Assembly (NCBI RefSeq): GCF_054482595.1
Contig: NZ_CM137008.1
Length of the DNA stretch: 64,000 bases
Strand: one strand, 5' to 3'
The notes under the pieces are model-generated. The model made no database searches, was not told the DNA's origin, and was given only the letters and a program-made list of their open reading frames with translations. A program made the translations under genes and the position numbers. This document shows positions 1 to 64,000 of the stretch, piece by piece (within the stretch, counting starts at the first letter, position 1; each line of letters begins with the position of its first letter).

Positions 1-91
1 CAAATACTGGCCGACGGTGAAACGTCTGGATGATGTTTACGGCGACCGTAACCTGTTCTGCTCCTGCGTACCGATTAGCGAATACCAGTAA
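1..91 (+). CDS. gcvP: Glycine dehydrogenase (decarboxylating), 3' end only (partial)
   Basis: In-frame reading from position 2 ends ...DDVYGDRNLFCSCVPISEYQ* with stop at 89-91, matching the remembered GcvP C-terminus; a terminator hairpin follows. Confidence 0.75.
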   Translation, partial: KYWPTVKRLDDVYGDRNLFCSCVPISEYQ

Positions 92-113
92 TTCACTGAT
101 TCGACTATCTTCT

Positions 114-135
114 AAAGGCGCTTCGGCGCCTTTTT
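114..135 (+). terminator. Rho-independent terminator after gcvP
   Basis: GC stem ggcgc(117-121)/gcgcc(126-130) with ttcg loop, followed by a run of five T (131-135). Confidence 0.7.
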
Positions 136-220
136 AGCTTGTTAATAAAGTGCGCTTTGTGTGTTTCGGCTGAGGCGTAATATAAAATCTTGCGAGCTCA
201 ATATATTAAAAGAGTGCCAG

Positions 221-245
221 GCCTGATGAGCGTATCGCATCAGGC
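221..245. repeat. REP-like palindromic hairpin between gcvP and the 3' end of bglA
   Basis: gcctgatg-agcgtatcg-catcaggc: perfect 8-bp inverted repeat immediately downstream of the bglA stop. Confidence 0.5.
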
Positions 246-256
246 ACATCGGCTAA

Positions 257-1717
<1,461 letters not shown>

Positions 1718-1734
1718 TTACAGGAAATAGTACC

Positions 1735-2046
1735 ATGCAGCCAAACGACATCACTTTTTTTCAACGTTTCCAGGATGACATTCTGGCTGGGCGTAAAACC
1801 ATCACCATCCGCGACGAGTCTGAATCGCACTTCAAAACGGGTGATGTGCTTCGTGTCGGGCGTTTTGAAGATGACGGTTATTTTTGCACGATTGAAGTCA
1901 CCGCAACCTCAACCGTAACGCTGGATACGCTGACGGAAAAACATGCAGAGCAGGAAAATATGACCCTGACTGAACTGAAAAAGGTCATTGCCGACATCTA
2001 TCCCGGTCAGACACAGTTTTATGTGATTGAATTTAAATGTCTTTAA
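1735..2046 (+). CDS. yqfB: ASCH-domain protein YqfB
   Basis: 103-aa [33 protein letters not shown], conserved position next to bglA. Confidence 0.85.
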
Positions 2047-2206
2047 ATTGAACTCACGCCTGTTAGTTGAAATTTCGCATTTAATTTCATGATTTTTAGG
2101 AGATTAGTCTCAAATCAGAATTTATTTTAGCTAACAGGTGTTCACTGGAACTATTCTCAGTTACGCTGGAGAGGTATACATGTGCGTGTACGTTTCTCCG
2201 GAGTAA

Positions 2207-2869
<663 letters not shown>

Positions 2870-2883
2870 TGGGTATGCCTTTG

Positions 2884-2940
2884 TAGGCCTGATAAGACGC
2901 GCCAGCGTCGCATCAGGCGATAAATGCCTGATGCGACACA
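2884..2940. repeat. REP (repetitive extragenic palindrome) element
   Basis: gcctgataagacgcgccagcgtcgcatcaggc followed by a second gcctgatgcgac unit, typical enterobacterial REP sequence between convergent genes. Confidence 0.7.
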
Positions 2941-2945
2941 GAGAT

Positions 2946-3926
2946 TTACTCTTCGAGCGAATACGGCAGCGGCTCGATATGCAATGTATTCGCATCGTCA
3001 CGTACGCGGAAGATGCTGTCCGGTTCCATATCGTTATTCATCACTACCTGTACCACGACCTGACCATCTTCCAGTTTTACCGCAGCCAGCACTGTACCGG
3101 TACGACGCCAGTTCTCGCCCATTTTCAGCTCTAAGTCTTCACCAGCTTCCGGCAGTCGGCTGGCACTACCTGTCAGCAACCAGAGCGCACGTTTATTGGC
3201 ACCACGGAATTTTGCTCGCGCCACCATCTCTTGTCCGGTATAACAGCCTTTCTTAAAGCTGATACCGCCCAGCGCCTGGAGATTGGTCGCCTGTGGGATA
3301 AACTGCCCGCTGTTCGCGGCATCAATCACCGGGAAACCCGCTTCAATGTTTAATGCCAGCCACTGTTGGCTATTGTTCAGTTCCGCTTCACCGCGCAGTT
3401 TATCGGTCAGCATATTGGCAGTAGCTTCATCGGTTACGATCAGGAAACGTTCTGCCGGGTGTTCAAACCATAGCAAAGTGGTCGCGCCTTCTTTAACTAC
3501 CTGTTTTTCTCTCGAAGGTAGTTCACTAAAGAGATTGGCCAGCGCGGCGCGCGCCTGAAAACCGGCAACACCAAGCAGCACACGCTCGTCGTCTGGCGCG
3601 ATGGTCACTTTAGAGAACACCGCATATTTTTTCAGTTCAGTCAGCTGCGGTTCACGCACGCTGCGCCGTTCAATCCACGCAAAGCCATCGCCGTCGCGGA
3701 ACAGACGTAAATTGCTCCACATTTTACCTTTGGCGTCGCAATGGGCGGCGAGCAGGTGCTGATTTTCTGTCATCTGGCTGACATCTGCTGTCACCTGGCC
3801 CTGCATATATTTTTCGCTGTCCGCGCCAGTAATGGTGGCAAGCGCCCAGTCATCAAGCGTCATCAGCGTCAGCGGTAAACGGGCAGAAGCCGTAGGCTGA
3901 CGTGGAGGAAAAGGTGTAAAAGCCAT
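2946..3926 (-). CDS. ygfZ: Folate-binding tRNA-modifying protein YgfZ
   Basis: 326-aa ORF, matches remembered YgfZ; synteny with sdhE. Confidence 0.9.
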
Positions 3927-4156
3927 AATAGAGTCCTGAGTTGCTTAACGGCGTATTAATAACTAATGGTAAAAGAGCTATGAGGCAATGCAAGTGCTTT
4001 CACTACGCGATCTGTGCCTTCTGCGAGGCGACTTCCAAAAAAATGAAGCCCTTGAATTGTTGTGAATTAATTTCGCGATCGCGATTGTGTTTACTGATAT
4101 TCCCGTAAAAGAAGTCGAAAAACACGTTACAATAGCGGGGTACTGGATTTTCGTGA

Positions 4157-4823
<667 letters not shown>

Positions 4824-4862
4824 AGATGACGGCAAAGCATATGCGCTAAGCCGTCAGTGACA

Positions 4863-5384
4863 TCAGGCGTAATGCTCTGCCATTTCGTTGAGGATTTGCT
4901 CGCACCAGCTCTGAATACGCTCGTCGCTAAGGTCATACTGGTTAGTTTCATCCAGCGCCAGACCCACGAACAGTTGCCCGTCAGCAATCACCGGTTTCGG
5001 GCTGGTAAATTCATATCCTTCCGTTGGCCAGTAGCCGACGAACTTCACGCCTTTGGTAGAAAGTTTGTCATGCAGCATCCCTAGCGCATCGAGGAACCAT
5101 TCACCGTACCCGAGTTGATCGCCAAGCCCATACAGCGCAACAATTTTACCTTCGAGGTTCAGGTCGTCGAGCTGATCCCAGACGGCTTCCCAGTCTTCCT
5201 GGATTTCGCCAAAATCCCAGGTCGGGATACCCAGAATGAGCACATCGTACTGCTCCATTAATTTCGGGGAGTCGTCCTTGAGGTTATGTAAGGTCACCAG
5301 TTCTGGGCCGATAATATCGCGGATTTTTTCTGCCGCCATTTCGGTGTAACAGGTGCTGGAACCGTAAAAAAGACCCATATTCAT
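4863..5384 (-). CDS. fldB: Flavodoxin 2
   Basis: 173-aa [26 protein letters not shown], flavodoxin signature; K-12 synteny. Confidence 0.92.
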
Positions 5385-5495
5385 AACGTAAGCTTCTCGA
5401 TTCTGCTGTGGCTTTTGCGGCTAGTGTATCAGAATCGCTTTAGTCACGGCACAATAAGGCATAATGGATCAAATGAGTGACCATAAGGGGCGCAA

Positions 5496-6392
5496 GTGAA
5501 ACAGGATCTGGCACGCATCGAGCAGTTTCTTGATGCTCTGTGGCTGGAAAAAAATCTGGCTGAAAATACGTTGAACGCTTACCGTCGCGATCTGTCAATG
5601 ATGGTGGAGTGGTTGCATCACCGCGGGTTGACGTTGGCGACGGCGCAAAGTGACGATTTGCAGGCATTACTGGCAGAACGGCTGGAGGGCGGGTATAAAG
5701 CCACCAGCTCAGCGCGTTTGCTGAGTGCAGTGCGCCGATTGTTCCAGTATCTTTATCGCGAAAAGTTTCGTGAAGACGATCCCAGTGCGCATCTCGCTTC
5801 ACCGAAATTGCCCCAGCGTTTGCCAAAAGATTTAAGCGAAGCGCAGGTCGAACGTTTATTACAGGCACCATTAATTGATCAGCCACTGGAGCTACGCGAT
5901 AAAGCCATGCTTGAAGTGTTGTATGCTACCGGGCTGCGTGTCTCTGAACTGGTCGGACTGACAATGAGTGATATCAGCCTGCGTCAGGGCGTAGTGCGGG
6001 TCATTGGTAAAGGCAACAAAGAGCGCCTGGTGCCGTTAGGTGAAGAGGCGGTTTACTGGCTGGAAACCTATCTGGAACATGGGCGTCCGTGGCTGCTGAA
6101 TGGTGTGTCAATTGACGTGTTATTTCCCAGTCAGCGTGCGCAGCAGATGACGCGACAGACCTTCTGGCACCGCATTAAACATTATGCCGTGCTGGCGGGT
6201 ATCGACAGCGAAAAGCTGTCACCGCATGTGTTGCGTCACGCTTTTGCCACTCATTTATTAAATCATGGTGCGGATTTACGCGTGGTGCAGATGCTACTGG
6301 GCCACAGCGATCTTTCCACCACGCAAATTTATACGCATGTCGCTACCGAGCGTCTGCGGCAACTTCATCAACAGCATCACCCGCGGGCGTGA
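5496..6392 (+). CDS. xerD: Site-specific tyrosine recombinase XerD
   Basis: 298-aa ORF with C-terminal LRHAFATHLL...GHSDLSTTQIYTHV catalytic motifs; K-12 synteny with dsbC and recJ. Confidence 0.95.
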   Translation: MKQDLARIEQFLDALWLEKNLAENTLNAYRRDLSMMVEWLHHRGLTLATAQSDDLQALLAERLEGGYKATSSARLLSAVRRLFQYLYREKFREDDPSAHLASPKLPQRLPKDLSEAQVERLLQAPLIDQPLELRDKAMLEVLYATGLRVSELVGLTMSDISLRQGVVRVIGKGNKERLVPLGEEAVYWLETYLEHGRPWLLNGVSIDVLFPSQRAQQMTRQTFWHRIKHYAVLAGIDSEKLSPHVLRHAFATHLLNHGADLRVVQMLLGHSDLSTTQIYTHVATERLRQLHQQHHPRA

Positions 6393-6416
6393 TGTCTGAA
6401 AAGAACGGGAAGATTT

Positions 6417-7127
6417 ATGAAGAAAGGTTTTATGTTGTTTACTTTGTTAGCGGCGTTTTCAGGCTTTGCTCAGGCTGATGACGCGGCAATTCAACAAACG
6501 TTAGCCAAAATGGGCATCAAAAGCAGCGATATTCAGCCCGCGCCCGTAGCTGGCATGAAGACAGTTCTGACTAACAGCGGTGTGTTGTACATCACCGATG
6601 ATGGTAAACATATCATTCAGGGGCCAATGTATGACGTTAGCGGCACGGCTCCGGTCAATGTCACCAATAAGATGCTGTTAAAGCAGTTGAATGCGCTTGA
6701 AAAAGAGATGATCGTTTATAAAGCGCCGCAGGAAAAACACGTCATCACCGTGTTTACTGATATTACCTGTGGTTACTGCCACAAACTGCATGAGCAAATG
6801 GCAGACTACAACGCGCTGGGGATCACCGTGCGTTATCTTGCTTTCCCGCGCCAGGGGCTGGATAGCGATGCTGAGAAAGAAATGAAAGCTATCTGGTGTG
6901 CGAAAGACAAAAACAAAGCGTTTGATGATGTGATGGCAGGTAAAAGCGTCGCACCAGCCAGCTGCGACGTGGATATTGCCGACCATTACGCACTTGGCGT
7001 CCAGCTTGGCGTTAGCGGTACTCCGGCAGTTGTGCTGAGCAATGGCACACTTGTTCCGGGTTACCAGCCGCCGAAAGACATGAAAGAATTCCTCGACGAA
7101 CACCAAAAAATGACCAGCGGTAAATAA
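6417..7127 (+). CDS. dsbC: Thiol:disulfide interchange protein DsbC
   Basis: 236-aa ORF with signal peptide and CGYC active site (TDITCGYCHKL). Confidence 0.95.
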   Translation: MKKGFMLFTLLAAFSGFAQADDAAIQQTLAKMGIKSSDIQPAPVAGMKTVLTNSGVLYITDDGKHIIQGPMYDVSGTAPVNVTNKMLLKQLNALEKEMIVYKAPQEKHVITVFTDITCGYCHKLHEQMADYNALGITVRYLAFPRQGLDSDAEKEMKAIWCAKDKNKAFDDVMAGKSVAPASCDVDIADHYALGVQLGVSGTPAVVLSNGTLVPGYQPPKDMKEFLDEHQKMTSGK

Positions 7128-7132
7128 TTCGC

Positions 7133-8866
7133 GTGAAACAACAGATACAACTTCGTCGCCGTGAAGTCGATGAAACGGCAGACTTGCCCGCTGAATTGCC
7201 TCCCTTGCTGCGCCGTTTATACGCCAGCCGAGGAGTACGCAGTGCGCAAGAACTGGAACGCAGTGTTAAAGGTATGCTGCCCTGGCAGCAACTGAGCGGT
7301 GTCGAAAAGGCCGTTGAGATCCTTTACAACGCCTTTCGCGAAGGAACGCGGATTATTGTGGTCGGTGATTTCGACGCCGACGGTGCCACCAGCACGGCTC
7401 TAAGCGTGCTGGCGATGCGCTCGCTTGGTTGCAGCAATATCGACTACCTGGTACCAAACCGTTTCGAAGACGGTTACGGCTTAAGCCCGGAAGTGGTCGA
7501 TCAGGCCCATGCCCGTGGCGCGCAGTTAATTGTCACGGTGGATAACGGTATTTCCTCCCATGCGGGGGTTGAGCACGCTCGCTCGTTGGGCATCCCGGTT
7601 ATTGTTACCGATCACCATTTGCCAGGCGACACATTACCCGCAGCGGAAGCGATCATTAACCCTAACTTGCGCGACTGTAATTTCCCGTCGAAATCACTGG
7701 CAGGCGTGGGTGTGGCGTTTTATCTGATGCTGGCGCTGCGTACCTTTTTGCGCGATCAGGGCTGGTTTGATGAGCGTAACATCGCAATTCCTAACCTGGC
7801 AGAACTGCTGGATCTGGTCGCGCTGGGGACAGTGGCGGACGTCGTGCCGCTGGACGCTAATAATCGCATTCTGACCTGGCAGGGGATGAGTCGCATCCGA
7901 GCCGGAAAGTGCCGTCCGGGGATTAAAGCGCTGCTTGAAGTGGCAAACCGTGATGCACAAAAACTCGCCGCCAGCGATTTAGGTTTTGCGCTGGGGCCAC
8001 GTCTCAATGCTGCCGGACGACTGGACGATATGTCCGTCGGTGTGGCGCTGTTGTTGTGCGACAACATCGGCGAAGCGCGCGTGCTGGCAAATGAACTCGA
8101 TGCGCTAAACCAGACGCGAAAAGAGATCGAACAAGGAATGCAAATTGAAGCCCTGACCCTGTGCGAGAAACTGGAGCGCAGCCGTGACACGCTACCCGGC
8201 GGGCTGGCAATGTATCACCCCGAATGGCATCAGGGCGTTGTCGGTATTCTGGCTTCGCGCATCAAAGAGCGTTTTCACCGTCCGGTTATCGCGTTTGCGC
8301 CAGCAGGTGACGGTACGCTGAAAGGTTCCGGTCGCTCCATTCAGGGGCTGCATATGCGTGATGCGCTGGAGCGATTAGACACACTCTACCCTGGCATGAT
8401 GCTGAAGTTTGGCGGTCATGCGATGGCGGCGGGTTTGTCGCTGGAAGAGGATAAATTCAAACTCTTTCAACAACGGTTTGGCGAACTGGTTACTGAGTGG
8501 CTGGACCCTTCGCTATTGCAAGGCGAAGTGGTATCAGACGGTCCGTTAAGCCCGGCCGAAATGACCATGGAAGTGGCGCAGCTGCTGCGCGATGCTGGCC
8601 CGTGGGGGCAGATGTTCCCGGAGCCGCTGTTTGACGGTCATTTCCGTCTGCTGCAACAGCGGCTGGTGGGCGAACGTCATTTGAAGGTGATGGTCGAACC
8701 GGTCGGCGGCGGTCCACTGCTGGATGGTATTGCTTTTAATGTCGATACCGCCCTCTGGCCGGATAACGGCGTGCGTGAAGTGCAACTGGCTTATAAGCTC
8801 GATATCAACGAGTTTCGCGGCAACCGCAGCCTGCAAATTATCATCGACAATATCTGGCCAATTTAG
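7133..8866 (+). CDS. recJ: Single-stranded-DNA-specific exonuclease RecJ
   Basis: 577-aa ORF starting at a GTG codon (7133); DHH motif region VIVTDHHLP present. Confidence 0.95.
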   Translation: MKQQIQLRRREVDETADLPAELPPLLRRLYASRGVRSAQELERSVKGMLPWQQLSGVEKAVEILYNAFREGTRIIVVGDFDADGATSTALSVLAMRSLGCSNIDYLVPNRFEDGYGLSPEVVDQAHARGAQLIVTVDNGISSHAGVEHARSLGIPVIVTDHHLPGDTLPAAEAIINPNLRDCNFPSKSLAGVGVAFYLMLALRTFLRDQGWFDERNIAIPNLAELLDLVALGTVADVVPLDANNRILTWQGMSRIRAGKCRPGIKALLEVANRDAQKLAASDLGFALGPRLNAAGRLDDMSVGVALLLCDNIGEARVLANELDALNQTRKEIEQGMQIEALTLCEKLERSRDTLPGGLAMYHPEWHQGVVGILASRIKERFHRPVIAFAPAGDGTLKGSGRSIQGLHMRDALERLDTLYPGMMLKFGGHAMAAGLSLEEDKFKLFQQRFGELVTEWLDPSLLQGEVVSDGPLSPAEMTMEVAQLLRDAGPWGQMFPEPLFDGHFRLLQQRLVGERHLKVMVEPVGGGPLLDGIAFNVDTALWPDNGVREVQLAYKLDINEFRGNRSLQIIIDNIWPI

Positions 8867-8956
8867 CGTCATCTTCTCTATAAAAAAGAGCGTGGATTGG
8901 GTACAATCCCGCTCTTATCACCGCATTTTGACTAGCTCAATAAAAGAAATCAGACC

Positions 8957-10055
8957 ATGTTTGAAATTAATCCGGTAAATAATCGCATTCAGGACCTCAC
9001 GGAACGCTCCGACGTTCTTAGGGGGTATCTTTGACTACGACGCCAAGAAAGAGCGTCTGGAAGAAGTAAACGCCGAGCTGGAACAGCCGGATGTCTGGAA
9101 CGAACCCGAACGCGCACAGGCGCTGGGTAAAGAGCGTTCCTCCCTCGAAGCCGTTGTCGACACCCTCGACCAAATGAAACAGGGGCTGGAAGATGTTTCT
9201 GGTCTGCTGGAACTGGCTGTAGAAGCTGACGACGAAGAAACCTTTAACGAAGCCGTTGCTGAACTCGACGCCCTGGAAGAAAAACTGGCGCAGCTTGAGT
9301 TCCGCCGTATGTTCTCTGGCGAATATGACAGCGCCGACTGCTACCTCGATATTCAGGCGGGGTCTGGCGGTACGGAAGCACAGGACTGGGCGAGCATGCT
9401 TGAGCGTATGTATCTGCGCTGGGCAGAATCGCGTGGTTTCAAAACTGAAATCATCGAAGAGTCGGAAGGTGAAGTGGCGGGTATTAAATCCGTGACTATC
9501 AAAATCTCCGGCGATTACGCTTACGGCTGGCTGCGTACAGAAACCGGCGTTCACCGCCTGGTGCGTAAAAGCCCGTTTGACTCCGGCGGTCGTCGCCATA
9601 CGTCGTTCAGCTCCGCGTTTGTTTACCCGGAAGTCGATGACGATATTGATATCGAAATCAACCCGGCGGATCTGCGCATTGACGTTTATCGCGCGTCCGG
9701 CGCGGGCGGTCAGCACGTTAACCGTACCGAATCTGCGGTGCGTATTACTCACATCCCAACCGGGATCGTGACCCAGTGCCAGAACGACCGTTCCCAGCAC
9801 AAGAACAAAGACCAGGCCATGAAGCAGATGAAAGCGAAGCTTTATGAACTGGAGATGCAGAAGAAAAATGCCGAGAAACAGGCGATGGAAGATAACAAAT
9901 CCGACATCGGCTGGGGCAGCCAGATTCGTTCTTATGTCCTTGATGACTCCCGCATTAAAGATCTGCGCACCGGGGTAGAAACCCGCAACACGCAGGCCGT
10001 GCTGGACGGCAGCCTGGATCAATTTATCGAAGCAAGTTTGAAAGCAGGGTTATGA
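8957..10055 (+). CDS. prfB: Peptide chain release factor 2, requires programmed +1 ribosomal frameshift
   Basis: Frame 0 from ATG 8957 reads [25 protein letters not shown] then TGA at 9032-9034; the +1 frame from 9033 continues [13 protein letters not shown]... into supplied ORF 9174-10055 (SPF and GGQ motifs). Shift site CTT TGA C preceded by internal SD-like AGGGGG. Confidence 0.95.
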
Positions 10056-10064
10056 GGAACCAAC

Positions 10065-11582
10065 ATGTCTGAACAACACGCACAGGGCGCTGACGCGGTA
10101 GTCGATCTTAACAATGAACTGAAAACGCGTCGTGAGAAGCTGGCGAACCTGCGCGAGCAGGGGATTGCCTTCCCGAATGATTTCCGTCGCGATCATACCT
10201 CTGACCAATTGCACGCAGAATTCGACGGTAAAGAGAACGAAGAACTGGAAGCGCTGAACATCGAAGTCGCTGTTGCTGGCCGCATGATGACCCGCCGTAT
10301 TATGGGTAAAGCGTCTTTCGTTACCCTGCAGGATGTGGGTGGCCGCATTCAGCTGTACGTTGCCCGTGACGATCTGCCGGAAGGCGTTTACAACGAGCAG
10401 TTCAAAAAATGGGACCTCGGCGACATCCTCGGCGCGAAAGGTAAACTGTTCAAAACCAAAACCGGCGAACTGTCTATCCACTGTACCGAGTTGCGTCTGC
10501 TGACCAAAGCACTGCGTCCGCTGCCGGATAAATTCCACGGCTTGCAGGATCAGGAAGCGCGCTATCGTCAGCGTTATCTCGATCTCATCTCCAACGATGA
10601 ATCCCGCAACACCTTTAAAGTGCGCTCGCAGATCCTCTCTGGTATTCGCCAGTTCATGGTGAACCGCGGCTTTATGGAAGTTGAAACGCCGATGATGCAG
10701 GTGATCCCTGGCGGTGCCGCTGCGCGTCCGTTTATCACCCACCATAACGCGCTGGATCTCGACATGTACCTGCGTATCGCGCCGGAACTGTACCTCAAGC
10801 GTCTGGTGGTTGGTGGCTTCGAGCGTGTATTCGAAATCAACCGTAACTTCCGTAACGAAGGTATTTCCGTACGTCATAACCCAGAGTTCACCATGATGGA
10901 ACTCTATATGGCTTACGCAGATTACAAAGATCTGATCGAGCTGACCGAATCGCTGTTCCGTACTCTGGCACAGGATATTCTCGGTAAGACGGAAGTGACC
11001 TACGGCGACGTGACGCTGGATTTCGGTAAACCGTTCGAAAAACTAACCATGCGTGAAGCGATTAAGAAATATCGCCCGGAAACCGACATGGCGGATCTGG
11101 ACAACTTCGACTCTGCAAAAGCGATTGCTGAATCTATCGGTATCCACGTTGAGAAGAGCTGGGGTCTGGGCCGTATCGTTACCGAGATCTTCGAAGAAGT
11201 GGCAGAAGCACATCTGATTCAGCCAACCTTCATTACTGAATATCCGGCAGAAGTTTCTCCGCTGGCGCGTCGTAACGACGTTAACCCGGAAATCACAGAC
11301 CGCTTTGAGTTCTTCATCGGTGGTCGTGAAATCGGTAACGGCTTTAGCGAGCTGAATGACGCGGAAGATCAGGCGCAGCGCTTCCTGGATCAGGTTGCCG
11401 CGAAAGATGCAGGTGACGACGAAGCGATGTTCTACGATGAAGATTACGTCACCGCACTGGAACATGGCTTACCGCCGACAGCAGGTCTGGGGATTGGTAT
11501 CGACCGTATGGTAATGCTGTTCACCAACAGCCATACCATCCGCGACGTTATTCTGTTCCCGGCGATGCGTCCGGTGAAATAA
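10065..11582 (+). CDS. lysS: Lysine--tRNA ligase (constitutive)
   Basis: 505-aa ORF immediately downstream of prfB; class II aaRS motifs; matches remembered LysS. Confidence 0.95.
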
Positions 11583-11602
11583 GCATTACGTTATGCTCAT
11601 AA

Positions 11603-11626
11603 CCCCGGCAAATGTCGGGGTTTTTT
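11603..11626 (+). terminator. Rho-independent terminator after lysS
   Basis: ccccg-gcaaatgt-cgggg stem-loop followed by a run of six T. Confidence 0.75.
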
Positions 11627-12173
11627 ATTTAAGCTGGGTAAATGCAGATAATCGTATTCTGGCTTCGCGATTTGTCGCCTGCATCACCATCCACGGACTG
11701 AATGCCCACGGCGTGGCATCAATACCGCGTAATACATCTGCTAAATCACACCATTGATAATCCATCACTTCATCATCGTTGATCTGTAACGCACTGGTGG
11801 TGCGTGCGGCAAATACCGGACACACTTCATTTTCCACAATGCCATTCGGATCGGTGGCGCGATAGCGAAAGTCAGGATAGATAGATTCAGGAGGCGTAAT
11901 TTCCACGCCAAGCTCATAACGGCAACGGCGGATCACCGCGTCTTCGTTGCTTTCTCCCAGTTGTGGGTGCCCACAAACCGAGTTAGTCCACACGCCAGGC
12001 CATGCTTTTTTGCTCAGAGCGCGACGGGTAACTAATAATTGTCCTTTGGCATTAAACAGCCAACTGGAGAACGCGAGATGTAAGCGGGTGTCTGCCGTGT
12101 GTGCGGCATACTTTTCCAGCGTACCCGTGGGAACTCCCTGTGCATTCAATAAAATGACGTGTTCCGTTTGCAT
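11625..12173 (-). CDS. idi: Isopentenyl-diphosphate delta-isomerase
   Basis: 182-aa [28 protein letters not shown], Nudix-type IDI; K-12 synteny. Confidence 0.93.
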
Positions 12174-12422
12174 AATTTCTCACATGTAATTCTGATCACT
12201 CATCATTATAGATAATTGAAGAGTGAAATGATTAACCAAGTGAGCGTTTATCGACAACCGCCCGTTTTGAGCGGATGTCGACAGGTAAAAACCATTTAAA
12301 AAAGTAGCATCATATATTTGAAGCGACTTTCAATGGCCATTGCAACACAGTCAGAAATGACAGGAATAGAGAGAGTAAAAAGCAACAACAGACTGAATAT
12401 AGCGCGCATTAAAAAATTCATA

Positions 12423-13871
12423 TTATTCTCCATGCTCATTTTTCTTCAGCTTGCGCATCAGAAGCCACATACGTACTGTCCTGACTTTTAAATCTTTATC
12501 AGAGACGGATTCCTTCACCAGGTCAGCATGATGCTGGTAGCCATTAAAGAAGACATTCAGCACAACGGCGCTAAGGGTTGCGAGCATAATGCCGCTATGC
12601 AGCAACGGTTGCAGTACGGCCGGTAACTTAGAAAAGAAATCGTGAGAGAGCGTTGGAGTCATGCCAACGCCGAGACTGATCGCCACAATATAGAGGTTGT
12701 AACGGTTGGTGGTGTAGTTACAGCGCGACAGAATTCGAATCCCTGTCGCCAGTACCATGCCGAACATCACCAGACCAGCGCCGCCCAGCACAAATTGCGG
12801 AATGGAGGCTACCAGCACCGCCATTTTTGGCACCATGCCAAACAGGATTAATATAATTCCCGAAGAAATACACACCCAGCGGCTATGAACGCGCGTCACG
12901 CTAACCAGGCCAACGTTTTGAGAAAATGACGTGTGGGGGAAGCTGTTAAACGTGCCACCAATCATTGTCCCTACGCCATCGACACGCAGCCCGCGAATAA
13001 TATCGTGCGAAGAGAGTTTACGACCGACTATTTCACCCAGTGCCAGGAACATCCCCATCGACTCGATAAACACGATGATTAACACGGCAGTCATGGTCAG
13101 AATGGAAACGGGATCGAAAATCGGCATACCAAACGACATCGGGGTGACAATCGCAAACCACGAGGCATCATGTAGCCCGGATAAATTGACTTCATTCATC
13201 ATCCACGAAAGTAAAAAGCCAAATACAATCCCCAGTAATACGGCGACGTTGGACATAAATCCTTTCGCATAGCGAGTAATGAGCAAGATAAAAATTAAGA
13301 CGGCAAAGGAGATACCTAAATAAACGGGATTACCATATTGCGGATTCCCTTTACCTCCGGCGGCCCAGTCAATACCCACCTGAATGATGCTAAGCCCGAT
13401 AGAAGTAATAACCACACCGGTAACCAGTGGCGGGAATAAAGGCATCAAGCGACCGATAAGTGGCGCTAATAATGTGGTGATAAAACCCGCGGCGATAGTG
13501 GCACCAAATATCCCCAGCAGGCCGATATCCGGGTTCATCCCAATGGCTATCATTGGTGTTACAGCAGCAAACGTCACCGACATAATCACCGGCAGGCGGA
13601 TCCCCATAAAGCGGCCGATACCGATACATTGCAATAATGTGACGATCCCGCAGCAAAAGAGATCCGAGCTAATGAGCATCGCAATAGCTTCTTTTGAGAG
13701 GCCCAGTCGGTCACCAATCATAAGAGGAACAGCGACTGCACCTGCGTACATGACAAGGACGTGTTGCAGACCGAGTATGATCAGCTTTCCTGGTGATAAT
13801 ATGCGGTCAACCTCATCAGTTGGGCGGTCTTGCCCAGAAGATGAGGGAAGTTGGGAATCTATGGCGCTCAT
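12423..13871 (-). CDS. uacT: Urate/xanthine permease (NCS2 family)
   Basis: Supplied ORF 12423-14000; start trimmed to MSAIDSQLPSS at 13871 with upstream AGGAG; polytopic membrane protein; K-12 synteny (ygfU). Confidence 0.88.
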   Translation of the reverse strand: MSAIDSQLPSSSGQDRPTDEVDRILSPGKLIILGLQHVLVMYAGAVAVPLMIGDRLGLSKEAIAMLISSDLFCCGIVTLLQCIGIGRFMGIRLPVIMSVTFAAVTPMIAIGMNPDIGLLGIFGATIAAGFITTLLAPLIGRLMPLFPPLVTGVVITSIGLSIIQVGIDWAAGGKGNPQYGNPVYLGISFAVLIFILLITRYAKGFMSNVAVLLGIVFGFLLSWMMNEVNLSGLHDASWFAIVTPMSFGMPIFDPVSILTMTAVLIIVFIESMGMFLALGEIVGRKLSSHDIIRGLRVDGVGTMIGGTFNSFPHTSFSQNVGLVSVTRVHSRWVCISSGIILILFGMVPKMAVLVASIPQFVLGGAGLVMFGMVLATGIRILSRCNYTTNRYNLYIVAISLGVGMTPTLSHDFFSKLPAVLQPLLHSGIMLATLSAVVLNVFFNGYQHHADLVKESVSDKDLKVRTVRMWLLMRKLKKNEHGE

Positions 13872-14306
13872 CAGTGTTTCTCCTTTCGCCCGCCAGAGTA
13901 AAAAGCAACCGTTTACGTTAATGAAACTGTCTAAACACATGCTCGTGGAGTGCCAGTTTTTGCGAGGAAGGGGAGTTAGAGACAGGAATTGCGGAGGCAA
14001 TCACATAATTGTGGTTAAACCACGAAAATGAGAAGAGAACCTGACAATGGAATTATCTGTAATTTTCTCATATTGATATTTCATTAATCATTCTGGCATG
14101 TCGCACTCTCGCATTTAATCGTTTTTATCTGGATAGCGCTCTTTTGATCGGCAATGTTGAAATAATGAAAGCGGCATAGTTTGAGGGGCAATAATTTGAA
14201 CTCAGTCGCAAAATTATAATTAAAACGGTCATGCTACCTAATATATGCCCGTTTATTGCATCGCGAAATTTGAGAAGACATAACTCATTAAATGAAAGGG
14301 ATGCAA

Positions 14307-16226
14307 ATGAATAAGTTTATCGCTGCTGAAGCTGCGGAATGTATAGGCTGTCATGCTTGTGAAATTGCCTGTGCGGTGGCACACAATCAAGAAAACTGGC
14401 CGCTGAGTCACAGTGACTTTCGACCGCGTATCCACGTTGTAGGGAAAGGCCTGGCTGCGAATCCGGTGGCCTGCCATCACTGCAACAATGCCCCTTGCGT
14501 TACGGCTTGTCCGGTTAATGCTCTGACTTTCCAGTCCGATAGCGTACAACTGGACGAGCAAAAATGTATTGGTTGTAAAAGATGCGCAATCGCTTGCCCC
14601 TTTGGCGTCGTTGAGATGGTCGATACGATTGCGCTGAAATGCGACCTTTGTAACCAGCGCAGTTCCGGCACGCAAGCCTGTATTGAAGTCTGCCCAACAC
14701 AGGCGTTACGGCTGATGGACGATAAAGGGTTACAGCAGATAAAGGTGGCCCGCCAGCGCAAAACGGCAGCAGGAAAAGCGTCATCAGACGCTCAGCCATC
14801 TCGCAGTGCAGCGTTGCTCCCCGTTAACTCGCGTAAAGGCGCAGATAAAATTTCAGCGAGTGAACGGAAAACCCACTTTGGCGAAATCTATTGCGGGCTG
14901 GATCCACAACAAGCGACTTATGAGAGTGACCGCTGTGTTTATTGTGCCGAAAAAGCTAACTGCAACTGGCATTGCCCGCTGCATAACGCTATTCCGGATT
15001 ACATCCGTCTGGTACAGGAAGGAAAGATTATTGAAGCGGCAGAACTTTGCCACCAGACCAGTTCCTTACCAGAAATCTGCGGCAGGGTATGCCCACAGGA
15101 CCGTCTTTGTGAAGGCGCATGTACTTTGAAAGATCACTCTGGCGCAGTCTCTATCGGTAATCTGGAACGCTACATCACCGATACCGCGCTGGCGATGGGC
15201 TGGCGTCCCGATGTCAGCAAAGTTGTTCCCCGTATCGAGAAAGTGGCGGTGATTGGCGCTGGGCCTGCAGGGTTAGGGTGTGCTGATATTCTGGCGCGCG
15301 CAGGAGTTCAGGTCGATGTCTTTGATCGCCATCCAGAAATTGGCGGTATGCTGACTTTTGGCATTCCTCCTTTCAAACTCGATAAAACGGTATTAAGCCA
15401 GCGGCGAGAGATATTCACCGCAATGGGAATCGACTTTCATCTTAACTGTGAAATTGGCCGCGATATTACCTTTAGCGATTTAACTTCTGAATATGATGCA
15501 GTTTTCATCGGCGTGGGGACTTACGGGATGATGCGAGCTGATCTGCCGCATGAAGATGCGCCCGGTGTCATTCAGGCTCTACCGTTCTTGACTGCCCATA
15601 CCCGCCAGCTCATGGGGTTGCCGGAGTCTGAAGAGTATCCGCTGACGGACGTGGAAGGTAAGCGAGTCGTGGTATTGGGCGGTGGCGATACGACAATGGA
15701 TTGTTTGCGGACTTCCATCCGCCTCAATGCCGCCAGCGTGACCTGCGCGTATCGTCGTGATGAAGTCAGTATGCCGGGCTCGCGCAAAGAGGTGGTCAAT
15801 GCGCGCGAGGAAGGTGTCGAGTTTCAATTCAATGTTCAGCCGCAATATATCGCTTGTGACGAAGATGGGCGTTTAACTGCGGTGGGCCTGATTCGTACCG
15901 CCATGGGTGAGCCGGGGCCGGATGGTCGCCGTCGTCCTCGTCCGGTTGCGGGTTCAGAGTTTGAATTGCCCGCCGATGTTCTCATTATGGCCTTTGGTTT
16001 CCAGGCGCATGCCATGCCGTGGTTGCAGGGCAGCGGAATTAAACTCGATAAATGGGGCCTGATTCAAACCGGCGACGTTGGGTATTTACCTACCCAGACG
16101 CATCTGAAAAAAGTATTTGCTGGTGGGGATGCAGTTCATGGCGCGGATCTGGTTGTCACTGCCATGGCCGCAGGAAGGCAGGCGGCGCGCGATATGTTAA
16201 CTCTGTTTGATACGAAGGCATCGTGA
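14307..16226 (+). CDS. ygfT: Fused 4Fe-4S ferredoxin / FAD-NAD(P)-binding oxidoreductase
   Basis: Supplied ORF 14292-16226; multiple CxxCxxCxxxCP ferredoxin motifs plus [11 protein letters not shown] dinucleotide-binding motif; start taken as MNKFIAAEA (14307). Confidence 0.88.
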
Positions 16227-16714
16227 TGAAATCGTTAATTATCGTTAATCCGGCTGACTGTATTGGCTGCCGTACTTGTGAAGTGGCCTGTGTGGTCGCT
16301 CACCCTTCAGAACAAGAGTTGAATGCCGATGTCTTTTTACCCCGGCTGAAGGTACAGCGACTGGACTGCATCAGTGCGCCGGTGATGTGCCATCAGTGTG
16401 AAAACGCCCCTTGTGTTGGCGCTTGCCCCGTGGGGGCGCTGACGATGGGCGAGCAGGTGGTGCAGACCAATTCTGCCCGTTGTATTGGCTGTCAGAGTTG
16501 CGTCAGTGCGTGCCCGTTTGGAATGATCACCATTCAGTCGTTGCCGGGGGATACCCGGCAACAAATCGTGAAATGCGATCTCTGTGAACAGCGGGAAGAG
16601 GGGCCTGCCTGCGTTGAATCTTGCCCAACACAGGCGCTGCAGTTGCTTACTGAAAGAGAACTCAGGCGAGTCCGCCAGCAGCGTATTGTTGCCAGCGGTG
16701 AGAATCCTCTGTGA
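16223..16714 (+). CDS. ygfS: 4Fe-4S dicluster ferredoxin-type protein
   Basis: 163-aa ORF with four Cys clusters; overlaps the ygfT stop by 4 nt. Confidence 0.88.
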
Positions 16715-16722
16715 AAGAAATC

Positions 16723-16744
16723 TCCGCGCTGAAAGGCGCGGAGA
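16723..16744. terminator. Bidirectional terminator hairpin between ygfS and ghxQ
   Basis: ctccgcgc-tgaaag-gcgcggag perfect 8-bp inverted repeat between convergent genes. Confidence 0.6.
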
Positions 16745-16749
16745 ATCTA

Positions 16750-18117
16750 TTAGATTGCCCAACCACCCGCGTAAAATGCGACCAGTGCGGCAGTAATGAT
16801 CACCGTACCAATATTCAGCTTTTGCCATTCGCGTGCAAAGACGCGGCCTACGACCAGTGTCACAAAGCCCAGCATAATACCGGTAACGATATTACAAGTC
16901 AGAACGATGAACACGGCACACACCAGGCCAGCCATAGCGTCAATAAAATCATTGAAATCCAGCTTCGAGACGTTACTTAACATCAGCAAACCTACGTACA
17001 TCAGAGCGGGTGCAGTGGCGTAACCAGGGATCAAAAATGACAGCGGTGATAAGAACAGAATCAGCAGGAATAACGCCCCCACTACGGTTGCGGTTAACCC
17101 TGTTTTACCCCCGGCGGCGGTTCCTGCCGCTGATTCGATATAAACCGCTGCGGGCGCTGCGCCCACCAGGCCGGAGAATATTGAACTTACTGAGTCACTG
17201 GTCAGGGCTTTGCCGCCGTTGATGATCTGGTTGTCTTTATCCAACAAATTCGCCTGACCGGCGACGGCACGGATGGTGCCAGTAGCGTCGAACACTGCGG
17301 TCATCACCAATGCCAGTACACTCGGAAGTACAGTTGGCTGGAGTGCGCCCATAATATCGAGGCTGAAAATCAGAGACTTACCATCTTCGCCAGTCAGGCT
17401 TGGCATCGCCACCAGACCGTGGTATTTCACCGCTGGGTCAAAGATTAAGCCGATGATCGAAATTGCAATAATCACCAACAAGATCCCGCCGGGTACGCGA
17501 CACTTCTCCAGACCGAAGATGACCGCCAGCCCCAGCAAGCTCATCATCACCGGGAAGGAGGTAAACGCACCGAGCGCCACTGGCAAGCCTTCAATCGGGT
17601 TTTTGATAACCATTCCCACACCGTTAGCAGCAATCAGCAGCAGAAACAGCCCGATACCGATACCTGTACCGTGAGCGATCCCCATCGGTAAATTACGTAA
17701 GATCCAGGTACGCACACCGGTTACGGAAATGGCGGTGAAGATGACGCCCATCAGAAATACCGCGCCCAGTGCGACAGGAACGCTAATTTGTTGCCCGAGT
17801 ACCAGACTGAATGCGGTAAACGCCGTCAAGGAAATCGCGCAACCAATCGCCATTGGCAAATTGGCCCATAATCCCATCAGCAACGAGCCGAAGCCCGCGA
17901 CCAGACAGGTGGCAACAAACACAGCTGCGGGAGGAAAACCTGCTTTGCCCAGCATTCCCGGAACGACGATAACGGAATAAACCATGGCCAGAAAGGTCGT
18001 TAAGCCAGCCAGTACTTCCTGACGAACGGTACTGCCACGAGCGGTAATTTTAAAATAATTATCCAGCGCGCCCTGTGGCTTTGGTGCGTCCGGTGTTTGT
18101 AGGATGTCTCCAGACAT
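16750..18117 (-). CDS. ghxQ: Guanine/hypoxanthine permease (NCS2/AzgA-like)
   Basis: 455-aa polytopic membrane ORF; K-12 synteny (ygfQ). Confidence 0.88.
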
Positions 18118-18152
18118 AATGATGTCCTCACGAGGATGTAAAAGTTTTATTA

Positions 18153-19472
18153 TTAGTTGCGTTCGTACACCAGACGACCATCAACGTAGGTGCGGTAGAT
18201 CGAACGGTCATCGCCCAACGTCATCATCACGAACAATTTGTCGACTAAAGAAACAGAGTTGTCATAGCGCAGCTGCTGTAGCGGAGTGGCGGTGGGTTCC
18301 ATCACCACGAAATCAGCCTCTTTGCCAGGTAAAAAGTTGCCAATCAAATCGTCAAGGCCCAGAGATTTCGCTCCGCCGAGCGTTGCCAGGTAAAACGCTT
18401 CATATGCCGAGAGGCGATAGCCTTGTAATTGCAACACTTTGTAGGCTTCGTTCAGCGTTTGCAGCATGTTGAAAGTGGTTCCGGCACCGATATCCGTTCC
18501 CATGCCCACTTTGACTTTCTTCTGCCATGCTTTTTTCAAGTTGAATAAGCCGCTGCCGAGGTAAAGGTTGGAGGTCGGACAGAAAGCAATGCTGGATTTG
18601 GTTTCGCTGAGACGATCCCACTCTTTTTCTTCGAGATGGACGCAGTGAGCAAAGACACAGTTTTTACCGGTCAGGCCGTACTGATGGTAAACATCCAGAT
18701 AACCATCATGGTCAGGATAAAGCGATTTCACCCAGGCAATTTCATCTTTGTTTTCACAGAGATGGGTATGTACCCACGTATCCGGATATTCCTCTTTCAG
18801 GCGTTGCGCCATCGCCATCTGTTCAGGAGAAGAAGTAGGGGCGAAGCGTGGCGTAATCGCATATAGCAGACGACCATTTTTGTGCCAGCGTTCAATCAGT
18901 TCTTTGCTTTGGTGATAGCTGCTTTCGGCAGTGTCGAGCAGATAATCCGGTGCGTTACGGTCCATCATCACCTTACCGGCAATCATACGCATATTGATAT
19001 GACTGGCGGCTTCAAACAGCGCATCAACGGATTGCGGATGAACAGTGCCAAACACCAGCGCCGTGGTGGTTCCGTTACGTAAAAGCTGCTTGATGAAGAA
19101 CGCCGACATTTCGCGGGCGTACTCTAAATCCTCATAACGACGTTCAGTAGGGAAGGTGTGTTTATTCAACCACTCCAGCAATTGCTCACCATAGGCCCCC
19201 ACCATTTCACTTTGCGGATAATGGATATGTGTATCGACAAAGCCCGGTACTATCAGTTTGCCGCGATAGTCGCGCACGCGAATGGTGTCAGGAATTTGAT
19301 GCTTTCCGTTTTCCCATTCGCCAAACCATTCCACTTTTCCCTGTTTAATGAGTAATAAACCATCCTCAATAAACCGCAGCGCAGAGGCAATCTCTTCCGG
19401 GTTATCGACCGTACGGGTGACATCAATAAAACTGCCTCGTACCGCTTTTAACGTGTGTTCTCCTGACATCAT
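18153..19472 (-). CDS. guaD: Guanine deaminase
   Basis: Supplied ORF 18153-19592; start trimmed to [15 protein letters not shown] (19472); amidohydrolase HxH motif (VDTHIHYPQ). Confidence 0.92.
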
Positions 19473-19486
19473 TGACTCCTTTACTG

Positions 19487-20887
19487 TTAATCCATATCTT
19501 CCGCTGAGGTAATACCAGGCAGAACGTTTTCCTGTCGGTAGCCACCAGGGAGGATAATATTTAATAAAATCGCAGTTAACCCGCCAGCACAAATAGGGTT
19601 TTCAACTAATACATAAATAGAGGCTGGCAATATTTTAAAAATTTCGGGATCGTAGGAGACGCCAAGCCCTAAACCTAAAGAAGTGGCGACAATAAGTGTT
19701 TCACGCCGCTTTAATCCGTTGGTGATGATGATGCGAATCCCAGCGATGGCAATCATGGAAAACATCAACGTCATTGCGCCTCCCAGAACTGCCGAGGGAA
19801 TGGTCGTGAAGAAGCCGCCAATCATCGGAAATAAGCCGAGGATAACCAGCATTACCGCGATGGTTCGCCCGACATAACGTGAAGCGACGCCAGTCATCTG
19901 AATAACCCCATTATTTTGCGCAAACGTGGTTAATGGTAATGAACCAACAGCGGAGGCGATAACAGAAACCAGACCATCTGCCAGCACGCCGCCTTTCAGT
20001 CGGGACTGATACTCTTCCCCCTGAATGGGGCGGCGGGAAACCATTGCCGTGGCGGTGATATCGCCGACTGCTTCCAGCACGCTAAGCAGATAAATCGTGC
20101 CAACCACCAGGAACTGATGGAAGCTAAAACTAAAGCCGTATTTGAACGGATGTGGGATGGTGATTAACGGCAAATTGCGCATACTGCTGAAATCCACCAT
20201 GCCCAGGCATAACGATGCGATATAGCCGACACATAGCCCAATGGCGATCCCTCCCATGCGTAGCAACGGACTGCGACAGCAGTTAAAGCCGATCACCACA
20301 ATCAAAACCAATAAACCAACGCCGAGATGTTCGTAATTGCCGAACGTACCGCTGCTTTTGGCTGCAAATCCTCCACCAAAATCGATAATGCCGACTTTAA
20401 TCAGGCTTAAGCCGATCATCAGTACCACAATACCGCTGACAGTAGGCGTAATAACCCGACGTAAATAGGGCAGGATAAAAGAAGAGCCGACAACCAGAAA
20501 TGCGCCAACGAAGGAGACGCCGAGAAGCGACGACATGATTAACTCTTCGTGAAAACCGTCGCTTTTCATGCTGCTGCCCAGCGCAATCATGACCGTAACA
20601 AATGAAAAATTGACTGACTGAATTGAGAGTAGGCCAGAACCGACGATGCCGTAGCGGTTTACTTGTAACCAGGTACCAATACCAGAGGCGATCATCGCCA
20701 TAGAAACAAGATAGGCGGTTGTTTCAGCGGAAAGCTGTAAGGCCGCACCCACGATTAACGCGGGGGTTACCATCGGAACGAAAATTGCCAACAGATGGGT
20801 AATGGCACCAACGAGAGCCTGATGAAAGGGAGGGCGATCCTCCAGTTCAAATATAAGGTCAGAACCTGCATGGTTTATATCAGACAT
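19487..20887 (-). CDS. xanQ: Xanthine permease (NCS2 family)
   Basis: Supplied ORF 19487-20944; start trimmed to MSDINHAGSDLIFELEDRPP (20887). Confidence 0.9.
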   Translation of the reverse strand: MSDINHAGSDLIFELEDRPPFHQALVGAITHLLAIFVPMVTPALIVGAALQLSAETTAYLVSMAMIASGIGTWLQVNRYGIVGSGLLSIQSVNFSFVTVMIALGSSMKSDGFHEELIMSSLLGVSFVGAFLVVGSSFILPYLRRVITPTVSGIVVLMIGLSLIKVGIIDFGGGFAAKSSGTFGNYEHLGVGLLVLIVVIGFNCCRSPLLRMGGIAIGLCVGYIASLCLGMVDFSSMRNLPLITIPHPFKYGFSFSFHQFLVVGTIYLLSVLEAVGDITATAMVSRRPIQGEEYQSRLKGGVLADGLVSVIASAVGSLPLTTFAQNNGVIQMTGVASRYVGRTIAVMLVILGLFPMIGGFFTTIPSAVLGGAMTLMFSMIAIAGIRIIITNGLKRRETLIVATSLGLGLGVSYDPEIFKILPASIYVLVENPICAGGLTAILLNIILPGGYRQENVLPGITSAEDMD

Positions 20888-21051
20888 CCCTTCACTCCTT
20901 TTAAAGTAAATTTGATCATCTGAATTAGTAAAATAAATTCCCACGAATTTGGGGCGCAGGACGCCTTGAGAACGGCTTATCTCATTTTCGCAGTCACTAT
21001 TTAGTCATCGTTCAAACAGAGAAACAGGCCGCCGAAGCGGCCATTTATTAC

Positions 21052-23922
21052 TTATATTTTTTCCAGCGCGGTGAGTATTTTCTCCGGTGTGAAATGCCAT
21101 TCGCGTAACCAGATGCCGCAGGCATCGTGAATTGCGGTAGCAATCGCCGGAGCTGCGCCATTTACACCAATTTCCGAGATCGATTTCGCCCCGAACGGGC
21201 CGACTTTATCGTCGCTCGGCACCAACACAGCGCGGAAATCACGCGGAATGTCACCAATTTTCGGTGCGCCGTAACTGCGTAAATCACGCGTTAACGGGTG
21301 ACCTTCGGCGTCATAAATGATCTCTTCGCTCATACTGTGGCCGATAGCACGCAGGGTGGCACCGTAGATTTGTCCCAACGCTAACTCTGGATTGACCGGT
21401 GTACCGCAGTCCAGCAGGGCGTAGAATTTATCCAGGCGGATTTCACCCGTACGCGTGTTGACGGCAACTTCAGCGAAGTTTGCGCCATACGGGAAAGCGA
21501 AATCAGGCGTGATATAACTGCCAGTTCCCACCAGTGAACCAAAGCCGGTGCCGGTTTCGCCTTTATGGGCAATATCCCCGAAACTAACTTCGCCTTTCTT
21601 GCCGCGCACGACGCCCGGCGTTGCTAGTTGAACATCTGCCACTGGCTCACCCAACATTTGCGCGCCGTGGAACAGAATTTTCTCCCGCAGATTTTCCGCT
21701 GCCAAACGCGCCGCGTTACCCGAGAAGCAAGTACCGGACGAGGCATATGCGCCTTTATCAAACAACGCATGATCGGTATCACCGGAGATAACATGCACGT
21801 CCTGCGGTGGGCAGTGCAGCACTTCTGCTGCCAGTTTCGTCACTACAGTATCCAGACCAGTACCAATATCCGCACCGCCAGAATGAACGATAAAGGTGCC
21901 GTCCGATTCCAGTTTGATCATGCAGTTAGCCTGATCGATATCCGGGATACCCGATTTCTGCATGATAATGGCGACGCCGCGACCGATGTGCCAGTCACCA
22001 TTTTGCGGTTTCGGTGAAGACCATTGGATCATCTCGCGACCCTGACGCAGGATCTCTTCCAGTGCGCAGCTGGCGGCGGAAGGAACGGAGGTTGGCGCTT
22101 TACCTTCACCAATTGCACCGAGAATTTTCAGCTCTTGCCCTTCGTGTACCCGGTTACGTTCGATAATTTCCAGTTGGTCGATCTGTAACTGTTCAGCAAG
22201 TTCCGCTAATGCCATGGTGATAGCGAAGTTACCTTTCGGTGCGCCATAACCCTGATAAGCACCATTTGGGCAAATGTTGCTGTAGTAGGTGGTGACCTGG
22301 AAATCGACGTTATCGCACGGATATAAGGGCAGCGACAGCGCCGGTCCGTTACACGGTACGGTGAGTGAGTGGTTGCCGTAAGGGCCAGTGTTGGCGCGGA
22401 AATCCATCTTCACTGCCGTCAGGCGACCATCTTTTTTCGCTCCCAGTTTGACGGTGACTTTCGCGACGTGACGAGAGGTGTTAGCAATAAACTCTTCTTC
22501 ACGGGTGTAGCGGAACAGTACCGGACGCCCGGTCACGCAGGTTGCCCATGCGCACACTTCTTCCAGCAGGATGTCCTGTTTGGAACCAAAACCGCCGCCA
22601 ACTCGCTCTTTAATGACATGAACTTTATGCTGTTTCATGCCCACGAGGCGCGCGACCTGGCGGCGTAAGTGCCATGGTACCTGGGTGGAGGCGTGGATAA
22701 CCAGACGATCGCCATCCATGCGGGTAAAGCAGATATGTGTTTCAGTCGGGCACTGCTGCGCCTGCGTTGAGTTATAGGTTCGCTCAATGATCACATCGGC
22801 ATCGGCAAAGCCTTTGTCCATATCGCCAATATGACCATGAATACTGGCGGCGATATTTTTGCGGGGGCGAGAACCGATCGGGAAGTTAATGATCATATGC
22901 TCGCCGCGCTGGGCTGCATGGCTGTTATCGTCTTCCAGAGTATCTGGCGCACCAGCAACATACACCACCGGTTCATCGTGCACGACAGGCGCATCTTCCG
23001 CCATTGCTTCGTCGATCGACATTACCGGCTTAAGCACTTCATATTCAACGTCGATGAGCTTCAGTGCTTCGAGCGCAATTTCTTCACTTTCAGCGACGAC
23101 TGCAGCAACACGATCGCCGACGTGACGCATTTTCTTGCCGAACATACGGCGGTCAAGCGGTGACGGTTCCGGTGCGCTCTGACCACCCGGGGTATAGTAG
23201 ATATCCGGGCAATTCAGGTGAGTAATAACGTGAACGACGCCCGGTAAGGCTTCAGCTTTGCTGACATCCAGATGAGTAATCAGTGCGTGAGCGTGTGGGC
23301 TACGTAACATTTTAATGACGCAGGCGTCAGCCGTTACGCGGTCTTCAACATAGCAGGGCTTCGCCTGCACCATTTTTGCGGCATCAGTTTTAGGATAATG
23401 CTTACCAATGACTTCAAGGTCGTCACGGAAAGTCGGAGCGATATCAATGGTGGCCTGCGGATTATTTTTACGTGCAACCGCCAGTTCAATGACCTGATAG
23501 TATTGCTGCCAGCCAGCATCGCGGCTAAACAGACCTGAGAGCGAGTCGTCGATCTCTTCGCGGGTAGGTGCGGCGATGCGATCGAGAAGATCGGTGATAA
23601 TCAGAGCCGCAGCTGGATCGTTATAACCAGACTGCACCACGCCAACATCAACCATTGCCTGTTGAACCAGACTTAACTCGTTCCATTTGCCCAGAGATTC
23701 TGCGGTACGAATATCTGCCTTCTCTAACTGTGCGGCAATAAGCAAGGACGCGTTAACGATATTACCGTTAAAGATAATTGCGTCAGAACCGGCAAACCCG
23801 AAGCCATCATCACTGTTGCGTACAGAGTGCATTCCCATGTTAAACAACAGCTTTTGCACGTTTTCGCCTGGATTAACGGTTAGCTCCTGAGGCGCGCCAT
23901 TTAAAGTAAAGTGGATGATCAT
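21052..23922 (-). CDS. xdhD: Molybdopterin-dependent hydroxylase, xanthine-dehydrogenase family (fused Fe-S and Mo-binding domains)
   Basis: 956-aa ORF; matches remembered XdhD/YgfN length and position. Confidence 0.9.
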   Translation of the reverse strand: MIIHFTLNGAPQELTVNPGENVQKLLFNMGMHSVRNSDDGFGFAGSDAIIFNGNIVNASLLIAAQLEKADIRTAESLGKWNELSLVQQAMVDVGVVQSGYNDPAAALIITDLLDRIAAPTREEIDDSLSGLFSRDAGWQQYYQVIELAVARKNNPQATIDIAPTFRDDLEVIGKHYPKTDAAKMVQAKPCYVEDRVTADACVIKMLRSPHAHALITHLDVSKAEALPGVVHVITHLNCPDIYYTPGGQSAPEPSPLDRRMFGKKMRHVGDRVAAVVAESEEIALEALKLIDVEYEVLKPVMSIDEAMAEDAPVVHDEPVVYVAGAPDTLEDDNSHAAQRGEHMIINFPIGSRPRKNIAASIHGHIGDMDKGFADADVIIERTYNSTQAQQCPTETHICFTRMDGDRLVIHASTQVPWHLRRQVARLVGMKQHKVHVIKERVGGGFGSKQDILLEEVCAWATCVTGRPVLFRYTREEEFIANTSRHVAKVTVKLGAKKDGRLTAVKMDFRANTGPYGNHSLTVPCNGPALSLPLYPCDNVDFQVTTYYSNICPNGAYQGYGAPKGNFAITMALAELAEQLQIDQLEIIERNRVHEGQELKILGAIGEGKAPTSVPSAASCALEEILRQGREMIQWSSPKPQNGDWHIGRGVAIIMQKSGIPDIDQANCMIKLESDGTFIVHSGGADIGTGLDTVVTKLAAEVLHCPPQDVHVISGDTDHALFDKGAYASSGTCFSGNAARLAAENLREKILFHGAQMLGEPVADVQLATPGVVRGKKGEVSFGDIAHKGETGTGFGSLVGTGSYITPDFAFPYGANFAEVAVNTRTGEIRLDKFYALLDCGTPVNPELALGQIYGATLRAIGHSMSEEIIYDAEGHPLTRDLRSYGAPKIGDIPRDFRAVLVPSDDKVGPFGAKSISEIGVNGAAPAIATAIHDACGIWLREWHFTPEKILTALEKI

Positions 23923-24698
23923 ACGGCTTCCTCCCCAGCCTGTTGGCAGTCGGCATACAGGTCGGCTACCAGAACTCCCGTGATATAGCGTTTATAGGCC
24001 ACGCTGCCCCGCAAATCTTCCTGCGGGAAAATGGCGTTGGCGACAGCCTGTTCAAGTGCATTGCCTTCCAGATTTTGTTTTTCGACATCGTGCAGACGCA
24101 GTGCTTTACTGGCGACGCCATCCAGCGCAATTCGCATACCGTCGTGGTCTGTCATTGCAACGGCTGCCGTCACGACGGTTAAACCTGCCTGAGAACGGCT
24201 AATTTTCCGGGTCGCACAGGTGCGATACGGATCTTTAATGATAATTTCGGTTAGCAGGCGATCGCATGGGCAGGCCAGGTAGTCCTCGATTGACAGCGTT
24301 TCGCCGTTGCCAAAAACCAGTTCAGCATCCAGTGCCAGCAGGACGGGAAGCAGCACCGACTCTTCCTGGCGGGCGGCGATTTCACCACCAATGGTCGACT
24401 GATTACGAACATGGCGTGAGTAAACAAAACCGAGGGCTTCACGCAGCGCTGCAGGAATAAATCGCGCATCACGCAGTGGCTGCAAGCGAGACATTGCGCC
24501 AATCCGCAGTGCACCGTTATCCCAGTCAACCCAGTCTAGCTCCAGATCCTGTAAGGAAATGGCAATCTTTTTATCGGTACGGGTTGGTGTAGCATTGAGT
24601 TTGCTGCCCCCGGCGAACCAGACGGCTTCATCCTGGTAGCGGCGCTTCAGTTCCAGCGCCTGTTCGACAGAGTCGGGCCTGAAAAATTGTTCAATCAT
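23919..24698 (-). CDS. ygfM: FAD-binding subunit of molybdo-hydroxylase (CO dehydrogenase flavoprotein-like)
   Basis: 259-aa ORF; 4-nt overlap with the xdhD start; K-12 synteny. Confidence 0.88.
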   Translation of the reverse strand: MIEQFFRPDSVEQALELKRRYQDEAVWFAGGSKLNATPTRTDKKIAISLQDLELDWVDWDNGALRIGAMSRLQPLRDARFIPAALREALGFVYSRHVRNQSTIGGEIAARQEESVLLPVLLALDAELVFGNGETLSIEDYLACPCDRLLTEIIIKDPYRTCATRKISRSQAGLTVVTAAVAMTDHDGMRIALDGVASKALRLHDVEKQNLEGNALEQAVANAIFPQEDLRGSVAYKRYITGVLVADLYADCQQAGEEAV

Positions 24699-24748
24699 CT
24701 TCTTTCCTTATTTAACCCTCTTCCCTGCGGGAAGAGGGCATCTGTCAT

Positions 24749-26077
24749 TTATGCCAGCGCATCCATCCGACGCCACATACTGGCAGCGGCTTTTCTGGCT
24801 TGTGCATAAATGGAATCGCAATCGAAGTTAAACTGACGGTCTTCATAGACCATCACACCATTGACCATCACGCTGTGAACGCTGCCTGAGCCCATACCGA
24901 AAGCGATATGCCCGGCGATATTGTCTGCCAGCAGCGGCGTCGGCGAGTTGTAATCGCAAATGGTTAAATCAGCTTTGTAACCGGCTTCCAGAAGCCCAAA
25001 TTTCGCGCCAAAGTTGCGGCTCATCAGTTCGTTACCGTTAGTCAGGGCTTTGGCAAAACTGTCAGGCCACAGCGGACCACCCGCATCGCGATGTTTAAAG
25101 AAGGCAAATTTCATCTCTTCAAACATGTCCGAACCAATGCCGTCCGTTCCCAACGCCAGATTGCGGATGTCGCTAAGGTGATGGTTGTAGCCGACATGGT
25201 TGTTCATGTTTGAACGGGCGTTATGCACCAGGAACGCATCGCGCTGATTGAGTAGGGTGATGTCATCTTTCGACAAGTACAGCCCATGAGCGACCAGTGT
25301 TTTGCTGTCGATGAGATCGAATTGCGCCAGTCGTGCCAGCAGGTCTTTGCCGTACCAGTGGTGACTGTAGGAAACGTCGTAAAGGTCTTCCGCAGCGTGA
25401 ATATGCAAACCACGGCCTGTGGCTTTCACGGCTTCACGCAGCATCTCCAGACCGGCATCTGGCACGGTAAACGGCGCGTGAGCACCGATATGTGCTTCCA
25501 CCAGATACGGCTCGGTTGCTGCTTTCTTCGCCTCATCAATCTGACGGGCGAAGCGGATGTTTTCTTCTACACCTTCCTGCAACTCTTTGATGCCGTTGTT
25601 ACGGTCAGTAGTTTCAAAACAGGTCATCGCGCGCAGGCCAACTTTTAAAAATGCGTCGCGCAATGTGGAGAGCGACCCGCCGATATACGCCGGAGAGGCA
25701 TGGTGATCGATAACCGATGTACATCCGCTCTTAATCGCTTCCAGGGAACAAATCAGTCCGCTGTAATAGAGCGACTCTTCATCAAGGGCGCGATCGAGCC
25801 GCCACCAGAGATTTTTCAGCGTTGAGATGAAATCCGGGCAAGGGGCGATGTTTGCCATAATTCCGCGGGAAAGCCCCGAGTAAAAATGGTTGTGCGAGCA
25901 GACAATCCCTGGCATCACAATCCGGCCATGCATCTCTTTGAAGCTGGCGTCGGGGTAGCGTTGCGTCAGGGCATCGCCGATAGCGACAATCACATCGTTT
26001 TCGATGGCGATATCAACGCCTTCCTGCACTTTTGCCGGGTGTAGCTGTACCGCAGTGACATTCTTCAGAATCAACAT
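24749..26077 (-). CDS. ssnA: Amidohydrolase-family protein SsnA (chlorohydrolase / aminohydrolase-like)
   Basis: Supplied ORF 24749-26143; start trimmed to MLILKNVTAVQL (26077), giving an ATGA overlap with the ygfK stop; HxH metal-binding motif (CSHNHFYS). Confidence 0.88.
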   Translation of the reverse strand: MLILKNVTAVQLHPAKVQEGVDIAIENDVIVAIGDALTQRYPDASFKEMHGRIVMPGIVCSHNHFYSGLSRGIMANIAPCPDFISTLKNLWWRLDRALDEESLYYSGLICSLEAIKSGCTSVIDHHASPAYIGGSLSTLRDAFLKVGLRAMTCFETTDRNNGIKELQEGVEENIRFARQIDEAKKAATEPYLVEAHIGAHAPFTVPDAGLEMLREAVKATGRGLHIHAAEDLYDVSYSHHWYGKDLLARLAQFDLIDSKTLVAHGLYLSKDDITLLNQRDAFLVHNARSNMNNHVGYNHHLSDIRNLALGTDGIGSDMFEEMKFAFFKHRDAGGPLWPDSFAKALTNGNELMSRNFGAKFGLLEAGYKADLTICDYNSPTPLLADNIAGHIAFGMGSGSVHSVMVNGVMVYEDRQFNFDCDSIYAQARKAAASMWRRMDALA

Positions 26078-26079
26078 GA

Positions 26080-29000
26080 TTACACCTCCACGCGGCCCAG
26101 CAGATAATGATGATGCTGGTGGACATGGCTGATGATGCGGCACATATCGTTCAGCTCCGGTGGTACGTTGTTAAACTGACCTTTGCTGTCGATGTTTAAC
26201 ACCCAGCTTTGGTTATTCAGACGTACTCGTACCCGGCAATCTTCCACAAGGAAGCCTGGGTTGCTGCTGTTATCAAAGTCTTGCGCCAGGCTGAAGACGG
26301 TGATTTTGTCTTTGTACGGTTTACCGTTCCACGGACAGAACTGAGCGCAGTTGCCGCATTCGTTACAGTAAGCGTCGAGGTGCAGCGTCTGGAAACGGTT
26401 CTGGAAGCCTGGGACCGCAATGGAGACGTTGGCGCGGTTCGGGCAGACATCCACACACTTGCTGCAAACGTAGTTACATTCGAGGCAGCGAGCGGCTTCC
26501 TGGGCGACAAACGCGTCACGATCGTCACTGTTCACCAGCGTGATAGAGATATCGCCTTTACGTTGATAGATTTCCGCTGGATTGACGTTGTTCCAGTATT
26601 TATCGTTCTGGTGGGAACGGATATTTTCCCGACTAAGGATGGCATCGGTCGCCCGACGCGCGGTTCCGACAGCAGCGACAATGGAGGATGGTCCGCGCTG
26701 TACGTCGCCGATCATAAAGACGTCAGTCAGACGAGTTTCGCCATTATGGTCGACGTCTGGCCAGCCGTTTTTGTCCAGCGGCACGCCCATCGCATTCAGG
26801 GCTTCAGTATCCTGCTGTTCACCAATGGCGGTGATCAGGCTGTCTACAAGCAGTGTTACTGTTTCGTTGGTTTCAACCGGACGACGACGACCTTTCTCAT
26901 CCGGTTCGCCAAGCGACATAACGCGCAAGGTTAAGGTGCCATCAGCATCGAAACGTTCCGGATTGTTCAGGAAACGGAACTCCACGCCGTCGTGCAACGC
27001 TTCTTCATACTCTTCGCGCCATGCGGGCATCTCTTGCAGTGAACGACGGTAAACGATCGTTGCTTTTTCTACGCCTGGAACGCGTAACGCCGCACGAGCG
27101 CAGTCCATTGCGGTGTTACCCGCCCCGACAACGACCACATGTTTGCCCAGCTTGAGCGCTGTACCCTTGTTGTATTCACGCAGGAAGGGGAGTGATTTCC
27201 AGACATTTTGGTTGTCGCCCGCCAGTTTCACACCGCTATTTTTATCAGTGCCGGTGGCAATCAGAACATAGTGGAAGCCCTGATTTTTTAACTGTTCAAC
27301 GGTTAAATCGGGTGAGCAGCCATACTCAAATTTCACGCCGTGATCGGCAACAAAATCGATATCGTGCTGAATTAACTCTGCAGGAATACGGAACTGAGGA
27401 ATGATATTTTTCACTACGCCGCCCGCATTGGCTTCGCGTTCAAACAGCGTAACCGGATGGCCCGCTCTGGCAAGGAAGTAACCTGCAGCCAGACCCGCCG
27501 GACCTGCACCAATCACGGCAACCGGATGGCGTGAACCAGAACCGGCTGGTTTGTGCCAGCGTTGCTTATATTCATCCCAACCTTTTTCCAGCGCGACTTT
27601 TTTCAGTTCGCGGATATTCAGCGCACTGTCGTAATCCAGGCGGGTACAGTTGTATTGGCACTGGTGATCGCAAATATGACCGGTAATGGCAGGTAGGGCG
27701 TTGCGTTGGTAGATGAGTTCCAGCGCGTCGGCATAGCGGTGTTCGCCAAGCAGACGGATGTATTCCGGAATATCTTGCTTGATAGCGCAGGCAGTAACAC
27801 AGGGGGCAACGTAGCAGTCGGTCAGCGGCAGGTCTTCTGCCACTTCAATACGCTCTTCTGGCTTCCAGTGTTTCTGGGTGTATTCCATGGTTAACGCGTC
27901 TGCTGCCAGTCTGTTCAGTCGTTCGACGTCAACATGGTCAAGTCCCCAGGCGTCGGAGCCTTCCAGCTCGCGCATGCAGGCACTTAAGCGCAGATAGCCG
28001 CCAGGTTTCAGCAGATCGGTTGCCATCGTGATAGGGCGAATACCAGTATCAAAAATATCGCGGATAGTCAGCTGACTGGCACCACCGGAATAAGAAATGG
28101 GCAGTTTGCCGTCAAAGGCGCGAGAGAGAACTGCTGCAACATTGATGGAGAGCGGGAACAGTGCACGGCCTGACATATACATCTCTTCACCGGGCAGTGC
28201 GCCTTTATTGTTGATGGTGCCGAGAGTGTTAGTCAGTTTTACGCCAAAGCCGAGTGATTTTTCTTTTGCCAGTGCCATCAGGCGTTCCAGCATTTCCAGC
28301 GCTTGCGTCAGCTTGAGGTCGTGATCAAATGACTCTTCTTTTAAGCCTATGTAACCGAAACCGCAGACATCGAGGATCTCACGAACACGCGCGTACCCGA
28401 GTAAGGTCGGGTTAAGTTTGACAAAGGTGTTGAGCCCTTTTTCTTCCAGCATGTAGCGGCAAATGGCTTCGATTTCATGCGGAGGACAGCCGTGCATGGT
28501 GGAGAGGGTGACGCCCTGCACCATACTGGTGGGGATGCGAGCGGGTAAAGCTTGCAAGCTTTCGCGTTTTTCCTGCAATCCGTGGCGGGCTAAAAATGCG
28601 TCATCCTGGAGTAATTTATTCAGCGTATCGCGATATTGCGCGAATTTCGGATGGTCAGATGCGTCCATCATATTGTCGATGAACTGTTGCATCGGCGGTT
28701 GCTTAATACCTTCAAGGTTGTAACCGACGCTCATATTAAAGATGAACGATTTACCGGAATCAGAAGGCTGGAACATCGCTTCGAGAAGGTGCAGGGCAAA
28801 CCAGGCTTTGAGGTATTCATCCCAGGCTTTAAGCAGGGTAAATTCGGTAGACCATTCGGTGTTAAAACACTCGTCTTCGGCATCGATACAAGGCTTTTCC
28901 AGCTCCAGGCGGTCAAGAATTTGGACGGTTTTTAGTTCGATGAAGCGTCCGCCAGTCAGCCAGGAAGTGACAATATTTTGCGCGAGCTGCGTGTGCGGGC

Positions 29001-29178
29001 CAGCGGCAGGGCCGACGGGAGTGGCACAGGTTTCACCGAAGACGCTAACAGTTTTACCTTTTACGGGTGAGTAAAACTGTTGCTCGGGAATACCAAAGAT
29101 TGAGCGTTGTTGTTGGTATTCATCAAATATGCGCGTCAAAAGTTCCTCAAACGGAATGGGACGCATAATATCCCCCAT
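26080..29178 (-). CDS. ygfK: Large Fe-S / FAD oxidoreductase YgfK (putative selenate reductase subunit)
   Basis: 1032-aa ORF with [11 protein letters not shown] nucleotide-binding motif and C-terminal Cys clusters; K-12 synteny. Confidence 0.9.
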   Translation of the reverse strand: MGDIMRPIPFEELLTRIFDEYQQQRSIFGIPEQQFYSPVKGKTVSVFGETCATPVGPAAGPHTQLAQNIVTSWLTGGRFIELKTVQILDRLELEKPCIDAEDECFNTEWSTEFTLLKAWDEYLKAWFALHLLEAMFQPSDSGKSFIFNMSVGYNLEGIKQPPMQQFIDNMMDASDHPKFAQYRDTLNKLLQDDAFLARHGLQEKRESLQALPARIPTSMVQGVTLSTMHGCPPHEIEAICRYMLEEKGLNTFVKLNPTLLGYARVREILDVCGFGYIGLKEESFDHDLKLTQALEMLERLMALAKEKSLGFGVKLTNTLGTINNKGALPGEEMYMSGRALFPLSINVAAVLSRAFDGKLPISYSGGASQLTIRDIFDTGIRPITMATDLLKPGGYLRLSACMRELEGSDAWGLDHVDVERLNRLAADALTMEYTQKHWKPEERIEVAEDLPLTDCYVAPCVTACAIKQDIPEYIRLLGEHRYADALELIYQRNALPAITGHICDHQCQYNCTRLDYDSALNIRELKKVALEKGWDEYKQRWHKPAGSGSRHPVAVIGAGPAGLAAGYFLARAGHPVTLFEREANAGGVVKNIIPQFRIPAELIQHDIDFVADHGVKFEYGCSPDLTVEQLKNQGFHYVLIATGTDKNSGVKLAGDNQNVWKSLPFLREYNKGTALKLGKHVVVVGAGNTAMDCARAALRVPGVEKATIVYRRSLQEMPAWREEYEEALHDGVEFRFLNNPERFDADGTLTLRVMSLGEPDEKGRRRPVETNETVTLLVDSLITAIGEQQDTEALNAMGVPLDKNGWPDVDHNGETRLTDVFMIGDVQRGPSSIVAAVGTARRATDAILSRENIRSHQNDKYWNNVNPAEIYQRKGDISITLVNSDDRDAFVAQEAARCLECNYVCSKCVDVCPNRANVSIAVPGFQNRFQTLHLDAYCNECGNCAQFCPWNGKPYKDKITVFSLAQDFDNSSNPGFLVEDCRVRVRLNNQSWVLNIDSKGQFNNVPPELNDMCRIISHVHQHHHYLLGRVEV

Positions 29179-29499
29179 AACCCTCTCCTTAGCTTATACA
29201 GATATCATTGAGTGACCGGTGTTGAGAAATCCGGTGGTTTAGGGGGATAGAGCAACAATCGCACCACTCTTGCCAGGTTTGGCGGGAAATATAAAAAAAT
29301 GTGAGGCGGCTCGAAACTTAAGGGCTTTTTGTGAATGAACTCACAGGTGCCAAATGAGAATTAAAATCACTCCTGAAAATTATTATTGCCAGCCCATTTA
29401 TCACTTTTTCTCTTTTCTCAAAATCAGTGATTCCTTATCATTATGATAAAGAGTGCTGGAGGGGTTAAATATTTGAACGCAATCGTTTAACTACGTTTT

Positions 29500-30078
29500 C
29501 TAAATTTCAGTATACCTTTTCTTCGCTGTAATAAAGTCGTCCGGAGTATCAATATCTAAAATTATTTCTGCATTTTCTATTTCGACGGAATAATGATCTC
29601 CCATAAGGAGTGCCTGACGCATATTGGTGACATTGGGTCGCTGGAATGCCTGCATCAAGCATGGTTTTGACACTAAAATCGGATGGCCGGGGATGCCATT
29701 ATGGAGTGGCAGTATTGCGCCATCATTTCGTAACGACCAGATTTTTCTAAAAATATCAATGGTGAGGGTTGGCATGTCACCGTGGGTGAGAAAACAATGT
29801 TCTGTTTGCACTGCGGGTACTGCGGCCTTGACTGATGTTAGTAAACCCTGGGCATAATCTGGGTTGTGAATAATAGTGATATTACTCTGGTTCGCATAAC
29901 GTTCGTGCAGTTCATTACCACGATAGCCGGTGACTAAAATAATTCGGCTACAAAACTGCAACGCATTTTTGATACTTGTATCAAGAATTGTTCCCTGTTG
30001 CCAGGGTAACATCATTTTCCATTGCCCCATTCTTGATGATAATCCGGCAGCGGTAATTATACAGTCGATGGCTGACAT
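29500..30078 (-). CDS. mocA: Molybdenum cofactor cytidylyltransferase
   Basis: 192-aa ORF MSAIDCIITAAGLSSRMGQWKMMLPW, MobA-like nucleotidyltransferase N-terminus. Confidence 0.9.
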   Translation of the reverse strand: MSAIDCIITAAGLSSRMGQWKMMLPWQQGTILDTSIKNALQFCSRIILVTGYRGNELHERYANQSNITIIHNPDYAQGLLTSVKAAVPAVQTEHCFLTHGDMPTLTIDIFRKIWSLRNDGAILPLHNGIPGHPILVSKPCLMQAFQRPNVTNMRQALLMGDHYSVEIENAEIILDIDTPDDFITAKKRYTEI

Positions 30079-30180
30079 AGTGGCTCCATTATTTATAGGG
30101 GCTAATGACGCCTGATAATTGCGTTACTTCCTGATGGATTAAGTTGGGGGTAATTTATCCCAGAGAGGTCATAAAGACTC

Positions 30181-30951
30181 GTGAAAAGTATAGTTGACCC
30201 ATCGGCATTATTCATTGATTTAGGTGCGCAGAAACGTCCCACTGTGATTTCTGTTGTTGGTGCTGGGGGGAAAACCAGCTTGCTTTTTTGGCTGGCAGAA
30301 CTGCTCCAGACTCGCGGCAGGCGTGTGTTAATCACTACGACGACACATATGTTTATGCCAAAGTCACACTGGCCCGTGGTTTTCTGTCGTGATCCCGCCA
30401 TGCTTCCTCATGCGTCTCTTACATCCCCCATTTCATTTTGTTTTCACAGCTGGAAAGCGAACCAGGGAAAAGTGCAGGGATTTACGCCAGAAGCGATTGA
30501 TGCACTGGTGCAACGACCAGAGTGTGACGTAATTCTCATTGAAGCAGATGGCTCGCGTGGAATGCCGTTAAAAGCGCCTGATGAGCACGAACCTTGCATA
30601 CCCAAAAGCAGTTGCTGCGTGATTGCTGTGATGGGAGGACATACTTTGGGCGCGAAAGTGAGCACAGAAAATGTCCATCGCTGGTCGCAGTTTGCTGATA
30701 TTACCGGGTTAACACCTGATGCAACCTTGCAACTGAGCGATCTCGTTGCGCTGGTTCGCCACCCTCAGGGGGCGTTTAAAAACGTACCGCAAGGTTGTCG
30801 GCGAGTCTGGTTCATTAACCGTTTTTCTCAATGTGAGAATGCGATTGCACAAAGCGAGCTCCTTCAACCGCTGCAACAACATGACGTAGAGGCAATCTGG
30901 CTGGGCGATATACAAGAACATCCTGCAATCGCGCGCAGATTTGTGAATTAG
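30181..30951 (+). CDS. yqeC: Selenium-dependent molybdenum hydroxylase system protein, YqeC family
   Basis: 256-aa ORF with P-loop-like VVGAGGKTSL; K-12 synteny. Confidence 0.85.
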   Translation: MKSIVDPSALFIDLGAQKRPTVISVVGAGGKTSLLFWLAELLQTRGRRVLITTTTHMFMPKSHWPVVFCRDPAMLPHASLTSPISFCFHSWKANQGKVQGFTPEAIDALVQRPECDVILIEADGSRGMPLKAPDEHEPCIPKSSCCVIAVMGGHTLGAKVSTENVHRWSQFADITGLTPDATLQLSDLVALVRHPQGAFKNVPQGCRRVWFINRFSQCENAIAQSELLQPLQQHDVEAIWLGDIQEHPAIARRFVN

Positions 30952-30998
30952 CGGCCCGGGTATTCCGGGTTACTGAAAGGATATCCATTGAGGTTGGT

Positions 30999-32624
30999 AT
31001 GAATATTTTCACAGAGGCTGCAAAACTCGAAGAGCAAAATTGTCCGTTTGCGATGGCGCAAATTGTTGATAGCCGAGGCTCGACTCCCCGCCATTCTGCA
31101 CAAATGTTAGTGCGCGCCGATGGTTCTATCGTCGGTACAATTGGTGGCGGAATGGTTGAGCGGAAGGTGATTGAAGAGTCGCTTCAGGCATTGCAGGAAC
31201 GTAAGCCGCGATTATTCCATGGACGTATGGCTCGTAACGGTGCGGATGCTGTCGGGTCAGATTGTGGAGGTGCAATGTCAGTATTTATCAGCGTCCATGG
31301 TATGCGTCCACGTCTGGTGTTGATTGGCGCGGGGCATGTCAACCGGGCGATAGCCCAGAGTGCGGCGCTATTAGGATTTGATATTGCCGTTGCCGATATT
31401 TATCGCGAAAGCCTCAATCCTGAACTATTCCCACCATCAACCACGCTTCTCCATGCTGAGTCGTTTGGTGCGGCAGTGGAAGCACTGGATATTCGCCCTG
31501 ATAATTTTGTCCTGATTGCCACGAATAATCAGGATCGTGAAGCCCTCGACAAACTCATTGAACAGCCCATTGCATGGTTGGGGTTGCTGGCAAGTCGTCG
31601 CAAGGTTCAGCTTTTCCTGCGTCAATTGCGTGAGAAAGGCGTGGCTGAAGAACATATTGCCCGTTTACATGCGCCCGTTGGTTACAACATAGGTGCGGAA
31701 ACGCCGCAGGAGATCGCCATCAGCGTGCTGGCAGAAATATTACAGGTGAAAAATAACGCGCCGGGTGGGCTGATGATGAAACCTTCTCATCCTTCCGGAC
31801 ACCAGCTGGTGGTGATTCGCGGGGCGGGAGATATCGCCAGTGGTGTGGCGCTACGTCTGTATCATGCGGGTTTTAAAGTGATCATGCTGGAAGTGGAAAA
31901 ACCGACAGTGATTCGTTGTACCGTGGCGTTTGCCCAGGCCGTGTTCGATGGCGAAATGACGGTCGAAGGCGTCACTGCTCGCCTGGCAACCAGCTCTGCG
32001 GAAGCGATGAAACTTACCGAACGCGGATTCATCCCTGTGATGGTAGATCCCGCCTGTTCATTGCTTGATGAACTGAAACCGCTTTGCGTGGTGGACGCTA
32101 TTCTGGCGAAACAGAATTTGGGAACGCGGGCAGATATGGCACCAGTAACAATCGCGCTTGGGCCGGGCTTTACTGCTGGGAAGGATTGTCATGCGGTAAT
32201 TGAAACAAATCGCGGGCACTGGCTCGGTCAGGTGATTTACTCTGGTTGTGCGCAGGAGAATACCGGTGTTCCTGGCAATATTATGGGGCATACCACCCGA
32301 CGGGTGATCCGTGCTCCTGCTGCAGGCATTATGCGATCCAACGTGAAATTAGGCGATCTGGTGAAAGAGGGCGATGTGATTGCCTGGATTGGTGAGCATG
32401 AAATTAAAGCACCGTTGACGGGGATGGTGCGTGGCTTGTTGAACGACGGACTGGCAGTGGTCGGTGGTTTTAAAATTGGTGATATCGATCCTCGTGGTGA
32501 AACGGCTGATTTCACCAGCGTTTCTGATAAAGCCCGGGCGATTGGCGGCGGCGTACTTGAAGCGTTAATGATGTTGATGCATCAGGGCGTGAAAGCGACA
32601 AAAGAAGTGCTGGAAGTGGCTTAA
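30999..32624 (+). CDS. yqeB: XdhC/CoxI-family molybdo-enzyme maturation protein, YqeB
   Basis: 541-aa ORF; K-12 synteny. Confidence 0.85.
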   Translation: MNIFTEAAKLEEQNCPFAMAQIVDSRGSTPRHSAQMLVRADGSIVGTIGGGMVERKVIEESLQALQERKPRLFHGRMARNGADAVGSDCGGAMSVFISVHGMRPRLVLIGAGHVNRAIAQSAALLGFDIAVADIYRESLNPELFPPSTTLLHAESFGAAVEALDIRPDNFVLIATNNQDREALDKLIEQPIAWLGLLASRRKVQLFLRQLREKGVAEEHIARLHAPVGYNIGAETPQEIAISVLAEILQVKNNAPGGLMMKPSHPSGHQLVVIRGAGDIASGVALRLYHAGFKVIMLEVEKPTVIRCTVAFAQAVFDGEMTVEGVTARLATSSAEAMKLTERGFIPVMVDPACSLLDELKPLCVVDAILAKQNLGTRADMAPVTIALGPGFTAGKDCHAVIETNRGHWLGQVIYSGCAQENTGVPGNIMGHTTRRVIRAPAAGIMRSNVKLGDLVKEGDVIAWIGEHEIKAPLTGMVRGLLNDGLAVVGGFKIGDIDPRGETADFTSVSDKARAIGGGVLEALMMLMHQGVKATKEVLEVA

Positions 32625-32632
32625 ATGAAAAT

Positions 32633-32839
32633 GGCCGGATGGTATTACCCACCCGGCCTGAGACTGATGACAAACGCCAAATTGCCTGATGCGCTACGCT
32701 TATCAGGCCTACAAGTGCATTGCAATCTATTGAATTTGCGATGTTTTGTAGGGCGGATAAGGCGCTCGCGCCGCATCCGGCATCAACAAAGCGCACTTAC
32801 TTGACAATCTTTGGCCGGATGGTATTACCCACCCGGCCT
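32633..32839. repeat. BIME / REP cluster with two copies of a 27-bp palindromic unit
   Basis: ggccggatggtattacccacccggcct at 32633-32659 and 32813-32839 (direct repeat), flanking canonical REP units gcctgatgcgctacgcttatcaggcctaca and tgtagggcggataaggcgctcgcgccgcatccggca. Confidence 0.8.
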
Positions 32840-32844
32840 TTAAA

Positions 32845-33777
32845 TTACTGACAAATCACCGTTCCTGTTTTGCCTTCAATCCCTTCTTTCGCTTTGCTCA
32901 ATACGGTAATTAGTGCTTCACGACCTGCACGAGAGCGAGCAAACGAGGCGGCAGCTTCCACTTTAGGCAGCATAGAACCTTTCGCAAAATGACCTTCTTC
33001 GATAAAGCGTTCAGCATCACTTAATGACAGGCGATCGAGCCACTGTTCATTCTCTTTACCGAAGTTAATGGCCACTTTTTCTACCGCAGTCAGAATGATC
33101 AGCATATCGGCATCAATCATTTCTGCTAAACGGGCGCTGGCCCAGTCTTTATCGATAACCGCACTGGCACCACGCAGGTGGTTACCTTCACGAATAACAG
33201 GGATACCACCACCGCCAACGGTAATCACTACCTGGCCTGCTTCTACCAACGCTTTGACCGTTTCTTTTTCAATGATATCAACCGGTTTTGGCGAGGCAAC
33301 AACACGGCGATAGCCGCGACCAGCATCTTCTTTCAGAGTGTAACCCTGTTTTGTCAGTTGCTCTGCTTCTTGCTCGGTAAAGAACGAACCGATCGGCTTG
33401 GTCGGGTTGAGGAATGCCGGGTCGTTAGCATCGACTTCGACCTGGGTAACCAGCGTTGCTACAGGTTTATTAATGCCACGAGAAAGCAGTTCTTCTCTTA
33501 ATGCGTTTTGTAGATCGTAACCAATATAACCCTGGCTTAAGGCAACACAGACAGACATCGGCAGCATTGGCGAGTGTGCTTCAGTTTTTGCGGCAGCTTC
33601 AAAGGCCTGGTTAATCATGCCCACCTGTGGCCCGTTACCGTGAGTGACGATGACCTCATGTCCCTGGGCAATTAAATCAACAATTGCCTGAGAAGTAATT
33701 TTTACCGCTTTCATTTGCCCGGCCAGATCATCGCCCAGCGCATTCCCGCCCAGGGCGAGAACAATTTTCTTACTCAT
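32845..33777 (-). CDS. yqeA: Carbamate kinase-like protein
   Basis: 310-aa ORF MSKKIVLALGGNAL...; amino-acid kinase family N-terminus. Confidence 0.9.
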   Translation of the reverse strand: MSKKIVLALGGNALGDDLAGQMKAVKITSQAIVDLIAQGHEVIVTHGNGPQVGMINQAFEAAAKTEAHSPMLPMSVCVALSQGYIGYDLQNALREELLSRGINKPVATLVTQVEVDANDPAFLNPTKPIGSFFTEQEAEQLTKQGYTLKEDAGRGYRRVVASPKPVDIIEKETVKALVEAGQVVITVGGGGIPVIREGNHLRGASAVIDKDWASARLAEMIDADMLIILTAVEKVAINFGKENEQWLDRLSLSDAERFIEEGHFAKGSMLPKVEAAASFARSRAGREALITVLSKAKEGIEGKTGTVICQ

Positions 33778-33824
33778 TTTTCCTCACTCATCATTCTTGA
33801 TTGTGTATAGATCCCTGGCAGTGG

Positions 33825-35210
33825 TTAGAGCACGGGAGGGACAAACGGTTTGCGTCGCAGGAAACGACCTCGCCCGGCTTTGCCTGTAAAGGTGCCGTCA
33901 CAGAAAATCGTTTCACCACGGGATAAGGTTCTGACAATCGCGCCCTGACAGGTAAAACCCTCCCATGGCGAGTAGTCGGCGTTGTCGTGGAGATGGCGAT
34001 GCTGAATTTGTTGGCTCTGACGTGGGTCGATAATCACCACGTCGCCGTCGGAACCGTGCGCTAATAATCCTTTTTGCGGCCACAGGCCAAACAGCCTGGC
34101 GGGCATTGCGCTGGTTAATTCAACAAAGCGTTCCGGTGTTATACGTCCCGTCATCACGCCACTGGAAAACAGTAACTGCATGCGGTTTTCCACACCGGGT
34201 AAGCCATTTGGGCAGCGACTGAAATCGCCTTTAGAAATTTGCAGGCGTTGAGCCATCGAGAAGGTGCAGTGATCGGTTGCCACCACGTCAATCGCACCAT
34301 CGCTGATGCCACACCACAGTTTGTCCTGCTCGCGTACGTTACGCAGCGGTGGGCTAAGAATGAACTTTATGCCATCTTCTGTATCGTAACTGCGTTCGTC
34401 CAACAGGAGATATTGTGGGCAGGTTTCAACCCAGACTGGCTGGTGATTCGCACGGGCAAGCCGCAGATAATCCAGACCTAAGCCGTTAGACAGGTGCACG
34501 ATATAGAGCGGGGCGTTACCGGCAATTTGTGCCAGGTTAATCATGCGGGCGATGGCTTCCGCTTCGCATTCCAGAGGGCGACTCAAGGCGTGATAGCGCG
34601 GCGCGGTTAACCCTGCGGCGATAAACTCCGCCCGCTTGCTGGCGATAGCCGCATCATTTTCCGGGTGCACGGTGGTCAGCGCGCCGGATTCATGCAGACG
34701 GCGTAATGCCTGCAAAACCTCGTCATCGTTGAGTTTGTATTGATAGGTTAAATAGAGTTTAAAACTGCTCAACCCTTCCTCGACCATCATAGGGATTTCG
34801 TCGAGGATGGCGTGATTAATGTGCTGGATCACACCATGAAAGCTGTAGTCGATGACCGCCTTATGGGCGGCATAGCCACGATAAACCTCCAGTTGATGGC
34901 GTAACCGACAGCCGTTTGGGCCAAATCCCATATGGTCAATAATGGTTGTTGTACCGCCACACGCAGCTGCGCGGGTACCGGTAAAAAAATCATCACAACT
35001 GCGCGCGATGCCGACATCAATATTGAAATGCGTATGGACATCCACGCCGCCAGGGAAAACGTAACAGCCAGTGGCATCAATTTCTTCATACGGGAGCTGC
35101 GGCGAAATATTGTTGCCCAACTGGCGAACAATCCCGCTTTCAATCAGCAAATCCTGTTTGGCTTGTCCATCTGCGTTAACGACAGTGCCGTTTTTGATCA
35201 ATACGCGCAT
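33825..35210 (-). CDS. hyuA: D-phenylhydantoinase / dihydropyrimidinase-type cyclic amidohydrolase
   Basis: Supplied ORF 33825-35222; start trimmed to MRVLIKNGTVV; GGVDVHTHF metal-binding motif. Confidence 0.9.
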   Translation of the reverse strand: MRVLIKNGTVVNADGQAKQDLLIESGIVRQLGNNISPQLPYEEIDATGCYVFPGGVDVHTHFNIDVGIARSCDDFFTGTRAAACGGTTTIIDHMGFGPNGCRLRHQLEVYRGYAAHKAVIDYSFHGVIQHINHAILDEIPMMVEEGLSSFKLYLTYQYKLNDDEVLQALRRLHESGALTTVHPENDAAIASKRAEFIAAGLTAPRYHALSRPLECEAEAIARMINLAQIAGNAPLYIVHLSNGLGLDYLRLARANHQPVWVETCPQYLLLDERSYDTEDGIKFILSPPLRNVREQDKLWCGISDGAIDVVATDHCTFSMAQRLQISKGDFSRCPNGLPGVENRMQLLFSSGVMTGRITPERFVELTSAMPARLFGLWPQKGLLAHGSDGDVVIIDPRQSQQIQHRHLHDNADYSPWEGFTCQGAIVRTLSRGETIFCDGTFTGKAGRGRFLRRKPFVPPVL

Positions 35211-35262
35211 AGCAAACTCCAAAAACCCTCCGGCGAACCGGAGGGGAATAAGTGAAGAGTAA

Positions 35263-36474
35263 TTATTCGGTTGCCAGCCAGCTTAACGGGATTGCAGCGT
35301 ACATCGCGGCACAGGTCACCAGGTGAGATTTCCAGGTTTTTTCGTTAGGTGCATGCGCTTCAGGTTCTTTACCCGGGCCAAAGCCGATCACCGGAATGCC
35401 GTGACGGCCCATGATAGATACGCCGTTAGTTGAGAAGGTCCACTTATCAACAACCGGCGCTTTGCCAAACAGCCCTTCGTAGGCATTCACCAGTGCTTTA
35501 ACGGTGAAGTGATCTTCTTCCACTTTCCAGGTCGGGAAGTAGCATTCGGTTGGGTAAACCAGGCCAGTCCAGGACGGACGGTCGTAGTTGTACATAGAAA
35601 CAACCGCGTTAGCTTTCTGTACTGCAGGCAGGGCGCGGATTTCGTCCAGCGCGCCTTCCCAGGTTTCGCCCCAGGTCAGACGGCGGTCAATAGAGACGGC
35701 GCAGCTATCTGCTACAGCGCAACGGCTTGGGGATGTGAAGAAGATTTCAGAAACGGTGAGGGTGCCTTTGCCGAGGAATTCGTCATAACCCAGACGTTGG
35801 GAGAGTTCTTGTAATTCGCCAAGAATCGGACCCATTTTGAAAATGGCGTTGTCACCGCGTTCTGGCGCAGAACCGTGGCAGCTAACACCCTGAACATCAA
35901 TACGAATTTCCATACGACCGCGCTGACCACGGTATACCTGGCAGTCGGTTGGTTCGGTACTGACCACAAATTCCGGGCGAATGCCGGATTGTTCAATAAT
36001 GTACTGCCAGCACAGACCGTCGCAGTCTTCTTCCTGCACAGTACCGGTAACCAGCAGGGTATATTCATCTTCCAGACCGAGGTCTTTAATGATTTTACCG
36101 GCATAAACCATAGATGCCATGCCGCCTTCCTGGTCGGAAGTACCGCGACCACCGATCAGCTCATCAGTTTCCATGCCTTCGTACGGATCGAAGTCCCAGT
36201 TTTTGATGTTGCCAATGCCGACGGTATCGATATGAGCGTCCATTGCCACCAGACGCGGGCCGTGGCCGATATAACCGAGAACGTTGCCCATCGGGTCGAT
36301 TTCAACTTTATCGAAGCCGACTTTTTCCATCTCTTCTTTAATACGATGTACTACGCGTTTCTCGTCGCAGCTTTCACTGGGAATAGCAACCATGTCGCGC
36401 AGGAAGCGAGTCATATCCGCCTGGTAATCTTTTGCTTTTTCAAGAATCAGTTTGAATGGAATATTCTTAGCCAT
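35263..36474 (-). CDS. ygeY: M20-family peptidase / deacylase YgeY
   Basis: 403-aa ORF; K-12 synteny. Confidence 0.88.
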
Positions 36475-36531
36475 TATTTTTCTCCAGATTTTTTACTCCC
36501 CGTTTTGCAGGGAGCAGTTCCAATAGGGTGA

Positions 36532-37728
36532 TTAAGGTGCTACAGCGTGTTTGCCTTCCCAGACAACTTCGCGGTAGTGCTTCACGTCGGTGTCGCCTTC
36601 GGTGCTGATAACCAGCACCACGGCATCTTTGTTCAGCGCCAGTTTTTCCATCAGGCTTTGACGTTGCGGGTGATAATGAACCGCCGCGAGAACGCCCAAA
36701 CCGACAGCGCCGGATTCACCGGAGATAATGCGCGGGTCGTTGCCGTACGGATTACCCAGCACGCGCATACCTAATGCGGCAACGCTGTCCTGGCAGGAGA
36801 TGAATTGGGTGGCGCAGTTACGTAGGATTTCCCAGCCCAGCGGGTTAGGTTCGCCACAGGCCAGGCCCGCCATGATGGTGGCCATATCACCGCCAACGTT
36901 GACGATGTCGCCTTTGACGCCGGAGCGATAAATACAGTCAGCTTTGTCAGGTTCAACAATAATGCTGTGCAGATTTTGCGGGCTATAGACGTCGACCAGA
37001 TAACCCAGCACACCACCGGCCATTGCTCCGACACCGGCTTGCAGCAGAACGTGCGTCGGGGTTACGCCCATTTCACGCATTTGCTCGACGGCTTCATCTG
37101 CCAGGGTTGCGTAGCCTTGCATGATCCAGGTTGGGATTTTGGTGTAACCTTCCCATGCCGTGTCCTGTACCACTTCCCAGCCGTGCTGCTGCGCGTGTTG
37201 CATGGTCAGGCGAACGGTATCGTCATAGTTCATATCCGTGACGATGCACTCGGCACCGAGGTTCAGAATGGCGTCAACGCGTTCCTGAGCAGAACCTTTC
37301 GGCATGTAAATCACCGCATTCTGTCCGAGTTGCTGCGCTGCCCACGCCACACCGCGCCCGTGGTTGCCGTCGGTGGTGGTCGCGAAAGTCATTTTTTCGC
37401 CGATGGCATTTTTCAGGTGCTCAAATGACAGCGTTTCGATATCAAGATGATATTTTTCACACAATAATTGAGCGATAGCGTACGCACCGCCGAGCATTTT
37501 GAAGGCGTTCAGACCGAATCGTTTTGATTCGTCTTTGACAAGAATTTTCTTCACACCAAAAAGGTTTGCGAGATCGTCCAGCGCACAAAGCGGTGTTGGG
37601 CGATAACCAGCTATTTTCTGGTGGAACTGGCGCGCCAGTTTGGCCTGGCTTTGCGAAAAGAGCGGTGATGTTTCGCCGTTGAAAAATTTGTTATCGGCGA
37701 TATCAATCTTCAATGAGAAAACGGACAT
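36532..37728 (-). CDS. ygeX: 2,3-diaminopropionate ammonia-lyase (PLP-dependent)
   Basis: 398-aa ORF; K-12 synteny (ygeX/dpaL). Confidence 0.9.
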   Translation of the reverse strand: MSVFSLKIDIADNKFFNGETSPLFSQSQAKLARQFHQKIAGYRPTPLCALDDLANLFGVKKILVKDESKRFGLNAFKMLGGAYAIAQLLCEKYHLDIETLSFEHLKNAIGEKMTFATTTDGNHGRGVAWAAQQLGQNAVIYMPKGSAQERVDAILNLGAECIVTDMNYDDTVRLTMQHAQQHGWEVVQDTAWEGYTKIPTWIMQGYATLADEAVEQMREMGVTPTHVLLQAGVGAMAGGVLGYLVDVYSPQNLHSIIVEPDKADCIYRSGVKGDIVNVGGDMATIMAGLACGEPNPLGWEILRNCATQFISCQDSVAALGMRVLGNPYGNDPRIISGESGAVGLGVLAAVHYHPQRQSLMEKLALNKDAVVLVISTEGDTDVKHYREVVWEGKHAVAP

Positions 37729-37785
37729 ATCCTATCCTTTTGGCCTCTGGAAATAGAGGGCCGACCAGCTGATCGGCCCGAGGGG

Positions 37786-38976
37786 TTATTTCACGCGTTC
37801 TTGCGCTTCTTTCAGCAGTTGCTCGAGCAGTGCACCTGGTTTGGCGTATTTACGGGACAGGATCATCGCGGCGATGATATAAGGCTTCCAGCTGGCTTCT
37901 TTGTAGGTAGCGATACGGTATTTTTCGAATACGCCTTCAGTCACTTCACCTTCTTTACAGGATACGCCGCTGATATCAGCTGGCAGGCAGTGCATGTACA
38001 GGGCTTCGCCATCACGGGTCAGTTCCATCATCTCTTCAGTACAATGCCAGTCTTTGTGTTGCGCGTTCTGTGCCAGACACTGTTTTTCCAGTGCTTTTAA
38101 GCCTTCGTGATCGTTCGCACGCAGCAATTCAGTACGCTCTTCCATCACTTTGTAAGGTGCCCATGACTTCGGATAAACGATGTCTGCGTCTTTGAAGGCT
38201 TCTTCCATGCTGGTGACCTGACGGAAGCTACCGCCGGAGGCTTTAGCATTGTTTTTAGCGACTTCAACGACATCCGGGATCAGGTCGTAGCCTTCCGGAT
38301 GGGCCAGGGTGACATCCATACCGAAGCGAGTCATCAGACCGATGATGCCTTGTGGTACAGAGAGCGGTTTGCCATAGCTTGGGGAGTAGGCCCAGGTCAT
38401 GGCGATTTTTTTACCTTTCAGGTTTTCCAGTGAACCAAAGTGTTCACGTAACCATGCCAGGTCAGCCATTGACTGAGTCGGGTGGTCAATATCGCATTGC
38501 AGGTTCACTAAAGCCGGACGTTGCGGCAGCACACCCTGCTTGTAACCGTCATCAAGTGCAGCGCCAACTTCACGCATATAGGCGTTGCCTGCGCCCAGAT
38601 ACATATCGTCGCGAATACCAATAGCGTCGGCGCAGAAGGAGATCATATTGGCGGTTTCACGCACGGTTTCGCCGTGAGCGATTTGTGATTTGCCTTCGTC
38701 GAGATCTTGCTGTGCAAGGCCGAGCAGGTTAAGCGCGGAAGCATAAGAGAAGCGGGTACGGGTGGAGTTGTCGCGGAATACGGAAATACCTAATCCACTA
38801 TTAAAGACTTTGGTTGAGATGTTTTCAGCACGCAGTGCTTTTAATGCTGCGGCAACGTCCAGTACTTGTTTCAGTTCATCTGGCGTCTGTTCCCACGTTA
38901 ACAAAAAATCTTTCTCGTGAAGGTGAGAAGTCAGCGAATTGATATCCTTAATCAGCTCATTAACAGTTTTCATCAT
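37786..38976 (-). CDS. ygeW: Carbamoyltransferase (ATCase/OTCase-family) YgeW
   Basis: 396-aa ORF with STRTR carbamoyl-phosphate-binding motif (DNSTRTRFS). Confidence 0.9.
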   Translation of the reverse strand: MMKTVNELIKDINSLTSHLHEKDFLLTWEQTPDELKQVLDVAAALKALRAENISTKVFNSGLGISVFRDNSTRTRFSYASALNLLGLAQQDLDEGKSQIAHGETVRETANMISFCADAIGIRDDMYLGAGNAYMREVGAALDDGYKQGVLPQRPALVNLQCDIDHPTQSMADLAWLREHFGSLENLKGKKIAMTWAYSPSYGKPLSVPQGIIGLMTRFGMDVTLAHPEGYDLIPDVVEVAKNNAKASGGSFRQVTSMEEAFKDADIVYPKSWAPYKVMEERTELLRANDHEGLKALEKQCLAQNAQHKDWHCTEEMMELTRDGEALYMHCLPADISGVSCKEGEVTEGVFEKYRIATYKEASWKPYIIAAMILSRKYAKPGALLEQLLKEAQERVK

Positions 38977-39451
38977 AAAGTCCCGGTAGTGGAATGACAG
39001 GCAAAGTGGTTTATTTCACTGTGACTTGCCAAAGTGATTGGTGTTTTCACAGCTATACCTGGGACTAACAATAAGTGTGCCAGAATTATCCACGGGGCTG
39101 CAAAAGACTAATTTGACGGATAATGTGTGGGGTTGATCACAAATTGATGCCAGCTTCCGGTTGTTTGTAAAATACGAAAACGTTTGGCTTTTTTTATCGC
39201 GTTATTTATTTGCTGCTAAGTATCAGAAATAAGATAAAGGGACAGGCGATCTCTCTTCAGTTTGATAAACTCACCGCCGTAATTCTCATATTGATATAGA
39301 AATGTGATATCTCTTCCATAATTTTATTAGAAAGTGATAAAAATCTTATGTTTTTATCAAAGCCAATTTCGCCTGAGTTAATATCATCATGATCTGTGAA
39401 CCATCAACGTCTTCAATGATCGACTTTTAAGTAAGTCTGGAAGGTAAAGCT

Positions 39452-41230
39452 ATGGAGCTTGCTACTACGCAGTCAGTATTGATGCAAATTCAACCGACAA
39501 TTCAGCGTTTTGCCAGAATGCTTGCCAGCGTTTTGCAGCTTGAGGTTGAGATCGTTGATGAAAACTTGTGTCGCGTCGCCGGAACTGGCGCGTATGGGAA
39601 GTTTCTTGGTCGCCAGTTGAGCGGCAACTCACGCCTGCTCCGCCACGTCCTGGAAACGAAAACTGAAAAAGTTGTGACACAGTCTCGCTTCGATCCCCTT
39701 TGCGAAGGTTGCGATAGTAAAGAAAATTGCCGCGAAAAAGCATTTCTGGGTACGCCTGTCATTTTACAGGATCGTTGTGTTGGGGTGATAAGTTTGATTG
39801 CCGTTACCCACGAGCAACAAGAGCATATCAGTGATAATTTACGCGAATTTTCTGATTATGTTCGTCATATATCCACCATTTTTGTTTCGAAACTTCTGGA
39901 GGATCAGGGGCCAGGAGATAACATCAGTAAAATATTCGCGACCATGATCGATAATATGGATCAGGGCGTATTAGTTGTAGATGACGAAAATCGGGTTCAG
40001 TTTGTTAATCAGACTGCCTTAAAAACACTTGGTGTTGTGCAAAATAATATTATTGGGAAACCTATCCGTTTCAGACCATTAACATTTGAGAGTAATTTTA
40101 CCCATGGACATATGCAGCATATTGTTTCGTGGGACGATAAAAGTGAATTAATCATTGGTCAATTGCATAACATTCAGGGCCGACAATTATTTTTAATGGC
40201 GTTTCACCAATCGCATACCAGTTTTTCTGTAGCAAATGCACCTGATGAACCGCATATTGAACAATTGGTTGGCGAGTGCCGTGTTATGCGGCAATTAAAA
40301 CGACTCATTAGCCGTATTGCACCCAGCCCATCCAGCGTTATGGTGGTTGGTGAAAGCGGCACGGGTAAAGAAGTTGTCGCCCGTGCAATCCATAAGTTGA
40401 GCGGAAGACGGAATAAACCCTTTATTGCTATCAACTGTGCCGCGATTCCGGAGCAGCTTCTGGAGAGCGAACTGTTCGGTTATGTTAAAGGCGCATTTAC
40501 TGGCGCTTCTGCCAACGGTAAAACAGGGTTGATTCAGGCGGCGAATACGGGCACGCTGTTTCTCGATGAAATAGGTGATATGCCATTAATGTTGCAGGCT
40601 AAATTACTGCGCGCTATTGAGGCACGTGAAATTCTGCCGATTGGTGCCAGTAGCCCAATACAAGTCGACATTCGCATCATTTCTGCAACTAACCAGAATT
40701 TGGCCCAGTTCATTGCCGAAGGTAAATTCCGCGAAGATCTCTTCTACCGACTTAATGTTATCCCGATAACTCTGCCACCGCTGCGTGAACGTCAGGAAGA
40801 TATTGAACTACTGGTGCATTACTTTTTACATCTGCATACCCGTCGTCTGGGATCGGTTTATCCTGGCATTGCTCCCGATGTCGTCGAAATATTGCGTAAG
40901 CATCGTTGGCCCGGAAACCTGCGCGAGTTAAGCAATTTGATGGAATATCTGGTTAACGTTGTTCCTTCAGGTGAAGTTATCGACAGCACGCTCTTGCCGC
41001 CAAATCTGCTGAATAATGGCACAACGGAGCAAAGTGATGTAACAGAGGTCACTGAGGCACACCTGTCACTCGATGATGCGGGCGGCACGGCGCTGGAGGA
41101 GATGGAAAAGCAAATGATCCGCGAGGCGCTTTCACGTCATAACAGCAAGAAGCAAGTTGCTGATGAACTGGGCATCGGCATTGCTACGCTCTATCGCAAG
41201 ATTAAGAAATATGAGTTGTTAAACACATAA
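39452..41230 (+). CDS. ygeV: Sigma-54-dependent transcriptional activator
   Basis: 592-aa ORF with AAA+ sigma-54 interaction domain (GESGTGKE Walker A, GAFTGA motif) and C-terminal HTH; divergent from ygeW. Confidence 0.93.
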   Translation: MELATTQSVLMQIQPTIQRFARMLASVLQLEVEIVDENLCRVAGTGAYGKFLGRQLSGNSRLLRHVLETKTEKVVTQSRFDPLCEGCDSKENCREKAFLGTPVILQDRCVGVISLIAVTHEQQEHISDNLREFSDYVRHISTIFVSKLLEDQGPGDNISKIFATMIDNMDQGVLVVDDENRVQFVNQTALKTLGVVQNNIIGKPIRFRPLTFESNFTHGHMQHIVSWDDKSELIIGQLHNIQGRQLFLMAFHQSHTSFSVANAPDEPHIEQLVGECRVMRQLKRLISRIAPSPSSVMVVGESGTGKEVVARAIHKLSGRRNKPFIAINCAAIPEQLLESELFGYVKGAFTGASANGKTGLIQAANTGTLFLDEIGDMPLMLQAKLLRAIEAREILPIGASSPIQVDIRIISATNQNLAQFIAEGKFREDLFYRLNVIPITLPPLRERQEDIELLVHYFLHLHTRRLGSVYPGIAPDVVEILRKHRWPGNLRELSNLMEYLVNVVPSGEVIDSTLLPPNLLNNGTTEQSDVTEVTEAHLSLDDAGGTALEEMEKQMIREALSRHNSKKQVADELGIGIATLYRKIKKYELLNT

Positions 41231-41240
41231 CCTCAGTGAA

Positions 41241-41262
41241 TCCGGCCTGAATTCAGGCCGGA
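41241..41262. terminator. Bidirectional terminator hairpin between ygeV and xdhC
   Basis: tccggcctgaa/ttcaggccgga perfect 11-bp palindrome between convergent genes, followed by a T-rich tract. Confidence 0.65.
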
Positions 41263-41269
41263 TATCCTT

Positions 41270-41749
41270 TTACTTCGTTTTCTCGCAATCCAGAACTGTA
41301 TTTACAATCATCTGATACCCCGTGCAGCGACAAAGATTTCCCGCCAGTCCGCGACGAATTTCCGTAATGGTTAATGGCTTCTCGCGTGGTTTCGCCAGCA
41401 TTGCCGTGGTAGCCATAATCAGGCCAGGCGTACAAAACCCGCACTGCACTGCGCCGGATTTCGCATAAGCCTGCTGAACATGAGAAAGTTTTCCGCCTTT
41501 CGCTTCACCTTCCAGCGTGCGGATCTCTTTTCCTTCAGCCCAGGCGGCAAGGTATAAGCAACTGTCTATTGCTGTGCCGTCGACCAGCACCGTACAGGCA
41601 CCACATTCACCCACGCAGCACCCTTGTTTGACACTTAGCAGTCCTTGTTCGCGGAGTAATTCCGAGAGCGGCGTGCCTGGTGCGGCATGAAGCTGAAAAG
41701 GCATCCCGTTAATGGTGCATTCGATGGTAATTGTTTCGCTGTGATTCAT
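41270..41749 (-). CDS. xdhC: Xanthine dehydrogenase Fe-S (2Fe-2S) subunit
   Basis: 159-aa ORF with CxxGxCGxC and CGFC cysteine motifs. Confidence 0.93.
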
Positions 41750-42624
41750 TGCAATTTTCCCCCCGCCGCGGCGACGGCTTCGCTAATCACTTTTTTGGTC
41801 ATCGTCTGGATGAGATGCAGACGAAACTCTTTACTGGCCCGCCATGAAGAACGCGGGGCGACATCTTGCAGGACAGATTCGCTGATAGCTTCCAGCGTTT
41901 GCAGGTTTAATGGCGCATTTTGTGCAGTATGTTCGGCATGTTGGCAGCGAATCGGCGTTGGCGCGGCAACACCAAATGCCAGGCGTAATTCGCTGAAATT
42001 GCCGTTATCCAGTCGGCAATGTGCGGCACAGCCAATCGTTGAAATATCCATTGCGTCGCGCATGGCATATTTAAAATGCGCGCTGCCCACGTGTTCTTTC
42101 GGCTGGGGCGGAAAATGAAAGGCGACAAGGATTTCGTCATGCTCAAGAGACACTTTGCCCGGCCCGGTGTGAAAGCCATTAATCGGGACGAAACGAACAC
42201 TGCGTGGGGAGTGGATCTCCAGTTTCGCGTCATAAATGAGCGTTGGCGTGGCAGAATCTGCGCTGGTGGCACCGTTGCAAATATTTCCACCGTAGGTAGC
42301 GACGTTACGGATCTGCGGTCCAGCAATGGACGAGGCCGCAGCACATAACGCCGGGAGATGACGTTGAGTTATAGGATCTTCTATTAGCTGGGTAAATGTC
42401 GTTGCAGAGCCGATACGTAGCGAGCCATCTTCCGCCAGCGTAATTCCCCGCAGCTCCGCCAGATTATGAATATCAACAATATGGCGATAACGGTCATTGT
42501 GATGGTGGAGCTGAATCAGTACGTCAGTGCCACCGGCGAGCAGTTTGGCCTGCGGGTTGTCAGCCAGCAGGTTGATGGCATCGGCAAGGGTTGCTGCGCG
42601 ATGGTAAGAAGCAAAATCAAACAT
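41746..42624 (-). CDS. xdhB: Xanthine dehydrogenase FAD-binding subunit
   Basis: 292-aa ORF; 4-nt overlap with xdhC; K-12 synteny. Confidence 0.93.
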
Positions 42625-42634
42625 GATGTTATCC

Positions 42635-44893
42635 TCAAATCAATCCTGCCAGATGAAACTCTTCATATAACCGTTTTGGCGTCAGCGGCAGTGTATTGAT
42701 TGCAACACCGGTAGCCATCTTCACCGCGTTACGAATAGCTGCGGCAACAGGAATTATTGGTGGCTCACCCAGTGACTTATGTCCGTATGCGGATTGCGGC
42801 TCATTGATTTCGACGAACGCGCTTTCCAGTTGTGGCAGATCCGGCATGGTCGGCATTTTGTAATCCAGCAGATTGGGGTTACGGACCACGCCGCTTTTCG
42901 CATCGATGATCATCTCTTCAAATAGCGCCCAGCCAATGCCCATTCCCATTCCGCCGTGTACCTGACCTTCTGCCAGCAGCGGATTTAGAATATGCCCCGA
43001 ATCATGAACGTTGAGGATGCGGTTGATGGTGACTTTGCACAGCGCAATATCGACCGTCAGATCAACAAAGGTACAGCCGAACGCCGGTGGGTTAGTGGTG
43101 GTTTTGATGGAGCTTTCAGCAGAGAGCTGCCCGCCGCGTTCAGGGTGGTAGAAAGCGTCCATCGCCAAATCTTTTAACGACATTAACGGCTCTTCCGGTC
43201 GTTCAACCAGCACGATATGGCCTTTTATCAGGGTCAGATTCATCTCTGACTGATGTAGCATGACTGCGGCGTGAGCGATGATTTTCTCTTTTAATAACAG
43301 TGCCGCACTGCGCAGCGCAGGCGCAGCAACATAGCTCTGACGTGAGGCAAATGCGCCGGGATCGAATGGCGTAACGTCGGTATCTTGTGTTGAAATAACG
43401 CGAACGTCGCTGACCGGAACCCCCACGGTTTCTGCCACCATTTGCGAGAAGACGGTGTCGGCACCCTGACCGATTTCCGTCGCGCCGCTTTGCACGTTGA
43501 TGGTTCCATCCTGATTCATCAGAAGGCGCGCGCCTGCTATTTCTACGCCGACAGGCCAGGTATTAGAGGTGTAGCTAAAACAGGCGACGCCAACGCCGCG
43601 GCGTAAATTGCCTTGCTGGTTCTGGCATTCTGCACGGCGTTTTTCCCATTCAAAGATTTTCCGGCCTTTTTCAAGACACTCCGGCAACCCTGCGCTGTAA
43701 ATACGTTTGCCCGTGAGCGGATTAGCATCTCCTTCGCGGGCGGCGTTGCGTAAACGAATTTCAACAGGATCAATACCTAACGCTGTCGCGGCGTCATCAA
43801 GCATAGACTCAACGGCAAATACGACTTGTGGCGCGCCATAACCACGCATCGCACCAGCCGAGGGGAGGTTGGTATAGCAGGTCTTTGAACTGTAAGCGTA
43901 GGCACAACGAGGATAAAGGTAAGCGACTTTATTCCCCCCCGCAGAAGCGATGGAGTGCCCGTGAGATGCATAAGCGCCGGTGTTAGACAGAACATCCAGA
44001 CTATAACCTTTCAATGTTCCGTCGCGGTTCACGCCCATTTGCCCGTCAATAGTAAAAGCGTGGCGGGTACGGGTTGCGAGGAAACACTCTTCACGGCTAA
44101 GGGAAACTTTCACCGGAATGCCGCCAAGCTTGCTGGTCAGGAATGCCGCCATTGGCTCTTCCAGTACATCCTGTTTATTACCAAAACCGCCACCGACAAA
44201 TGGTTTGATGACTCGTACGCATGACCAGGGAATATCCAGCGCCTGACCAACCACGCGGCGAACAATGTGCGGGATCTGGGTGCTGGAAACGATGGTAATT
44301 CGCGAGTCATCCTCCATCCACGCCAGCGATGTTACGCTTTCCATGTGACAATGTTGAATAACGGGAGTCTGATAGTGCCCCTGTACCTGGTAGTCGGCGG
44401 CATCGATTGTTTGTTGGACATTGCCCGTCGACATCGTGCTTTGTTTCAGTAAATTGCCGCCGTTATGGATTGGTGCAGCGTCCTCTGCCAGCGCCGCTTC
44501 TGGCGTGGTGATAACGGGTAATTCTTGCCACTCAATGCTGACCAATTGCGCCGCTTTTTCTGCCGTGAGTTCATCGCGGGCCACGACGATGGCAACGGCG
44601 TCACCATGATGACGAACATGGCGAGTTAGCAGTGCGCGATCGGCGGTATCGCGCTTGTTTTCGTCAAGTGTCCATGCATGCCCAGCTGTAGCGAATGGGA
44701 TATCAGGCACATCTTCCCAGGTAAAAATCGCCAGTACGCCTGGTAAACTTCTGGCTTGTTCATCATTAATACTTACGGCATAACCATGTGCGATAGGGCT
44801 ACGTACATATTTCGCATAACACATGCCCGCCATAACATAATCGTCAGTATATCGTGCCCGCCCGGTGACCTTAGCAATGGCATCAACGCGCAT
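42635..44893 (-). CDS. xdhA: Xanthine dehydrogenase molybdenum-binding subunit
   Basis: Supplied ORF 42635-44932; start trimmed to MRVDAIAKVTGRARYTDDY (752 aa). Confidence 0.93.
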   Translation of the reverse strand: MRVDAIAKVTGRARYTDDYVMAGMCYAKYVRSPIAHGYAVSINDEQARSLPGVLAIFTWEDVPDIPFATAGHAWTLDENKRDTADRALLTRHVRHHGDAVAIVVARDELTAEKAAQLVSIEWQELPVITTPEAALAEDAAPIHNGGNLLKQSTMSTGNVQQTIDAADYQVQGHYQTPVIQHCHMESVTSLAWMEDDSRITIVSSTQIPHIVRRVVGQALDIPWSCVRVIKPFVGGGFGNKQDVLEEPMAAFLTSKLGGIPVKVSLSREECFLATRTRHAFTIDGQMGVNRDGTLKGYSLDVLSNTGAYASHGHSIASAGGNKVAYLYPRCAYAYSSKTCYTNLPSAGAMRGYGAPQVVFAVESMLDDAATALGIDPVEIRLRNAAREGDANPLTGKRIYSAGLPECLEKGRKIFEWEKRRAECQNQQGNLRRGVGVACFSYTSNTWPVGVEIAGARLLMNQDGTINVQSGATEIGQGADTVFSQMVAETVGVPVSDVRVISTQDTDVTPFDPGAFASRQSYVAAPALRSAALLLKEKIIAHAAVMLHQSEMNLTLIKGHIVLVERPEEPLMSLKDLAMDAFYHPERGGQLSAESSIKTTTNPPAFGCTFVDLTVDIALCKVTINRILNVHDSGHILNPLLAEGQVHGGMGMGIGWALFEEMIIDAKSGVVRNPNLLDYKMPTMPDLPQLESAFVEINEPQSAYGHKSLGEPPIIPVAAAIRNAVKMATGVAINTLPLTPKRLYEEFHLAGLI

Positions 44894-45347
44894 GCATGAT
44901 TCACCCGTAGCGGTTGCTTCCCGCGCTTCCATAGAAATCCCCTCGATTTGAACATTTGGTTCTTATGGCAAAGATTTAGTCTAAGCAGGCAAGATTTACG
45001 CCAGAAACGACGATAAGCGTTAGGGGAGGAAGGAAGTGTGATGACGTTAAAAAAACACAGATATGATACGAAACAGGACTCTGAATAGGGGCAGTGATAC
45101 GTATCAATATGAGTGGCGATAAAATCAATGTGATAAATTGGGATTATTACGCATCAGGATGGGAAATAGGGTAAAAAAGTCAGGAAATTCGATACCTCTA
45201 CAGTGAATATTTTGCTGATGATACTTCCCTTTGCCAAATGAAATTAACCTCTTTCTCTATTACCGCGTTTTTCCAGAAGCAAGAGATTGGGTATCAAGAG
45301 GCTGGCTGCTATGATATGGCGTCTTGTTTTTTAAGCGAGGAAAGATT

Positions 45348-46103
45348 TTGAGTGCGGGACGCCTGAATAAAAAATCTCTGGGTATCGTGATGTTGTTATC
45401 GGTTGGACTGCTTTTGGTGGGCTGTTCGGGTAGCAAATCATCCGATACAGGAACGTATTCCGGCTCCGTTTACACCGTGAAACGGGGGGATACGCTATAT
45501 CGTATTTCGCGCACCACGGGAACCAGCGTAAAAGAGCTGGCGCGACTGAACGGCATTTCCCCCCCTTACACCATTGAAGTTGGTCAGAAACTAAAACTGG
45601 GTGGGGCGAAAAGTAGCAGTAGTACACGTAAATCAACCGCCAAATCAACGACCAAAACCGCATCGGTTACACCGTCATCAGCGGTACCGAAATCTTCCTG
45701 GCCGCCAGTAGGGCAACGTTGTTGGTTATGGCCAACGACAGGGAAAGTTATCATGCCGTATTCGACAGCAGATGGCGGCAATAAAGGGATTGATATCTCA
45801 GCTCCACGGGGTACACCTATTTACGCCGCGGGTGCAGGAAAGGTGGTGTATGTGGGCAACCAGCTGCGTGGCTACGGTAATCTCATCATGATTAAACACA
45901 GTGAAGATTACATTACGGCTTACGCCCATAATGACACGATGCTGGTAAATAATGGGCAAAGCGTGAAGGCTGGGCAAAAAATCGCCACCATGGGGAGCAC
46001 GGATGCGGCATCTGTTCGCCTGCATTTCCAGATTCGTTACCGTGCAACGGCAATTGATCCGCTACGTTACTTGCCGCCGCAGGGCAGCAAGCCAAAATGC
46101 TGA
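45348..46103 (+). CDS. ygeR: LysM / M23-peptidase-family lipoprotein (amidase activator)
   Basis: Supplied ORF 45324-46103; probable TTG start at 45348 (LSAGRLNKKSLGIVMLLSVGLLLVGCSG lipobox), LysM and C-terminal M23-like domain. Confidence 0.88.
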   Translation: MSAGRLNKKSLGIVMLLSVGLLLVGCSGSKSSDTGTYSGSVYTVKRGDTLYRISRTTGTSVKELARLNGISPPYTIEVGQKLKLGGAKSSSSTRKSTAKSTTKTASVTPSSAVPKSSWPPVGQRCWLWPTTGKVIMPYSTADGGNKGIDISAPRGTPIYAAGAGKVVYVGNQLRGYGNLIMIKHSEDYITAYAHNDTMLVNNGQSVKAGQKIATMGSTDAASVRLHFQIRYRATAIDPLRYLPPQGSKPKC

Positions 46104-46136
46104 TGGCGAATTAATCAGCAGTCAGCAGCGCGGCAC

Positions 46137-46164
46137 TTGCTAAGGAGAGCGTAAGGTTTATAAT
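46137..46164 (+). promoter_or_regulatory. Candidate sigma-70 promoter of glyU
   Basis: TTGCTA (46137-46142), 16-nt spacer, TATAAT (46159-46164), about 18 nt upstream of the mature tRNA 5' end. Confidence 0.55.
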
Positions 46165-46181
46165 GCCTTACGCATCTCGAA

Positions 46182-46255
46182 GCGGGCGTAGTTCAATGGT
46201 AGAACGAGAGCTTCCCAAGCTCTATACGAGGGTTCGATTCCCTTCGCCCGCTCCA
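46182..46255 (+). tRNA. glyU: tRNA-Gly (anticodon CCC)
   Basis: 74 nt: 7-bp acceptor stem GCGGGCG/CGCCCGC, anticodon loop CTTCCCAAG, T-loop GGTTCGATTCC, 3' CCA encoded. Confidence 0.95.
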
Positions 46256-46344
46256 AAACTTCCCTAACGTATTCATTCCACTATCTTTTTCTAAACTATA
46301 CGTGACGGCGCTCGTGATCCTCCTACAAAGGGGTCATACAGCCG

Positions 46345-48288
46345 ATGTCGCAGCGTGATAATCTCTATCGCCGTCCAAGTGGTATCTATGTTCTTCGGAT
46401 CACTGTTCCGGTTCGTTATCGCGCCCTTATAGGGCAGCGTGAAATTCATGCATCTACCCGCACAACCCACCTTGCAAATGCCAGAGCTATTGCCGCGTGT
46501 TTGCTGGAGAAGTGGTATGCGTCTCTGGAAGAGTTCAGGCAAGTGGATAAAGAGAAGATCAGGGGCAATGCCCCATTGTTGACTGGCGCTGGCAAAATCA
46601 GCCTGGCGTTGTTTTGCGATTCATTTGGGGTTGGGGTTGAGACTGTCGTCCAGCATCTTCTGGCAGACAATGTGCCGCTGTATGCCCTTGTGTCGAACCA
46701 GCGTGGCTTTTTGATTGATGATTTCAGCACTCTTGAGCGTGATCCTGATACGCATGGGTTCGTTTTGACTAATATTGCGTATGACGGTGCTGAGGCTGCG
46801 GTGAACGGCTATATGCAGCTTTACCAGCCTCAGTTTGCCCTTGTTGAATTGCTGAACGGGCGAGAGGTTGAGGTTACGGCATTCAGGGCTAACAACGGCA
46901 ACCCTCTTTCCCTCTGGTTGTTGGATTTACCCGGGGTGACGCTGAATGCAAGTTCTTTGTTCATCAACAACGTGCAGGCTGAAAAACTGCGTTACGTCTG
47001 GGATAGCGCGCTTGCAGCATCGGAACCGACATCAACCACCCCACCAAAAGCGCCGACAGCGGCGCTTCCTGCGGCCGCTACTATCAACCCGTATTGTAAT
47101 CCGATGCATGCAAGCATGACGGTTTCAGCAGTTCTGGAAGAGTTTCTGGCCTATAAAAATACGGGTGATATCAAGTTAGCCAGTGAGGGGAAAATTCGTT
47201 CCAGAATCGAGCACTTTACGGAGATTATGGGTGATATGTCCTTAGGTGAGCTGGATCGTGAGGTCGTGAAGGATTACGTCAGTAGAATGCAGAAAATGCC
47301 CGGCAATCTGTATTTGATGCGGCGGAAATACAAGATTTCCGACACGCGAATGTTGATCGAAAGGGCGCTGGCTGATGGTCAGCCGGTAATGAGCCGGGAT
47401 GCGATTGGCAGGCATATTGAGTCACTGGGTTCGATGTTCAAATGGGCCAAGAAGGTGCGTTACCTGCTTGATAATCCAGCCGAGAATGTGCTCGCTCAGC
47501 GCCGCGTGATGGTGCGTGAGCAGGATCGCCGAGATCTCTTCACCGAGGATGAACTATTGCGTATTTTCTCTGCTGACTGGTTCAAAACTGGTGCCGGAAC
47601 ACCTAACCAATACGGACGTTACACGAGCTTTCGCCCGTTTCACTACTGGTTGCCCCTACTGGCATTATATGTGGGCGGGCGCATCAATGAGCTTTGCCAG
47701 CTTTATCTGGCGGACATTCGCGTGGATAAAAACGGTGTTGCCTATATTGATTTTAATCTTGATGCACCGGATAAGATGATGGATGAAGAGGCACTAGCCG
47801 GTGGCGATAAATCCTTGAAAACGGTGAATGCTATCCGTCAGGTTCCCCTACATCCACGACTGATCGAACTAGGGCTACTTGAGTATGTGGATGCGTTGAA
47901 AGCTGCCGGGTATGATCGTCTTTTCCCTGAGTTGAAGCATAATAAAATCAAAGGATATCGTGCCGCCGCCTCAAAATGGTTTAACGAAAACTACTTTGGC
48001 AAAGTCCTCGGTTTTACCCGTGACGGTAAGAAAACGTTCCATTCGCTGCGGCATACTTTCATCAACGCTGTTGACAAGTATGAGACCAACGAACGCACGA
48101 TTGCGCAGCTTGTTGGACATGTCCGGGGCAGCACTACTGCGATGACAACCTATCGTAAGGATGCTGATGTGGGAGAGCAATTGGACGTGATTTCGCAGCT
48201 TTGCTACAACTTGCCTGATATTGCGCAATTCGACTCGCAAGCGGGTATCAAGGCGGTCAGTGACGCACGGCGCAGACATAAATCGTGA
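46345..48288 (+). CDS. Tyrosine site-specific integrase with a long N-terminal extension (647 aa)
   Basis: Starts 90 bp after glyU; C-terminal region carries HSLRHTF and GHVRGSTTAMTTYRKD (catalytic His-x-x-Arg and Tyr motifs). Confidence 0.85.
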   Translation: MSQRDNLYRRPSGIYVLRITVPVRYRALIGQREIHASTRTTHLANARAIAACLLEKWYASLEEFRQVDKEKIRGNAPLLTGAGKISLALFCDSFGVGVETVVQHLLADNVPLYALVSNQRGFLIDDFSTLERDPDTHGFVLTNIAYDGAEAAVNGYMQLYQPQFALVELLNGREVEVTAFRANNGNPLSLWLLDLPGVTLNASSLFINNVQAEKLRYVWDSALAASEPTSTTPPKAPTAALPAAATINPYCNPMHASMTVSAVLEEFLAYKNTGDIKLASEGKIRSRIEHFTEIMGDMSLGELDREVVKDYVSRMQKMPGNLYLMRRKYKISDTRMLIERALADGQPVMSRDAIGRHIESLGSMFKWAKKVRYLLDNPAENVLAQRRVMVREQDRRDLFTEDELLRIFSADWFKTGAGTPNQYGRYTSFRPFHYWLPLLALYVGGRINELCQLYLADIRVDKNGVAYIDFNLDAPDKMMDEEALAGGDKSLKTVNAIRQVPLHPRLIELGLLEYVDALKAAGYDRLFPELKHNKIKGYRAAASKWFNENYFGKVLGFTRDGKKTFHSLRHTFINAVDKYETNERTIAQLVGHVRGSTTAMTTYRKDADVGEQLDVISQLCYNLPDIAQFDSQAGIKAVSDARRRHKS

Positions 48289-48461
48289 GATGTGCCAAAC
48301 GCGCCAGGAAGCTCTATGGCGCGTTTTTTATCAAGGGTAGTGGAAATCATGGTGCGGAATTTGCGGCGCTTTCGTAGCTCGACTGGCGCAGCTAGATGAA
48401 TCAGATGTAACCTTCAACAAGCAGCCTCTTTCGCAATATTTAAACAACTAGCGGAGTATGG

Positions 48462-48677
48462 ATGTTAATGGCGACCTACAGACAAATTGCCGATGATGTT
48501 AAATCCCGAACGGGGAGAACAGTCAAAACATGTTGGATAGCGCATGTTAAGTCATTGCATGGGCTAACCCGCCGCGTATCTCCAAACCGCATTAGCACCG
48601 AAAGCCGTGTTTATCCTTGCCCTGATAAATGGGTTGCGGAGATCGAGCAATCAATGAGAAATCTGGGCGAGCTTTAG
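48462..48677 (+). CDS. Small DNA-binding protein, possibly AlpA/excisionase-like
   Basis: 71-aa ORF downstream of the integrase; C-terminal KWVAEIEQSM resembles the AlpA-family W-x-x-E-I motif; weak assignment. Confidence 0.35.
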   Translation: MLMATYRQIADDVKSRTGRTVKTCWIAHVKSLHGLTRRVSPNRISTESRVYPCPDKWVAEIEQSMRNLGEL

Positions 48678-49035
48678 CTCTTTACTGCGCCGCTTAACTT
48701 TTGAGTCTGTTTGGCTCTATAAGGACTGTCTCGCCGCCACGGAAATTTTCGGACGCAATGCCTGAGAGGGAGCTTCCAAACCTAGGACTTCCACTTTCCC
48801 GCACCCAACTTATCCGGCTGCTTTTAACCGCGAACACGTTGAAGGTTAACAACGTTTAGTTCATGTCTGACTGAAAGGAACGGCCACCGACAAACACCGT
48901 TAGAGAAGGTATGTAAGCTGATAGTTGAGTTGCTATATATACAGTTATTAAGAGAACTGCACCCAGACCAGCAGGAATGCAGCTTCTTTCCTGCTGATTG
49001 TCACTTTTTTCTGGAATAAGGGAACGAGCGGTAGT

Positions 49036-50052
49036 TCAAACGTGGAGACGACGTAAGGCGCCCTTGACGGCGTTTTGCAGATCGCTAACAACCGCCAGAT
49101 GAGAGCTTTCTTTCCGCAGACGCTTGTCACCGTTGACCATCATCCAGCTACGTTTATCCCTACGCCCGATGTTATTGAATGAATGCAAGCCGCGCTCGGC
49201 TGTTGCGTCGTTCACCCTACGAACTGCGTTGATAGCGGTAAACCTGAACATATCACCGTTAGCCATCATTTCAGGCTCGATTGGTTTGCGAAATTTGAAC
49301 AGGTGAGCGAGGGTTTCAAATCGAAAGTGTTGTATGTCGTTAAGGCGGTTAAGAGAGTAGTGAGTGAGCACAGCACCTTTTAACGTGACTTCAACACGAG
49401 CGCGTTGCTTTTCTACAGGTAGTTTCTGACCGTCGTCAGTGCATTTGTGGTAGACATGCCACGAGATCTTGTCCCACTTGTTACCCGTTCTCAGGTTCCA
49501 TTCAGGATTGATACGAACATCCTGAACATCAAGGAAAACATTTTGTCGAGTTACGGGATTGTATTGTCGGGCTTTGGTTCCCGGACTGAACAGGGAACTT
49601 TGAAGCCGATAGGTCATCGCATTTGTAGCGGTAATCGACCGGGCTTTGTGCCAGAAATCGCAGAAGACTTCGACCCCCACAATTTGCGGCTCGTAAGCAA
49701 ATGGGAAACGATTTTGTAATTGGTCGAGGGCGGCTTCCAACTTCCCGTTATGGTTTGCTAGTAGATCGCGAAAGCGAATCCGAAAAACGTTGTTAGTGTT
49801 GCTTATGATGGGCTTTACCCAAGGTTTGACGTAGTTACCGGGACGGTGTTCGCACGATGCCAATTTTGAGATACGTAGACCGCAGGGTTCAACCCAGAGT
49901 TTTAATCCGGTGATTTTAAGTAATTCTTCCTGAACATAGCGATGCTGGGTCAGTCTAGATAAGCTGATCGTTATGTCCAGCCAGTCGATCCCGGCTGAGA
50001 CTTTAAAGAATTTGCGGTCTGCTTCGGCAGCTTTGCATTCTCGACTCTTCAT
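49036..50052 (-). CDS. Hypothetical protein, possibly YagK/YfjJ-like (inovirus Gp2-type replication-associated)
   Basis: 338-aa ORF; N-terminal GIDWLDITIS motif and placement beside integrase/AlpA-like genes as in CP4-57-type elements; assignment from memory only. Confidence 0.4.
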   Translation of the reverse strand: MKSRECKAAEADRKFFKVSAGIDWLDITISLSRLTQHRYVQEELLKITGLKLWVEPCGLRISKLASCEHRPGNYVKPWVKPIISNTNNVFRIRFRDLLANHNGKLEAALDQLQNRFPFAYEPQIVGVEVFCDFWHKARSITATNAMTYRLQSSLFSPGTKARQYNPVTRQNVFLDVQDVRINPEWNLRTGNKWDKISWHVYHKCTDDGQKLPVEKQRARVEVTLKGAVLTHYSLNRLNDIQHFRFETLAHLFKFRKPIEPEMMANGDMFRFTAINAVRRVNDATAERGLHSFNNIGRRDKRSWMMVNGDKRLRKESSHLAVVSDLQNAVKGALRRLHV

Positions 50053-50173
50053 AGTGTGGCCTTATTGAACGGAATCTCAAACTGCCATCAGGGTAATTCG
50101 AACTGAGCAGGTTTGAGAGCATTCGAGCAAGGTAGCATAACAATTTTAAGATAAAAACCTTACTTATCAACTA

Positions 50174-50198
50174 ACTGCGTTCATATTCTGAACGCAGT
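50174..50198. promoter_or_regulatory. Perfect 10-bp inverted repeat (candidate operator) in divergent intergenic region
   Basis: actgcgttca-tattc-tgaacgcagt between the YfjJ-like gene and the serine recombinase gene. Confidence 0.4.
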
Positions 50199-50355
50199 AG
50201 TCGTTGTTAACTTAAAGGCATGAGAACACTGTCGTTTTTCATATACAAAGGGTGCTTCGGCTCACCTGTAGCGATTCAGAGAAAGCACATGGTGCTATCT
50301 GGTAAAGCCGTCAGCCAGCCTAATATGTCTTACCACTTTTGAGCGCCAACAAACG

Positions 50356-50457
50356 ACCGTTTTCTGGCACCTTTCGATCGCACACTTTCACACTGTTGGA
50401 AAATTAGCCTTGGCTTTTCTGGCAGGCCATCCTAAGTTGACACCGTTTTCTGGCAGG
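50356..50457 (+). repeat. Three direct repeats of TTTTCTGGCA upstream of the serine recombinase gene
   Basis: ccgttttctggcac (50358-50370), gcttttctggcagg (50413-50426), ccgttttctggcagg (50444-50457); 20-125 bp upstream of the recombinase start. Confidence 0.45.
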
Positions 50458-50477
50458 GGCCGGAAGAGGAGATGACT

Positions 50478-51041
50478 ATGGCGATTTTTGGCTACGGGCG
50501 CGTTTCGACATCGCAGCAGGATACTGAGAACCAGCGTTTGGAACTTGAGCAAGCTGGATGGACTTTCGACTTTTGGTTTACTGATGTTGTTAGCGGGAAG
50601 GTTCCTGCGCTGCAACGCAAAGCGTTTTCCGAAATGCTCAGCAAAATCCGCGATGGTGAAACGCTGGTTGTTGCCAAACTCGACCGACTGGGACGCGATG
50701 CGATTGATGTTCTCCAGACTGTCAGGGCGATGGCCGAGCGTAATATCAAGGTCATTGTCCACCAGCTTGGCACAACGGATCTCTCCTCTGCTGCCGGTAA
50801 ACTTCTGTTGTCGATGCTGTCAGCAGTTGCGGAGATGGAACGTGACCTACTGATTGAGAGGACCCATGCGGGTTTGTTGCGGGCAAAAGCTGAAGGCAAG
50901 AAGCTGGGAAGACCGTCGAAAATCGCCCCAGAAGTCCATAGGCTGATTATTGAGAAAAAGAATAATGGAGCCAGTGTCAGCGCACTAGCGAGGGAGTATG
51001 GCGTTTCCAGAGCGACTATAGCTGCACTATTAGATTATTAG
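50478..51041 (+). CDS. Serine recombinase (resolvase / DNA-invertase family)
   Basis: Supplied ORF 50472-51041; N-terminal GYGRVSTSQQ catalytic-Ser motif, KLDRLGRD, C-terminal HTH; second ATG at 50478 has better SD spacing. Confidence 0.88.
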   Translation: MAIFGYGRVSTSQQDTENQRLELEQAGWTFDFWFTDVVSGKVPALQRKAFSEMLSKIRDGETLVVAKLDRLGRDAIDVLQTVRAMAERNIKVIVHQLGTTDLSSAAGKLLLSMLSAVAEMERDLLIERTHAGLLRAKAEGKKLGRPSKIAPEVHRLIIEKKNNGASVSALAREYGVSRATIAALLDY

Positions 51042-51127
51042 CAATTTAGATTTTTATTACAACTTCTGAATGGCAAGAGTGCTAATCTTGGAGAGTAAAA
51101 GCCCCCAAATGGGGGCTAAGTTAATAA

Positions 51128-52903
51128 CTAATAATGGACGTTTGCGATGAATTGAGGGAGAAGTTCTTTAAAATCATCTCTATACATATCCATATCACTC
51201 TGGAAACGAGAGATTATTTCTGTAATTTCTTTGCTTTTGGATAATCTTCCTGCTGTAGCTGGTTCTAACAGTGCAGATCTTGTTAATACCCTTTTTATTA
51301 CAGGGATCCATAACTCCTTCGCATTTTCTCTATTGACGCCATCTTTGAAGGATAATGAATATTTATTAGGTATCGCTGAACCTAATATTATTTCCAATAT
51401 GCTTGCTATAGCATGAATCATTAACAGTGATACGCCAGGTTGGGTCAATAGCTTATGTTTAATAGTATCTATTTCAGGAAGCTGGTTATGCCTAAATTGT
51501 TCATTAAAATCCGATTTTATCTGGCTTATAGCTTCATTTAAAGAATAGACAAAGATAATATGACCTAGAGTAATTGTATCATCAAAAGCCTTTTTATAGA
51601 GATCCTCATCATCCCAAATATCTTTTTTTCGATGATATGCACTTGTAGGATGAGCATGAAAAGCGATCAGGATTTGTGCAACTGTATCCGTTGGTAATAA
51701 AATTCTTTTTTGAGCCGGAGTTAACACTTGGCGAAGGCCACCTGTATATAAAGCTTCCTTATTTTTCTCGAAATCCTTTCTTAATCTTTTTTGTATAGAA
51801 TCACTGGAGCGAAAATCTGAGCGCAAGACCTTGTTTTGTGAATTATTCGCTAGAGTGATTTCATTAATTAGTTCGGGATTATTAACTCTTATGAACCTAA
51901 TTGCAACTCTTAGCGTATCATCTGGATCTTTCCCTAAATTTGAAATACTACCAGTAGTTTGAGCACCATTGACAATAGAAATACCAGTAACACTTTTAAT
52001 TTGACCGAGTGTTTTGGATTCGTCAATGAAATCAATTTCAAAATCATGGACTAAGGCAGTGATTCCGTTATTAAATACAAAGAAATTTCCTGGGTGTGTT
52101 TTAGCCGTGTTTTGTATTTCATTATTTATTGAGAGGTCTTTTTTATTACTTCCTAAATAAGACCTTACATTAGCGCTGAATAGTTTATCTTCACCGTAGC
52201 TATTATATAGTTCTTTAATAAATTTCCCTGGCATAAGGGTAGAAAATGAGGCCCAGTTTTCATTAGAGTTTTGATAAAAGCCATGCATACCAGTCAGCGA
52301 TATTTTATCTGATATCAAAATTGGACTGTGTTGAGAGTTATATAATTCATCAAGTGAACTTAAACCCATTTGCTTGGAGCTTATTCTCAGGTTATCAATA
52401 TGATAAATTGAGTTTAATTTGTCCATAATTGAACGCCCAATCGAATGTAAAGGTTTCTCACATTCTGGTGTTTCAGGGCAGTTATGAACAAACCATACAT
52501 TTATTTTCTCAATTTCATTATTTCTTAAAGCATCTCTTGCATCTTTTACCTGATCCCTTATCCTCAGAGGTATATTCTCTATATCAGCGGAAAGCAACGC
52601 GGTTTCTGCATAAGCTGTTTCTTGGGCCTTAGACGGCTTGGCCCCTTGAGGTCGAAATATAGTAGATTGATAAGATTGTATAAGATATATTTGTTTGCTT
52701 TCTCTATCGGTCATTAATATGTCTATATTTTCATCATCTCCCCCTTCAGTTATTATGTCGGGAGCTATCAATTCAATGCTGTCTATATTGTTATGTAACT
52801 CTATTGCATATAATGCACAATTTAAATTACCATATTTTTCTAGATCTTTTCTCTGTTGCAATGCTGACCAGAAAGAACTATCTGAAAGCTGTGTATATGT
52901 CAT
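51128..52903 (-). CDS. Hypothetical 591-aa protein, candidate abortive-infection (AIPR-like) phage-defence protein
   Basis: Long uninterrupted ORF in a visibly AT-rich segment with A/T-rich codon usage unlike flanking core genes; no Walker A motif; family assignment by size/context only. Confidence 0.6.
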   Translation of the reverse strand: MTYTQLSDSSFWSALQQRKDLEKYGNLNCALYAIELHNNIDSIELIAPDIITEGGDDENIDILMTDRESKQIYLIQSYQSTIFRPQGAKPSKAQETAYAETALLSADIENIPLRIRDQVKDARDALRNNEIEKINVWFVHNCPETPECEKPLHSIGRSIMDKLNSIYHIDNLRISSKQMGLSSLDELYNSQHSPILISDKISLTGMHGFYQNSNENWASFSTLMPGKFIKELYNSYGEDKLFSANVRSYLGSNKKDLSINNEIQNTAKTHPGNFFVFNNGITALVHDFEIDFIDESKTLGQIKSVTGISIVNGAQTTGSISNLGKDPDDTLRVAIRFIRVNNPELINEITLANNSQNKVLRSDFRSSDSIQKRLRKDFEKNKEALYTGGLRQVLTPAQKRILLPTDTVAQILIAFHAHPTSAYHRKKDIWDDEDLYKKAFDDTITLGHIIFVYSLNEAISQIKSDFNEQFRHNQLPEIDTIKHKLLTQPGVSLLMIHAIASILEIILGSAIPNKYSLSFKDGVNRENAKELWIPVIKRVLTRSALLEPATAGRLSKSKEITEIISRFQSDMDMYRDDFKELLPQFIANVHY

Positions 52904-53053
52904 GATAAAACCCTTTTTATTAATATGTAAATTTTATCTCATTCTATCTAAAATCATTTTTTTATATCTAATGATATAACATTAAATGTATGTGAAATAT
53001 TTAATGGTATCTGCTATGCCTTTGTTTATTAAAGCACAGTCTTCAAATCAGGG

Positions 53054-53161
53054 TCAACCAAACCACAGTATATTATATCCAACTATTGGATGTCGGTAAG
53101 CGACTAAGGCTAGTTGAGGTAACACATAAATAATACAATACCTTAGGGTATTGAGTTTCAT
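53054..53161 (-). CDS. Possible small ORF (35 aa, hydrophobic) with strong Shine-Dalgarno
   Basis: Minus-strand GAAGGAGGGACAGG-ATG...TGA encoding [35 protein letters not shown]; lies between IS2 and the 591-aa gene; several rare codons, so may be non-coding. Confidence 0.2.
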
Positions 53162-53289
53162 CCTGTCCCTCCTTCTACGAACGTATCCACGCAGCGACTA
53201 GACTGGCCCCCTGAATCTCCAGACAACCAATATCACTTATTTAAGTGATAGTCTTAATACTAGTTTTTAGACTAGTCATTGGAGAGCAG

Positions 53290-53655
53290 ATGATTGATGT
53301 CTTAGGACCGGAGAAACGCAGACGGCGTACTACACAGGAAAAGATCGCTATTGTTCAGCAGAGTTTTGAACCGGGAATGACAGTCTCCCTTGTTGCCCGG
53401 CAACACGGTGTGGCAGCCAGCCAGTTATTTCTCTGGCGCAAGCAATACCAGGAGGGAAGTCTTACTGCTGTGGCCGCAGGAGAACAGGTCGTTCCTGCCT
53501 CTGAACTTGCTGCCGCCATGAAGCAGATTAAAGAACTCCAGCGCCTGCTCGGCAAAAAAACGATGGAAAATGAACTCCTTAAAGAAGCCGTTGAATACGG
53601 GCGTGCAAAAAAGTGGATAGCGCACGCGCCCTTATTGCCCGGGGATGGGGAGTAA
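53290..53655 (+). CDS. insC: IS2 transposase OrfA
   Basis: [41 protein letters not shown], matches remembered IS2 InsC. Confidence 0.95.
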
Positions 53656-54518
53656 GCTTAGTCAGCCGTTGTCTCCGGGTGTCGCGTGCGCAGTTGCACG
53701 TCATTCTCAGACGAACCGATGACTGGAAAGATGGTCGCCGCAGCCGTCACTCAGATGATACGGATGTGCTTCTCCGTATACACCATGTTATCGGAGAGCT
53801 GCCCACATATGGTTATCGTCGGGTATGGGCGCTGCTTCGCAGACAGGCCGAACTTGATGGTATGCCTGCGATCAATGCCAAACGTATTTACCGGATCATG
53901 CGCCAGAATGCGCTGTTGCTTGAGCGAAAACCCGCTGTACCGCCATCGAAACGGGCACATACCGGCAGAGTGGCTGTGAAAGAAAGTAATCAGCGATGGT
54001 GCTCTGACGGGTTCGAGTTCCGCTGTGATAACGGAGAAAAACTGCGAGTCACGTTCGCGCTGGACTGCTGTGACCGTGAGGCACTGCACTGGGCGGTCAC
54101 TACGGGCGGCTTCAACAGTGAAACAGTACAGGACGTCATGCTGGGAGCGGTGGAACGCCGTTTCGGCAACGAGCTTCCGGCGTCTCCAGTAGAGTGGCTG
54201 ACGGATAATGGTTCATGCTACCGGGCTAATGAAACACGGCAGTTTGCCCGGATGTTGGGGCTTGAACCGAAGAACACGGCGGTGCGGAGTCCGGAGAGTA
54301 ACGGCATAGCAGAGAGCTTCGTGAAAACGATAAAGCGTGACTACATCAGTGTCATGCCCAAACCAGACGGGTTAACGGCAGCAAAGAACCTTGCAGAGGC
54401 ATTCGAGCATTATAACGAATGGCATCCGCATAGTGCACTGGGTTATCGCTCGCCACGGGAATATCTACGGCAGCAAGCCAGTAATGGGTTAAGTGATAAC
54501 AGGTGTCTGGAAATATAG
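53613..54518 (+). CDS. insD: IS2 transposase OrfB (DDE integrase domain)
   Basis: 301-aa ORF overlapping insC in the -1 frame, matches remembered IS2 InsD. Confidence 0.95.
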
Positions 54519-54640
54519 GGGCAAATCCAGCGACTTCTTGAGCTTCGCCTGAAAAATTTGAAACCATGCGCTTGATGAGAATTGCATCTAGGTTACATTT
54601 GTGGGAACAGATCGTTGCTAGGGTAGCTATAAAATAAAAA

Positions 54641-55393
54641 TTATAATTTATTCATGCAGTTAGTGTAAATGAATGCCGCTGAAACCTGAGCATCTTGCTT
54701 GGGGTGTTCATATACATAGTCAACGAAGGTTTTATAGAGCGCAATCATCTGGGGTGTGACTTCGGACTTGCCATTCATATTATCGAGACGCTGATAATAG
54801 TCTGCTTTGGTCATTCCTCCGTTTCGGCCTTTGGTTACGTTTGCGGTGAATTGTGCTATACCCATACACATTTGATCTTTATGGTTATTCGTTTTATCCG
54901 GGTGAAGAGCACCTTCCAACACTTTATCACCGCTGATGGCATGTTGCGCCCACGCTGAATTGTTGGCGATAAACTTTTTGGAGCCGGTGGCAATACCGTA
55001 TTCGATGCGAATGCCATTATCGTGATAGCTACCGTCAGCATCTTTAGTCGCTAACTTTAGAGATATGCGGCAACCGGGGAGCGTTTTGTGTTCTTGCACC
55101 GAAGCAATAACGGTGTCTGTATCGCAATCAGCAAAGCTGTATGTGGGATTAACATAGGTATTCGTTTTGAGTAGTAACCCGGTTAAGCCGTTTTTATAGC
55201 CTTTTGCCGGTAGGGTTTTAAAGGCGTTACGGTCGCCATCCTTAATCGCTTCCCGAAACTGATCCATCCCAATGCGGATTGCCAGTTGATCGATGCTCTC
55301 GGCTGCATATGATGCAGATGATGTAGCGATTAATATGATGCTCAGCAAAAACTTGGCTGGAAAAACGGGTTTAATAATTCGTGTTTGTGACAT
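54641..55393 (-). CDS. Secreted protein of unknown function (signal peptide)
   Basis: Supplied ORF 54641-55492; probable start MSQTRIIKPVFPAKFLLSIILIATSSASYAAE (55393) with AAGGA SD; predicted signal peptide cleavage near SYA-AE; several Cys. Confidence 0.6.
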   Translation of the reverse strand: MSQTRIIKPVFPAKFLLSIILIATSSASYAAESIDQLAIRIGMDQFREAIKDGDRNAFKTLPAKGYKNGLTGLLLKTNTYVNPTYSFADCDTDTVIASVQEHKTLPGCRISLKLATKDADGSYHDNGIRIEYGIATGSKKFIANNSAWAQHAISGDKVLEGALHPDKTNNHKDQMCMGIAQFTANVTKGRNGGMTKADYYQRLDNMNGKSEVTPQMIALYKTFVDYVYEHPKQDAQVSAAFIYTNCMNKL

Positions 55394-55510
55394 GTTGTTA
55401 TCCTTCAGAATCCACCCCTGCGGTGATTTTAATCGCATGATAACGCTTTGATTCAAAATGTCACTATTGGAGCGTGGCTCTTTAGTGGACATCTAATCAA
55501 ATTCAGGAGG

Positions 55511-55975
55511 ATGAAAAAGACCCTTCGATTTTTATTTGGACAACGTGTTAAGGCTCTACGTATAGCCGCCGGAATGAGCCAGGAAGCGTTTGCTGATCGG
55601 TGTGGATTTGCGCGTAGCTATATGAGCCGCATTGAACGTGGTTGCTCTAACGCGTCTCTTGATGCGATTGAGGTATTGGCTGAAGCTTTAAGTGTTGAGC
55701 CTTGGCAATTGTTAGCGTCCGATTCTTCCGAAGATAGCGCCCCGGAATTGTTGGTTCCATACGCGGCCGATGGCTCGTGCTTTCATCCCGGACTAGCGAG
55801 CACGCGCGATGGTTCGTTTGGTGTAGGTGATAAAGCCGCTCAGAAGCGTTTTGGCTCGTTTTTAGAAGCATTAGAGTATCTACGTAACATGAAGACAGCA
55901 AAATGGCGCAGACCCAATTCTAGCGGCAACTGGGGTATCGTATCAGCGGTTCGTTGGGACAAGCTGAGAAAGTAG
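55511..55975 (+). CDS. HTH (XRE-family) transcriptional regulator with C-terminal domain of unknown function
   Basis: Supplied ORF 55448-55975; start at 55511 (AGGAGG + ATG); N-terminal LRIAAGMSQEAFADRCGFARSYMSRIERG helix-turn-helix; about 80-aa uncharacterised C-terminal extension. Confidence 0.75.
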   Translation: MKKTLRFLFGQRVKALRIAAGMSQEAFADRCGFARSYMSRIERGCSNASLDAIEVLAEALSVEPWQLLASDSSEDSAPELLVPYAADGSCFHPGLASTRDGSFGVGDKAAQKRFGSFLEALEYLRNMKTAKWRRPNSSGNWGIVSAVRWDKLRK

Positions 55976-56150
55976 CTCAGGTGTAAGTTTCAGATTTTAA
56001 ATTACTGAATAAATAAACAGCTACCACATGAGGTGAATGGCCGCACGTTTTATCTGGCACTGATAACTATCAGCATTCCTAAAACACCAAAATACGGGTG
56101 CGTTACGTAGGCGTTACAGTGGCGTTTCACTTCAGCAATGGAGAGTGCTT

Positions 56151-57023
56151 TTGAAAAATAATCATTTGATATCATATGGTTTCCTAACCTCGCTGAGTGA
56201 TATTGAATTACTGTCGCTTCACTCCGAAATTTTAACGCAGTTGCGTTTTAGAGGTGTCATTCGCACCAAGAATAATCCTGTTGGTGACTATGCTGAATGG
56301 CTGGTTTCTAATGCACTGGGTATGACTCTTCTCAGTAATTCGTCGGCGGGTGCTGATGCCATTGATGCTGATGGCCTGAAAGTGCAGATCAAAGCTAGGA
56401 GAGTTACGCCGGATAATCCTTCCCGGCAGCTTAGTGCCTTGCGTAACTATGAGGCAGCCGAATTTGATTATTTAATCGCGGTTATTTTCGATGAGACTTA
56501 CAACATTCTTGATGCTTACAAAATCCCACATGAAGTAATACGAGATTATGCACGGCATAGTGACCACGTTAACGCACATATCGTTAACCTCAAGGGCGCG
56601 ATTCTTACTGATCCCCGAGTTAGTTCCATCAAAGAAGACTTGATTGTCAGGAGTTCGGCTTCAGTCAATGAAGCGGCTATGCAAACCCTTCCACCCGAAC
56701 CTATGGAAGAGGTTTTGAATCAACCAGAGAAGATAACGAGTAGTGTTACCTTGGTCAGCCTCCTTAAGGCTATCGGGATGGAGTGCTTTGTAAACTACTA
56801 CCATCATTTTGCCGATTCAAATTTATCAAGCGCTGATATCATTGAGCAAATGCACTCACGTGAGGGTTACACAGAGAAAAGTTGCCGGGGCCGTCTCAGT
56901 AAAGCGCGAAAAGTGATCAGGGATGGTTTAAGTATTGAGGCTTTGACGTTGATCGCTGACTCTGGGCGAATACAAGATTCTGTCAGAAGTGACGCGCTAA
57001 AACTTATCAGCGTTCTGGAGTGA
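56151..57023 (+). CDS. Hypothetical protein with Mrr-like (PD-(D/E)xK) nuclease motif
   Basis: Supplied ORF 56145-57023 (GTG); TTG at 56151 has GGAGAG SD; residues about 47-87 GDYAEWLVSNALGMTLLSNSSAGADAIDADGLKVQIKARRV fit the Mrr-cat pattern (Asp cluster then Q-x-K); C-terminal about 150 aa unassigned. Confidence 0.6.
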   Translation: MKNNHLISYGFLTSLSDIELLSLHSEILTQLRFRGVIRTKNNPVGDYAEWLVSNALGMTLLSNSSAGADAIDADGLKVQIKARRVTPDNPSRQLSALRNYEAAEFDYLIAVIFDETYNILDAYKIPHEVIRDYARHSDHVNAHIVNLKGAILTDPRVSSIKEDLIVRSSASVNEAAMQTLPPEPMEEVLNQPEKITSSVTLVSLLKAIGMECFVNYYHHFADSNLSSADIIEQMHSREGYTEKSCRGRLSKARKVIRDGLSIEALTLIADSGRIQDSVRSDALKLISVLE

Positions 57024-57076
57024 AGCGGTTTGCAAAACGTTGTAGTTCCTCCTACAAAACCCTCCTACAATGCACC

Positions 57077-57539
57077 GGTAATGACTCCAACTTATTGATA
57101 GTGTTTTATGTTCAGATAATGCCCGATGACTTTGTCATGCAGCTCCACCGATTTTGAGAACGACAGCGACTTCCGTCCCAGCCGTGCCAGGTGCTGCCTC
57201 AGATTCAGGTTATGCCGCTCAATTCGCTGCGTATATCGCTTGCTGATTACGTGCAGCTTTCCCTTCAGGCGGGATTCATACAGCGGCCAGCCATCCGTCA
57301 TCCATATCACCACGTCAAAGGGTGACAGCAGGCTCATAAGACGCCCCAGCGTCGCCATAGTGCGTTCACCGAATACGTGCGCAACAACCGTCTTCCGGAG
57401 CCTGTCATACGCGTAAAACAGCCAGCGCTGGCGCGATTTAGCCCCGACGTATCCCCACTGTTCGTCCATTTCCGCGCAGACGATGACGTCACTGCCCGGC
57501 TGTATGCGCGAGGTTACCGACTGCGGCCTGAGTTTTTTA
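57077..57539 (-). mobile_element. IS1 remnant (about 463 bp, truncated by IS26)
   Basis: Begins with IS1 terminal repeat GGTAATGACTCCAACTTATTGATAGTG; encodes the C-terminal part of InsB (supplied ORF 57092-57586); IS1 sequence stops at the IS26 end. Confidence 0.9.
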
Positions 57540-58359
57540 GGCACTGTTGCAAAGTTAGCGATGAGGCAGCCTTTTGTCTTATTCAAAGGCCTTACATTTC
57601 AAAAACTCTGCTTACCAGGCGCATTTCGCCCAGGGGATCACCATAATAAAATGCTGAGGCCTGGCCTTTGCGTAGTGCACGCATCACCTCAATACCTTTG
57701 ATGGTGGCGTAAGCCGTCTTCATGGATTTAAATCCCAGCGTGGCGCCGATTATCCGTTTCAGTTTGCCATGATCGCATTCAATCACGTTGTTCCGGTACT
57801 TAATCTGTCGGTGTTCAACGTCAGACGGGCACCGGCCTTCGCGTTTGAGCAGAGCAAGCGCGCGACCATAGGCGGGCGCTTTATCCGTGTTGATGAATCG
57901 CGGGATCTGCCACTTCTTCACGTTGTTGAGGATTTTACCCAGAAACCGGTATGCAGCTTTGCTGTTACGACGGGAGGAGAGATAAAAATCGACAGTGCGG
58001 CCCCGGCTGTCGACGGCCCGGTACAGATACGCCCAGCGGCCATTGACCTTCACGTAGGTTTCATCCATGTGCCACGGGCAAAGATCGGAAGGGTTACGCC
58101 AGTACCAGCGCAGCCGTTTTTCCATTTCAGGCGCATAACGCTGAACCCAGCGGTAAATCGTGGAGTGATCGACATTCACTCCGCGTTCAGCCAGCATCTC
58201 CTGCAGCTCACGGTAACTGATGCCGTATTTGCAGTACCAGCGTACGGCCCACAGAATGATGTCACGCTGAAAATGCCGGCCTTTGAATGGGTTCATGTGC
58301 AGCTCCATCAGCAAAAGGGGATGATAAGTTTATCACCACCGACTATTTGCAACAGTGCC
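57540..58359 (-). mobile_element. IS26 (IS6 family), copy 1
   Basis: 820 bp bounded by GGCACTGTTGCAAA terminal inverted repeats (57540 and 58346-58359); carries tnp26. Confidence 0.95.
57592..58296 (-). CDS. tnpA: IS26 transposase Tnp26
   Basis: Supplied ORF 57592-58314; start [31 protein letters not shown] (234 aa). Confidence 0.95.
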
Positions 58360-58461
58360 TCCTTTTTGATAATCTCATGACCAAAATCCCTTAACGTGAG
58401 TTTTCGTTCCACTGAGCGTCAGACCCCGTATAGTGTTTTGCAGTTTAGAGGAGATATCGCG

Positions 58462-59322
58462 ATGCATACGCGGAAGGCAATAACGGAGGCGCTTCAAAAA
58501 CTCGGAGTCCAAACCGGTGACCTCTTGATGGTGCATGCCTCACTTAAAGCGATTGGTCCGGTCGAAGGAGGAGCGGAGACGGTCGTTGCCGCGTTACGCT
58601 CCGCGGTTGGGCCGACTGGCACTGTGATGGGATACGCGTCGTGGGACCGATCACCCTACGAGGAGACTCTGAATGGCGCTCGGCTGGATGACGAAGCCCG
58701 CCGTACCTGGCTGCCGTTCGATCCCGCAACAGCCGGGACTTACCGTGGGTTCGGCCTGCTGAATCAATTTCTGGTTCAAGCCCCCGGCGCGCGGCGCAGC
58801 GCGCACCCCGATGCATCGATGGTCGCGGTTGGTCCGCTGGCTGAAACGCTGACGGAGCCTCACGAACTCGGTCACGCCTTGGGGGAAGGATCGCCCGTCG
58901 AGCGGTTCGTTCGCCTTGGCGGGAAGGCCCTGCTGTTGGGTGCGCCGCTAAACTCCGTTACCGCATTGCACTACGCCGAGGCGGTTGCCGATATCCCCAA
59001 CAAACGGTGGGTGACGTATGAGATGCCGATGCTTGGAAGAGACGGTGAAGTCGCCTGGAAAACGGCATCGGATTACGATTCAAACGGCATTCTCGATTGC
59101 TTTGCTATCGAAGGAAAGCCGGATGCGGTTGAAACTATAGCAAATGCTTACGTGAAGCTCGGTCGCCATCGAGAAGGTGTCGTGGGCTTTGCTCAGTGCT
59201 ACCTGTTCGACGCGCAGGACATCGTGACGTTCGGCGTCACCTATCTTGAGAAGCATTTCGGAACCACTCCGATCGTGCCTCCGCACGAGGCCGTCGAGCG
59301 CTCTTGCGAGCCTTCAGGTTAG
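58462..59322 (+). CDS. aac(3)-II: Aminoglycoside N(3)-acetyltransferase, AAC(3)-II type (gentamicin/tobramycin resistance)
   Basis: Supplied ORF 58396-59322; from MHTRKAITEALQKLGVQTGDLLMVHASLKAIGPVEGG matches remembered AAC(3)-IIa/IId (286 aa); sub-variant not resolvable by eye. Confidence 0.9.
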   Translation: MHTRKAITEALQKLGVQTGDLLMVHASLKAIGPVEGGAETVVAALRSAVGPTGTVMGYASWDRSPYEETLNGARLDDEARRTWLPFDPATAGTYRGFGLLNQFLVQAPGARRSAHPDASMVAVGPLAETLTEPHELGHALGEGSPVERFVRLGGKALLLGAPLNSVTALHYAEAVADIPNKRWVTYEMPMLGRDGEVAWKTASDYDSNGILDCFAIEGKPDAVETIANAYVKLGRHREGVVGFAQCYLFDAQDIVTFGVTYLEKHFGTTPIVPPHEAVERSCEPSG

Positions 59323-59334
59323 AGGCCGTCGACA

Positions 59335-59547
59335 ATGATAATCTGGATCAACGGACCTTTCGGCGCCGGAAAGACGACGCTCGCTAAGCGGCTGCGCGAT
59401 CGGCGTTCCAAATCGCTGATCTTTGACCCCGAGGAAATCGGGTTCGTGGTGAAAGAAACGGTCCCCATGCCAGCGAGCGGAGACTATCAGGATCTCCCCT
59501 TGTGGAGGGGACTTACGATCGCGGCGGTCAGGGAGATTCGAAGGAAT
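59335..59547 (+). pseudogene. tmrB: Truncated tunicamycin-resistance gene tmrB (5' part only, cut by IS26)
   Basis: MIIWINGPFGAGKTTLAKRL P-loop N-terminus; reading frame runs into the IS26 terminal repeat at 59548. Confidence 0.8.
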
Positions 59548-60367
59548 GGCACTGTTGCAAATAGTCGGTGGTGATAAACTTATCATCCCCTTTTGCTGAT
59601 GGAGCTGCACATGAACCCATTCAAAGGCCGGCATTTTCAGCGTGACATCATTCTGTGGGCCGTACGCTGGTACTGCAAATACGGCATCAGTTACCGTGAG
59701 CTGCAGGAGATGCTGGCTGAACGCGGAGTGAATGTCGATCACTCCACGATTTACCGCTGGGTTCAGCGTTATGCGCCTGAAATGGAAAAACGGCTGCGCT
59801 GGTACTGGCGTAACCCTTCCGATCTTTGCCCGTGGCACATGGATGAAACCTACGTGAAGGTCAATGGCCGCTGGGCGTATCTGTACCGGGCCGTCGACAG
59901 CCGGGGCCGCACTGTCGATTTTTATCTCTCCTCCCGTCGTAACAGCAAAGCTGCATACCGGTTTCTGGGTAAAATCCTCAACAACGTGAAGAAGTGGCAG
60001 ATCCCGCGATTCATCAACACGGATAAAGCGCCCGCCTATGGTCGCGCGCTTGCTCTGCTCAAACGCGAAGGCCGGTGCCCGTCTGACGTTGAACACCGAC
60101 AGATTAAGTACCGGAACAACGTGATTGAATGCGATCATGGCAAACTGAAACGGATAATCGGCGCCACGCTGGGATTTAAATCCATGAAGACGGCTTACGC
60201 CACCATCAAAGGTATTGAGGTGATGCGTGCACTACGCAAAGGCCAGGCCTCAGCATTTTATTATGGTGATCCCCTGGGCGAAATGCGCCTGGTAAGCAGA
60301 GTTTTTGAAATGTAAGGCCTTTGAATAAGACAAAAGGCTGCCTCATCGCTAACTTTGCAACAGTGCC
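59548..60367 (+). mobile_element. IS26 (IS6 family), copy 2, inverted relative to copy 1
   Basis: 820 bp bounded by GGCACTGTTGCAAA repeats (59548 and 60354-60367); transposase protein identical to copy 1. Confidence 0.95.
59611..60315 (+). CDS. tnpA: IS26 transposase Tnp26
   Basis: Supplied ORF 59593-60315, same protein as 57592-58296 on the opposite strand. Confidence 0.95.
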   Translation: MNPFKGRHFQRDIILWAVRWYCKYGISYRELQEMLAERGVNVDHSTIYRWVQRYAPEMEKRLRWYWRNPSDLCPWHMDETYVKVNGRWAYLYRAVDSRGRTVDFYLSSRRNSKAAYRFLGKILNNVKKWQIPRFINTDKAPAYGRALALLKREGRCPSDVEHRQIKYRNNVIECDHGKLKRIIGATLGFKSMKTAYATIKGIEVMRALRKGQASAFYYGDPLGEMRLVSRVFEM

Positions 60368-60436
60368 GGATTGAATATAACCGACGTGACTGTTACATTT
60401 AGGTGGCTAAACCCGTCAAGCCCTCAGGAGTGAATC

Positions 60437-61342
60437 ATGACCGTAGTCACGACCGCCGATACCTCCCAACTGTACGCACTTGCAGCCCGACATGGGCTCA
60501 AGCTCCATGGCCCGCTGACTGTCAATGAGCTTGGGCTCGACTATAGGATCGTGATCGCCACCGTCGACGATGGACGTCGGTGGGTGCTGCGCATCCCGCG
60601 CCGAGCCGAGGTAAGCGCGAAGGTCGAACCAGAGGCGCGGGTGCTGGCAATGCTCAAGAATCGCCTGCCGTTCGCGGTGCCGGACTGGCGCGTGGCCAAC
60701 GCCGAGCTCGTTGCCTATCCCATGCTCGAAGACTCGACTGCGATGGTCATCCAGCCTGGTTCGTCCACGCCCGACTGGGTCGTGCCGCAGGACTCGGAGG
60801 TCTTCGCGGAGAGCTTCGCGACCGCGCTCGCCGCCCTGCATGCCGTCCCCATTTCCGCCGCCGTGGATGCGGGGATGCTCATCCGTACACCGACGCAGGC
60901 CCGTCAGAAGGTGGCCGACGACGTTGACCGCGTCCGACGCGAGTTCGTGGTGAACGACAAGCGCCTCCACCGGTGGCAGCGCTGGCTCGACGACGATTCG
61001 TCGTGGCCAGATTTCTCCGTGGTGGTGCATGGCGATCTCTACGTGGGCCATGTGCTCATCGACAACACGGAGCGCGTCAGCGGGATGATCGACTGGAGCG
61101 AGGCCCGCGTTGATGACCCTGCCATCGACATGGCCGCGCACCTTATGGTCTTTGGTGAAGAGGGGCTCGCGAAGCTCCTCCTCACGTATGAAGCGGCCGG
61201 TGGCCGGGTGTGGCCGCGGCTCGCCCACCACATCGCGGAGCGCCTTGCGTTCGGGGCGGTCACCTACGCACTCTTCGCCCTCGACTCGGGTAACGAAGAG
61301 TACCTCGCTGCGGCGAAGGCGCAGCTCGCCGCAGCGGAATGA
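60437..61342 (+). CDS. mph(A): Macrolide 2'-phosphotransferase Mph(A)
   Basis: 301-aa ORF MTVVTTADTSQLYALAARHGLKLHGPLTVNELGLDYRIV matches remembered Mph(A); high-GC segment. Confidence 0.93.
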   Translation: MTVVTTADTSQLYALAARHGLKLHGPLTVNELGLDYRIVIATVDDGRRWVLRIPRRAEVSAKVEPEARVLAMLKNRLPFAVPDWRVANAELVAYPMLEDSTAMVIQPGSSTPDWVVPQDSEVFAESFATALAALHAVPISAAVDAGMLIRTPTQARQKVADDVDRVRREFVVNDKRLHRWQRWLDDDSSWPDFSVVVHGDLYVGHVLIDNTERVSGMIDWSEARVDDPAIDMAAHLMVFGEEGLAKLLLTYEAAGGRVWPRLAHHIAERLAFGAVTYALFALDSGNEEYLAAAKAQLAAAE

Positions 61343-62577
61343 GCGAACGTCGATATAGCCCGCTCGCGACGCTGTTCGCGGCGACCTTTCTCTTCCGGAT
61401 CGGCAACGCGGTGGCGGCCCTCGCGCTTCCATGGTTCGTCCTGTCTCATACAAAGAGCGCGGCCTGGGCGGGCGCCACGGCCGCTAGCAGCGTCATCGCG
61501 ACCATCATCGGCGCGTGGGTTGGTGGTGGCCTCGTCGATCGGTTCGGGCGCGCGCCCGTCGCATTGATCTCGGGTGTGGTGGGCGGCGTGGCCATGGCGA
61601 GCATCCCACTGCTCGATGCCGTTGGCGCCCTCTCGAACACTGGGCTGATCGCTTGCGTGGTGCTCGGTGCCGCGTTCGACGCACCCGGTATGGCCGCGCA
61701 GGACAGTGAGCTGCCCAAACTCGGCCACGTCGCCGGGCTCTCCGTTGAGCGCGTCTCGTCACTGAAAGCGGTGATCGGGAACGTCGCGATTCTAGGTGGC
61801 CCGGCCCTTGGGGGGGCCGCAATCGGCCTGCTTGGCGCTGCGCCAACGCTCGGGCTGACGGCGTTCTGCTCCGTCCTTGCAGGTCTGCTCGGCGCGTGGG
61901 TGCTTCCCGCGCGTGCCGCTCGGACGATGACCACGACGGCGACTCTCTCCATGCGCGCCGGCGTCGCTTTTCTCTGGAGCGAACCCCTGCTGCGCCCTCT
62001 CTTTGGTATAGTGATGATCTTCGTGGGCATCGTTGGCGCCAACGGCAGCGTCATCATGCCTGCGCTGTTTGTAGATGCAGGACGCCAAGTAGCAGAGCTC
62101 GGGCTGTTCTCCTCAATGATGGGGGCTGGTGGTCTCCTTGGCATTGCCATTCATGCGTCGGTCGGCGCCCGGATATCAGCGCAGAACTGGCTGGCGGTGG
62201 CATTTTGTGGCTCTGCGGTGGGCTCGCTTCTGCTTTCACAGTTGCCAGGCGTGCCGGTGCTGATGTTGTTGGGCGCGCTCGTGGGACTGCTGACCGGCTC
62301 AGTCTCTCCCATTCTCAACGCTGCCATCTACAACCGCACGCCGCCAGAACTTCTCGGCCGGGTACTCGGCACGGTCTCGGCGGTGATGCTGTCAGCCTCG
62401 CCCATGGTTATGCTTGCGGCCGGCGCGTTTGTCGACCTTGCTGGTCCGCTCCCTGGCCTCGTTGTATCGGCCGTGTTTGCGGGGCTCGTGGCTCTACTCT
62501 CGCTCCGTCTTCAATTTGCTACAATGGCGGCGGCAGCCACAGCCTCCGCCCCAACCCATACAGAAGGTGAACACTGA
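61339..62577 (+). CDS. mrx(A): MFS-type hydrophobic protein Mrx(A)
   Basis: 412-aa polytopic membrane ORF overlapping the mph(A) stop by 4 nt, as in the mph(A) operon. Confidence 0.88.
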   Translation: MSERRYSPLATLFAATFLFRIGNAVAALALPWFVLSHTKSAAWAGATAASSVIATIIGAWVGGGLVDRFGRAPVALISGVVGGVAMASIPLLDAVGALSNTGLIACVVLGAAFDAPGMAAQDSELPKLGHVAGLSVERVSSLKAVIGNVAILGGPALGGAAIGLLGAAPTLGLTAFCSVLAGLLGAWVLPARAARTMTTTATLSMRAGVAFLWSEPLLRPLFGIVMIFVGIVGANGSVIMPALFVDAGRQVAELGLFSSMMGAGGLLGIAIHASVGARISAQNWLAVAFCGSAVGSLLLSQLPGVPVLMLLGALVGLLTGSVSPILNAAIYNRTPPELLGRVLGTVSAVMLSASPMVMLAAGAFVDLAGPLPGLVVSAVFAGLVALLSLRLQFATMAAAATASAPTHTEGEH

Positions 62578-63161
62578 TGCCCCGCCCCAAGCTCAAGTCC
62601 GATGACGAGGTACTCGAGGCCGCCACCGTAGTGCTGAAGCGTTGCGGTCCCATAGAGTTCACGCTCAGCGGAGTAGCAAAGGAGGTGGGGCTCTCCCGCG
62701 CAGCGTTAATCCAGCGCTTCACCAACCGCGATACGCTGCTGGTGAGGATGATGGAGCGCGGCGTCGAGCAGGTGCGGCATTACCTGAATGCGATACCGAT
62801 AGGCGCAGGGCCGCAAGGGCTCTGGGAATTTTTGCAGGTGCTCGTTCGGAGCATGAACACTCGCAACGACTTCTCGGTGAACTATCTCATCTCCTGGTAC
62901 GAGCTCCAGGTGCCGGAGCTACGCACGCTTGCGATCCAGCGGAACCGCGCGGTGGTGGAGGGGATCCGCAAGCGACTGCCCCCAGGTGCTCCTGCGGCAG
63001 CTGAGTTGCTCCTGCACTCGGTCATCGCTGGCGCGACGATGCAGTGGGCCGTCGATCCGGATGGTGAGCTAGCTGATCATGTGCTGGCTCAGATCGCTGC
63101 CATCCTGTGTTTAATGTTTCCCGAACACGACGATTTCCAACTCCTCCAGGCACATGCGTAA
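62577..63161 (+). CDS. mphR(A): TetR-family repressor MphR(A)
   Basis: 194-aa ORF with N-terminal TetR HTH (FTLSGVAKEVGLSRAALIQRFTNRDTLL); start overlaps the mrx stop. Confidence 0.9.
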   Translation: MPRPKLKSDDEVLEAATVVLKRCGPIEFTLSGVAKEVGLSRAALIQRFTNRDTLLVRMMERGVEQVRHYLNAIPIGAGPQGLWEFLQVLVRSMNTRNDFSVNYLISWYELQVPELRTLAIQRNRAVVEGIRKRLPPGAPAAAELLLHSVIAGATMQWAVDPDGELADHVLAQIAAILCLMFPEHDDFQLLQAHA

Positions 63162-63599
63162 ACGGAGGTGTGCAGAGTCCCTGCGGCAGGCGACGAACAC
63201 GACCGTCGTCGATTAGTACCGGTACGGTCGGTGGTATCGAAGTCTTGATCACCACTCAGGTCTACGGCTTACAAATGGTGACCATCCCGATACTTGCGTC
63301 AGAGCACCGGGCCGATTCTTTGACAGTGAATCACTCCCGTAAGGTTGTGCCGGTGTGGGTGTCCCGGGTCGAGACGATACTCCGCCAATGCGCCCAGCAA
63401 ACAACCTGGCCATCGCAGGTGGTGGGGAGCGGTGTGGCGGATGAGTTGGACAAGTTGGTGTAGCAGCACGAGCACGGCGAGATAACATCGCAGGAGTTCG
63501 ACATGCTCAAGAGACAGCTGATTGCGAATCGCGATGCAGATTCATAACCCGATTGCGGGTTGGCTTCACTCCACCATCACCGAGCAGACTAGCACGGCG

Positions 63600-64000
63600 G
63601 GCTCTGTTGCAAAGATTGGCGGCAGTCAGAGGTAGGCTGTCGCTCTGCGCCGATCAGGCGGCTGCTGCGAAATGGTGGTTGAGCATGCCCATGGCCTCCG
63701 TCAGCGCCGAGGGCCCAATGCCAAAAGCTCTCTCCACAAGGCGCACCTCGCCCCTGATGCCGGGCTGCAGGCACCAGGGGCGAGCCTGTCCTTTGCGCAG
63801 GGCTCGCATGACTTCGAATCCCTTGATCGTGGCATAGGCCGTGGGGATCGATTTGAAACCGCGCACCGGCTTGATCAGTATCTTGAGCTTTCCGTGATCG
63901 GCCTCGATCACGTTATTGAGATACTTCACCTGCCGGTGGGCCGTCTCCCGGTCCAGCTTTCCTTCGCGCTTCAATTCGGTGATCGCTGCACCATAGCTCG
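63600..64000 (-). mobile_element. IS6100 (IS6 family), partial; continues beyond window end
   Basis: Terminal repeat GGCTCTGTTGCAAAGATTGGCGGCAGTCAGAGG at 63600; minus-strand transposase ORF with stop at 63654 and still open at 64000 (IS6-family transposase C-terminus). Confidence 0.85.

Follow-up and report, generated by a model that had tools for sequence, protein, structure and literature searches.

The window, a stretch of 64,000 nucleotides of DNA analysed as a whole, in all likelihood carries at 9017–9035 the site at which E. coli prfB, the gene for RF2, regulates itself by programmed +1 ribosomal frameshifting, a reading to which we assign a probability of about 0.98. The site reads CTTAGGGGGTATCTTTGAC and splits into codons as CTT AGG GGG TAT CTT TGA C. 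A first-pass annotation, made from the letters of the window, had described an intact prfB frameshift site here, with an in-frame TGA after codon 25 within CTT TGA C and an SD-like AGGGGG upstream of it. Every element that it named lies where it had placed it: the TGA is found at 9032–9034, correct to the base, and the AGGGGG at 9020–9025. Both the in-frame UGA and the SD-like element, either of whose absence it had regarded as fatal to the claim, are present. RefSeq labels identical DNA in the same way, since in strain XH990 it is annotated as prfB with a two-piece joined CDS that bears the note 'programmed frameshift' (WP_001701073.1). The prfB frameshift site is already known, and this copy is without departure from the consensus. 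Its elements and their surroundings are as follows.

8957..9031, + strand: prfB ORF1, the start codon and RF2 codons 1–25 in frame 0; its residues align to residues 1–25 of solved E. coli RF2
9020..9026, + strand: internal Shine-Dalgarno-like element AGGGGG(U), 3 bases 5' of the CUU codon; AGGGGG proper occupies 9020–9025
9026..9028, + strand: spacer codon UAU (Tyr24), seen in the sequence; 60 of 68 relatives have T as its third base
9029..9032, + strand: slippery CUU U, with CUU at 9029–9031 in frame 0 and UUU at 9030–9032 in +1
9032..9034, + strand: in-frame UGA, the RF2-specific stop, frame-0 codon 26 and sensor of the RF2 level
9035, + strand: C that follows the UGA, giving the weak termination context UGA C; it also completes GAC, the first +1 codon, as its third base
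9033..10055, + strand: prfB ORF2, read in +1, with 340 codons for RF2 residues 26–365 and the stop TGA at 10053–10055
10065..11582, + strand: lysS, which begins 9 bases after the prfB stop

Starting at the ATG at 8957, frame 0 runs through 25 sense codons before it meets the TGA as codon 26. The open stretch of the +1 frame begins only at 8979 and contains no ATG, GTG or TTG before 9174, and the joined prfB CDS, join(8957..9031, 9033..10055), encodes 365 aa. At prfB, the ORF list holds only 8957..9034 (25 aa) and, in a different frame, 9174..10055 (293 aa), which bears out the first-pass remark that the ORF track shows only the downstream frame, 9174–10055. The first ORF of a prfB autoregulatory site was expected to be about 25 codons long and to end in an in-frame stop readable by RF2 (UGA, rarely UAA; never UAG), and each feature of such a site that can be looked for in a sequence was found in the window. 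Taken alone, the short motifs are common: the two strands of the window together contain 13 copies of CTTTGAC and 9 of AGGGGG. The composite AGGGGG-N3-CTTTGAC occurs once, and still only once with one mismatch allowed; for the one-mismatch pattern, shuffling gives an expectation of 0.04 occurrences, with any match in 4 of 100 shuffles. The single composite sits exactly at the junction of the two RF2-homologous reading frames.

The identity of the product was established from the joined protein. The first-pass annotation had proposed aligning a two-frame translation to RF2, and the 365-aa protein indeed aligns without gaps over residues 1–365 to the E. coli RF2 structures 1gqe and 1ml5. The alignment with 1gqe (E 8e-241) contains one substitution (364/365 identical), and that with 1ml5 also contains one, Ala246 in the window versus Thr246 in the chain. 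Moreover, the NCBIfam model TIGR00020 for prfB scores the joined protein at 525.9 bits, above its cutoff of 370, while RF1 models gave scores below their cutoffs for the same protein. The Pfam domains PCRF and RF-1 cover residues 31–219 and 228–337, respectively. The SPF stop-codon recognition tripeptide is found as S205-P206-F207 (9570–9578) and the GGQ catalytic motif as G250-G251-Q252 (9705–9713).

These alignments bear directly on the idea that the two listed ORFs are independent genes, one for a 25-residue peptide (8957–9034) and the other for a shortened RF2 of 293 aa from the ATG at 9174. Exactly these two ORFs appear in the ORF list, and the ATG at 9174 is the first start codon of the +1 frame. 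However, the similarity to RF2 is gap-free from residue 1 across the junction to residue 365: residues 1–25 match RF2 in frame 0, and residues 26–72 (9033–9173, +1 frame) match it without any preceding start codon. The 293-aa product would also lack most of domain 1, given that PCRF starts at residue 31. We therefore regard two separate genes as exceedingly improbable.

RF2 codon 246 is GCG (Ala) at 9693–9695. According to an earlier report, Thr246 is found in K-12 only and reduces RF2 activity (PMC5373646). The Ala246 allele therefore indicates that the strain is not a K-12 derivative, and, since Thr246 is the K-12-specific and less active form, that the allele of the window strain is the canonical, more active one. 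The set-point of the feedback in an Ala246 strain may thus differ from that measured in K-12.

Within E. coli, the site is conserved. Several complete E. coli chromosomes match the 1201 bases from 8900 to 10100 with 100% identity, and the genes follow each other as xerD-dsbC-recJ-prfB-lysS-idi. The window is collinear with the XH990 chromosome, from which its first 50 kb differ by 2 mismatches. Exactly one copy of prfB was found in 5425 of 5426 complete E. coli genomes, and 5418 of these 5425 share at least 99% identity over the 141 bases that surround the site. Of 5419 E. coli genomes, 4410 carry the identical 40-mer at 9008–9047, and the other 1009 show one or two base differences in it. In the two variant genomes that were inspected, the changes are C9038T and G9042A (Ala29Thr), which fall just 3' of the site and leave 9017–9035 unaltered. 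C9038T turns TAC into TAT and is synonymous in the +1 frame only, as expected if the +1 frame is translated there.

A prfB match is missing in one of the 5426 complete genomes, and one E. coli assembly has the prfB region on a record with a plasmid label. These two cases are probably oddities of assembly or labelling.

To look beyond E. coli, we scanned one genome per species across phyla for a DNA pattern encoding HRLVRxSPFD, which lies about 520 nt 3' of the site. Because loci were selected by this downstream signature, the site itself had no part in the sampling. The scan returned 120 RF2 loci, 112 of which had enough upstream DNA to be assessed. CTTT(G/A)A was present at the homologous position in 69 of the 112 genes, namely 68 with a full leader and one (L116) with an incomplete leader. 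The distance from the first +1 codon to the His of HRLVRxSPF is exactly 173 codons in the window and likewise in 50 of the 68. CTTTGAC is found in 63 of these 68 frameshifting relatives, and their stop is TGA in 67, TAA in one and TAG in none. The SD-like core at the homologous position is GGGGG in 26 and GGAGG in another 26 (52/68 together), and 12 relatives share the identical 16-mer AGGGGGTATCTTTGAC.

The conservation of individual bases was then considered. The value of 2.0 bits at CTTT.A arises by construction, as this motif was used as the filter, and only the flanking positions count as independent evidence. Among these, positions -10, -7 and -4, all frame-0 third codon positions within the site, reach 1.32, 1.15 and 1.32 bits, respectively, compared with 0.11 bits on average for the six third positions immediately upstream of the site. 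In the +1 frame, the base after the stop is also a third position, and it is C in 64 of the 68 relatives (1.63 bits). The conserved third codon positions at the site show selection on the RNA sequence and not on the protein alone.

A one-base discontinuity of frame, with the ORF list in two pieces, is also what an indel error would give, so that the break could in principle reflect a mutational frameshift, or faulty sequencing or assembly, in a prfB pseudogene or mis-read gene. This explanation, however, has to face an identical break, base for base, in 5425 complete E. coli genomes; a break also occurs at the homologous codon of 69 out of 112 RF2 genes drawn from many phyla, where it always falls within CTTT(G/A)A and is accompanied by conserved third codon positions. 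In addition, RF2 is an essential protein, and apart from the break its two frames are intact and together 364/365 identical to crystallised RF2. An error or a decayed gene is thus scarcely credible.

The remaining 43 of the 112 loci encode RF2 in a single ORF, which starts 196–212 codons before the His (196–199 in all but L087, with 209). Actinomycetota account for 20 of the 43, and the others belong to Campylobacterota, Rhodobacterales and some Clostridia; a published survey agrees on this distribution of single-ORF prfB (PMC12421855). Five loci (L049, L052, L068, L077 and L113) were considered as frameshift loci and rejected, since each has a chance out-of-frame stop and a full-length single ORF that starts 196–198 codons before the His.

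Several loci of the sample stand out individually. An Amphritea sp. (L033, Gammaproteobacteria) has a single-ORF prfB without a frameshift, which is unusual in its class, and an Oscillospiraceae MAG (L042) has CTT TAA C, a rare TAA variant of the prfB site. In three Thermoleophilia loci (Actinomycetota of the Thermoleophilia/Solirubrobacterales type; L014, L096 and L106), CTT TGA C is found at the homologous prfB codon, which precedes the His of HRLVR by 171 codons. One of them, L014, is from Solirubrobacter ginsenosidimutans DSM 21036, with the stop at 1446 in the oriented sequence. Their frame-0 leaders of 25–28 codons are conserved and end in RLAAIREQMSLLSDYL followed by the stop, and the +1 frame goes on with DPAG. 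The SD-like element of these three loci is degenerate, being TCGGAC or GCGGAC. In the published survey, the prfB motif was found in 0 of 2,658 Actinomycetota genomes (PMC12421855). Judged by their sequences, the three Thermoleophilia loci may be an exception to this generalisation for the Actinomycetota, and our literature search found no paper that links prfB, frameshifting and Thermoleophilia.

The strength of the internal SD-like element was estimated from its pairing with the 16S 3' tail. AGGGGGU is predicted to form a duplex of 7 pairs and -10.7 kcal/mol with this tail, whose sequence was taken from general knowledge, the rRNA being outside the window. This is the strongest such duplex in prfB, and only 0.08% of the + strand 10-mers in the window match or beat it. 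At the prfB start codon (8930–8959), no Shine-Dalgarno sequence was recognisable, the best anti-SD duplex having -0.9 kcal/mol. A second strong internal anti-SD match lies elsewhere in prfB, GGAAGGUGA at 9463–9473, with -10.0 kcal/mol.

RNA folding of 9000–9100 gave z = -1.38, with 19 of 200 shuffles folding equally well, and thus no significant structure after the stop. This lack of a downstream stimulatory structure agrees with the known prfB mechanism. When the whole window was scanned against Rfam at gathering thresholds, a tRNA-Gly was the sole match and no curated family covered the site. A bypass of the UGA by read-through or recoding (e.g., selenocysteine or a near-cognate Trp) instead of a +1 shift has a probability close to nil: UGA C is a leaky context in which low-level read-through is expected, but frame-0 read-through would add 32 further codons up to the TAA at 9128 without any similarity to RF2, the +2 frame stops after 11 codons, RF2 is continued by the +1 frame only, and the RNA 3' of the stop lacks significant structure.

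For the +1 frameshift itself, the mechanism and the definitions of its elements come from published E. coli work (PMC12421855, PMC10798248). UGA is read by RF2 only, and termination at UGA C is slow (PMC10798248, PMC12421855). The UAU spacer codon occupies the E site while CUU is in the P site (PMC12421855), and the frameshift efficiency in E. coli is roughly 50% (PMC10798248, PMC12421855). Applied to the window, translation would start at the AUG at 8957 and proceed through 25 codons, which would bring CUU into the P site and UGA C into the A site. When RF2 is abundant, termination would occur at the UGA and a 25-residue peptide would be freed; when RF2 is scarce, the ribosome would pause at CUU/UGA C. 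Pairing of the SD-like element with the 16S 3' tail at the unusually short spacing of 3 bases would strain the mRNA and destabilise the E-site tRNA. The peptidyl-tRNA-Leu would then slip from CUU to UUU, GAC would be decoded next and full-length RF2 would be produced. In this manner, RF2 would adjust its own level by negative feedback.

We consider it improbable that the 25-residue peptide from internal termination at the UGA has a function of its own. Its conservation is fully accounted for by its role as the N-terminus of RF2, and it has been described as small and unstable (PMC10798248).

Given that lysS begins 9 bases downstream of prfB and that the sole terminator-like hairpin on the + strand lies after lysS, at 11601–11622, prfB and lysS are probably co-transcribed. 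A simple sigma-70 promoter scan over 8600–11800 found no promoter at consensus between recJ and prfB; its only match lies inside prfB and is within chance expectation.

Other features were observed at the far end of the window. A tRNA-Gly(CCC) gene at 46182–46255 is directly followed by a site-specific integrase gene at 46345–48288, and after the integrase the region 46182–57076 encodes a recombinase and AIPR-family (abortive-infection type), HTH and DUF6998 proteins, according to the XH990 annotation. The whole of 46182–57076 resembles a genomic island that has integrated at the tRNA-Gly gene. With respect to E. coli XH990, the window carries a 1.33-kb insertion at 53200–54527, at the ends of which the BLAST alignments overlap by 8 bases, possibly a target-site duplication. 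The insertion has the layout of IS2, with orfA at 53245–53655 and orfB at 53613–54518 in the -1 frame, and one record matching it annotates an 'IS3-like element IS2 family transposase'. This IS2 copy contains the heptamer A AAA AAG at 53607–53613, the classical -1 programmed frameshift site of the IS3 family, and the window therefore holds a second recoding site, opposite in direction to that of prfB. The match to XH990 ends at 57077, and 57077–64000 matches resistance DNA of plasmid type with the following features.

about 59593–60315: IS26
60437–61342: mph(A)
61339–62577: mrx(A)
62577–63161: mphR(A)
from about 63654: IS6100

A macrolide-resistance module thus appears to have been inserted in the chromosome, within the island.

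The closest known counterpart of the site is prfB of E. coli K-12, whose programmed +1 frameshift was reportedly described by Craigen and Caskey in 1986. The two share the species, the gene and its neighbours, the first ORF of 25 codons and the second of 340 residues, and the identical AGGGGG, 3-base spacer, CUU U, UGA and C; they differ in that K-12 RF2 has Thr246 and the window has Ala246. Bacterial prfB frameshift sites are also said to have been surveyed by Baranov in 2002. Surveys of prfB frameshift sites across bacterial phyla have been published (PMC12421855, PMC10798248). The sites of other phyla resemble that of the window in the position in the gene, the CTTTGAC core and the SD-like element 3 bases upstream, whereas some lineages have a degenerate SD-like element, a TAA (L042) or no frameshift at all (43/112 of the sampled genes), and the window has the full consensus.

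More distant systems share parts of this arrangement. Like prfB, dnaX and the IS3-family transposases use ribosomal recoding at a slippery sequence in a bacterial coding region, and in dnaX an upstream SD-like element likewise stimulates the shift. Unlike prfB, these genes shift in the -1 direction by a tandem slip on the A AAA AAG heptamer, with a longer SD spacing and no stop codon as sensor, and they set a fixed ratio of two products instead of a feedback on the activity of the product. Eukaryotic antizyme (OAZ) is closer in logic, with a +1 shift at the codon before an in-frame UGA that serves as an autoregulatory sensor. However, OAZ senses the concentration of polyamines and not a release factor, its stimulators are a downstream pseudoknot and an upstream sequence in place of rRNA pairing, and its sequence is unrelated to the prfB site.

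The first-pass annotation had presented the site as a known feature that helps to verify how the window is read, and it does serve this purpose: as a positive control, it confirms that the window was read in the right register. It also illustrates how a plain ORF track mis-reports the essential gene prfB, as a 293-aa fragment from the ATG at 9174 and an orphan ORF of 25 codons. Moreover, prfB is a textbook case of a protein that controls its own synthesis through the very reaction that it catalyses.

Follow-up and report, generated by a model that had tools for sequence, protein, structure and literature searches.

An intact core-genome cluster of Escherichia coli for purine uptake and anaerobic uric acid breakdown, with YgeV/sigma-54 regulation as its probable control

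The closest described system is that of E. coli K-12 MG1655, xdhABC-ygeV-ygeWXY-hyuA-yqeA-yqeBC-mocA-ygfK-ssnA-ygfM-xdhD-xanQ-guaD-ghxQ-ygfST-uacT. Two 2025 papers reconstituted the urate route with E. coli proteins (PMC12507026; bioRxiv 10.1101/2025.04.24.650524). According to the published enzymology, urate arises from xanthine oxidation by XdhABC; XdhD-YgfM, with NADH as donor, reduces it to 2,8-dioxopurine, which is reduced by YgfK and then hydrolysed by SsnA to ureidomethylhydantoin. Once HyuA has opened the second ring, YgeW takes one ureido group off as carbamoyl phosphate, from which YqeA makes ATP; YgeY removes the other ureido group, and YgeX converts 2,3-diaminopropionate to pyruvate and ammonia. 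A delta-xdhA mutant no longer consumes xanthine, and delta-xdhD and delta-ygfK mutants lose exactly the steps from urate to 2,8-dioxopurine and from 2,8-dioxopurine to ureidomethylhydantoin.

The 2,8-dioxopurine or reductive uric acid clusters of Clostridium sporogenes and C. difficile follow the same chemistry and share a homologous XdhD-type enzyme, SsnA, HyuA, YgeY and YgeX, with yqeB/yqeC nearby; C. difficile, however, replaces YgfK by UacX, replaces YgeW and YqeA by the hydrolase UacY, lacks YgfM and probably draws its electrons from ferredoxin, whereas E. coli uses NADH. The reductive pyrimidine (Pyd) pathway, PydA/PydB/PydC, is alike in its logic, in which a flavin enzyme reduces the ring, an amidohydrolase opens it and the ureido group is then cleaved, and YgfK carries a dihydropyrimidine-dehydrogenase-type Fe-S domain; the urate pathway differs in that its substrate is a purine, first dehydroxylated at C6 by a molybdenum enzyme, and in that it has two rings and two ureido groups to remove. 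For regulation, the nearest precedent is the DioR regulon of Clostridiales (Nie, Dong & Yang 2019, PMC6615313), a computational reconstruction not covering E. coli, in which the function of DioR is listed as "Unknown". The regulator architecture and target genes are as for YgeV, and the site TTATCA-N3-TGATAA lies 100-300 bp upstream of -24/-12 promoters, as in E. coli.

The window analysed here (64,000 nt of contig NZ_CM137008.1) is E. coli chromosome and encodes the following genes.

12423..13871, minus: uacT, urate/H+ symporter (482 aa, amino-acid identical to K-12 UacT; Xan_ur_permease domain)
14307..16226, plus: ygfT, Fe-S/flavin oxidoreductase, AegA paralogue (NF009451, 1499.7 bits)
16226..16714, plus: ygfS, HydN-like 4Fe-4S dicluster protein (K-12 alignment, domain scan)
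16750..18117, minus: ghxQ, guanine/hypoxanthine permease (K-12 alignment, domain scan)
18153..19472, minus: guaD, guanine deaminase (K-12 alignment, domain scan)
19487..20887, minus: xanQ, xanthine permease (K-12 alignment, domain scan)
21052..23922, minus: xdhD, Mo/2Fe-2S subunit, urate to 2,8-dioxopurine (domains; published enzymology)
23919..24698, minus: ygfM, FAD subunit of XdhD (domains; published co-purification with XdhD)
24749..26077, minus: ssnA, amidohydrolase opening the reduced pyrimidine ring (TIGR03314, 739 bits; published enzymology)
26080..29178, minus: ygfK, Fe-S flavoenzyme without Mo domain, 2,8-dioxopurine reductase (domains; published enzymology)
29500..30078, minus: mocA, molybdenum cofactor cytidylyltransferase (TIGR03310)
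30181..30951, plus: yqeC, selenium-cofactor marker protein (TIGR03172)
30999..32624, plus: yqeB, XdhC-like maturation factor fused to a YqeB domain (domain scan)
32845..33777, minus: yqeA (arcC), carbamate kinase, carbamoyl phosphate to ATP (profile match; literature)
33825..35210, minus: hyuA, hydantoinase opening ureidomethylhydantoin (profile match; published enzymology)
35263..36474, minus: ygeY, M20 hydrolase removing the 3-ureido group (profile match; published enzymology)
36532..37728, minus: ygeX (dpaL), diaminopropionate ammonia-lyase, yielding pyruvate and NH3 (profile match; literature)
37786..38976, minus: ygeW, knotted carbamoyltransferase, phosphorolysis of the 2-ureido group (profile match; literature)
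39452..41230, plus: ygeV (isrR), sigma-54 activator with GAF-like, PAS, AAA+ (GAFTGA) and Fis-type HTH domains
41270..41749, minus: xdhC, 2Fe-2S subunit of xanthine dehydrogenase (domain scan)
41746..42624, minus: xdhB, FAD subunit of xanthine dehydrogenase (domain scan)
42635..44893 (K-12 start), minus: xdhA, Mo subunit of xanthine dehydrogenase (domains, K-12 alignment)

On our reading (probability about 0.88), this core-genome locus of E. coli is intact and serves to take up purines and to degrade uric acid anaerobically, probably under YgeV/sigma-54 regulation; it is an ordinary, known E. coli system and not a discovery. Positions 14307-44893 correspond collinearly to K-12 b2866-b2887 (ygfT to xdhA), and the gene order matches b2866-b2888 once uacT is included. 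The initial annotation gave the cluster this ygfT-xdhA extent, which holds, while uacT, which it also named, sits outside. Its gene identities, order and intactness are borne out by K-12 alignment and domain scans. The same holds for the three permeases, guanine deaminase, a sigma-54 activator (ygeV), the enzymes of the amidohydrolase and carbamoyl types, and mocA, yqeB and yqeC as maturation genes. The comparison with K-12 for pseudogenisation that it called for revealed no stops, frameshifts or changed order in the 22 genes: each aligns without a gap or internal stop to its MG1655 counterpart, at 97.5-99.6% nucleotide identity (~99% for the cluster), and all start and stop positions agree, although RefSeq places the xdhA start at 44932, 39 nt upstream of the K-12 start. 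From uacT to xdhA both strains measure 32,471 bp, and the cluster is thus free of indels; within it they differ by point substitutions only, which change 0-4 residues of each protein, and the sole length difference is a 1-bp indel in the xdhA-actS spacer near 45178. Over these 22 genes, the per-gene counts sum to 307 nucleotide but only 30 amino-acid differences, which argues for purifying selection. Against strain XH990, the first 20 kb of the cluster are 100% identical, with 1 mismatch in the 40 kb compared, and of 5426 complete E. coli genomes at least 5147 have the cluster.

The published enzymology concerns K-12 proteins, from which those encoded here differ by 0-4 residues each; Glu606 of XdhD is present. 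As is established for their families, UacT, XanQ and GhxQ import the substrates, GuaD converts guanine to xanthine, and MocA makes the cytidine form of the molybdenum cofactor. YqeB and YqeC may serve in maturation of the molybdenum enzymes, possibly with selenium. A role of YgfT in formate-dependent urate utilisation is cited in the literature, and YgfT/YgfS would feed electrons from formate into the pathway.

Could the locus instead be a block for purine catabolism in general, in which three molybdenum hydroxylases, several of them of unknown function, work in parallel and serve growth on purine nitrogen? This account gets the gene names and intactness right, and the roles of YgfT/YgfS and YqeB/YqeC are indeed putative; even so, we consider it doubtful. 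Molybdenum-cofactor-binding domains occur only in XdhA and XdhD, so domain scans partly refute it, and the three sets of molybdo-hydroxylase components proposed initially reduce to two. YgfK, YgfT and YgfS have Fe-S and flavin/NAD(P) domains only, and the 2025 enzymology makes YgfK a reductase acting after XdhD, not a hydroxylase subunit. The claim that several members lack an assigned function is likewise outdated, as most received biochemical functions in 2025 (PMC12507026; bioRxiv 10.1101/2025.04.24.650524): eight "unknown" enzymes have demonstrated reactions, which form one linear anaerobic route to pyruvate and ATP. The label "selenium-dependent" was overstated. It rests on the yqeB/yqeC markers; selenium dependence has been demonstrated in C. 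sporogenes and C. difficile, whereas the literature consulted holds no such demonstration for E. coli, which according to Johnstone & Self "likely does not make" selenium-dependent enzymes of this type. Both XdhA and XdhD score below the NCBIfam cut-off for selenium-dependent xanthine dehydrogenase.

The regulatory layout of the uric acid cluster comprises the following elements, of which the dyads and CRP sites are given without strand.

13940..13955, minus: weak candidate sigma-54 promoter of uacT, TGGCACTCCACGAGCA (9/11 match, 68 bp upstream of the uacT start)
14066..14078: DioR/YgeV-type dyad TCTCATATTGATA in the uacT-ygfT spacer, 165 bp upstream of the ygfT sigma-54 motif and 110 bp upstream of the uacT candidate
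14244..14260, plus: sigma-54 site upstream of ygfT, TATGCCCGTTTATTGCA (exact match to K-12 ChIP-seq OS32; weak motif, score 4.5)
21027..21042, minus: GC-rich hairpin directly 3' of the xdhD stop codon, a likely operon boundary
29251..29267, minus: sigma-54 promoter of ygfK-ssnA-ygfM-xdhD (exact match to ChIP-seq OS31; conserved in Enterobacter sp. Bisph1)
29330..29345: perfect CRP consensus TGTGAATGAACTCACA between enhancer and promoter of ygfK
29436..29448: perfect DioR/YgeV-type dyad TATCATTATGATA in the ygfK enhancer region (conserved in Bisph1)
30582..30598, plus: sigma-54 promoter inside yqeC, driving yqeB (exact match to validated K-12 site IS34)
32633..32658, minus: terminator-like hairpin downstream of yqeA
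39067..39083, minus: sigma-54 promoter of the ygeW operon, CTGGCACACTTATTGTT (exact match to ChIP-seq OS30; gSELEX; conserved in Bisph1)
39126..39141: CRP-like site, 9/10, between enhancer and ygeW promoter (half-sites conserved in Bisph1)
39284..39296: DioR/YgeV-type dyad, 200 bp upstream of the ygeW promoter
39382..39394: second dyad, 57 bp upstream of the ygeV start codon, possibly for ygeV autoregulation
41240..41263, plus: terminator-like hairpin 3' of ygeV
44988..45004, minus: sigma-54 promoter of xdhABC (exact match to ChIP-seq OS29)
45123..45135: DioR/YgeV-type dyad, ~118 bp upstream of the xdhA promoter

All five K-12 sigma-54 sites known from ChIP-seq are exactly conserved, and no substitution relative to K-12 falls within any regulatory motif of the cluster (sigma-54 sites, dyads, HTH helix). 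The xdhA promoter and enhancer extend the locus to 45135, past 44893. The uacT candidate is absent from the K-12 sigma-54 ChIP-seq list, but uacT is a member of the YgeV iModulon. As a point against the proposed role of YgeV, this iModulon peaked under ethanol in cpxR/baeR knockouts and not with purines. The dyad TATCA-N3-TGATA lies ~119-299 bp upstream of four of the five sigma-54 sites (xdhA, ygeW, ygfK, ygfT) and is the only 5+5 dyad common to these four upstream regions (0/5 shuffles gave one). The window holds 7 matches against 1.29 expected, a count reached in 0/100 shuffles; the promoter regions (1685 bp) hold 5 against 0.14 expected (0/2000 composition-matched shuffles), and two, at 37440 and 52393, fall outside. 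The dyad is identical to published Clostridial DioR sites (PMC6615313) and precedes strong sigma-54 promoters in Clostridial urate clusters; with flanks, the reverse complement of 29436..29448 shares the 17-mer TTATCATAATGATAAGG with a published C. botulinum DioR site. It is also conserved upstream of ygeW and ygfK in Bisph1.

Since the conserved dyad is identical to the DioR site, YgeV is, judged from sequence, probably the E. coli counterpart of DioR, and would bind the dyads upstream of the xdhA, ygeW, ygfK and ygfT promoters; no binding of the dyad by YgeV is reported in the searchable literature. All YgeV/DioR-type regulators compared share the HTH helix LGIGIATLYRKI without change, and YgeV has an invariant C-x2-C-x5-C motif. 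At ygfK and ygeW, CRP may act from the predicted sites that separate enhancer from promoter; the pathway is repressed by glucose, and the published work places a native Crp site in the ygeV-ygeW spacer. Among relevant structures, the YgeV sensor region is matched best by the N-terminal sensor of E. coli DhaR (PDB 4LRX), which likewise sets GAF-like and PAS modules in front of a sigma-54-type activator; the sensors share only ~15% identity with a low TM-score (0.37), and DhaR senses the protein partners DhaK/DhaL.

It is also conceivable that NtrC, under nitrogen limitation, is the main driver of these promoters and YgeV secondary. The yqeC-internal promoter, validated in K-12 for yqeB, is induced on nitrogen limitation, and gSELEX gave an NtrC signal in the xdhB-xdhC region. 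We find this unlikely: a DioR-type dyad conserved across phyla stands at enhancer distance on four of five promoters, and ygfT expression is cited as dropping in a ygeV mutant. Moreover, the sole promoter tied to nitrogen limitation is the one with no dyad nearby, even allowing 2 mismatches; it is probably under separate control, whereas yqeC/yqeB belong to the DioR regulon in Clostridia (PMC6615313).

YgeV, as IsrR, has also been described as an indole-induced regulator of virulence genes, which would make its position in the cluster incidental. Indeed, indole strongly induces ygeV, and mutants change LEE expression and mouse infection. That virulence is its chief role nevertheless seems quite improbable. 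The source paper offers neither a DNA site nor ligand binding, its label "orphan response regulator" conflicts with the finding of no receiver domain in YgeV, and across Enterobacter and Clostridia the regulator adjoins urate-pathway genes bearing its dyad.

Database names (NCBIfam Se_ygfK, "putative selenate reductase subunit", Se_sel_red_Mo and Se_sel_red_FAD; RefSeq for YgfK) suggest that YgfK-YgfM-XdhD is primarily a selenate reductase, which we give very little credence: purified XdhD-YgfM turns urate into 2,8-dioxopurine, YgfK with SsnA yields ureidomethylhydantoin, and the deletion mutants miss exactly these steps. Lastly, under many laboratory conditions urate breakdown by E. coli is poor, as it might be from a decaying cryptic remnant, but that account is scarcely credible for this strain and is refuted at sequence level by the intact frames, the small number of amino-acid differences (30 against 307 nucleotide differences), the unchanged motifs and a near-universal presence in E. 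coli.

Beyond glyU, the neighbourhood differs from that of K-12 MG1655. Towards its right end the window has a rare integrase island, an IS2 copy and a resistance module located on the chromosome.

All K-12 MG1655 genes from actS to lysS were mapped onto the window, and the 22 genes from ygfT (14307) to xdhA (44893), together with uacT (12423-13871), align without gaps to their K-12 counterparts, with unchanged starts and stops, no internal stop and nucleotide identities of 97.5-99.6%. The interval from uacT to xdhA measures 32,471 bp here and in K-12, and the sole length change relative to K-12 is a 1-bp indel in the spacer between xdhA and actS. The initial annotation proposed an intact cluster, to be checked for pseudogenisation against K-12; the comparison bears this out, with no decayed gene, all frames open and the gene order of K-12. 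The span it gave covers ygfT to xdhA correctly but leaves out uacT, which it named as a member, and the xdhA promoter region. Summed over the per-gene counts, 307 nucleotide differences from K-12 yield just 30 amino-acid differences, which indicates that the cluster genes are under purifying selection. Several sequenced strains match the first 20 kb of the cluster at 100% identity, and the near-identical E. coli strain XH990 differs by one base over 40 kb around it. Of 5426 complete E. coli genomes, 5147 or more carry both halves of the region, each to at least 80% as a single piece; the count is a lower bound. Base composition shows no mark of recent acquisition of the cluster, and an Rfam scan turned up a tRNA-Gly but neither a riboswitch nor any further RNA family in the cluster. 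In genes, order and control elements the cluster is identical in kind to that of K-12; the strain is another one, the cluster is the same, and it is already known. The start of xdhA is ambiguous, giving 752 aa in K-12 (44893) and 765 aa in the RefSeq annotation of this strain (44932). A better Shine-Dalgarno sequence (GAGGGG) precedes the upstream ATG (44932), and the alignment to the NCBIfam model starts at model position 11; together these suggest that the longer form is the one made.

The enzyme content was classified by Pfam and NCBIfam scans. The cluster had been described as holding three sets of molybdo-hydroxylase components, which is one too many: the scans recognise just two molybdenum enzymes, namely XdhA (with XdhB and XdhC) and XdhD (with YgfM). 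XdhABC are separate Mo, FAD and 2Fe-2S subunits (NF007426, 1475 bits; NF007427, 530 bits; NF007387, 342 bits). XdhD carries a fused 2Fe-2S domain (Fer2_2, Ald_Xan_dh_C and MoCoBD_1/2; TIGR03313, 2121 bits), and its FAD partner YgfM matches TIGR03312 at 490 bits. Residue 606 of XdhD is glutamate, which sets it apart from XdhA and has been proposed to orient urate. The supposed third set contains YgfK, which has one 4Fe-4S domain of the dihydropyrimidine dehydrogenase type and one pyridine-nucleotide oxidoreductase domain (TIGR03315, 1779 bits), and no Mo domain in these scans. The gene lies 2 bp from ssnA, which encodes an amidohydrolase (TIGR03314, 739 bits). YgfT is an AegA paralogue with a ferredoxin-like and a GltD-like domain, and YgfS is a HydN-like ferredoxin. 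HyuA (hydantoinase), YgeW (knotted carbamoyltransferase), carbamate kinase, YgeY and YgeX (diaminopropionate ammonia-lyase) are each intact and above the NCBIfam cut-off, as SsnA, MocA, YqeC, YqeB (an XdhC-like half plus a YqeB domain), the three NCS2-type permeases and guanine deaminase are for their curated families.

Several members had also been called functionally unassigned, a statement now overtaken by two 2025 studies (PMC12507026; bioRxiv 10.1101/2025.04.24.650524), which solved the pathway core mostly with E. coli K-12 proteins and assign reactions from urate through to pyruvate. XdhD-YgfM, drawing on NADH, reduces urate to 2,8-dioxopurine; YgfK and SsnA together carry the product on to ureidomethylhydantoin, whose hydantoin ring is opened by HyuA; YgeW cleaves the 2-ureido group in a phosphate-dependent step to carbamoyl phosphate, from which YqeA makes ATP; YgeY removes the 3-ureido group; and YgeX yields pyruvate and ammonia from 2,3-diaminopropionate. 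Since each protein encoded here is within 0-4 residues of its assayed K-12 counterpart, the published chemistry can be expected to hold in this strain. YgfT and YgfS presumably supply electrons to the pathway, ygfT having been tied to formate-dependent urate use as cited in later papers, and YqeB and YqeC would act in maturation of the Mo enzymes. On every feature that sequence can test, the cluster is a member of the reductive uric acid/2,8-dioxopurine pathway family. The Clostridial versions use UacX where E. coli uses YgfK and a hydrolase where E. coli uses YgeW and YqeA, whereas E. coli has NADH-linked FAD subunits. Some RefSeq/NCBIfam names trail this enzymology: 'putative selenate reductase subunit YgfK' (26080-29178), 'D-phenylhydantoinase' (33825-35210) and 'YgeY family selenium metabolism-linked hydrolase' (35263-36474).

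The label 'selenium-dependent' rests on the marker genes yqeB (TIGR03309, 417 bits) and yqeC (TIGR03172, 241 bits), which adjoin the Mo enzymes. Against TIGR03311, the equivalog for selenium-dependent xanthine dehydrogenase (cut-off 830), XdhD scores 298 bits and XdhA 372 bits, both too low, and selD lies outside the 64-kb window. The C. sporogenes enzyme purified from a selD mutant is inactive, and purine-dependent growth of C. difficile needs SelD and YqeB, according to a paper citing PMC11448449. In the words of Johnstone & Self, E. coli 'likely does not make' selenium-dependent molybdenum hydroxylases, and our literature search found no direct test of selenium dependence in E. coli. In view of that doubt and the scores below cut-off, we do not take selenium dependence in E. 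coli as given.

The control of the cluster is where the analysis adds something. In K-12, ChIP-seq places sigma-54 upstream of xdhA, ygeW, ygfK and ygfT, and a validated promoter lies inside yqeC, in whose absence YqeB protein is undetectable. A sigma-54 scan demanding GC at -12 missed the ygeW promoter (TTGTT) and ranked real sites poorly; the sites were therefore taken from the published ChIP-seq motifs, and all five K-12 motifs occur exactly in the window.

Control elements of the cluster
14066, dyad in the spacer upstream of ygfT
14244-14260, plus strand, sigma-54 site of ygfT
29251-29267, minus strand, sigma-54 site of ygfK
29330-29345, perfect CRP site between enhancer and promoter
29436, dyad in the spacer upstream of ygfK
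30582-30598, plus strand, sigma-54 site inside yqeC
39067-39083, minus strand, sigma-54 site of ygeW
39126-39141, CRP-like site (9/10) between enhancer and promoter
39284/39382, two dyads in the ygeV-ygeW spacer
44988-45004, minus strand, sigma-54 site of xdhA
45123, dyad in the spacer upstream of xdhA

A 6-mer enrichment against the whole-window background was dropped, being confounded by AT-rich spacers. In its place, all 5+5 dyads with spacers of 0-12 were enumerated, with composition-matched shuffles as control. TATCA-N3-TGATA alone occurs in each of the four large upstream regions when 1 mismatch is allowed, and no dyad does so in the shuffles. The window holds seven matches where 1.29 are expected; five of them fall in the four upstream regions (1685 bp; 0.14 expected), a number that 0 of 2000 shuffles reach, and the dyads lie 119-299 bp upstream of the promoters. 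Two perfect dyads away from promoter regions, at 37440-37452 inside ygeX and at 52393-52405 in an AIPR gene, may be chance matches. Glucose represses the pathway, and a Crp site in the ygeV-ygeW spacer was replaced by the authors of that work; the CRP sites at 29330 and 39126 fit both. No dyad lies near the yqeC-internal promoter, even with up to 2 mismatches, and this promoter is reported to answer nitrogen limitation, so the maturation genes are apparently under separate control in E. coli. None of the sigma-54, dyad and CRP motifs differs between this strain and K-12. A further sigma-54-like motif, TGGCACTCCACGAGCA, lies at 13940-13955 on the minus strand, upstream of uacT (by 68 bp) and separated from the 14066 dyad by 110 bp. 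It is absent from the ChIP-seq report, and uacT itself is listed in the YgeV iModulon; it is conceivable that one enhancer, this dyad, might serve both divergent genes, uacT and ygfT.

For Clostridia, the dyad motif itself is in the literature already. In a 2019 reconstruction of a Clostridial sigma-54 regulon, Nie et al. (PMC6615313) named its activator DioR, with the function given as 'Unknown', and placed its sites (e.g. ATTTATCATAATGATAAGG) upstream of dpaL, ygeW-ygfK-ssnA-ygeY, yqeC-ygfJ-yqeB and xdhABC. We propose that YgeV, the sigma-54 activator encoded in the cluster, is probably the enterobacterial DioR and binds the TATCA-N3-TGATA dyads. Enterobacter sp. Bisph1 has a YgeV that is 69% identical, and perfect dyads stand upstream of its promoters for ygeW and ygfK; when its spacers are aligned pairwise with those of E. 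coli, the blocks that stay conserved coincide with the dyads, the CRP-like sites and the -24/-12 elements. In Sedimentibacter and a Clostridium genome, YgeV-like genes (36-39% identical) adjoin urate-pathway genes with strong sigma-54 promoters and several perfect dyads upstream. The recognition helix of the HTH is invariant between YgeV and its Clostridial and Enterobacter relatives in the alignment. Bound at the dyads, YgeV would activate the xdhA, ygeW, ygfK and ygfT promoters from enhancer distance. Our literature search found no paper testing or stating YgeV-dyad binding in E. coli, and the one small addition made here is to link E. coli YgeV to the DioR enhancer code. That YgeV both binds the dyads and senses urate or 2,8-dioxopurine we put at roughly 60%, as a proposal that is only modestly new.

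Two related loci differ in content. In Citrobacter werkmanii (7207-11740 of the locus), a YgeV-like gene (38% identical) sits beside ygeX-like and ygeY-like genes only, and the DNA between them has a pair of near-perfect dyads as well as a sigma-54-like motif; it may be a smaller, paralogous regulon of the diaminopropionate type. The Bisph1 locus (1-11755) has the cluster in more compact form: between ygfK and yqeA-hyuA-ygeY-ygeX-ygeW-ygeV the one intervening match covers about half of yqeB (49% of the query), with no mocA or yqeC match there.

YgeV (39452-41230) consists of a PAS domain at 162-205, an AAA+ domain (PF00158, 238 bits) with GAFTGA, and a C-terminal HTH of the Fis type (PF02954); GAFTGA and Walker A are visible in the alignment. 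Its renaming as IsrR came in a paper reporting that its transcription is induced by indole and that mutants alter virulence-gene expression; the paper gives neither a DNA site nor ligand binding. The label 'orphan response regulator' was rejected on domain content: no Response_reg match, hence no receiver domain, was found, the N-terminus being GAF-like plus PAS. Pfam matches nothing in residues 1-150. In a structure model of residues 1-255 (pLDDT 77) there are two alpha/beta domains, and the best relevant structural match is the GAF-PAS sensor of E. coli DhaR; the low TM-scores come from a model that spans two domains, and it informs the fold, not the ligand. The model supports a predicted GAF-like plus PAS sensor, and GAF matches are precomputed for some homologues. 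A protein search with the sensor returned mainly fragments, which sufficed to align 20 sequences. The cysteines of C84-x2-C87-x5-C93 are invariant in five aligned full-length relatives. It seems improbable that these cysteines bind a metal, an Fe-S cluster or a selenium species, such that the regulon is switched on by redox or cofactor state in addition to a purine ligand; if true, pathway expression would be coupled to the capacity of the cell to mature Mo(/Se) enzymes.

The medical relevance comes from the literature rather than from this window: gut bacteria carrying the cluster lower host uric acid, and E. coli Nissle engineered to over-express it reduced serum urate in mice. One study attributes strain differences in E. 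coli urate use to regulation, not enzymes. What the analysis adds is a corrected enzyme count, a functional update and a testable regulatory map, in which four of five conserved sigma-54 sites have a DioR-type dyad and two have CRP sites. The map could guide de-repression of the native pathway.

Outside the cluster, the right end of the window carries an integrase-led island and resistance genes.

Features of the right end
46182-46255, tRNA-Gly(CCC) gene glyU, followed by an integrase-led island
46345-48288, 647-aa integrase, followed by a hypothetical gene
50478-51041, small recombinase
51128-52903, AIPR-family gene (abortive-infection type)
about 53199-54529, IS2, absent from the otherwise identical XH990
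57540-58359, IS26
58462-59322, aac(3)-IId
59548-60367, second IS26
60437-61342, mph(A)
61339-62577, mrx(A)
62577-63161, mphR(A)
from 63654, IS6100, running off the window end

In the island (46182-52903) GC drops to 0.41. At least 80% of 46300-56000 is found in one place in just 11 of the 5426 complete E. coli genomes; at glyU, K-12 instead has remnants of ETT2. The IS2 has a typical end (TAGACTGGCCCCCTGAATCTCCAGACAACC), two ORFs (136 and 301 aa) and a direct repeat of 5 bp, GCGAC, and splits a hypothetical gene of the island. A reading of 58-64 kb as ETT2 type III secretion genes was rejected; homology to XH990 leaves off at 53199 and 57076. The segment 57077-64000 (GC 0.56-0.63) is a resistance module in the chromosome; part of the SM107 chromosome and many plasmids match it at 100% identity, and 463 bp separate the end of XH990 homology (57076) from the first IS26 of the module.

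Follow-up and report, generated by a model that had tools for sequence, protein, structure and literature searches.

A BIME-1 element between yqeB and arcC is flanked by two copies of a terminator-like hairpin that is single in empty alleles

The spacer between the convergent genes yqeB and arcC/yqeA probably records the insertion of a BIME-1 element at a terminator-like hairpin shared by the two genes, in an event that duplicated the whole hairpin and in which the DNA breaks may have been directed by the structure of the target. The locus lies within the window, a stretch of 64,000 nucleotides of contig NZ_CM137008.1 (assembly GCF_054482595.1).

The yqeB-arcC spacer contains a direct repeat of a terminator-like hairpin

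A reading of the window from sequence alone had described a 220-bp intergenic region between convergent genes, and both the open reading frame list and the annotation of matching RefSeq genomes agree with this for the filled allele. The same reading reported two exact copies of a 27-bp palindrome bracketing REP units. We found the exact direct repeat to be slightly longer, 28 nt (TGGCCGGATGGTATTACCCACCCGGCCT), with copies at 32632-32659 and 32812-32839 that are 180 nt apart from start to start and have 152 bp between them. The features of the region are as follows.

30999..32624, + strand: yqeB CDS, 541 aa, stop codon TAA at 32622-32624 (ORF list; named in RefSeq genomes matching the window at 99-100%)
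32622..32631, − strand: U-rich tract ATTTTCATTT, after the left hairpin in the arcC direction (terminator scan and sequence)
32632..32659: left 28-bp copy, stem-loop at 32633-32658 (repeat search, folding, base-level comparison of empty and filled alleles)
32660..32682, + strand: left arm GAGACTGATGACAAACGCCAAAT, forming an imperfect terminal inverted repeat together with the right arm (paralog ends, consensus termini)
32684..32712, + strand: presumed Z1-type PU GCCTGATGCGCTACGCTTATCAGGCCTAC, iREP orientation, ending in CTAC (sequence)
32713..32747: L linker, 35 nt (IHF-consensus match inside)
32748..32781, + strand: Y-type PU GTAGGGCGGATAAGGCGCTCGCGCCGCATCCGGC, GTAG-first (REP) orientation (sequence)
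32782..32811, + strand: right arm ATCAACAAAGCGCACTTACTTGACAATCTT (paralog comparison, consensus termini)
32812..32839: right 28-bp copy (repeat search, comparison of empty and filled alleles, genome counts)
32845..33777, − strand: arcC/yqeA CDS, 310 aa, carbamate kinase-like (ORF list, RefSeq annotation, Pfam AA_kinase on homologs)

The 27-mer has two matches in the window, even when up to three mismatches are allowed, and none in 100 shuffled sequences. Each 28-nt copy folds into a 10-pair stem with a 6-nt loop, and the stem contains an A.C mismatch when read on the + strand and a G.U pair when read on the − strand. The RNA dG is −16.7 kcal/mol for the + strand and −22.6 kcal/mol for the − strand. 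The loops and mismatches have the same orientation in both copies, so the repeats are direct and not inverted.

A consensus-based terminator scan made a single call, the left hairpin together with ATTTTCATTT on the − strand. The right copy with TTTAAATTA on the + strand is a weaker candidate that was not called; its stem contains the A.C mismatch and its U-tract is weak (TTTAAATT). A GC-rich stem-loop followed by a U-rich tract is the layout of an intrinsic terminator, and we predict that the hairpin is active as one. The left copy retains the A-run on its upstream side, which makes up the U-tract of arcC-sense transcripts, and on the + strand it runs into GAGACTG of the BIME, without a U-tract for yqeB. 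The T-rich tract on the downstream side (32839-32847) has stayed with the right copy; it makes up the U-tract of yqeB-sense transcripts and is overlapped by the arcC/yqeA stop codon (32845-32847). On the − strand the right copy runs into AAAGATTGTC, without a U-tract for arcC. Since the copy proximal to each gene lacks a U-tract and the distal copy has both hairpin and U-tract, termination is predicted at the far copy, and the proximal copy would be at most a stabilising hairpin. The sequence-only reading had assigned a stabilising or terminating role to the copy that abuts each gene; the palindrome is indeed terminator-like, but the abutting copy is cut off from the U-tract of that gene. In the curated K-12 record NC_000913.3 the spacer (3012394-3012613) carries no annotated feature.

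Empty alleles carry one hairpin and lack the BIME

A search of 5,426 complete E. coli genomes identified the 27-mer hairpin at 6,814 places in 5,166 genomes, with at most two per genome and none in any of the 5,426 genomes at a place other than the yqeB-arcC locus. The hairpin is present as one copy in 3,518 genomes (empty alleles) and as two copies in 1,648 (filled alleles). The empty allele has a 40-bp spacer with one terminator-like hairpin that is flanked by both the A-run and the T-rich run, and the U-rich tract at 32622..32631 is the same in empty alleles, where it adjoins the single hairpin. Compared base by base, the filled allele is the empty allele with exactly 180 bp (152 + 28) added. 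The ancestral spacer shows the layout of a predicted bidirectional intrinsic terminator common to two convergent genes.

In a spread sample, 15 of the 16 entries that are 100% identical to the LC-1302 query were filled, and K-12 shares this flank type. Nearly all other sampled flank types were empty, including the O157/O55 entries, O111 and ST131, and UTI89 carries the empty allele. The closest outgroup compared, a Citrobacter-type contig on which both genes show 88% nucleotide identity, carries a single homologous hairpin in a spacer of 38 nt, and Trabulsiella and Pseudocitrobacter also have one hairpin. Because a single hairpin is found both in the empty alleles and in the Citrobacter-type outgroup, we read the 28-bp repeat as a target-site duplication made by the insertion of BIME-1 into a one-hairpin spacer. 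Filled alleles are found on two or more flank types that differ by about 1%, so the history of the locus has been blurred by recombination or by precise excision at a later stage. One empty allele shares its flanks with the common K-12-type filled allele at 100% identity over 721 bp.

The insert is a 152-bp BIME-1 unit with fixed ends

The sequence between the two 28-nt copies is a 152-bp BIME-1 composed of a Z1 PU, an L linker, an inverted Y PU, and inverted-repeat arms. The BIME that had been noted between yqeB and yqeA from the sequence alone is therefore confirmed, with its two canonical PUs (Z1 and inverted Y) inside these 152 bp. We take the short PU at 32684-32712 to be of the Z1 type from PU consensus sequences. 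As in other BIME-1, the Z1 and Y PUs are in inverse orientation with GTAG/CTAC feet, and these feet pair with each other (inverted repeat I1). The long L linker is kept in paralogs and contains a putative IHF site, a consensus match on the − strand (ATTCAATAGATTG, 32723-32735) with one mismatch to WATCAANNNNTTR. At this locus the BIME-1 is a single unit, lying between the stop codons of yqeB and arcC.

Paralogs align to the insert at positions 1-151 or 2-152 with 82-89% identity, indicating that the insert is a discrete unit, and the consensus termini of 20 clean copies are GAGACTGATGACAAACGC...GCGCACTTTGTCAGCAATCTG. The insert ends GAGACTGATGACAAAC and CAGATTGCTGACAAAG (the latter is the reverse complement of the right end) are identical at about 12 of 16 positions, a similarity that extends into the PUs, and the fixed ends of the unit lie beyond the PUs by about 23 and 30 nt. 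As a whole, the unit is a long quasi-palindrome with a dG of about −50 kcal/mol. The open reading frames that overlap the 220-bp spacer (43-94 aa) are mechanical calls, one of which (59 aa) covers the first 145 bp of the insert. The recurrence of the 152-bp unit in non-coding spacers at unrelated loci indicates that it has no coding capacity. Rfam returned only sub-threshold matches for the spacer, to REP-derived families: ES036 (36.3 bits, gathering threshold 37.6; 32705-32747, − strand, covering the L linker and the last part of Z1) and naRNA4 (26.6 bits, gathering threshold 59.5; overlapping the Y PU).

The hairpin duplication recurs at unrelated loci

The motif ATCCGGCANNAACAAAGCGCAC retrieved 117 copies of the 152-bp BIME-1 unit in other genomes. 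After deduplication and end-anchoring, the flanks were compared at 63 independent loci from Escherichia and Pseudocitrobacter. A flank-to-flank direct repeat scoring at least 10 was found at 24/63 loci, as compared to 0.56% of 5,000 mismatched-flank controls, for which abutment was not required. At 22/63 loci the repeat abuts both unit ends within 2 nt, and these repeats are locus-specific and 16-30 nt long. Of these 22 repeats, 21 are whole hairpins that reach to within 2 nt of both repeat ends (8% for random flank segments), and 9 of the 20 clean repeats are perfect. The flanking hairpins at the other loci are unrelated, locus-specific sequences, and the arrangement of A-run-hairpin plus hairpin-T-run is preserved in nearly every case. 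The occurrence of hairpin duplication at many unrelated loci and in other genera indicates that it is a property of how BIME-1 inserts.

Empty alleles with a single terminator hairpin also exist at uspB-pitA and aspC-gloC. The two copies at aspC-gloC differ from each other, and at all of these differences the empty allele, including that of O157 and ST131-like strains, agrees with the left copy. A full hairpin duplication is absent from 11 of the 28 units with both ends intact (∼40%), some of which have a repeat of only 3-7 nt or none; either decay of the footprint or a second insertion mode would account for these units. At glpD, examined for a class of short duplications, the shorter E. coli alleles are a non-homologous replacement haplotype with another downstream gene and terminator and not an empty site.

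Alternative explanations

The sequence-only reading took the 27-mer for an additional BIME/REP palindromic unit, which would make this a four-hairpin BIME whose outer units stabilise or terminate the adjacent gene. The outer stem does resemble that of a Y PU (GCCGGATG at the left, (C/T)CCGGCCT at the right), each copy folds into a stable hairpin, and a role as bidirectional terminators or decay blocks has been suggested for REPs located between convergent genes. This explanation is nevertheless almost certainly wrong, since REPs and PUs are dispersed in high copy number and the 27-mer is confined to one locus across 5,426 genomes. The reading had itself named, as the result that would count against it, a 27-mer unique to this locus with no structure-dependent 3' ends, and the first half of this is what the genome-wide count returned. 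In addition, the hairpin is followed by TGAG (left) or TTTA (right) and preceded by AAAT or CTTT, with no CTAC/GTAG foot; it occurs as a single copy without a BIME in 3,518 genomes and in the Citrobacter-type outgroup; the hairpins that flank the unit elsewhere are locus-specific and unrelated in sequence; and the copy adjoining each gene has no U-tract for that gene. It is also very improbable that the two-hairpin state is ancestral, for example as an older tandem duplication of the terminator, with the one-hairpin alleles derived from it by slippage or recombination. Direct repeats of 28 bp that are spaced 180 bp apart and enclose a palindrome are well suited to RecA-independent deletion, the empty allele with 721 bp of flanks identical to a filled allele is what such a deletion would leave, and excisions of a whole BIME-1 have reportedly been observed. 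Against this origin, empty alleles are found on all diverged flank types and filled alleles almost entirely on one, the outgroup has a single homologous hairpin in its 38-nt spacer, and the aspC-gloC empty allele follows the left copy at all differences although the copies have diverged. A deletion origin would also leave unexplained the 22 unrelated loci with the same architecture and unit ends fixed within 2 nt. Occasional secondary excision at yqeB-arcC is likely, though the outgroup opposes deletion as the origin of the empty state.

A further alternative is that insertion has no preference for hairpins and involves no cut measured by structure, and that only those insertions that rebuild a terminator on both sides are tolerated. 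The loss of a shared terminator is probably costly, the A-run-hairpin and hairpin-T-run arrangement is nearly always preserved, and some intact units have a 3-7 nt repeat or none, all in keeping with selection among survivors. We consider it unlikely, as selection cannot create a duplication and some mechanism must copy 16-30 bp. Random stagger followed by selection would also place variable extra flank within the repeat, whereas the boundaries lie at the hairpin feet within 2 nt in 21/22 cases, whatever the hairpin length. Selection favouring insertions with intact terminators could, on the other hand, sharpen the hairpin-duplication pattern. Equally doubtful is template switching or break repair, in which the nascent strand of a fork stalled at the hairpin would switch to an ectopic BIME-1 as its template and, after returning, copy the hairpin a second time. 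Hairpins and palindromes stall forks and favour switching, the BIME-1 is itself a long quasi-palindrome of the stability given above, and the known enzyme, TnpA_REP, yields no duplications in vitro. This route needs microhomology at both junctions, but the target hairpins are unrelated to the unit ends, and copy-choice would leave ragged ends, whereas the unit ends are the same within 2 nt at independent loci.

A possible mechanism of insertion

In the account that we favour, insertion of BIME-1 at the hairpin, an ancestral spacer of ∼40 bp with one GC-rich hairpin between an A-run and a T-rich run received the 152-bp BIME-1, and 28 bp, the hairpin together with the single bases next to its two feet, were duplicated so that a copy lies on each flank. 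Extrusion of the target hairpin may have produced a cruciform or, where a replication fork or an R-loop was present, hairpins in single-stranded DNA, and the strands would then have been broken at opposite feet of the hairpin. Such breaks would be equivalent to a linear staggered cut in which the stagger is the hairpin length. Joining of BIME-1 to both ends and fill-in of the single-stranded hairpin overhangs would yield the order hairpin-element-hairpin.

A candidate for the cutting enzyme is the REP-associated Y1 transposase TnpA_REP, with the target 3'-OH attacking the 5'-phosphotyrosine end, a geometry that would fit; that of a host junction- or hairpin-cutting enzyme would fit as well. 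TnpA_REP cutting is known only for single-stranded DNA at C|T, and target duplication is unreported for TnpA_REP and the related IS200/IS605 elements. The cutting step is one that we infer, and neither the polarity of the stagger nor the enzyme can be read from sequence. We propose tentatively that BIME-1 is a recently active mobile element that targets extruded terminator hairpins and breaks them symmetrically at their feet, so that the length of the duplication (16-30 bp) is set by the target structure and not by the enzyme.

In filled strains the yqeB and arcC transcripts would read through the proximal hairpin and BIME-1 and end ∼180 nt further on, and a difference of this size is predicted between filled and empty strains in the 3' UTRs of both neighbouring genes. 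Termination would be kept in both directions, a possible reason for the tolerance of such insertions. Precise loss of the element could in turn be mediated by the 28-bp repeats.

Relation to known elements

BIME-1 consists of Z1 + L + Y, and the L linker with its IHF site is the defining feature (Ton-Hoang 2012). The insert resembles the described BIME-1 (RIB/RIP) in having one Z1 and one Y in inverse orientation and a long L linker with an IHF consensus, and in being single-copy at its locus, extragenic, and at the 3' ends of transcription units. The accessible descriptions define the element by its PUs and linker and are silent on flanking duplications or a hairpin target, whereas we observe fixed unit ends, terminal inverted repeats and duplication of a whole target hairpin. 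BIME-1 elements are strongly polymorphic among strains, with 71% of their cumulated length in strain-specific loops (Chiapello 2005).

REPINs (RAYT/TnpA_REP) are similar in that the mobile unit is a non-autonomous pair of inverted REPs and the candidate for mobilising it is one domesticated Y1 HUH enzyme. REPINs have also been seen in tandem clusters that take in flanking sequence. The 16-30 bp duplication sets the present elements apart, as do targets that share structure and not sequence. By analogy with IS200/IS605 elements, the two PUs of the insert may correspond to subterminal hairpins of the type that TnpA_REP binds in vitro. IS200/IS605 elements insert 3' of a specific short target and make no duplication; the duplication is 28 bp here and 16-30 bp at the other loci.

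As in the MITEs Correia, ERIC/IRU and RUP, the insert is ∼150 bp long and non-coding, has terminal inverted repeats, and folds into a long hairpin. Some MITEs also contain an IHF site, and flanking target duplications and presence/absence polymorphism are common to both. The MITE duplications are short and of a length fixed by the transposase, typically 2-9 bp, whereas those of BIME-1 are 16-30 bp and correspond to the target hairpin. Bacterial group IIC introns have their insertion sites directly downstream of intrinsic terminator stems, and IS1397 inserts into PU loops. These introns, IS1397/ISKpn1 and the IS110-family ISPpu9/10 likewise use extragenic stem-loops as safe insertion sites, but each codes for an enzyme of its own and is not known to duplicate the whole hairpin.

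The empty-site hairpin has the elements of a bidirectional intrinsic terminator, namely an A-run, a T-rich run and a GC-rich stem of 10 bp in a 40-bp spacer between convergent stops. The filled allele differs in that this terminator is split into two copies 180 bp apart, each predicted to be half-functional. A recent preprint places 78 REPs within 306 predicted bidirectional terminators, and it gives the terminator role to the REPs themselves and not to duplicated native hairpins.

Implications

REP/BIME repeats make up ∼1% of the E. coli genome. Reviews describe them as being without transposon-like signatures, and their dissemination is still called unresolved (Corneloup 2021). The footprint described here is a reproducible before/after difference that recurs across loci, species and genera, and it makes the spread of these repeats testable. 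It defines the mobile unit (∼152 bp with inverted-repeat arms) and the target class (intrinsic-terminator hairpins), and it constrains the cutting geometry in a way that canonical IS200/IS605 transposition does not satisfy. If BIME-1 does target structure, this would be the first clear insertion signature for REP/BIME, repeats whose spread has posed a question since the 1980s, and it would explain the build-up of repeats between convergent genes without loss of termination. For annotation, hairpins beside BIMEs would often be duplicated native terminators, one half-disabled in each direction.

The literature accessible to us yielded no description of a flanking hairpin duplication at BIME-1; if the primary BIME-1 papers of the 1990s already describe it, our contribution is systematic confirmation only. 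Nor did we find, in the literature searched, a described transposon family with a hairpin-length duplication footprint. CT is present in both ends of the unit (GAGAC|TG and CAATC|TG), and the duplication boundaries do not lie at a conserved C|T.

BIME-1 lies between two copies of a locus-specific hairpin

The yqeB and arcC/yqeA ORFs are convergent, as first read from the sequence and as borne out by the RefSeq annotation of genomes 99-100% identical to the window. Between them lies an exact direct repeat (TGGCCGGATGGTATTACCCACCCGGCCT) whose true length, 28 nt, exceeds the 27 nt first reported by one base. The two copies, 180 nt apart from start to start, enclose a 152-bp insert.

Features of the yqeB-arcC spacer and its flanking genes
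30999-32624, + strand: yqeB, ORF
32632-32659: left copy of the 28-nt repeat
32660-32811: insert between the two hairpin copies, 152 bp
Left arm of the insert, 23 nt: GAGACTGATGACAAACGCCAAAT
32684-32712: short Z-type palindromic unit (PU), ending in CTAC
Between the two PUs: linker, 35 nt
32723-32735, - strand: putative IHF site in the linker, ATTCAATAGATTG, one mismatch to the consensus
32748-32781: inverted Y PU, beginning GTAG
Right arm of the insert, 30 nt
32812-32839: right copy of the 28-nt repeat
32845-33777, - strand: arcC/yqeA, ORF

We assign the short PU to type Z1 on the basis of the PU consensus sequences. The insert is a member of BIME-1, defined as Z1 + L + Y (Ton-Hoang 2012). When 5,426 complete E. 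coli genomes were searched with the 152 bp, full-length paralogs turned up elsewhere, aligning from query position 1 to 151 or from 2 to 152 with 82-89% identity. This marks the insert as a discrete repeated unit, bounded at both ends by the inner edges of the 28-nt repeat. The BIME-1 unit has a median length of 152 bp and imperfect terminal inverted repeats (GAGACTGATGACAAACGC...GCGCACTTTGTCAGCAATCTG), and the window copy has this canonical geometry. There is no second copy of the full unit in the 64-kb window; its Z-type PU is matched briefly at 219-246 (- strand, 93% over 28 nt) and 2875-2896 (- strand, 91% over 22 nt), so further REP sequences are present. A near-threshold Rfam match to the ES036/CssrF sRNA (32705-32747, - strand; 36.3 bits, gathering score 37.6) runs from the end of Z1 through the L linker, and that family model thus appears to be REP/BIME-derived. 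The curated K-12 MG1655 record (NC_000913.3, 3012394-3012613) lists no repeat or other feature in the 220-bp spacer, which holds a complete BIME-1.

Each 28-nt copy forms a stem of 10 pairs with a 6-nt loop, one stem position being an A.C mismatch on the + strand and a G.U pair on the - strand (predicted RNA energies -16.7 and -22.6 kcal/mol, respectively). Being palindromic, the two copies are also predicted to be able to pair with each other within a full-length transcript. The 27-mer occurs only twice in the window with up to three mismatches allowed (0 matches in 100 shuffles). A blastn census of the 5,426 genomes (11-base words, 40-nt query centred on the hairpin) found it in 5,166 genomes at 6,814 places, with two copies in 1,648 genomes (31.9%), one in 3,518 and never more than two, and with no copy outside the yqeB-arcC locus in any genome. 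The hairpin also lacks the GTAG/CTAC foot typical of REPs. The sequence-only reading, sound in its observation and partly right in its interpretation, had taken the 27-mer for a PU of the BIME family; as a sequence unique to one locus rather than dispersed, it is rejected as such, and the BIME between yqeB and yqeA is the insert alone. The outer stem of the window hairpin (32633-32658, GCCGGATG...ATCCGGCCT) is identical to that of Y-type PUs.

The filled allele is derived from a single-hairpin allele

Many genomes have exactly 721 bp where the window has 901 bp. In UTI89, STEC434 and LC-1302 this empty allele, which lacks the unit, has a 40-bp spacer with a single hairpin (...TAAATGAAAA-TGGCCGG...CCGGCCT-TTAAATTA...), set between an A-run and a T-rich run. 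The hairpin lies between two stop codons and has the layout of a bidirectional intrinsic terminator. Base-level comparison showed that the filled allele of the window and K-12 MG1655 is the empty sequence plus exactly 180 bp, namely the 152-bp unit and a second copy of the 28-mer.

To assign polarity we used a spread sample drawn from the 5,167 genomes having the locus. Fifteen of 16 rows 100% identical to the LC-1302 query, a flank type common to K-12, are filled, and nearly all other flank types are empty, including O157/O55 (99.6-99.7% identity), O111 (99.3%) and ST131 (98.2%). UTI89 is empty as well. An outgroup contig, whose YqeA is identical to a Citrobacter murliniae / C. freundii-complex protein, matches the window at 88% identity in each of the two genes; its spacer, 38 nt long, contains a single homologous hairpin (GGCCGGATGacatcgCATCCGGCC then TTTGAATTAC) and no BIME. 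Trabulsiella and Pseudocitrobacter likewise have a short spacer and one hairpin, of non-homologous sequence. From the empty alleles on most flank types and the single-hairpin outgroups, the single hairpin is ancestral and the filled allele derived, and the 28-nt repeat is a target-site duplication. The perfect-stem variant CATCCGGCC is common to UTI89 (L001) and the Citrobacter-type outgroup (L128), and the window/K-12 variant with the A.C mismatch, CACCCGGCC, present in both duplication copies, is by this comparison derived. The filled state is found in at least two flank types, which differ by about 1%: the window matches strain XH990 at 100% identity and K-12 at 99.0%. One empty allele has flanks 100% identical to the K-12 type over 721 bp. 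The history of the locus probably also includes recombination, or a later, precise excision across the 28-bp repeats.

In an enterobacterial lineage represented by Logan contigs about 80% identical to the window genes (L119-L121), the orthologous spacer (about 103 nt) is occupied by another REP pair (CTTATCGGACCTAC...GTAGGCCCGATAAG) flanked by similar short GC palindromes (TCGCCGGCGGG and TCGCCAGCGGCGA), which may be the same kind of footprint from another REP family.

Duplicated hairpins flank BIME-1 at other loci

Among five paralogous E. coli loci, a locus-specific hairpin flanks the unit on both sides at three (uspB-pitA, mog-satP and aspC-gloC) and on one side at glpD, and entD-fepA has no flanking hairpin on either side. 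At uspB-pitA, the filled allele occurs in 1,940 genomes, and the remaining ones are shorter by 173 bp and have a predicted single terminator (cataaaaaaAGCGGGCCAGTAAACTGACCCGCTCgttttgg); filled alleles have the hairpin on both sides, the right copy having since lost 3 nt. At aspC-gloC, the unit is present in 2,811 genomes, and the remainder are shorter by about 172 bp (aatgAAGCCCGCTGAAAAGCGGGCTtttttatg); the left copy in filled alleles is identical to the empty-allele hairpin and the right copy has diverged. At the level of sequence, these two loci provide independent before-and-after proof of hairpin duplication. The region downstream of glpD exists in E. coli as two non-homologous haplotypes, one with BIME-1 adjoining the hairpin AGGTCAGATTTCAATCTGACCT (L010) and the other differing in both its downstream gene and its terminator, GCCCGGTTGCGAAGTGCAACCGGGC (L126/L127).

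Scanning a genome collection for the right-end motif of the unit (ATCCGGCANNAACAAAGCGCAC) yielded 117 matches in 102 stretches; the source genomes are E. albertii, E. whittamii, Escherichia sp. E1V33, other Escherichia and, in three cases, Pseudocitrobacter. An exact match to the motif on a 262-bp contig of the Firmicute Desulfosporosinus sp. OT (L035, NZ_AGAF01000060.1) is most likely contaminating enterobacterial DNA. Removal of tandem copies and clustering of orthologs left 63 independent loci. A flank-to-flank direct repeat scoring at least 10 was found at 24 of the 63 (38%), as compared to 0.56% of 5,000 mismatched-flank controls; 22 of the 24 repeats (16-30 nt, median 22) adjoin both unit ends within 2 nt, and 21 of these 22 are hairpins reaching to within 2 nt of both repeat ends (8% for random flank segments). 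The pattern is present at 17 of 28 loci with both unit ends intact, and a unit end is truncated or diverged in 28 of the 39 negative loci. Nine of 20 clean duplications, from several species, are perfect, which indicates recent events. The repeats are direct rather than inverted, loops and stem mismatches having the same orientation in both copies, and usually an A-run precedes the left copy and a T-run follows the right.

Predicted effect on transcripts and mechanism of insertion

Each copy had been thought to serve its adjacent gene. This assignment is corrected by the position of the U-tracts, which for each gene follow the distal copy. In the yqeB direction the proximal hairpin is followed by GAGACUG, without a U-tract, and the distal one by UUUAAAUUA; in the arcC direction the proximal hairpin is followed by AAAGAUUGUC and the distal one by AUUUUCAUUU, the only site called by a terminator scan. 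From these distal U-tracts, the 3' UTR of each mRNA is predicted to be longer by about 180 nt and to include BIME-1, with termination kept in both directions.

Together the loci show the insertion of a fixed 152-bp unit at predicted intrinsic-terminator hairpins, which are duplicated in full. We infer the mechanism from sequence alone. Duplication length tracks hairpin length, and the duplicated segments end at the feet of the hairpin. In the simplest geometry, therefore, an extruded hairpin or cruciform would be broken at one foot on one strand and at the other foot on the opposite strand, giving in linear sequence a stagger equal to the hairpin length, after which the element would be joined and the gaps filled. 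A 3'-overhang stagger would suit HUH chemistry of the kind used by the REP-associated transposase TnpA_REP, in which a target 3'-OH attacks the 5'-phosphotyrosine end, and a 5'-overhang stagger could arise from resolvase-type cruciform cutting; both chemistries fit the geometry, and sequence does not tell them apart. The canonical IS200/IS605 pathway makes no duplication (Ton-Hoang 2012), so by itself it does not account for the footprint.

As far as we found, the accessible literature does not describe target duplications of hairpin length beside BIMEs. An earlier description, from the 1990s, is possible, since Bachellier reportedly described "excisions of a whole BIME-1" in 1997. Ton-Hoang 2012 uses neither "duplication" nor "direct repeat", no flanking hairpin duplication is described in Nunvar 2010, Corneloup 2021, Chiapello 2005, Touzain 2010, Bertels & Rainey 2011 or a 2026 preprint on REP function, and REPs are said to "not display MITE signatures" (Delihas 2011). 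The element itself was known; what seems new, or has at least gone unappreciated, is that it has defined ends, a hairpin target and a duplication sized by structure. A BIME in a spacer is ordinary, and following this one through yields a reproducible footprint of insertion, relevant to a question that has long been open.

Some intact units differ in their flanks. One in Pseudocitrobacter faecalis (L024) lies between exact 7-bp direct repeats, ATAGCAT, that form no hairpin, and five others (L053, L055, L061, L068, L100) have a hairpin on one side and just a 3-5 nt repeat on the other, which hints at a second, short-stagger outcome where the target is not extruded. Descriptions of BIME-1 usually give one copy per locus. 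We observed tandem arrays of local hairpin plus unit, with up to six copies, on an Escherichia contig (L101; six matches, 160-nt period) and at L110, L112, L114, L086 and L017, as expected if duplicated hairpins are substrates for unequal exchange or slippage.

Follow-up and report, generated by a model that had tools for sequence, protein, structure and literature searches.

The closest precedent for the action of CRP at a divergent pair consisting of a gene for a bacterial enhancer-binding protein (EBP) and a sigma-54-dependent operon is prpR-prpBCDE, where the EBP gene and the operon promoter both depend on CRP, the latter directly and hence with catabolite repression (PMC5566544). Another relevant system is the sigma-54 regulon of DioR in Clostridiales, which encompasses dpaL, ygeW-ygfK-ssnA-ygeY, yqeB and xdhC-type genes (PMC6615313). 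In Escherichia coli, the ygeW promoter examined here already has a published record. According to the PRECISE-1K study (PMC10602906), sigma-54 promoters upstream of xdhABC and ygeWXY were identified by Reitzer & Schneider 2001, and a sigma-54 promoter was predicted for b2870/ygeW by Francke 2011 (PMC3162934). Binding in vivo comes from the ChIP-seq analysis of Bonocora et al. 2015 (PMC4591121, Table 1), in which site OS30 is listed with the motif CTGGCACACTTATTGTT, the identical 17-mer (peak 3,004,190; fold-above-threshold (FAT) 3; gene ygeW; distance 80; PSSM 9.84). The ChIP occupancy of OS30 is low (FAT 3), and the authors speak of "binding sites", not promoters; that work showed binding only, not transcription or the identity of the activator (PMC4591121). 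Genomic SELEX with the RpoN holoenzyme produced a peak in the ygeV/ygeW spacer at 3,004,270 (53-55%), both with and without NtrC (Shimada 2021; PMC8743547). Our search of the literature returned no mapping of the ygeW start and no report of rpoN- or ygeV-dependent transcription from the ygeW promoter.

Genomic context of the ygeV-ygeW spacer

The window, that is, the whole stretch of 64,000 nucleotides analyzed here, comes from the part of the E. coli chromosome that contains ygeV and ygeW. Over the 621 bases at the site of interest, many complete E. coli chromosomes match it with 100% identity, and the region is present in 5,181 of the 5,426 E. coli genomes. The strain is not K-12; nonetheless, its ygeV-ygeW spacer is 100% identical to that of many E. 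coli genomes. The gene order, taken from the annotation of an identical strain, is ssnA, ygfK, mocA, yqeC, yqeB, arcC/yqeA, hyuA, ygeY, dpaL/ygeX, ygeW, followed by the divergent ygeV and by xdhCBA, which places the promoter within the E. coli island for anaerobic degradation of uric acid and purines. Downstream of ygeW, the genes ygeX/dpaL, ygeY, hyuA and yqeA/arcC continue on the same strand to about position 32845. The ygeW open reading frame starts with the ATG at 38976, and a second ATG, at 38973, is the start chosen by RefSeq. The two divergent genes are separated by a spacer of 475 bp. The coordinates of the genes, promoters and candidate regulatory sites are collected in Table 1.

Table 1. 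Genes, sigma-54 sites and candidate regulatory elements in the window (centres of dyads and CRP-like sites are given relative to the predicted starts)
Feature	Positions	Strand	Sequence	Details
ygeW	37786..38976	-		First operon gene; knotted carbamoyltransferase; ORF list, RefSeq, Pfam OTCace_N + OTCace
ygeV	39452-41230	+		Divergent bacterial enhancer-binding protein: PAS, AAA+ sigma-54 interaction domain, HTH_8 (Pfam)
ygeW sigma-54 promoter core	39067..39083	-	CTGGCACACTTATTGTT	-24 GG at 39081-39080; -12 GT at 39069-39068
ygeW predicted transcription start	39056	-		12 nt downstream of the -12 position; 80-nt 5' UTR; sigma-54 geometry; K-12 about 3,004,203
ygeW CRP-like site	39126..39141	.	TGTGATCAACCCCACA	Centre -77.5; one mismatch to TGTGA-N6-TCACA
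ygeW candidate UAS dyad A	39283..39297	.	ATATCAATATGAGAA	Centre -234; within conserved block 39282-39311; pattern search
ygeW candidate UAS dyad B	39254..39268	.	TTATCAAACTGAAGA	Centre -205; pattern search
xdhABC sigma-54 promoter	44988..45004	-	CTGGCGTAAATCTTGCC	PWM rank 3; Bonocora site OS29
xdhA CRP-like site	45037-45052			Centre -67.5
xdhA dyad	45122-45136			Centre -152
xdhA second, weaker dyad	45101-45115			About 21 bp closer to the promoter
ygfK-ssnA sigma-54 promoter	29251..29267	-	GTGGTGCGATTGTTGCT	PWM rank 5; Bonocora site OS31
ygfK CRP site (perfect)	29330-29345			Centre -97.5
ygfK second CRP-like site	29300-29315			Centre -67.5
ygfK dyad (perfect)	29435-29449			Centre -202
ygfT sigma-54 site	14244..14260	+	TATGCCCGTTTATTGCA	Bonocora site OS32
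ygfT CRP-like site	14195-14210			Centre -68.5
ygfT dyad	14065-14079			Centre -199
Intragenic sigma-54 promoter inside yqeC, driving yqeB	30582..30598	+		Bonocora site IS34
yqeC-internal CRP-like site	30523-30538			Centre -78.5

The sigma-54 promoter of ygeW

The minus strand around the core reads ttcTGGCACACTTATTGTTagtccc, and a longer reading that spans the core is ttcTGGCACACTTATTGTTagt. The core consists of TGGCAC (39082-39077), ACTTA (39076-39072) and TTGTT (39071-39067). A preliminary description, made from the sequence alone, had placed this motif within 39060-39110, about 100 nt from the ygeW start, and had pointed out that the GC of the -12 element is GT here. The exact sequence is indeed found on the minus strand at 39082..39067, where the -24 element precedes the ATG by 106 nt and the -12 element precedes it by 92 nt; the -12 element is TTGT, where the G is kept and the C is replaced by T, and the N5 spacing is exact.

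A search of the window for the consensus TGGCAC-N5-TTGCW showed that the ygeW site was the sole match with at most one mismatch and yielded 44 matches with at most two mismatches, compared to the expectation of 42. Because 3.1 matches with at most one mismatch are expected by chance in 64 kb, the consensus count by itself is not significant, and therefore scoring with a position weight matrix (PWM), positional reasoning and conservation were used instead. The PWM was derived from 38 independent intergenic ChIP-mapped sites (Bonocora et al.), with the four sites located in this window excluded. With such scoring, a kind of check that had been suggested in the preliminary description, the ygeW site reaches 15.99 bits, the highest value in the 64 kb window on either strand (the next one is 12.25 bits) and about the median that the 38 training sites reach in leave-one-out scoring. 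The expected number of 16-bit scores is 0.24 (iid) to 0.53 (first-order Markov) per 64 kb and only about 0.001-0.002 in the ygeV-ygeW spacer on the ygeW strand. The orientation of the promoter matches the sense of ygeW (minus strand), and the distance is plausible, with the predicted start 80 nt before the ATG; the resulting untranslated region of 80 nt agrees with the "distance 80" given for OS30 (Bonocora 2015).

Several other elements in the spacer were considered and rejected. The second -24-like element, TGGCATCAATTTGTGA at 39153-39137, scores 2.6 bits only. A riboswitch or other structured RNA was dismissed for the 80-nt leader, given that it matches no Rfam family (the best hit, with E = 0.26, falls well short of the gathering score) and that its fold is not significant (z = -0.72). 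As to a sigma-70 promoter for ygeW, the sole match in the scan overlaps the start codon, and the hexamer GATAAT (39094-39089) beside the -24 element is not retained in the other genera; no conserved sigma-70 promoter for ygeW was seen in the promoter scan combined with the alignment of 12 genera described below.

Conservation of the promoter across genera

Orthologous loci were collected from 11 genera, namely, Enterobacter, Cedecea, Pluralibacter, Serratia, Kluyvera, Citrobacter, Klebsiella, Raoultella, Trabulsiella, Atlantibacter and Intestinirhabdus, which together with E. coli make 12. The wider ortholog set came from a protein search seeded with the Enterobacter ortholog of YgeV; the YgeV proteins of these loci share 70-87% identity with this ortholog, which in turn is 69% identical to YgeV of E. 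coli. In each of the 11 loci, ygeW and ygeV are divergent, and about 460-500 bp separate them.

The 12-way alignment of the spacer has a mean column identity of 62%, and large stretches of it are unalignable. The pattern TGGCAC-N2-TTATTGTTA, which covers the whole of the -24 and -12 elements, with the non-consensus T at -12 among its positions, does not vary among the 12 genera of Enterobacterales. The other invariant segments are GTGA-N7-C.CA in the CRP-like site, ATCACA..T...T.TCA...TGA.AA (E. coli 39311-39283), TTATCA...TG (E. coli 39268-39257) and the ribosome-binding region. The -24 and -12 bases are under strong purifying selection, and, as judged from the alignment, this conservation is the decisive evidence that the site is real. 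The proposal of the preliminary description that this near match to the -24/-12 consensus is a promoter is thus backed by the published ChIP-seq and genomic SELEX binding, by the PWM and by conservation. The sigma-54 promoter of ygeW is real, ordinary and previously published, and the preliminary description, while correct, did not bring it to light for the first time.

YgeV and the candidate enhancer

The preliminary description had also identified the divergent neighbor, ygeV, as the gene for an AAA+ sigma-54 activator, and the domain analysis concurs. The domains of YgeV in Pfam are PAS, the AAA+ domain Sigma54_activat (E = 8e-71), AAA_lid_14 and, at the C terminus, an HTH_8 of the Fis type at about residues 540-592; its motifs are intact, including the GAFTGA loop (347-352), the Walker A motif GESGTGK (300-306) and Walker B DEIG. 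Given these domains and the intact GAFTGA and Walker motifs, YgeV is a competent EBP. The "YgeV iModulon" contains ygeWXY and is nearly silent under laboratory conditions, and the expression of ygfT is reduced in a ygeV mutant, as stated in the same study (PRECISE-1K, PMC10602906). Iwadate & Kato 2019, as quoted elsewhere, found that ygeV is needed for formate-dependent consumption of uric acid, and strong induction of ygfK and ygfT by uric acid is described in the cited literature. Another signal, indole, has also been proposed for YgeV, along with the name "IsrR" and a link to virulence (PMC9426417). Adjacency of the genes, the iModulon, the requirement for uric-acid consumption and an upstream dyad that is common to the promoters of the island jointly point to YgeV as the probable activator of the ygeW promoter.

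The promoters in question are, apart from that of ygeW, those of xdhABC, ygfK-ssnA and ygfT, along with the one inside yqeC, which was validated by mutation (Bonocora 2015; PMC4591121). Like the ygeW site, all these sister promoters are ChIP-mapped sigma-54 sites; their -24/-12 cores are weaker (7-12 bits compared to 16 for ygeW), and they keep the GC at -12. A conserved dyad, TATCA-N3-TGATA, precedes the four intergenic sigma-54 promoters, those of ygeW, xdhA, ygfK and ygfT, by 150-235 bp; the promoter inside yqeC has no upstream dyad but only a CRP-like element.

A scan of the window for TTATCA-N3-TGATAA, allowing at most two mismatches, gave 9 matches against 2.36 expected, a number reached in 0 of 100 shuffles; 5 of these matches are located in the upstream regions of the four promoters. 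Enumeration of all dyads with 5-mer halves and gaps of 0-12 in the -290..-100 regions of the same four promoters returned TATCA-N3-TGATA as the only dyad common to all four, whereas 0.4% of the composition-matched shuffles give any such dyad; the positional windows behind the enrichment statistics were picked after viewing the data. At the ygeW promoter, the dyad is conserved in all 11 other genera: in dyad A, T.TCA-N3-TGA.AA and the adjoining ATCACA are invariant, as is TTATCA-N3-TG in dyad B, and the identical 15-mer of dyad A also occurs upstream of ygfT. The dyad of the ygfK promoter is conserved in every locus that reaches that far, with the elements of this promoter conserved in 7 genera. 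At xdhA, the dyad is conserved as two copies 21 bp apart; these dyads and a TCACA half-site are conserved in 4 genera.

Co-occurrence and conservation suggest that TATCA-N3-TGATA is probably the operator, or enhancer site, of YgeV; its sequence is AT-rich, and binding by a different factor is conceivable. We found neither a published YgeV site nor a description of this dyad in the literature. Binding sites of other regulators were also considered for the dyad. The FNR box was rejected: at xdhA, TTGATACGTATCAC fits TTGAT-N4-ATCAA, but its right half is not conserved, and the order of the half-sites is opposite. The Fur box and the DnaA box, which were compared by eye only, are mismatched in the order of half-sites or in spacing.

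CRP-like sites at the island promoters

With the criterion of at most two mismatches to TGTGA-N6-TCACA, CRP-like sites are found at -67 to -98 relative to the predicted starts in all five sigma-54 promoters of the island. The chance of finding such a site at -100 to -60 in five of five promoters is about 1e-7, for an interval that was chosen post hoc. Published targets of CRP in genomic SELEX include ygeV<>ygeW, ygfK and ygfT<>ygfU (PMC3105977), and a "native Crp-binding site" in the ygeV-ygeW spacer is mentioned in PMC12507026. The same study reports that glucose represses the degradation of uric acid in the wild type and does not do so when the spacer carries constitutive promoters instead (PMC12507026). 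These physiological observations are consistent with a positive role of CRP at ygeW. It is physiology only that speaks for such a role, because CRP is inhibitory at the sigma-54 promoters glnAp2 and dctA.

A model of ygeW regulation and its alternatives

Taken as a whole, we find it highly likely that the locus represents a sigma-54 (RpoN) promoter of ygeW-ygeX-ygeY-hyuA-yqeA that operates through looping from YgeV-bound dyads, with the participation of CRP. Sigma-54 RNA polymerase binds the -24 GG and -12 GT (39083-39067, minus strand) as a closed complex, a step shown by the published ChIP-seq and genomic SELEX data, and transcription would start near 39056. Opening of this complex would require ATP-driven remodelling by the divergently encoded AAA+ protein YgeV, oligomers of which, assembled on the dyads about 205 and 234 bp upstream, may reach the polymerase by DNA looping. 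cAMP-CRP at -77.5, between the enhancer and the promoter, would assist this process and render expression sensitive to glucose, probably by providing the DNA bend that IHF gives at other sigma-54 promoters. Because the three-part layout recurs at xdhA, ygfK and ygfT, the island would be switched on as one YgeV regulon.

A more far-reaching proposition would be that the five island promoters form one regulon, that the dyad at four of them is an undescribed YgeV operator, that CRP has a positive, IHF-like architectural role at all five, and that the invariant -12 T of the ygeW promoter is selected, tuning the closed complex. On this combined proposition our judgment is evenly divided. If the positive or architectural role of CRP is borne out, it would explain the glucose repression of uric-acid degradation.

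These readings have to be weighed against alternatives. In one of them, the match to the sigma-54 consensus has arisen by accident in an AT-rich spacer and has no function. The numbers that speak for chance are those given above, namely, 3.1 matches with at most one mismatch and 0.24-0.53 PWM scores this high expected per window, together with a -12 element without the canonical C. Nevertheless, because binding is on record from ChIP-seq and genomic SELEX and all 12 genera share the site unchanged in an otherwise poorly conserved spacer, chance is in effect excluded; furthermore, the site is located on the right strand and at the right distance, beside an EBP gene, a placement with a probability of about 0.001-0.002, and the same TTGT is present at -12 in the confirmed pspA and pspG promoters. 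Somewhat more substance can be given to a non-productive sigma-54 site, where the polymerase would be parked, perhaps as a roadblock or repressor, and ygeW would be transcribed from a CRP-dependent sigma-70 promoter. Bonocora et al. warn that many sigma-54 sites may never yield transcription (PMC4591121), and the ChIP signal is low (FAT 3). In addition, the -24 element has a conserved CRP site 50 bp upstream of it, and the GATAAT hexamer is present at 39094-39089 in E. coli. Against this, the only sigma-70 promoter that the scan yields upstream of ygeW overlaps the ATG, the GATAAT of E. coli is not retained in the other genera, in contrast to the invariant -24 and -12 elements, and CRP at -51.5 from the sigma-70 start would be neither canonical class I nor class II. 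An intact EBP gene adjoins the site, and the enhancer-like dyads are conserved. Because no sigma-70 promoter is conserved, we consider non-productive binding very unlikely.

Alternatively, the binding of sigma-54 could be genuine, with a different EBP, such as NtrC under nitrogen limitation, activating the promoter and YgeV acting elsewhere. Compatible with such a scheme, the yqeC-internal sigma-54 promoter was discovered through induction by nitrogen limitation, YgeV has been connected not with purines but with signalling by indole and in virulence, and our literature search did not find a direct experiment on YgeV at the ygeW promoter. Activation by another EBP is nevertheless unlikely because the divergent pairing of ygeV and ygeW is conserved in 12 of the 12 genera and the dyad is specific to the island promoters. 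The presence of ygeWXY in the YgeV iModulon, the requirement of ygeV for uric-acid consumption (as quoted from the primary report) and the control of the same genes by YgeV relatives in Firmicutes (the DioR regulon) argue in the same direction, that is, for activation by YgeV.

The additions made here to the published record are modest extensions: the site is invariant across genera, odd -12 base included; the dyad is a candidate operator of YgeV; and CRP-like sites are regularly placed at all five sigma-54 promoters of the island. The operon is part of the uric-acid degradation pathway of gut bacteria that is now being engineered for gout therapy, where the spacer was simply replaced (PMC12507026). 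A map of the sigma-54, CRP and probable YgeV sites could help in the design of reporters, in finding the inducer of YgeV and in rational de-repression of the pathway. If confirmed, the dyad would be the first defined DNA target of YgeV (IsrR) and could be used to determine whether the effects of YgeV on virulence are direct. The case also indicates that a first-stage reader is able to recognize sigma-54 promoters from raw sequence.

Comparison with known systems

The site is the same object as OS30 (Bonocora 2015, PMC4591121): the same 17-mer on the ygeW-sense strand, 80 nt from the gene, with no difference in sequence. The T at -12 has a precedent because the confirmed pspA (TTGGCACGCAAATTGTA) and pspG (TTGGCATGATTCTTGTA) promoters also have TTGT rather than TTGC at this position (PMC4591121, Table 1). 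These promoters differ from that of ygeW in that they are activated by PspF, use IHF and serve in the stress response, and they have no upstream dyad in common with it.

In overall layout, the locus resembles prpR-prpBCDE of E. coli and Salmonella, where the gene of the EBP and a catabolic operon with a sigma-54 promoter likewise diverge from one shared spacer. PrpR senses 2-methylcitrate and needs IHF, whereas at ygeW the presumed effector is uric acid or one of its derivatives; here, no IHF site was found, and a CRP-like site is located between the enhancer and the promoter. The sensory domains of PrpR and YgeV are unrelated as far as Pfam shows.

The DioR system of Clostridiales is similar in content, with an EBP related to YgeV governing the same kinds of genes via sigma-54 promoters, and differs from the ygeW island in belonging to another phylum and having another gene order. 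In the Firmicute loci examined, YgeV-like genes, the products of which are 34-39% identical to YgeV over the full length, adjoin strong sigma-54 motifs.

Elements at and near the sigma-54 promoters

At each of the other sigma-54 promoters of the purine/uric-acid island (those of ygfK, xdhA and ygfT, and the one inside yqeC), a CRP-like site is present in the same placement as at ygeW (see the table).

Features at and around the sigma-54 promoters of the island
Feature	Position	Strand	Centre	Sequence or location
CRP-like site, ygfT promoter	14195-14210		-68.5	
CRP-like site, ygfK promoter	29330-29345		-97.5	
CRP-like site, yqeC-internal promoter	30523-30538		-78.5	
CRP-like site, xdhA promoter	45037-45052		-67.5	
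Dyad	30825-30839			TTCTCAATGTGAGAA, inside yqeC
PurR-box-like sequence	39174-39189	-		AGCCAAACGTTTTCGT, between dyads and CRP site
Perfect inverted repeat	39335-39359			TGATAAAAA-N7-TTTTTATCA
Candidate ygeV -10 element	39377-39390	+		TAATAT, conserved block
FNR-box-like sequence	about 45095-45108	-		TTGATACGTATCAC, upstream of xdhA
tRNA-Gly, then site-specific integrase, recombinase and AIPR-family protein	about 46180-53500			downstream of actS/ygeR

Elements resembling the dyad (TATCA-N3-TGATA, the candidate binding site of the sigma-54 activator YgeV) also occur inside yqeC and elsewhere in the ygeW-ygeV spacer. About 225 bp upstream of the yqeC dyad is the intragenic sigma-54 promoter (30582-30598), which has been experimentally validated and drives yqeB. 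The yqeC dyad is kept as TTCTCA-N3-TGAGAA in eight other genera, with TGATAA as the right half in Raoultella, and could represent either a downstream enhancer or mere coding constraint. The inverted repeat in the ygeW-ygeV spacer contains the half-sites of the dyad, but their order and spacing differ, and the spacer alignment shows its conservation across genera to be only partial. The FNR-box-like sequence, which overlaps the second xdhA dyad, does not keep its right half in the other genera compared.

The PurR-box-like sequence matches the purF-type PUR box at 13 of 16 positions. Among the 12 genera of the spacer alignment, it is kept in E. coli, Citrobacter, Atlantibacter and Trabulsiella and is not conserved in the other eight. 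A computational study assigned ygeW to an extended PurR regulon (PMC4576408).

Gene starts, the YgeV N-terminus and the adjacent island

Two adjacent ATG codons open ygeW (38973-38978, minus strand). The mechanical ORF call starts at the first (38976); all orthologs in the spacer alignment align at the second (38973), where RefSeq also places the start, yielding a 395-aa product. In the same 12-genus alignment, the conserved block about 62-73 nt upstream of the ygeV ATG reads GATA(C/T)TA on the minus strand, and its plus strand may provide the -10 element of the ygeV promoter. No Pfam family matched YgeV residues 1-160 (39452-39930); these N-terminal ~160 residues, which include the Cys cluster CEGCDSKENC, presumably form a signal-sensing module. 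Downstream of actS/ygeR, the segment with the tRNA-Gly gene and, after it, the genes for the integrase, the recombinase and the abortive-infection-like AIPR-family protein is, by the annotation of an identical strain, a strain-specific integrated island.

YgeV-like activators in Firmicutes

Among the matches listed, YgeV-like activator genes with 34-39% identity across their whole length were found in five Firmicute-type loci (L003, L005, L006, L007 and L012), including those of Clostridium and Sedimentibacter. Very strong sigma-54 motifs (17.5-20 bits) adjoin these genes, an arrangement consistent with an ancient origin of sigma-54 control over the purine/uric-acid pathway.

Follow-up and report, generated by a model that had tools for sequence, protein, structure and literature searches.

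Genes and features downstream of glyU

The window (the whole 64-kb stretch of E. coli DNA that was analysed) contains a single tRNA gene, identified by both ARAGORN and Rfam as glyU, encoding tRNA-Gly(CCC) (Table 1). Upstream of glyU lie the ActS/YgeR gene and xdhABC, as in K-12. On the downstream side, an ORF of 647 aa encoding a tyrosine integrase starts with ATG 90 bp after the last glyU base, the spacing given in the original prediction, which had also proposed that an accessory element with its own integrase is inserted at glyU and that mobility, candidate defence and resistance genes continue to the window end. Gene searches bear this out: the mobility genes comprise a serine recombinase, IS2, IS1, two copies of IS26 and IS6100, the candidate defence genes encode an AIPR protein and an Eco15I-type restriction enzyme, and the resistance genes are aac(3)-IId and mph(A)-mrx(A)-mphR(A). 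No type III secretion genes (eiv/epa/epr, ygeG-K) were found between 46182 and 64000 by ORF and profile searches.

Table 1. Features at and downstream of glyU, with positions counted along the 64-kb window; layers are numbered as in the text.
Feature	Position	Strand	Evidence or remarks
glyU, tRNA-Gly(CCC)	46182..46255	+	ARAGORN; Rfam tRNA 71.6 bits; identical to K-12 glyU
attL core, 19 bp, TTCCCTTCGCCCGCTCCAA	46238..46256	+	Sole copy in the window
Layer 1, discrete island	46257-57076		About 9.56 kb without IS2
Island left arm	46257..46344	+	Conserved CCTCCTACAA motif at 46319-46328
Tyrosine integrase, 647 aa	46345..48288	+	Pfam: N-terminal DUF6538 (PF20172) and Phage_integrase (PF00589)
int terminator hairpin plus ~60 conserved bp ('A element')	48296..48400	+	
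Small basic ORF, 71 aa	48462..48677	+	Backbone; phrog_27283, 9e-19
338-aa protein, family unassigned	49036..50052	-	Putative rolling-circle Rep (Rep_trans/G2P-like) fold
DUF1643 pseudogene remnant	50207..50305	-	RefSeq annotation of identical THO-010 sequence
res-like region	50344..50455	+	26-bp imperfect palindrome (50344-50369) and two further TTTTCTGGCA half-sites
Small serine recombinase (resolvase/invertase family), 189 aa	50472..51041	+	phrog_125, 8.8e-58
AIPR-family protein, 591 aa	51128..52903	-	32-35% GC
Layer 2, IS2, 1331 bp	53199..54529	+	Upstream of AIPR gene
Hypothetical protein, 250 aa	54641..55393	-	Backbone gene; N-terminal signal-like hydrophobic segment
XRE-type HTH regulator, 154 aa	55511..55975	+	PADLOC Control_protein, 3.4e-18, residues 24-90
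Eco15I orthologue, 292 aa	56145..57023	+	Annotated 'DUF6998'; PADLOC mREase_II, 5e-70
Island right arm, truncated	57024..57076	+	Tandem CCTCCTACAA motifs at 57048-57057 and 57061-57070
Layer 3, plasmid-type IS1/IS26 resistance mosaic	57077-64000		Starts 54 bp short of attR
IS1 fragment, 463 bp	57077..57539	-	Inverted repeat abuts island; cut by IS26
IS26 copy 1	57540..58359	-	
aac(3)-IId aminoglycoside acetyltransferase	58462..59322	+	NCBIfam AAC(3)-II, 541 bits (cut-off 480)
IS26 copy 2	59548..60367	+	Inverted relative to copy 1
mph(A)-mrx(A)-mphR(A) macrolide resistance operon	60437..63161	+	NCBIfam Mph(A), 685 bits (cut-off 550)
IS6100 transposase gene, 3' part	63654..64000	-	IS6-family match; cut by window end

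Island boundaries and the ETT2 cluster

The integration target is glyU and its 3' end is attL. A search of the 64 kb for a second copy of TTCCCTTCGCCCGCTCCAA, allowing up to two mismatches (0 matches expected), found none, and attR is thus not visible in the window, as had been predicted. The distal boundary was nevertheless mapped in relatives. Strain THO-010, which is 100% identical to window positions 32812-53199 and 54528-57076, carries a 9.56-kb segment flanked by two copies of the 19-bp repeat (L001 15239-15257 and 24796-24814), followed by ygeQ and the full ETT2 cluster; the sequence after attR in THO-010 matches that after glyU in K-12, where the repeat occurs once and the island is missing. 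Two copies likewise flank the island in ABWA45 and in an Enterobacter MAG, where the second copy gives island sizes of 8.8 kb and 6.4 kb, respectively, and the minimal island, L015, has the repeat at both ends. As the window shows attL only, these relatives are the basis on which its own segment is classed as an island.

Both island arms are conserved, the left one across 9 loci and across genera, and both bear CCTCCTACAA motifs. This motif occurs three times in the 64 kb (0.04 expected), in each case some 62 bp from a core site, and is probably an arm-type site for the integrase or an operator. The right arm of the window ends early, the last 54 bp and attR being absent.

The original prediction had viewed the entire region from glyU to beyond 64000 as one large island occupying the place of ETT2, with the resistance genes as cargo and attR further downstream. 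The window itself invites such a view: it holds just one copy of the tRNA 3' end, accessory genes are unbroken up to its end and ETT2 is not visible in it. However, the integrase-defined element spans only about 9.56 kb in intact relatives, not the 17.8 kb of 46182-64000, and identical islands in about 11 genomes have attR 54 bp past position 57076 with intact ETT2 after it, placing the distal boundary well short of 64000. The segment from 57077 starts with an IS1 end and matches plasmids at close to 100%, and in relatives sharing the IS1 junction attR does not occur within 15-19 kb. THO-010 largely refutes the idea of one large island, which we now regard as very improbable.

Nor does the island replace ETT2, since in THO-010 it has glyU on one side and an intact ygeQ/ETT2 cluster on the other, with the type III secretion genes located downstream of attR. 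The prediction was right that K-12 bears an ETT2 remnant here, directly after glyU, as seen in our K-12 comparison, and ETT2 is also glyU-associated in EAEC 042 and APEC O78 (PMC2808357, PMC4313913). ETT2 and the present island adjoin the same tRNA-Gly(CCC) gene but have no gene in common; the island comes with an integrase and att repeats of its own, while the annotations of the ETT2 stretches inspected (THO-010 and K-12) include no integrase gene.

The content of the locus is strain-specific, as predicted, and most E. coli lack this gene set. Among 5426 complete E. coli genomes, 3392, K-12 included, have a contiguous empty glyU-ygeQ junction, whereas the integrase is present at 99% identity or more in 15 and the island in about 15. 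All carriers share a background that matches the window at 100% over the flanking 24 kb; with only about 15 carriers in one lineage, recent mobility within E. coli would be conjectural.

IS2 and the resistance mosaic

IS2 is flanked by a 5-bp target duplication, GCGAC (53194-53198 and 54530-54534). Neither THO-010 nor SM107 has IS2 at this site, nor does any of the 5426 complete genomes, none of which reproduces exactly how the window is arranged, with IS2 at 53199 and the junction between the IS1 fragment and IS26.

From 57540 to 64000 the window is 100% identical to SM107, in which RefSeq annotation of the identical DNA likewise identifies aac(3)-IId. The mph(A)-mrx(A)-mphR(A) operon shows 100% identity to SM107 as well as to plasmids such as pCTXM15_020026, and the IS6100 part is collinear with IS6100 in SM107. 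Compared with resistance plasmids, window positions 57076-64000 are matched at about 100% in several pieces. The junction between the island and IS1 is common to SM107 and Santai, neither of which has attR within 15-19 kb, and part of ETT2 is deleted in SM107. The resistance genes are not island cargo but belong to a plasmid-type mosaic, bounded by IS1 and IS26 and distinct from the island, which cuts off the right end of the latter. With about 100% identity to E. coli plasmids and to the SM107 chromosome, it resembles the IS26/IS1 mosaics of IncF-type plasmids (IS26-aac(3)-IId-IS26 and IS26-mph(A)-mrx(A)-mphR(A)-IS6100), but differs in being chromosomal and in being joined to the island via IS1 54 bp from attR.

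Our favoured reading, to which we would assign a probability of roughly 0.85, is that three nested layers of mobile DNA lie at glyU, namely a small island, IS2 and the IS1/IS26 resistance mosaic, each of which is a well-known kind of element. In the history that we propose, the integrase of the island would have recombined attP with the final 19 bp of tRNA-Gly(CCC), regenerating the tRNA and leaving attL and attR as repeats, with the island landing between glyU and the older ETT2 cluster. A later transposition would have put IS2 into the spacer 5' of the AIPR gene, IS1 would have inserted 54 bp inside attR, and IS1/IS26-mediated recombination with resistance plasmids would then have introduced aac(3)-IId together with mph(A)-mrx(A)-mphR(A)-IS6100, an arrival that would have removed or displaced attR. 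The island in the window is therefore probably locked in and no longer excisable.

A tRNA-Gly(CCC)-specific island family

The integrase matches phrog_1 (2.9e-35) and retains the complete catalytic R...HxxR...H...Y signature (R446, H566, R569, H592 and Y603). Integrases with 68-91% amino acid identity (about 72-91% at the DNA level) are located 90 bp after glyU in CD09, ABWA45 and NCTC122, and CX21 and the O111:H21 strain 15A contain further variants at similar chromosomal positions. In other Enterobacterales (Enterobacter, Citrobacter, Pluralibacter, Kosakonia, Yersinia and others), an integrase homologue lies 90 bp from tRNA-Gly(CCC) at 12 of the 13 loci. The homologues share the tRNA-Gly(CCC) site and do not use a different attachment site, and in our favoured reading the island belongs to a tRNA-Gly(CCC)-specific family spread through the Enterobacterales.

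The conserved backbone of this family consists of the integrase, the 71-aa ORF, the resolvase with its res-like site, the putatively secreted hypothetical protein and the XRE regulator. The 71-aa ORF, which has no Pfam match, is conserved at 89-97% in loci L004, L005, L010, L011 and L015 and could possibly encode a directionality factor or regulator. The 250-aa protein has no match in Pfam, PADLOC or NCBIfam and is conserved at 45-82% in L011 and L013-L015. Cargo is interchangeable and mostly anti-phage, differing between relatives in which PDC-S06, Shedu SduA, a type II restriction-modification system or a Vat acetyltransferase is found. The 'A element' following the integrase gene is present in a single copy in the window and is repeated around cargo in related islands.

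Integrase-borne elements with anti-phage genes in tRNA genes are also the subject of Hochhauser et al. (2023), whose supplement has an entry for an island site named 'ygeR-yqe, tRNA_Gly_CCC', holding PD-T7-4 in strain PPECC42 (PMC10121019); a check of the supplement by locus name returned this site entry only. That site is flagged there as outside the numbered hotspots, the system recorded differs from those described here, and the main text describes neither the island family nor its att site or backbone (PMC10121019).

As an alternative to an autonomous integrative island, the element might be a prophage in decay or a satellite of the PICI or P4 type. Six of the eight proteins scanned fall into PHROG families (integrase, DNA invertase, Abi and phrog_24787, the last at 5.7e-191), and P4-like satellites are described in the same study as common in E. 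coli tRNA genes and as carriers of defence genes (PMC10121019). Against this, no capsid, terminase, primase, AlpA, Psu/Delta or cos-like functions are present among the island ORFs, the islands measure only 6.4-9.6 kb, the backbone is held in common with plasmids and not with phages, and the integrase is of the 647-aa DUF6538 type. We consider a phage origin extremely unlikely.

The Rep-like protein, the resolvase and the res-like site

The 338-aa protein has a putative fold match to RepD-type initiators, with an invariant tyrosine, and is a candidate nickase or replication initiator that may nick or replicate an excised circle. It has no Pfam match even at E<=10, showing no sequence membership of Rep_trans (PF02486, RepD/RepC), and a profile search against PDB sequences returned nothing relevant. 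Neither the minimal island nor the majority of the family has its gene. The adjacent DUF1643 remnant corresponds to a gene that is intact on plasmid pFLI21_1.

Immediately upstream of the serine recombinase gene is the res-like region, of which one full site per island was found in 11 loci, with homology between islands starting at the outer edge of the 26-bp site. The arrangement recalls the res-resolvase modules of Tn3 and gamma-delta, both in the ~110 bp with one 26-bp dyad and half-sites preceding a small serine recombinase gene and in the exchange of flanking DNA at the outer edge of the 26-bp site. Unlike those modules, the island contains no Tn3-family transposase or terminal repeats, its subsite architecture is read from sequence only, and its recombinase scores best against invertase models; NCBIfam serine-recombinase models were matched below their cut-offs. 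A Hin/Gin-type invertase system was rejected, as each island has only one full 26-bp site and no suitable inverted repeats.

The RepD-type fold match with its invariant tyrosine and the coincidence of the res-like site with the exact break in homology between islands would fit an integrative mobilizable element, with a Rep_trans-fold relaxase or initiator acting on the excised circle and the resolvase and res swapping cargo with plasmids. Modules comprising the 338-aa protein gene, DUF1643 and the resolvase, and others comprising the HTH gene, the Eco15I gene and attR, indeed occur on plasmids, in IS1-bounded segments. However, IS1 capture suffices to account for these plasmid copies, in which 19 bp of flanking chromosome was taken along, the Rep-like gene is missing from the minimal island and most of the family, and neither an oriT, a coupling protein nor a sequence-level Rep_trans match was found, making a mobilizable element doubtful. 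More speculative, and in our judgement improbable, is that the islands constitute an undescribed modular defence family at tRNA-Gly(CCC) across the Enterobacterales, in which cargo, instead of being picked up at random, is swapped at the 26-bp res-like site and at the repeated, terminator-bearing 'A elements' and some members use a Rep_trans-fold nickase for circle replication or mobilisation. If true, the family would be a compact platform for the cassette exchange of immunity genes, also trading modules with plasmids.

Candidate defence cargo

Within the small island of the three-layer reading, the AIPR protein contains the AIPR domain (PF10592, residues 242-491, E 8.1e-34) and matches PADLOC AbiU (1.7e-29) and phrog_1841 (6e-93), pointing to a candidate single-gene abortive-infection defence; its gene is absent from L015. 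Assignment to MzaE of the MZA system was rejected, as the NCBIfam match covers a partial region only at 55.6 bits against a cut-off of 1050 and the partner genes MzaA-D are not adjacent.

The 292-aa protein is near-identical over residues 10-181 to the N-terminal domain of Eco15I (PDB 8q5m, E 2.2e-102) and also matches NhoI (8q5n, E 4.9e-21). The catalytic residues of Eco15I, reported in PMC11347163 as E49, D69, Q79 and K81, are present as E51, D71, Q81 and K83, an offset of +2. By homology, the protein is therefore classed as a BisI-family Type IIM endonuclease, predicted to be 5-methylcytosine-dependent and to cut G5mCNGC. Eco15I itself, from strain 541-15, cuts GCNGC only if it is multiply modified with 5mC or 5hmC, according to two reports (PMC4926085, PMC11347163), and the present enzyme should therefore target phages with modified cytosines. 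The two proteins (compare PDB 8Q5M and 8Q5O) agree in two-domain length and in the catalytic E, D and QxK, and differ in that Eco15I has been characterised in vitro only, as an enzyme, while the present allele is known from sequence. Neither the home of the gene in a glyU island nor the IS1 capture of the island end onto plasmids is described in the available parts of PMC4926085 and PMC11347163.

An XRE regulator and IS1 are also the neighbours noted for Eco15I in PMC4926085. In the window, the regulator gene is just upstream of the endonuclease gene, and the pair is found together on 78 plasmids. The regulator resembles the controller (C) proteins of restriction-modification systems but, at 154 aa, has an extra C-terminal half.

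A discrete island between glyU and ETT2

The tRNA-Gly(CCC) gene, which is identical in sequence to glyU of K-12 and is likewise preceded by actS/ygeR and xdhABC, is the sole tRNA gene in the window, and an Rfam scan of 45900-64000 recognised nothing besides it. A 647-aa ORF starting 90 bp past this gene encodes an integrase that combines an N-terminal DUF6538 with a Phage_integrase domain and has R446, H566/R569, H592 and Y603 as its catalytic residues. From the integrase gene to position 64000 the sequence encodes recombinases, two proteins of defence type and resistance determinants, and it contains insertion sequences; its GC content ranges from 32% to 68%. The 19-bp 3′ end of glyU occurs once in the window. 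The single tRNA gene, the integrase, the accessory genes and the lone 19-bp copy therefore agree with the description in the original prediction, and glyU, the adjoining integrase-borne accessory DNA and its strain specificity are all confirmed.

The interpretation placed on these features was only partly right, since it took all DNA from glyU to 64000 as one island, with a distal boundary probably beyond the window, occupying the site of the ETT2 remnant in K-12. Strain THO-010 is 100% identical to window positions 32812-53199 and 54528-57076, and its accessory DNA is a discrete segment of ~9.56 kb with exact copies of TTCCCTTCGCCCGCTCCAA on both sides, the second followed by ygeQ and the complete ETT2 type III secretion cluster. 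The sequence after this second copy (attR) is that which follows glyU in K-12, where the repeat is present once and the island is absent. Comparison of THO-010 with K-12 thus identifies the island as a separate insertion that lies between glyU and ETT2 and does not take the place of ETT2. The island's natural distal end falls 54 bp beyond window position 57076; the 54 bp missing from the right end in the window are AAGTTTTTGTTAATAAATCCATGGGATTACGAGATCTTTGGAGCGGGGGGTGAT, which normally precede TTCCCTTCGCCCGCTCCAA.

The empty glyU-ygeQ junction is present in 3392 of 5426 complete E. coli genomes, and the island, at an identity of at least 99%, in about 15. In the carriers listed, the 24 kb of flanking core genome match the window at 100% identity, and only 81 of the 5426 genomes reach at least 99% there; XH990, THO-010, APEC37, W619 and YZMc3-1 all share window 1-24000 (recJ, lysS, xdhD, ygfT, uacT and other genes) at 100% identity. 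This core identity with island carriers assigns the window to their lineage, and the identical flanking sequences point to one acquisition in one lineage. The exact island is already in RefSeq genomes, unnamed, and each layer (island, IS2 and resistance mosaic) is of a known kind; current concepts are unchanged. A prophage or phage-satellite reading was dropped, as the island lacks any phage structural or replication module. The ST101 'GI-glyU' (12.3 kb, 38.7% GC) was not equated with the window island, its contents being given only as hypothetical proteins.

Coordinates of features in the window and in related loci
Feature	Record	Coordinates	Remarks
tRNA-Gly(CCC), glyU	window	46182-46255	
Integrase ORF	window	from 46345	
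'A element'	window	48296-48400	single copy; terminator hairpin of the integrase gene and ~60 bp of conserved sequence
338-aa protein gene	window	49036-50052	minus strand
Palindrome plus two half-sites	window	50344-50455	110 bp 5′ of recombinase gene
26-bp imperfect palindrome	window	50344-50369	
AIPR/AbiU-like gene	window	51128-52903	low GC
IS2	window	53199-54529	5-bp duplication GCGAC
Eco15I-type ('DUF6998') gene	window	56145-57023	
TTCCCTTCGCCCGCTCCAA, left and right copies	THO-010 (L001)	15239-15257, 24796-24814	
26-bp site	Enterobacter MAG, minimal island (L015)	9102-9127	
26-bp site	related locus L005	26040-26065	
26-bp site	related locus L012	12904-12929	
'A element' copies	related locus L010	7954-8050, 11328-11393, 11883-12000	
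'A element' copies	related locus L012	7945-8006, 9808-9926, 12140-12230	
HTH-Eco15I module	pMRE162 (L008)	5812-7481	
Rep-like and DUF1643 genes	pFLI21_1 (L023)	5129-7520	DUF1643 gene intact
Truncated glyU island	CD09 (L004)	20383-25352	

Attachment site and arms are conserved across genera

Other E. coli lineages carry divergent integrases that also start 90 bp after glyU and are followed by different cargo, with amino acid identities of 68-91% in CD09, ABWA45 and NCTC122 and further variants in CX21 and the O111:H21 strain 15A. A cross-genus scan, using one genome per species, gave 13 loci in Enterobacter, Citrobacter, Pluralibacter, Kosakonia, Yersinia, Tenebrionibacter and others; the end of a tRNA-Gly(CCC) gene lies 89-90 bp before the integrase gene in 12 of them, and in the thirteenth the core sequence lies at the equivalent place. 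A second core copy delimits an 8.8-kb island in ABWA45 and a 6.4-kb island in the Enterobacter MAG. Both arms are conserved across genera, the left one over its 90 bp and the right one over about 110 bp. The motif CCTCCTACAA is present once in the left arm and as two tandem copies in the right, at a distance of about 62 bp from the core in each case, and these three are its only occurrences in 64 kb (0.04 expected), making them putative arm-type or operator sites of the integrase.

As far as the literature could be searched, this island family seems not to have been described, nor do its att site and modular backbone; our search found no papers on DUF6998, on DUF6538 or on the combination of tRNA-Gly, ETT2 and integrase. 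A supplement of Hochhauser et al. (PMC10121019) gives a 'ygeR-yqe, tRNA_Gly_CCC' island site and no hotspot number for it.

A modular backbone with a res-like site

Besides the integrase, the backbone comprises a basic ORF of 71 aa, a small serine recombinase, an XRE regulator and a 250-aa protein whose N-terminus is signal-like. Upstream of the recombinase gene lie an imperfect palindrome, (T/C)GCCAACAAACG-AC-CGTTTTC(T/C)GGCA, and two half-sites, an arrangement that, together with the recombinase, resembles a Tn3-type res/resolvase module. Eleven loci have one full 26-bp site per island. Homology between islands starts exactly at the outer edge of this site, and each of the four possible combinations of its left-half and right-half variants is found, which suggests that cargo modules may be exchanged at the putative res site. 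A Hin-type inversion switch was also considered; our searches found no invertible segment and no second, inverted recombinase site, so this alternative is not supported and the res-like reading is preferred.

The 'A element' is present two to three times in related islands (also in L005, L011, L013, L014 and L016), where its copies bracket variable cargo genes; its consensus RNA fold comprises the terminator hairpin alone, with negligible covariation, and the element is not proposed to be an sRNA. The 338-aa, 250-aa and 71-aa proteins had no match in Pfam, NCBIfam, PADLOC or PDB sequence searches, and the fold search was the only informative one, suggesting a Rep_trans/G2P-like rolling-circle initiator fold for the 338-aa protein. 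This protein belongs to a widespread family of about 300-340 aa in Enterobacterales, Pseudomonas and Burkholderia that shares the probable fold, has an invariant tyrosine and lacks a Pfam domain. The Rep-like gene is linked to a DUF1643 gene, of which the window retains a remnant.

Eco15I and other cargo

The product of the 'DUF6998' gene is near-identical to the N-terminal domain of Eco15I (PDB 8Q5M, E 2e-102), with the catalytic residues E, D and QxK retained. Eco15I itself comes from E. coli 541-15 and has been characterised as a Type IIM enzyme of the BisI family; it requires methylation or hydroxymethylation of three to four cytosines in order to cleave GCNGC (PMC4926085, PMC11347163). 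The gene upstream of the window gene encodes an XRE HTH protein that resembles the controller proteins of R-M systems, a neighbour of Eco15I already noted in the 2016 paper (PMC4926085); the Eco15I-type gene is found together with the XRE regulator in only a few related loci. The second defence-type gene encodes an AIPR/AbiU-like protein, for which an identity as MzaE was excluded on score and gene context. Variable positions in related islands hold PDC-S06, Shedu SduA, a type II R-M pair or Vat-type acetyltransferases, and from these cargo types the family is mainly a carrier of defence genes. An att site and backbone are defined for islands that carry Shedu, R-M, PDC-S06 and Eco15I in different genera, which is useful for defence-island mining and for annotating 'DUF6998' and 'DUF6538' genes.

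The HTH-Eco15I pair is also found on at least 78 plasmids in PLSDB. On pMRE162 the island's right arm, the attR core and 19 bp of chromosomal flank from E. coli come after the pair, in that order, and an IS1 stands behind them; this order identifies the plasmid module as captured from a chromosomal glyU island and is direct evidence that IS1 lifted the island's end from a chromosome onto plasmids. For Eco15I, an enzyme already characterised biochemically, this supplies a genomic setting: an integrative island specific to glyU, the right end of which IS1 has carried onto at least 78 plasmids. On another plasmid, pFLI21_1, the Rep-like gene, the DUF1643 gene and the resolvase gene lie between IS1 copies.

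Insertion sequences and the resistance mosaic

IS2 is inserted upstream of the AIPR gene, and no junction-spanning match to this insertion was recognised among 5426 complete genomes. At 57077 the island adjoins an IS1 end; IS26 cuts this IS1 after 463 bp and is followed by aac(3)-IId, IS26, mph(A)-mrx(A)-mphR(A) and IS6100. A chromosomal defence island has in this way come to receive genes of plasmid type for resistance to aminoglycosides and macrolides. The resistance region in the SM107 chromosome shows 100% identity to window 57540-64000, and resistance plasmids, pCTXM15_020026 among them, match 57076-64000 in several pieces at ~100%. The junction between the IS1 fragment and IS26 was not recognised in the 5426 genomes, the matches listed of 65 high-coverage records being two-piece.

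The island/IS1 junction is common to the window, SM107 and the O157:H16 strain Santai. SM107 and Santai have undergone further IS1-mediated inversions, with partial loss of ETT2 in SM107, and attR was not found within 15-19 kb in either; by analogy with these strains, the window island has probably lost attR and been immobilised. Both strains have a second IS1 inside the AIPR gene (window equivalent about 52474-52482), and the island DNA lying between their two copies of IS1 has been inverted. Since the window has an intact AIPR gene, it represents a state predating the SM107/Santai inversion. In CD09 the glyU island is truncated by IS26 and the chromosome resumes at meaB/scpB, so that about 60 kb including ETT2 appears to have been deleted, a further case of IS-mediated erosion at the glyU locus.
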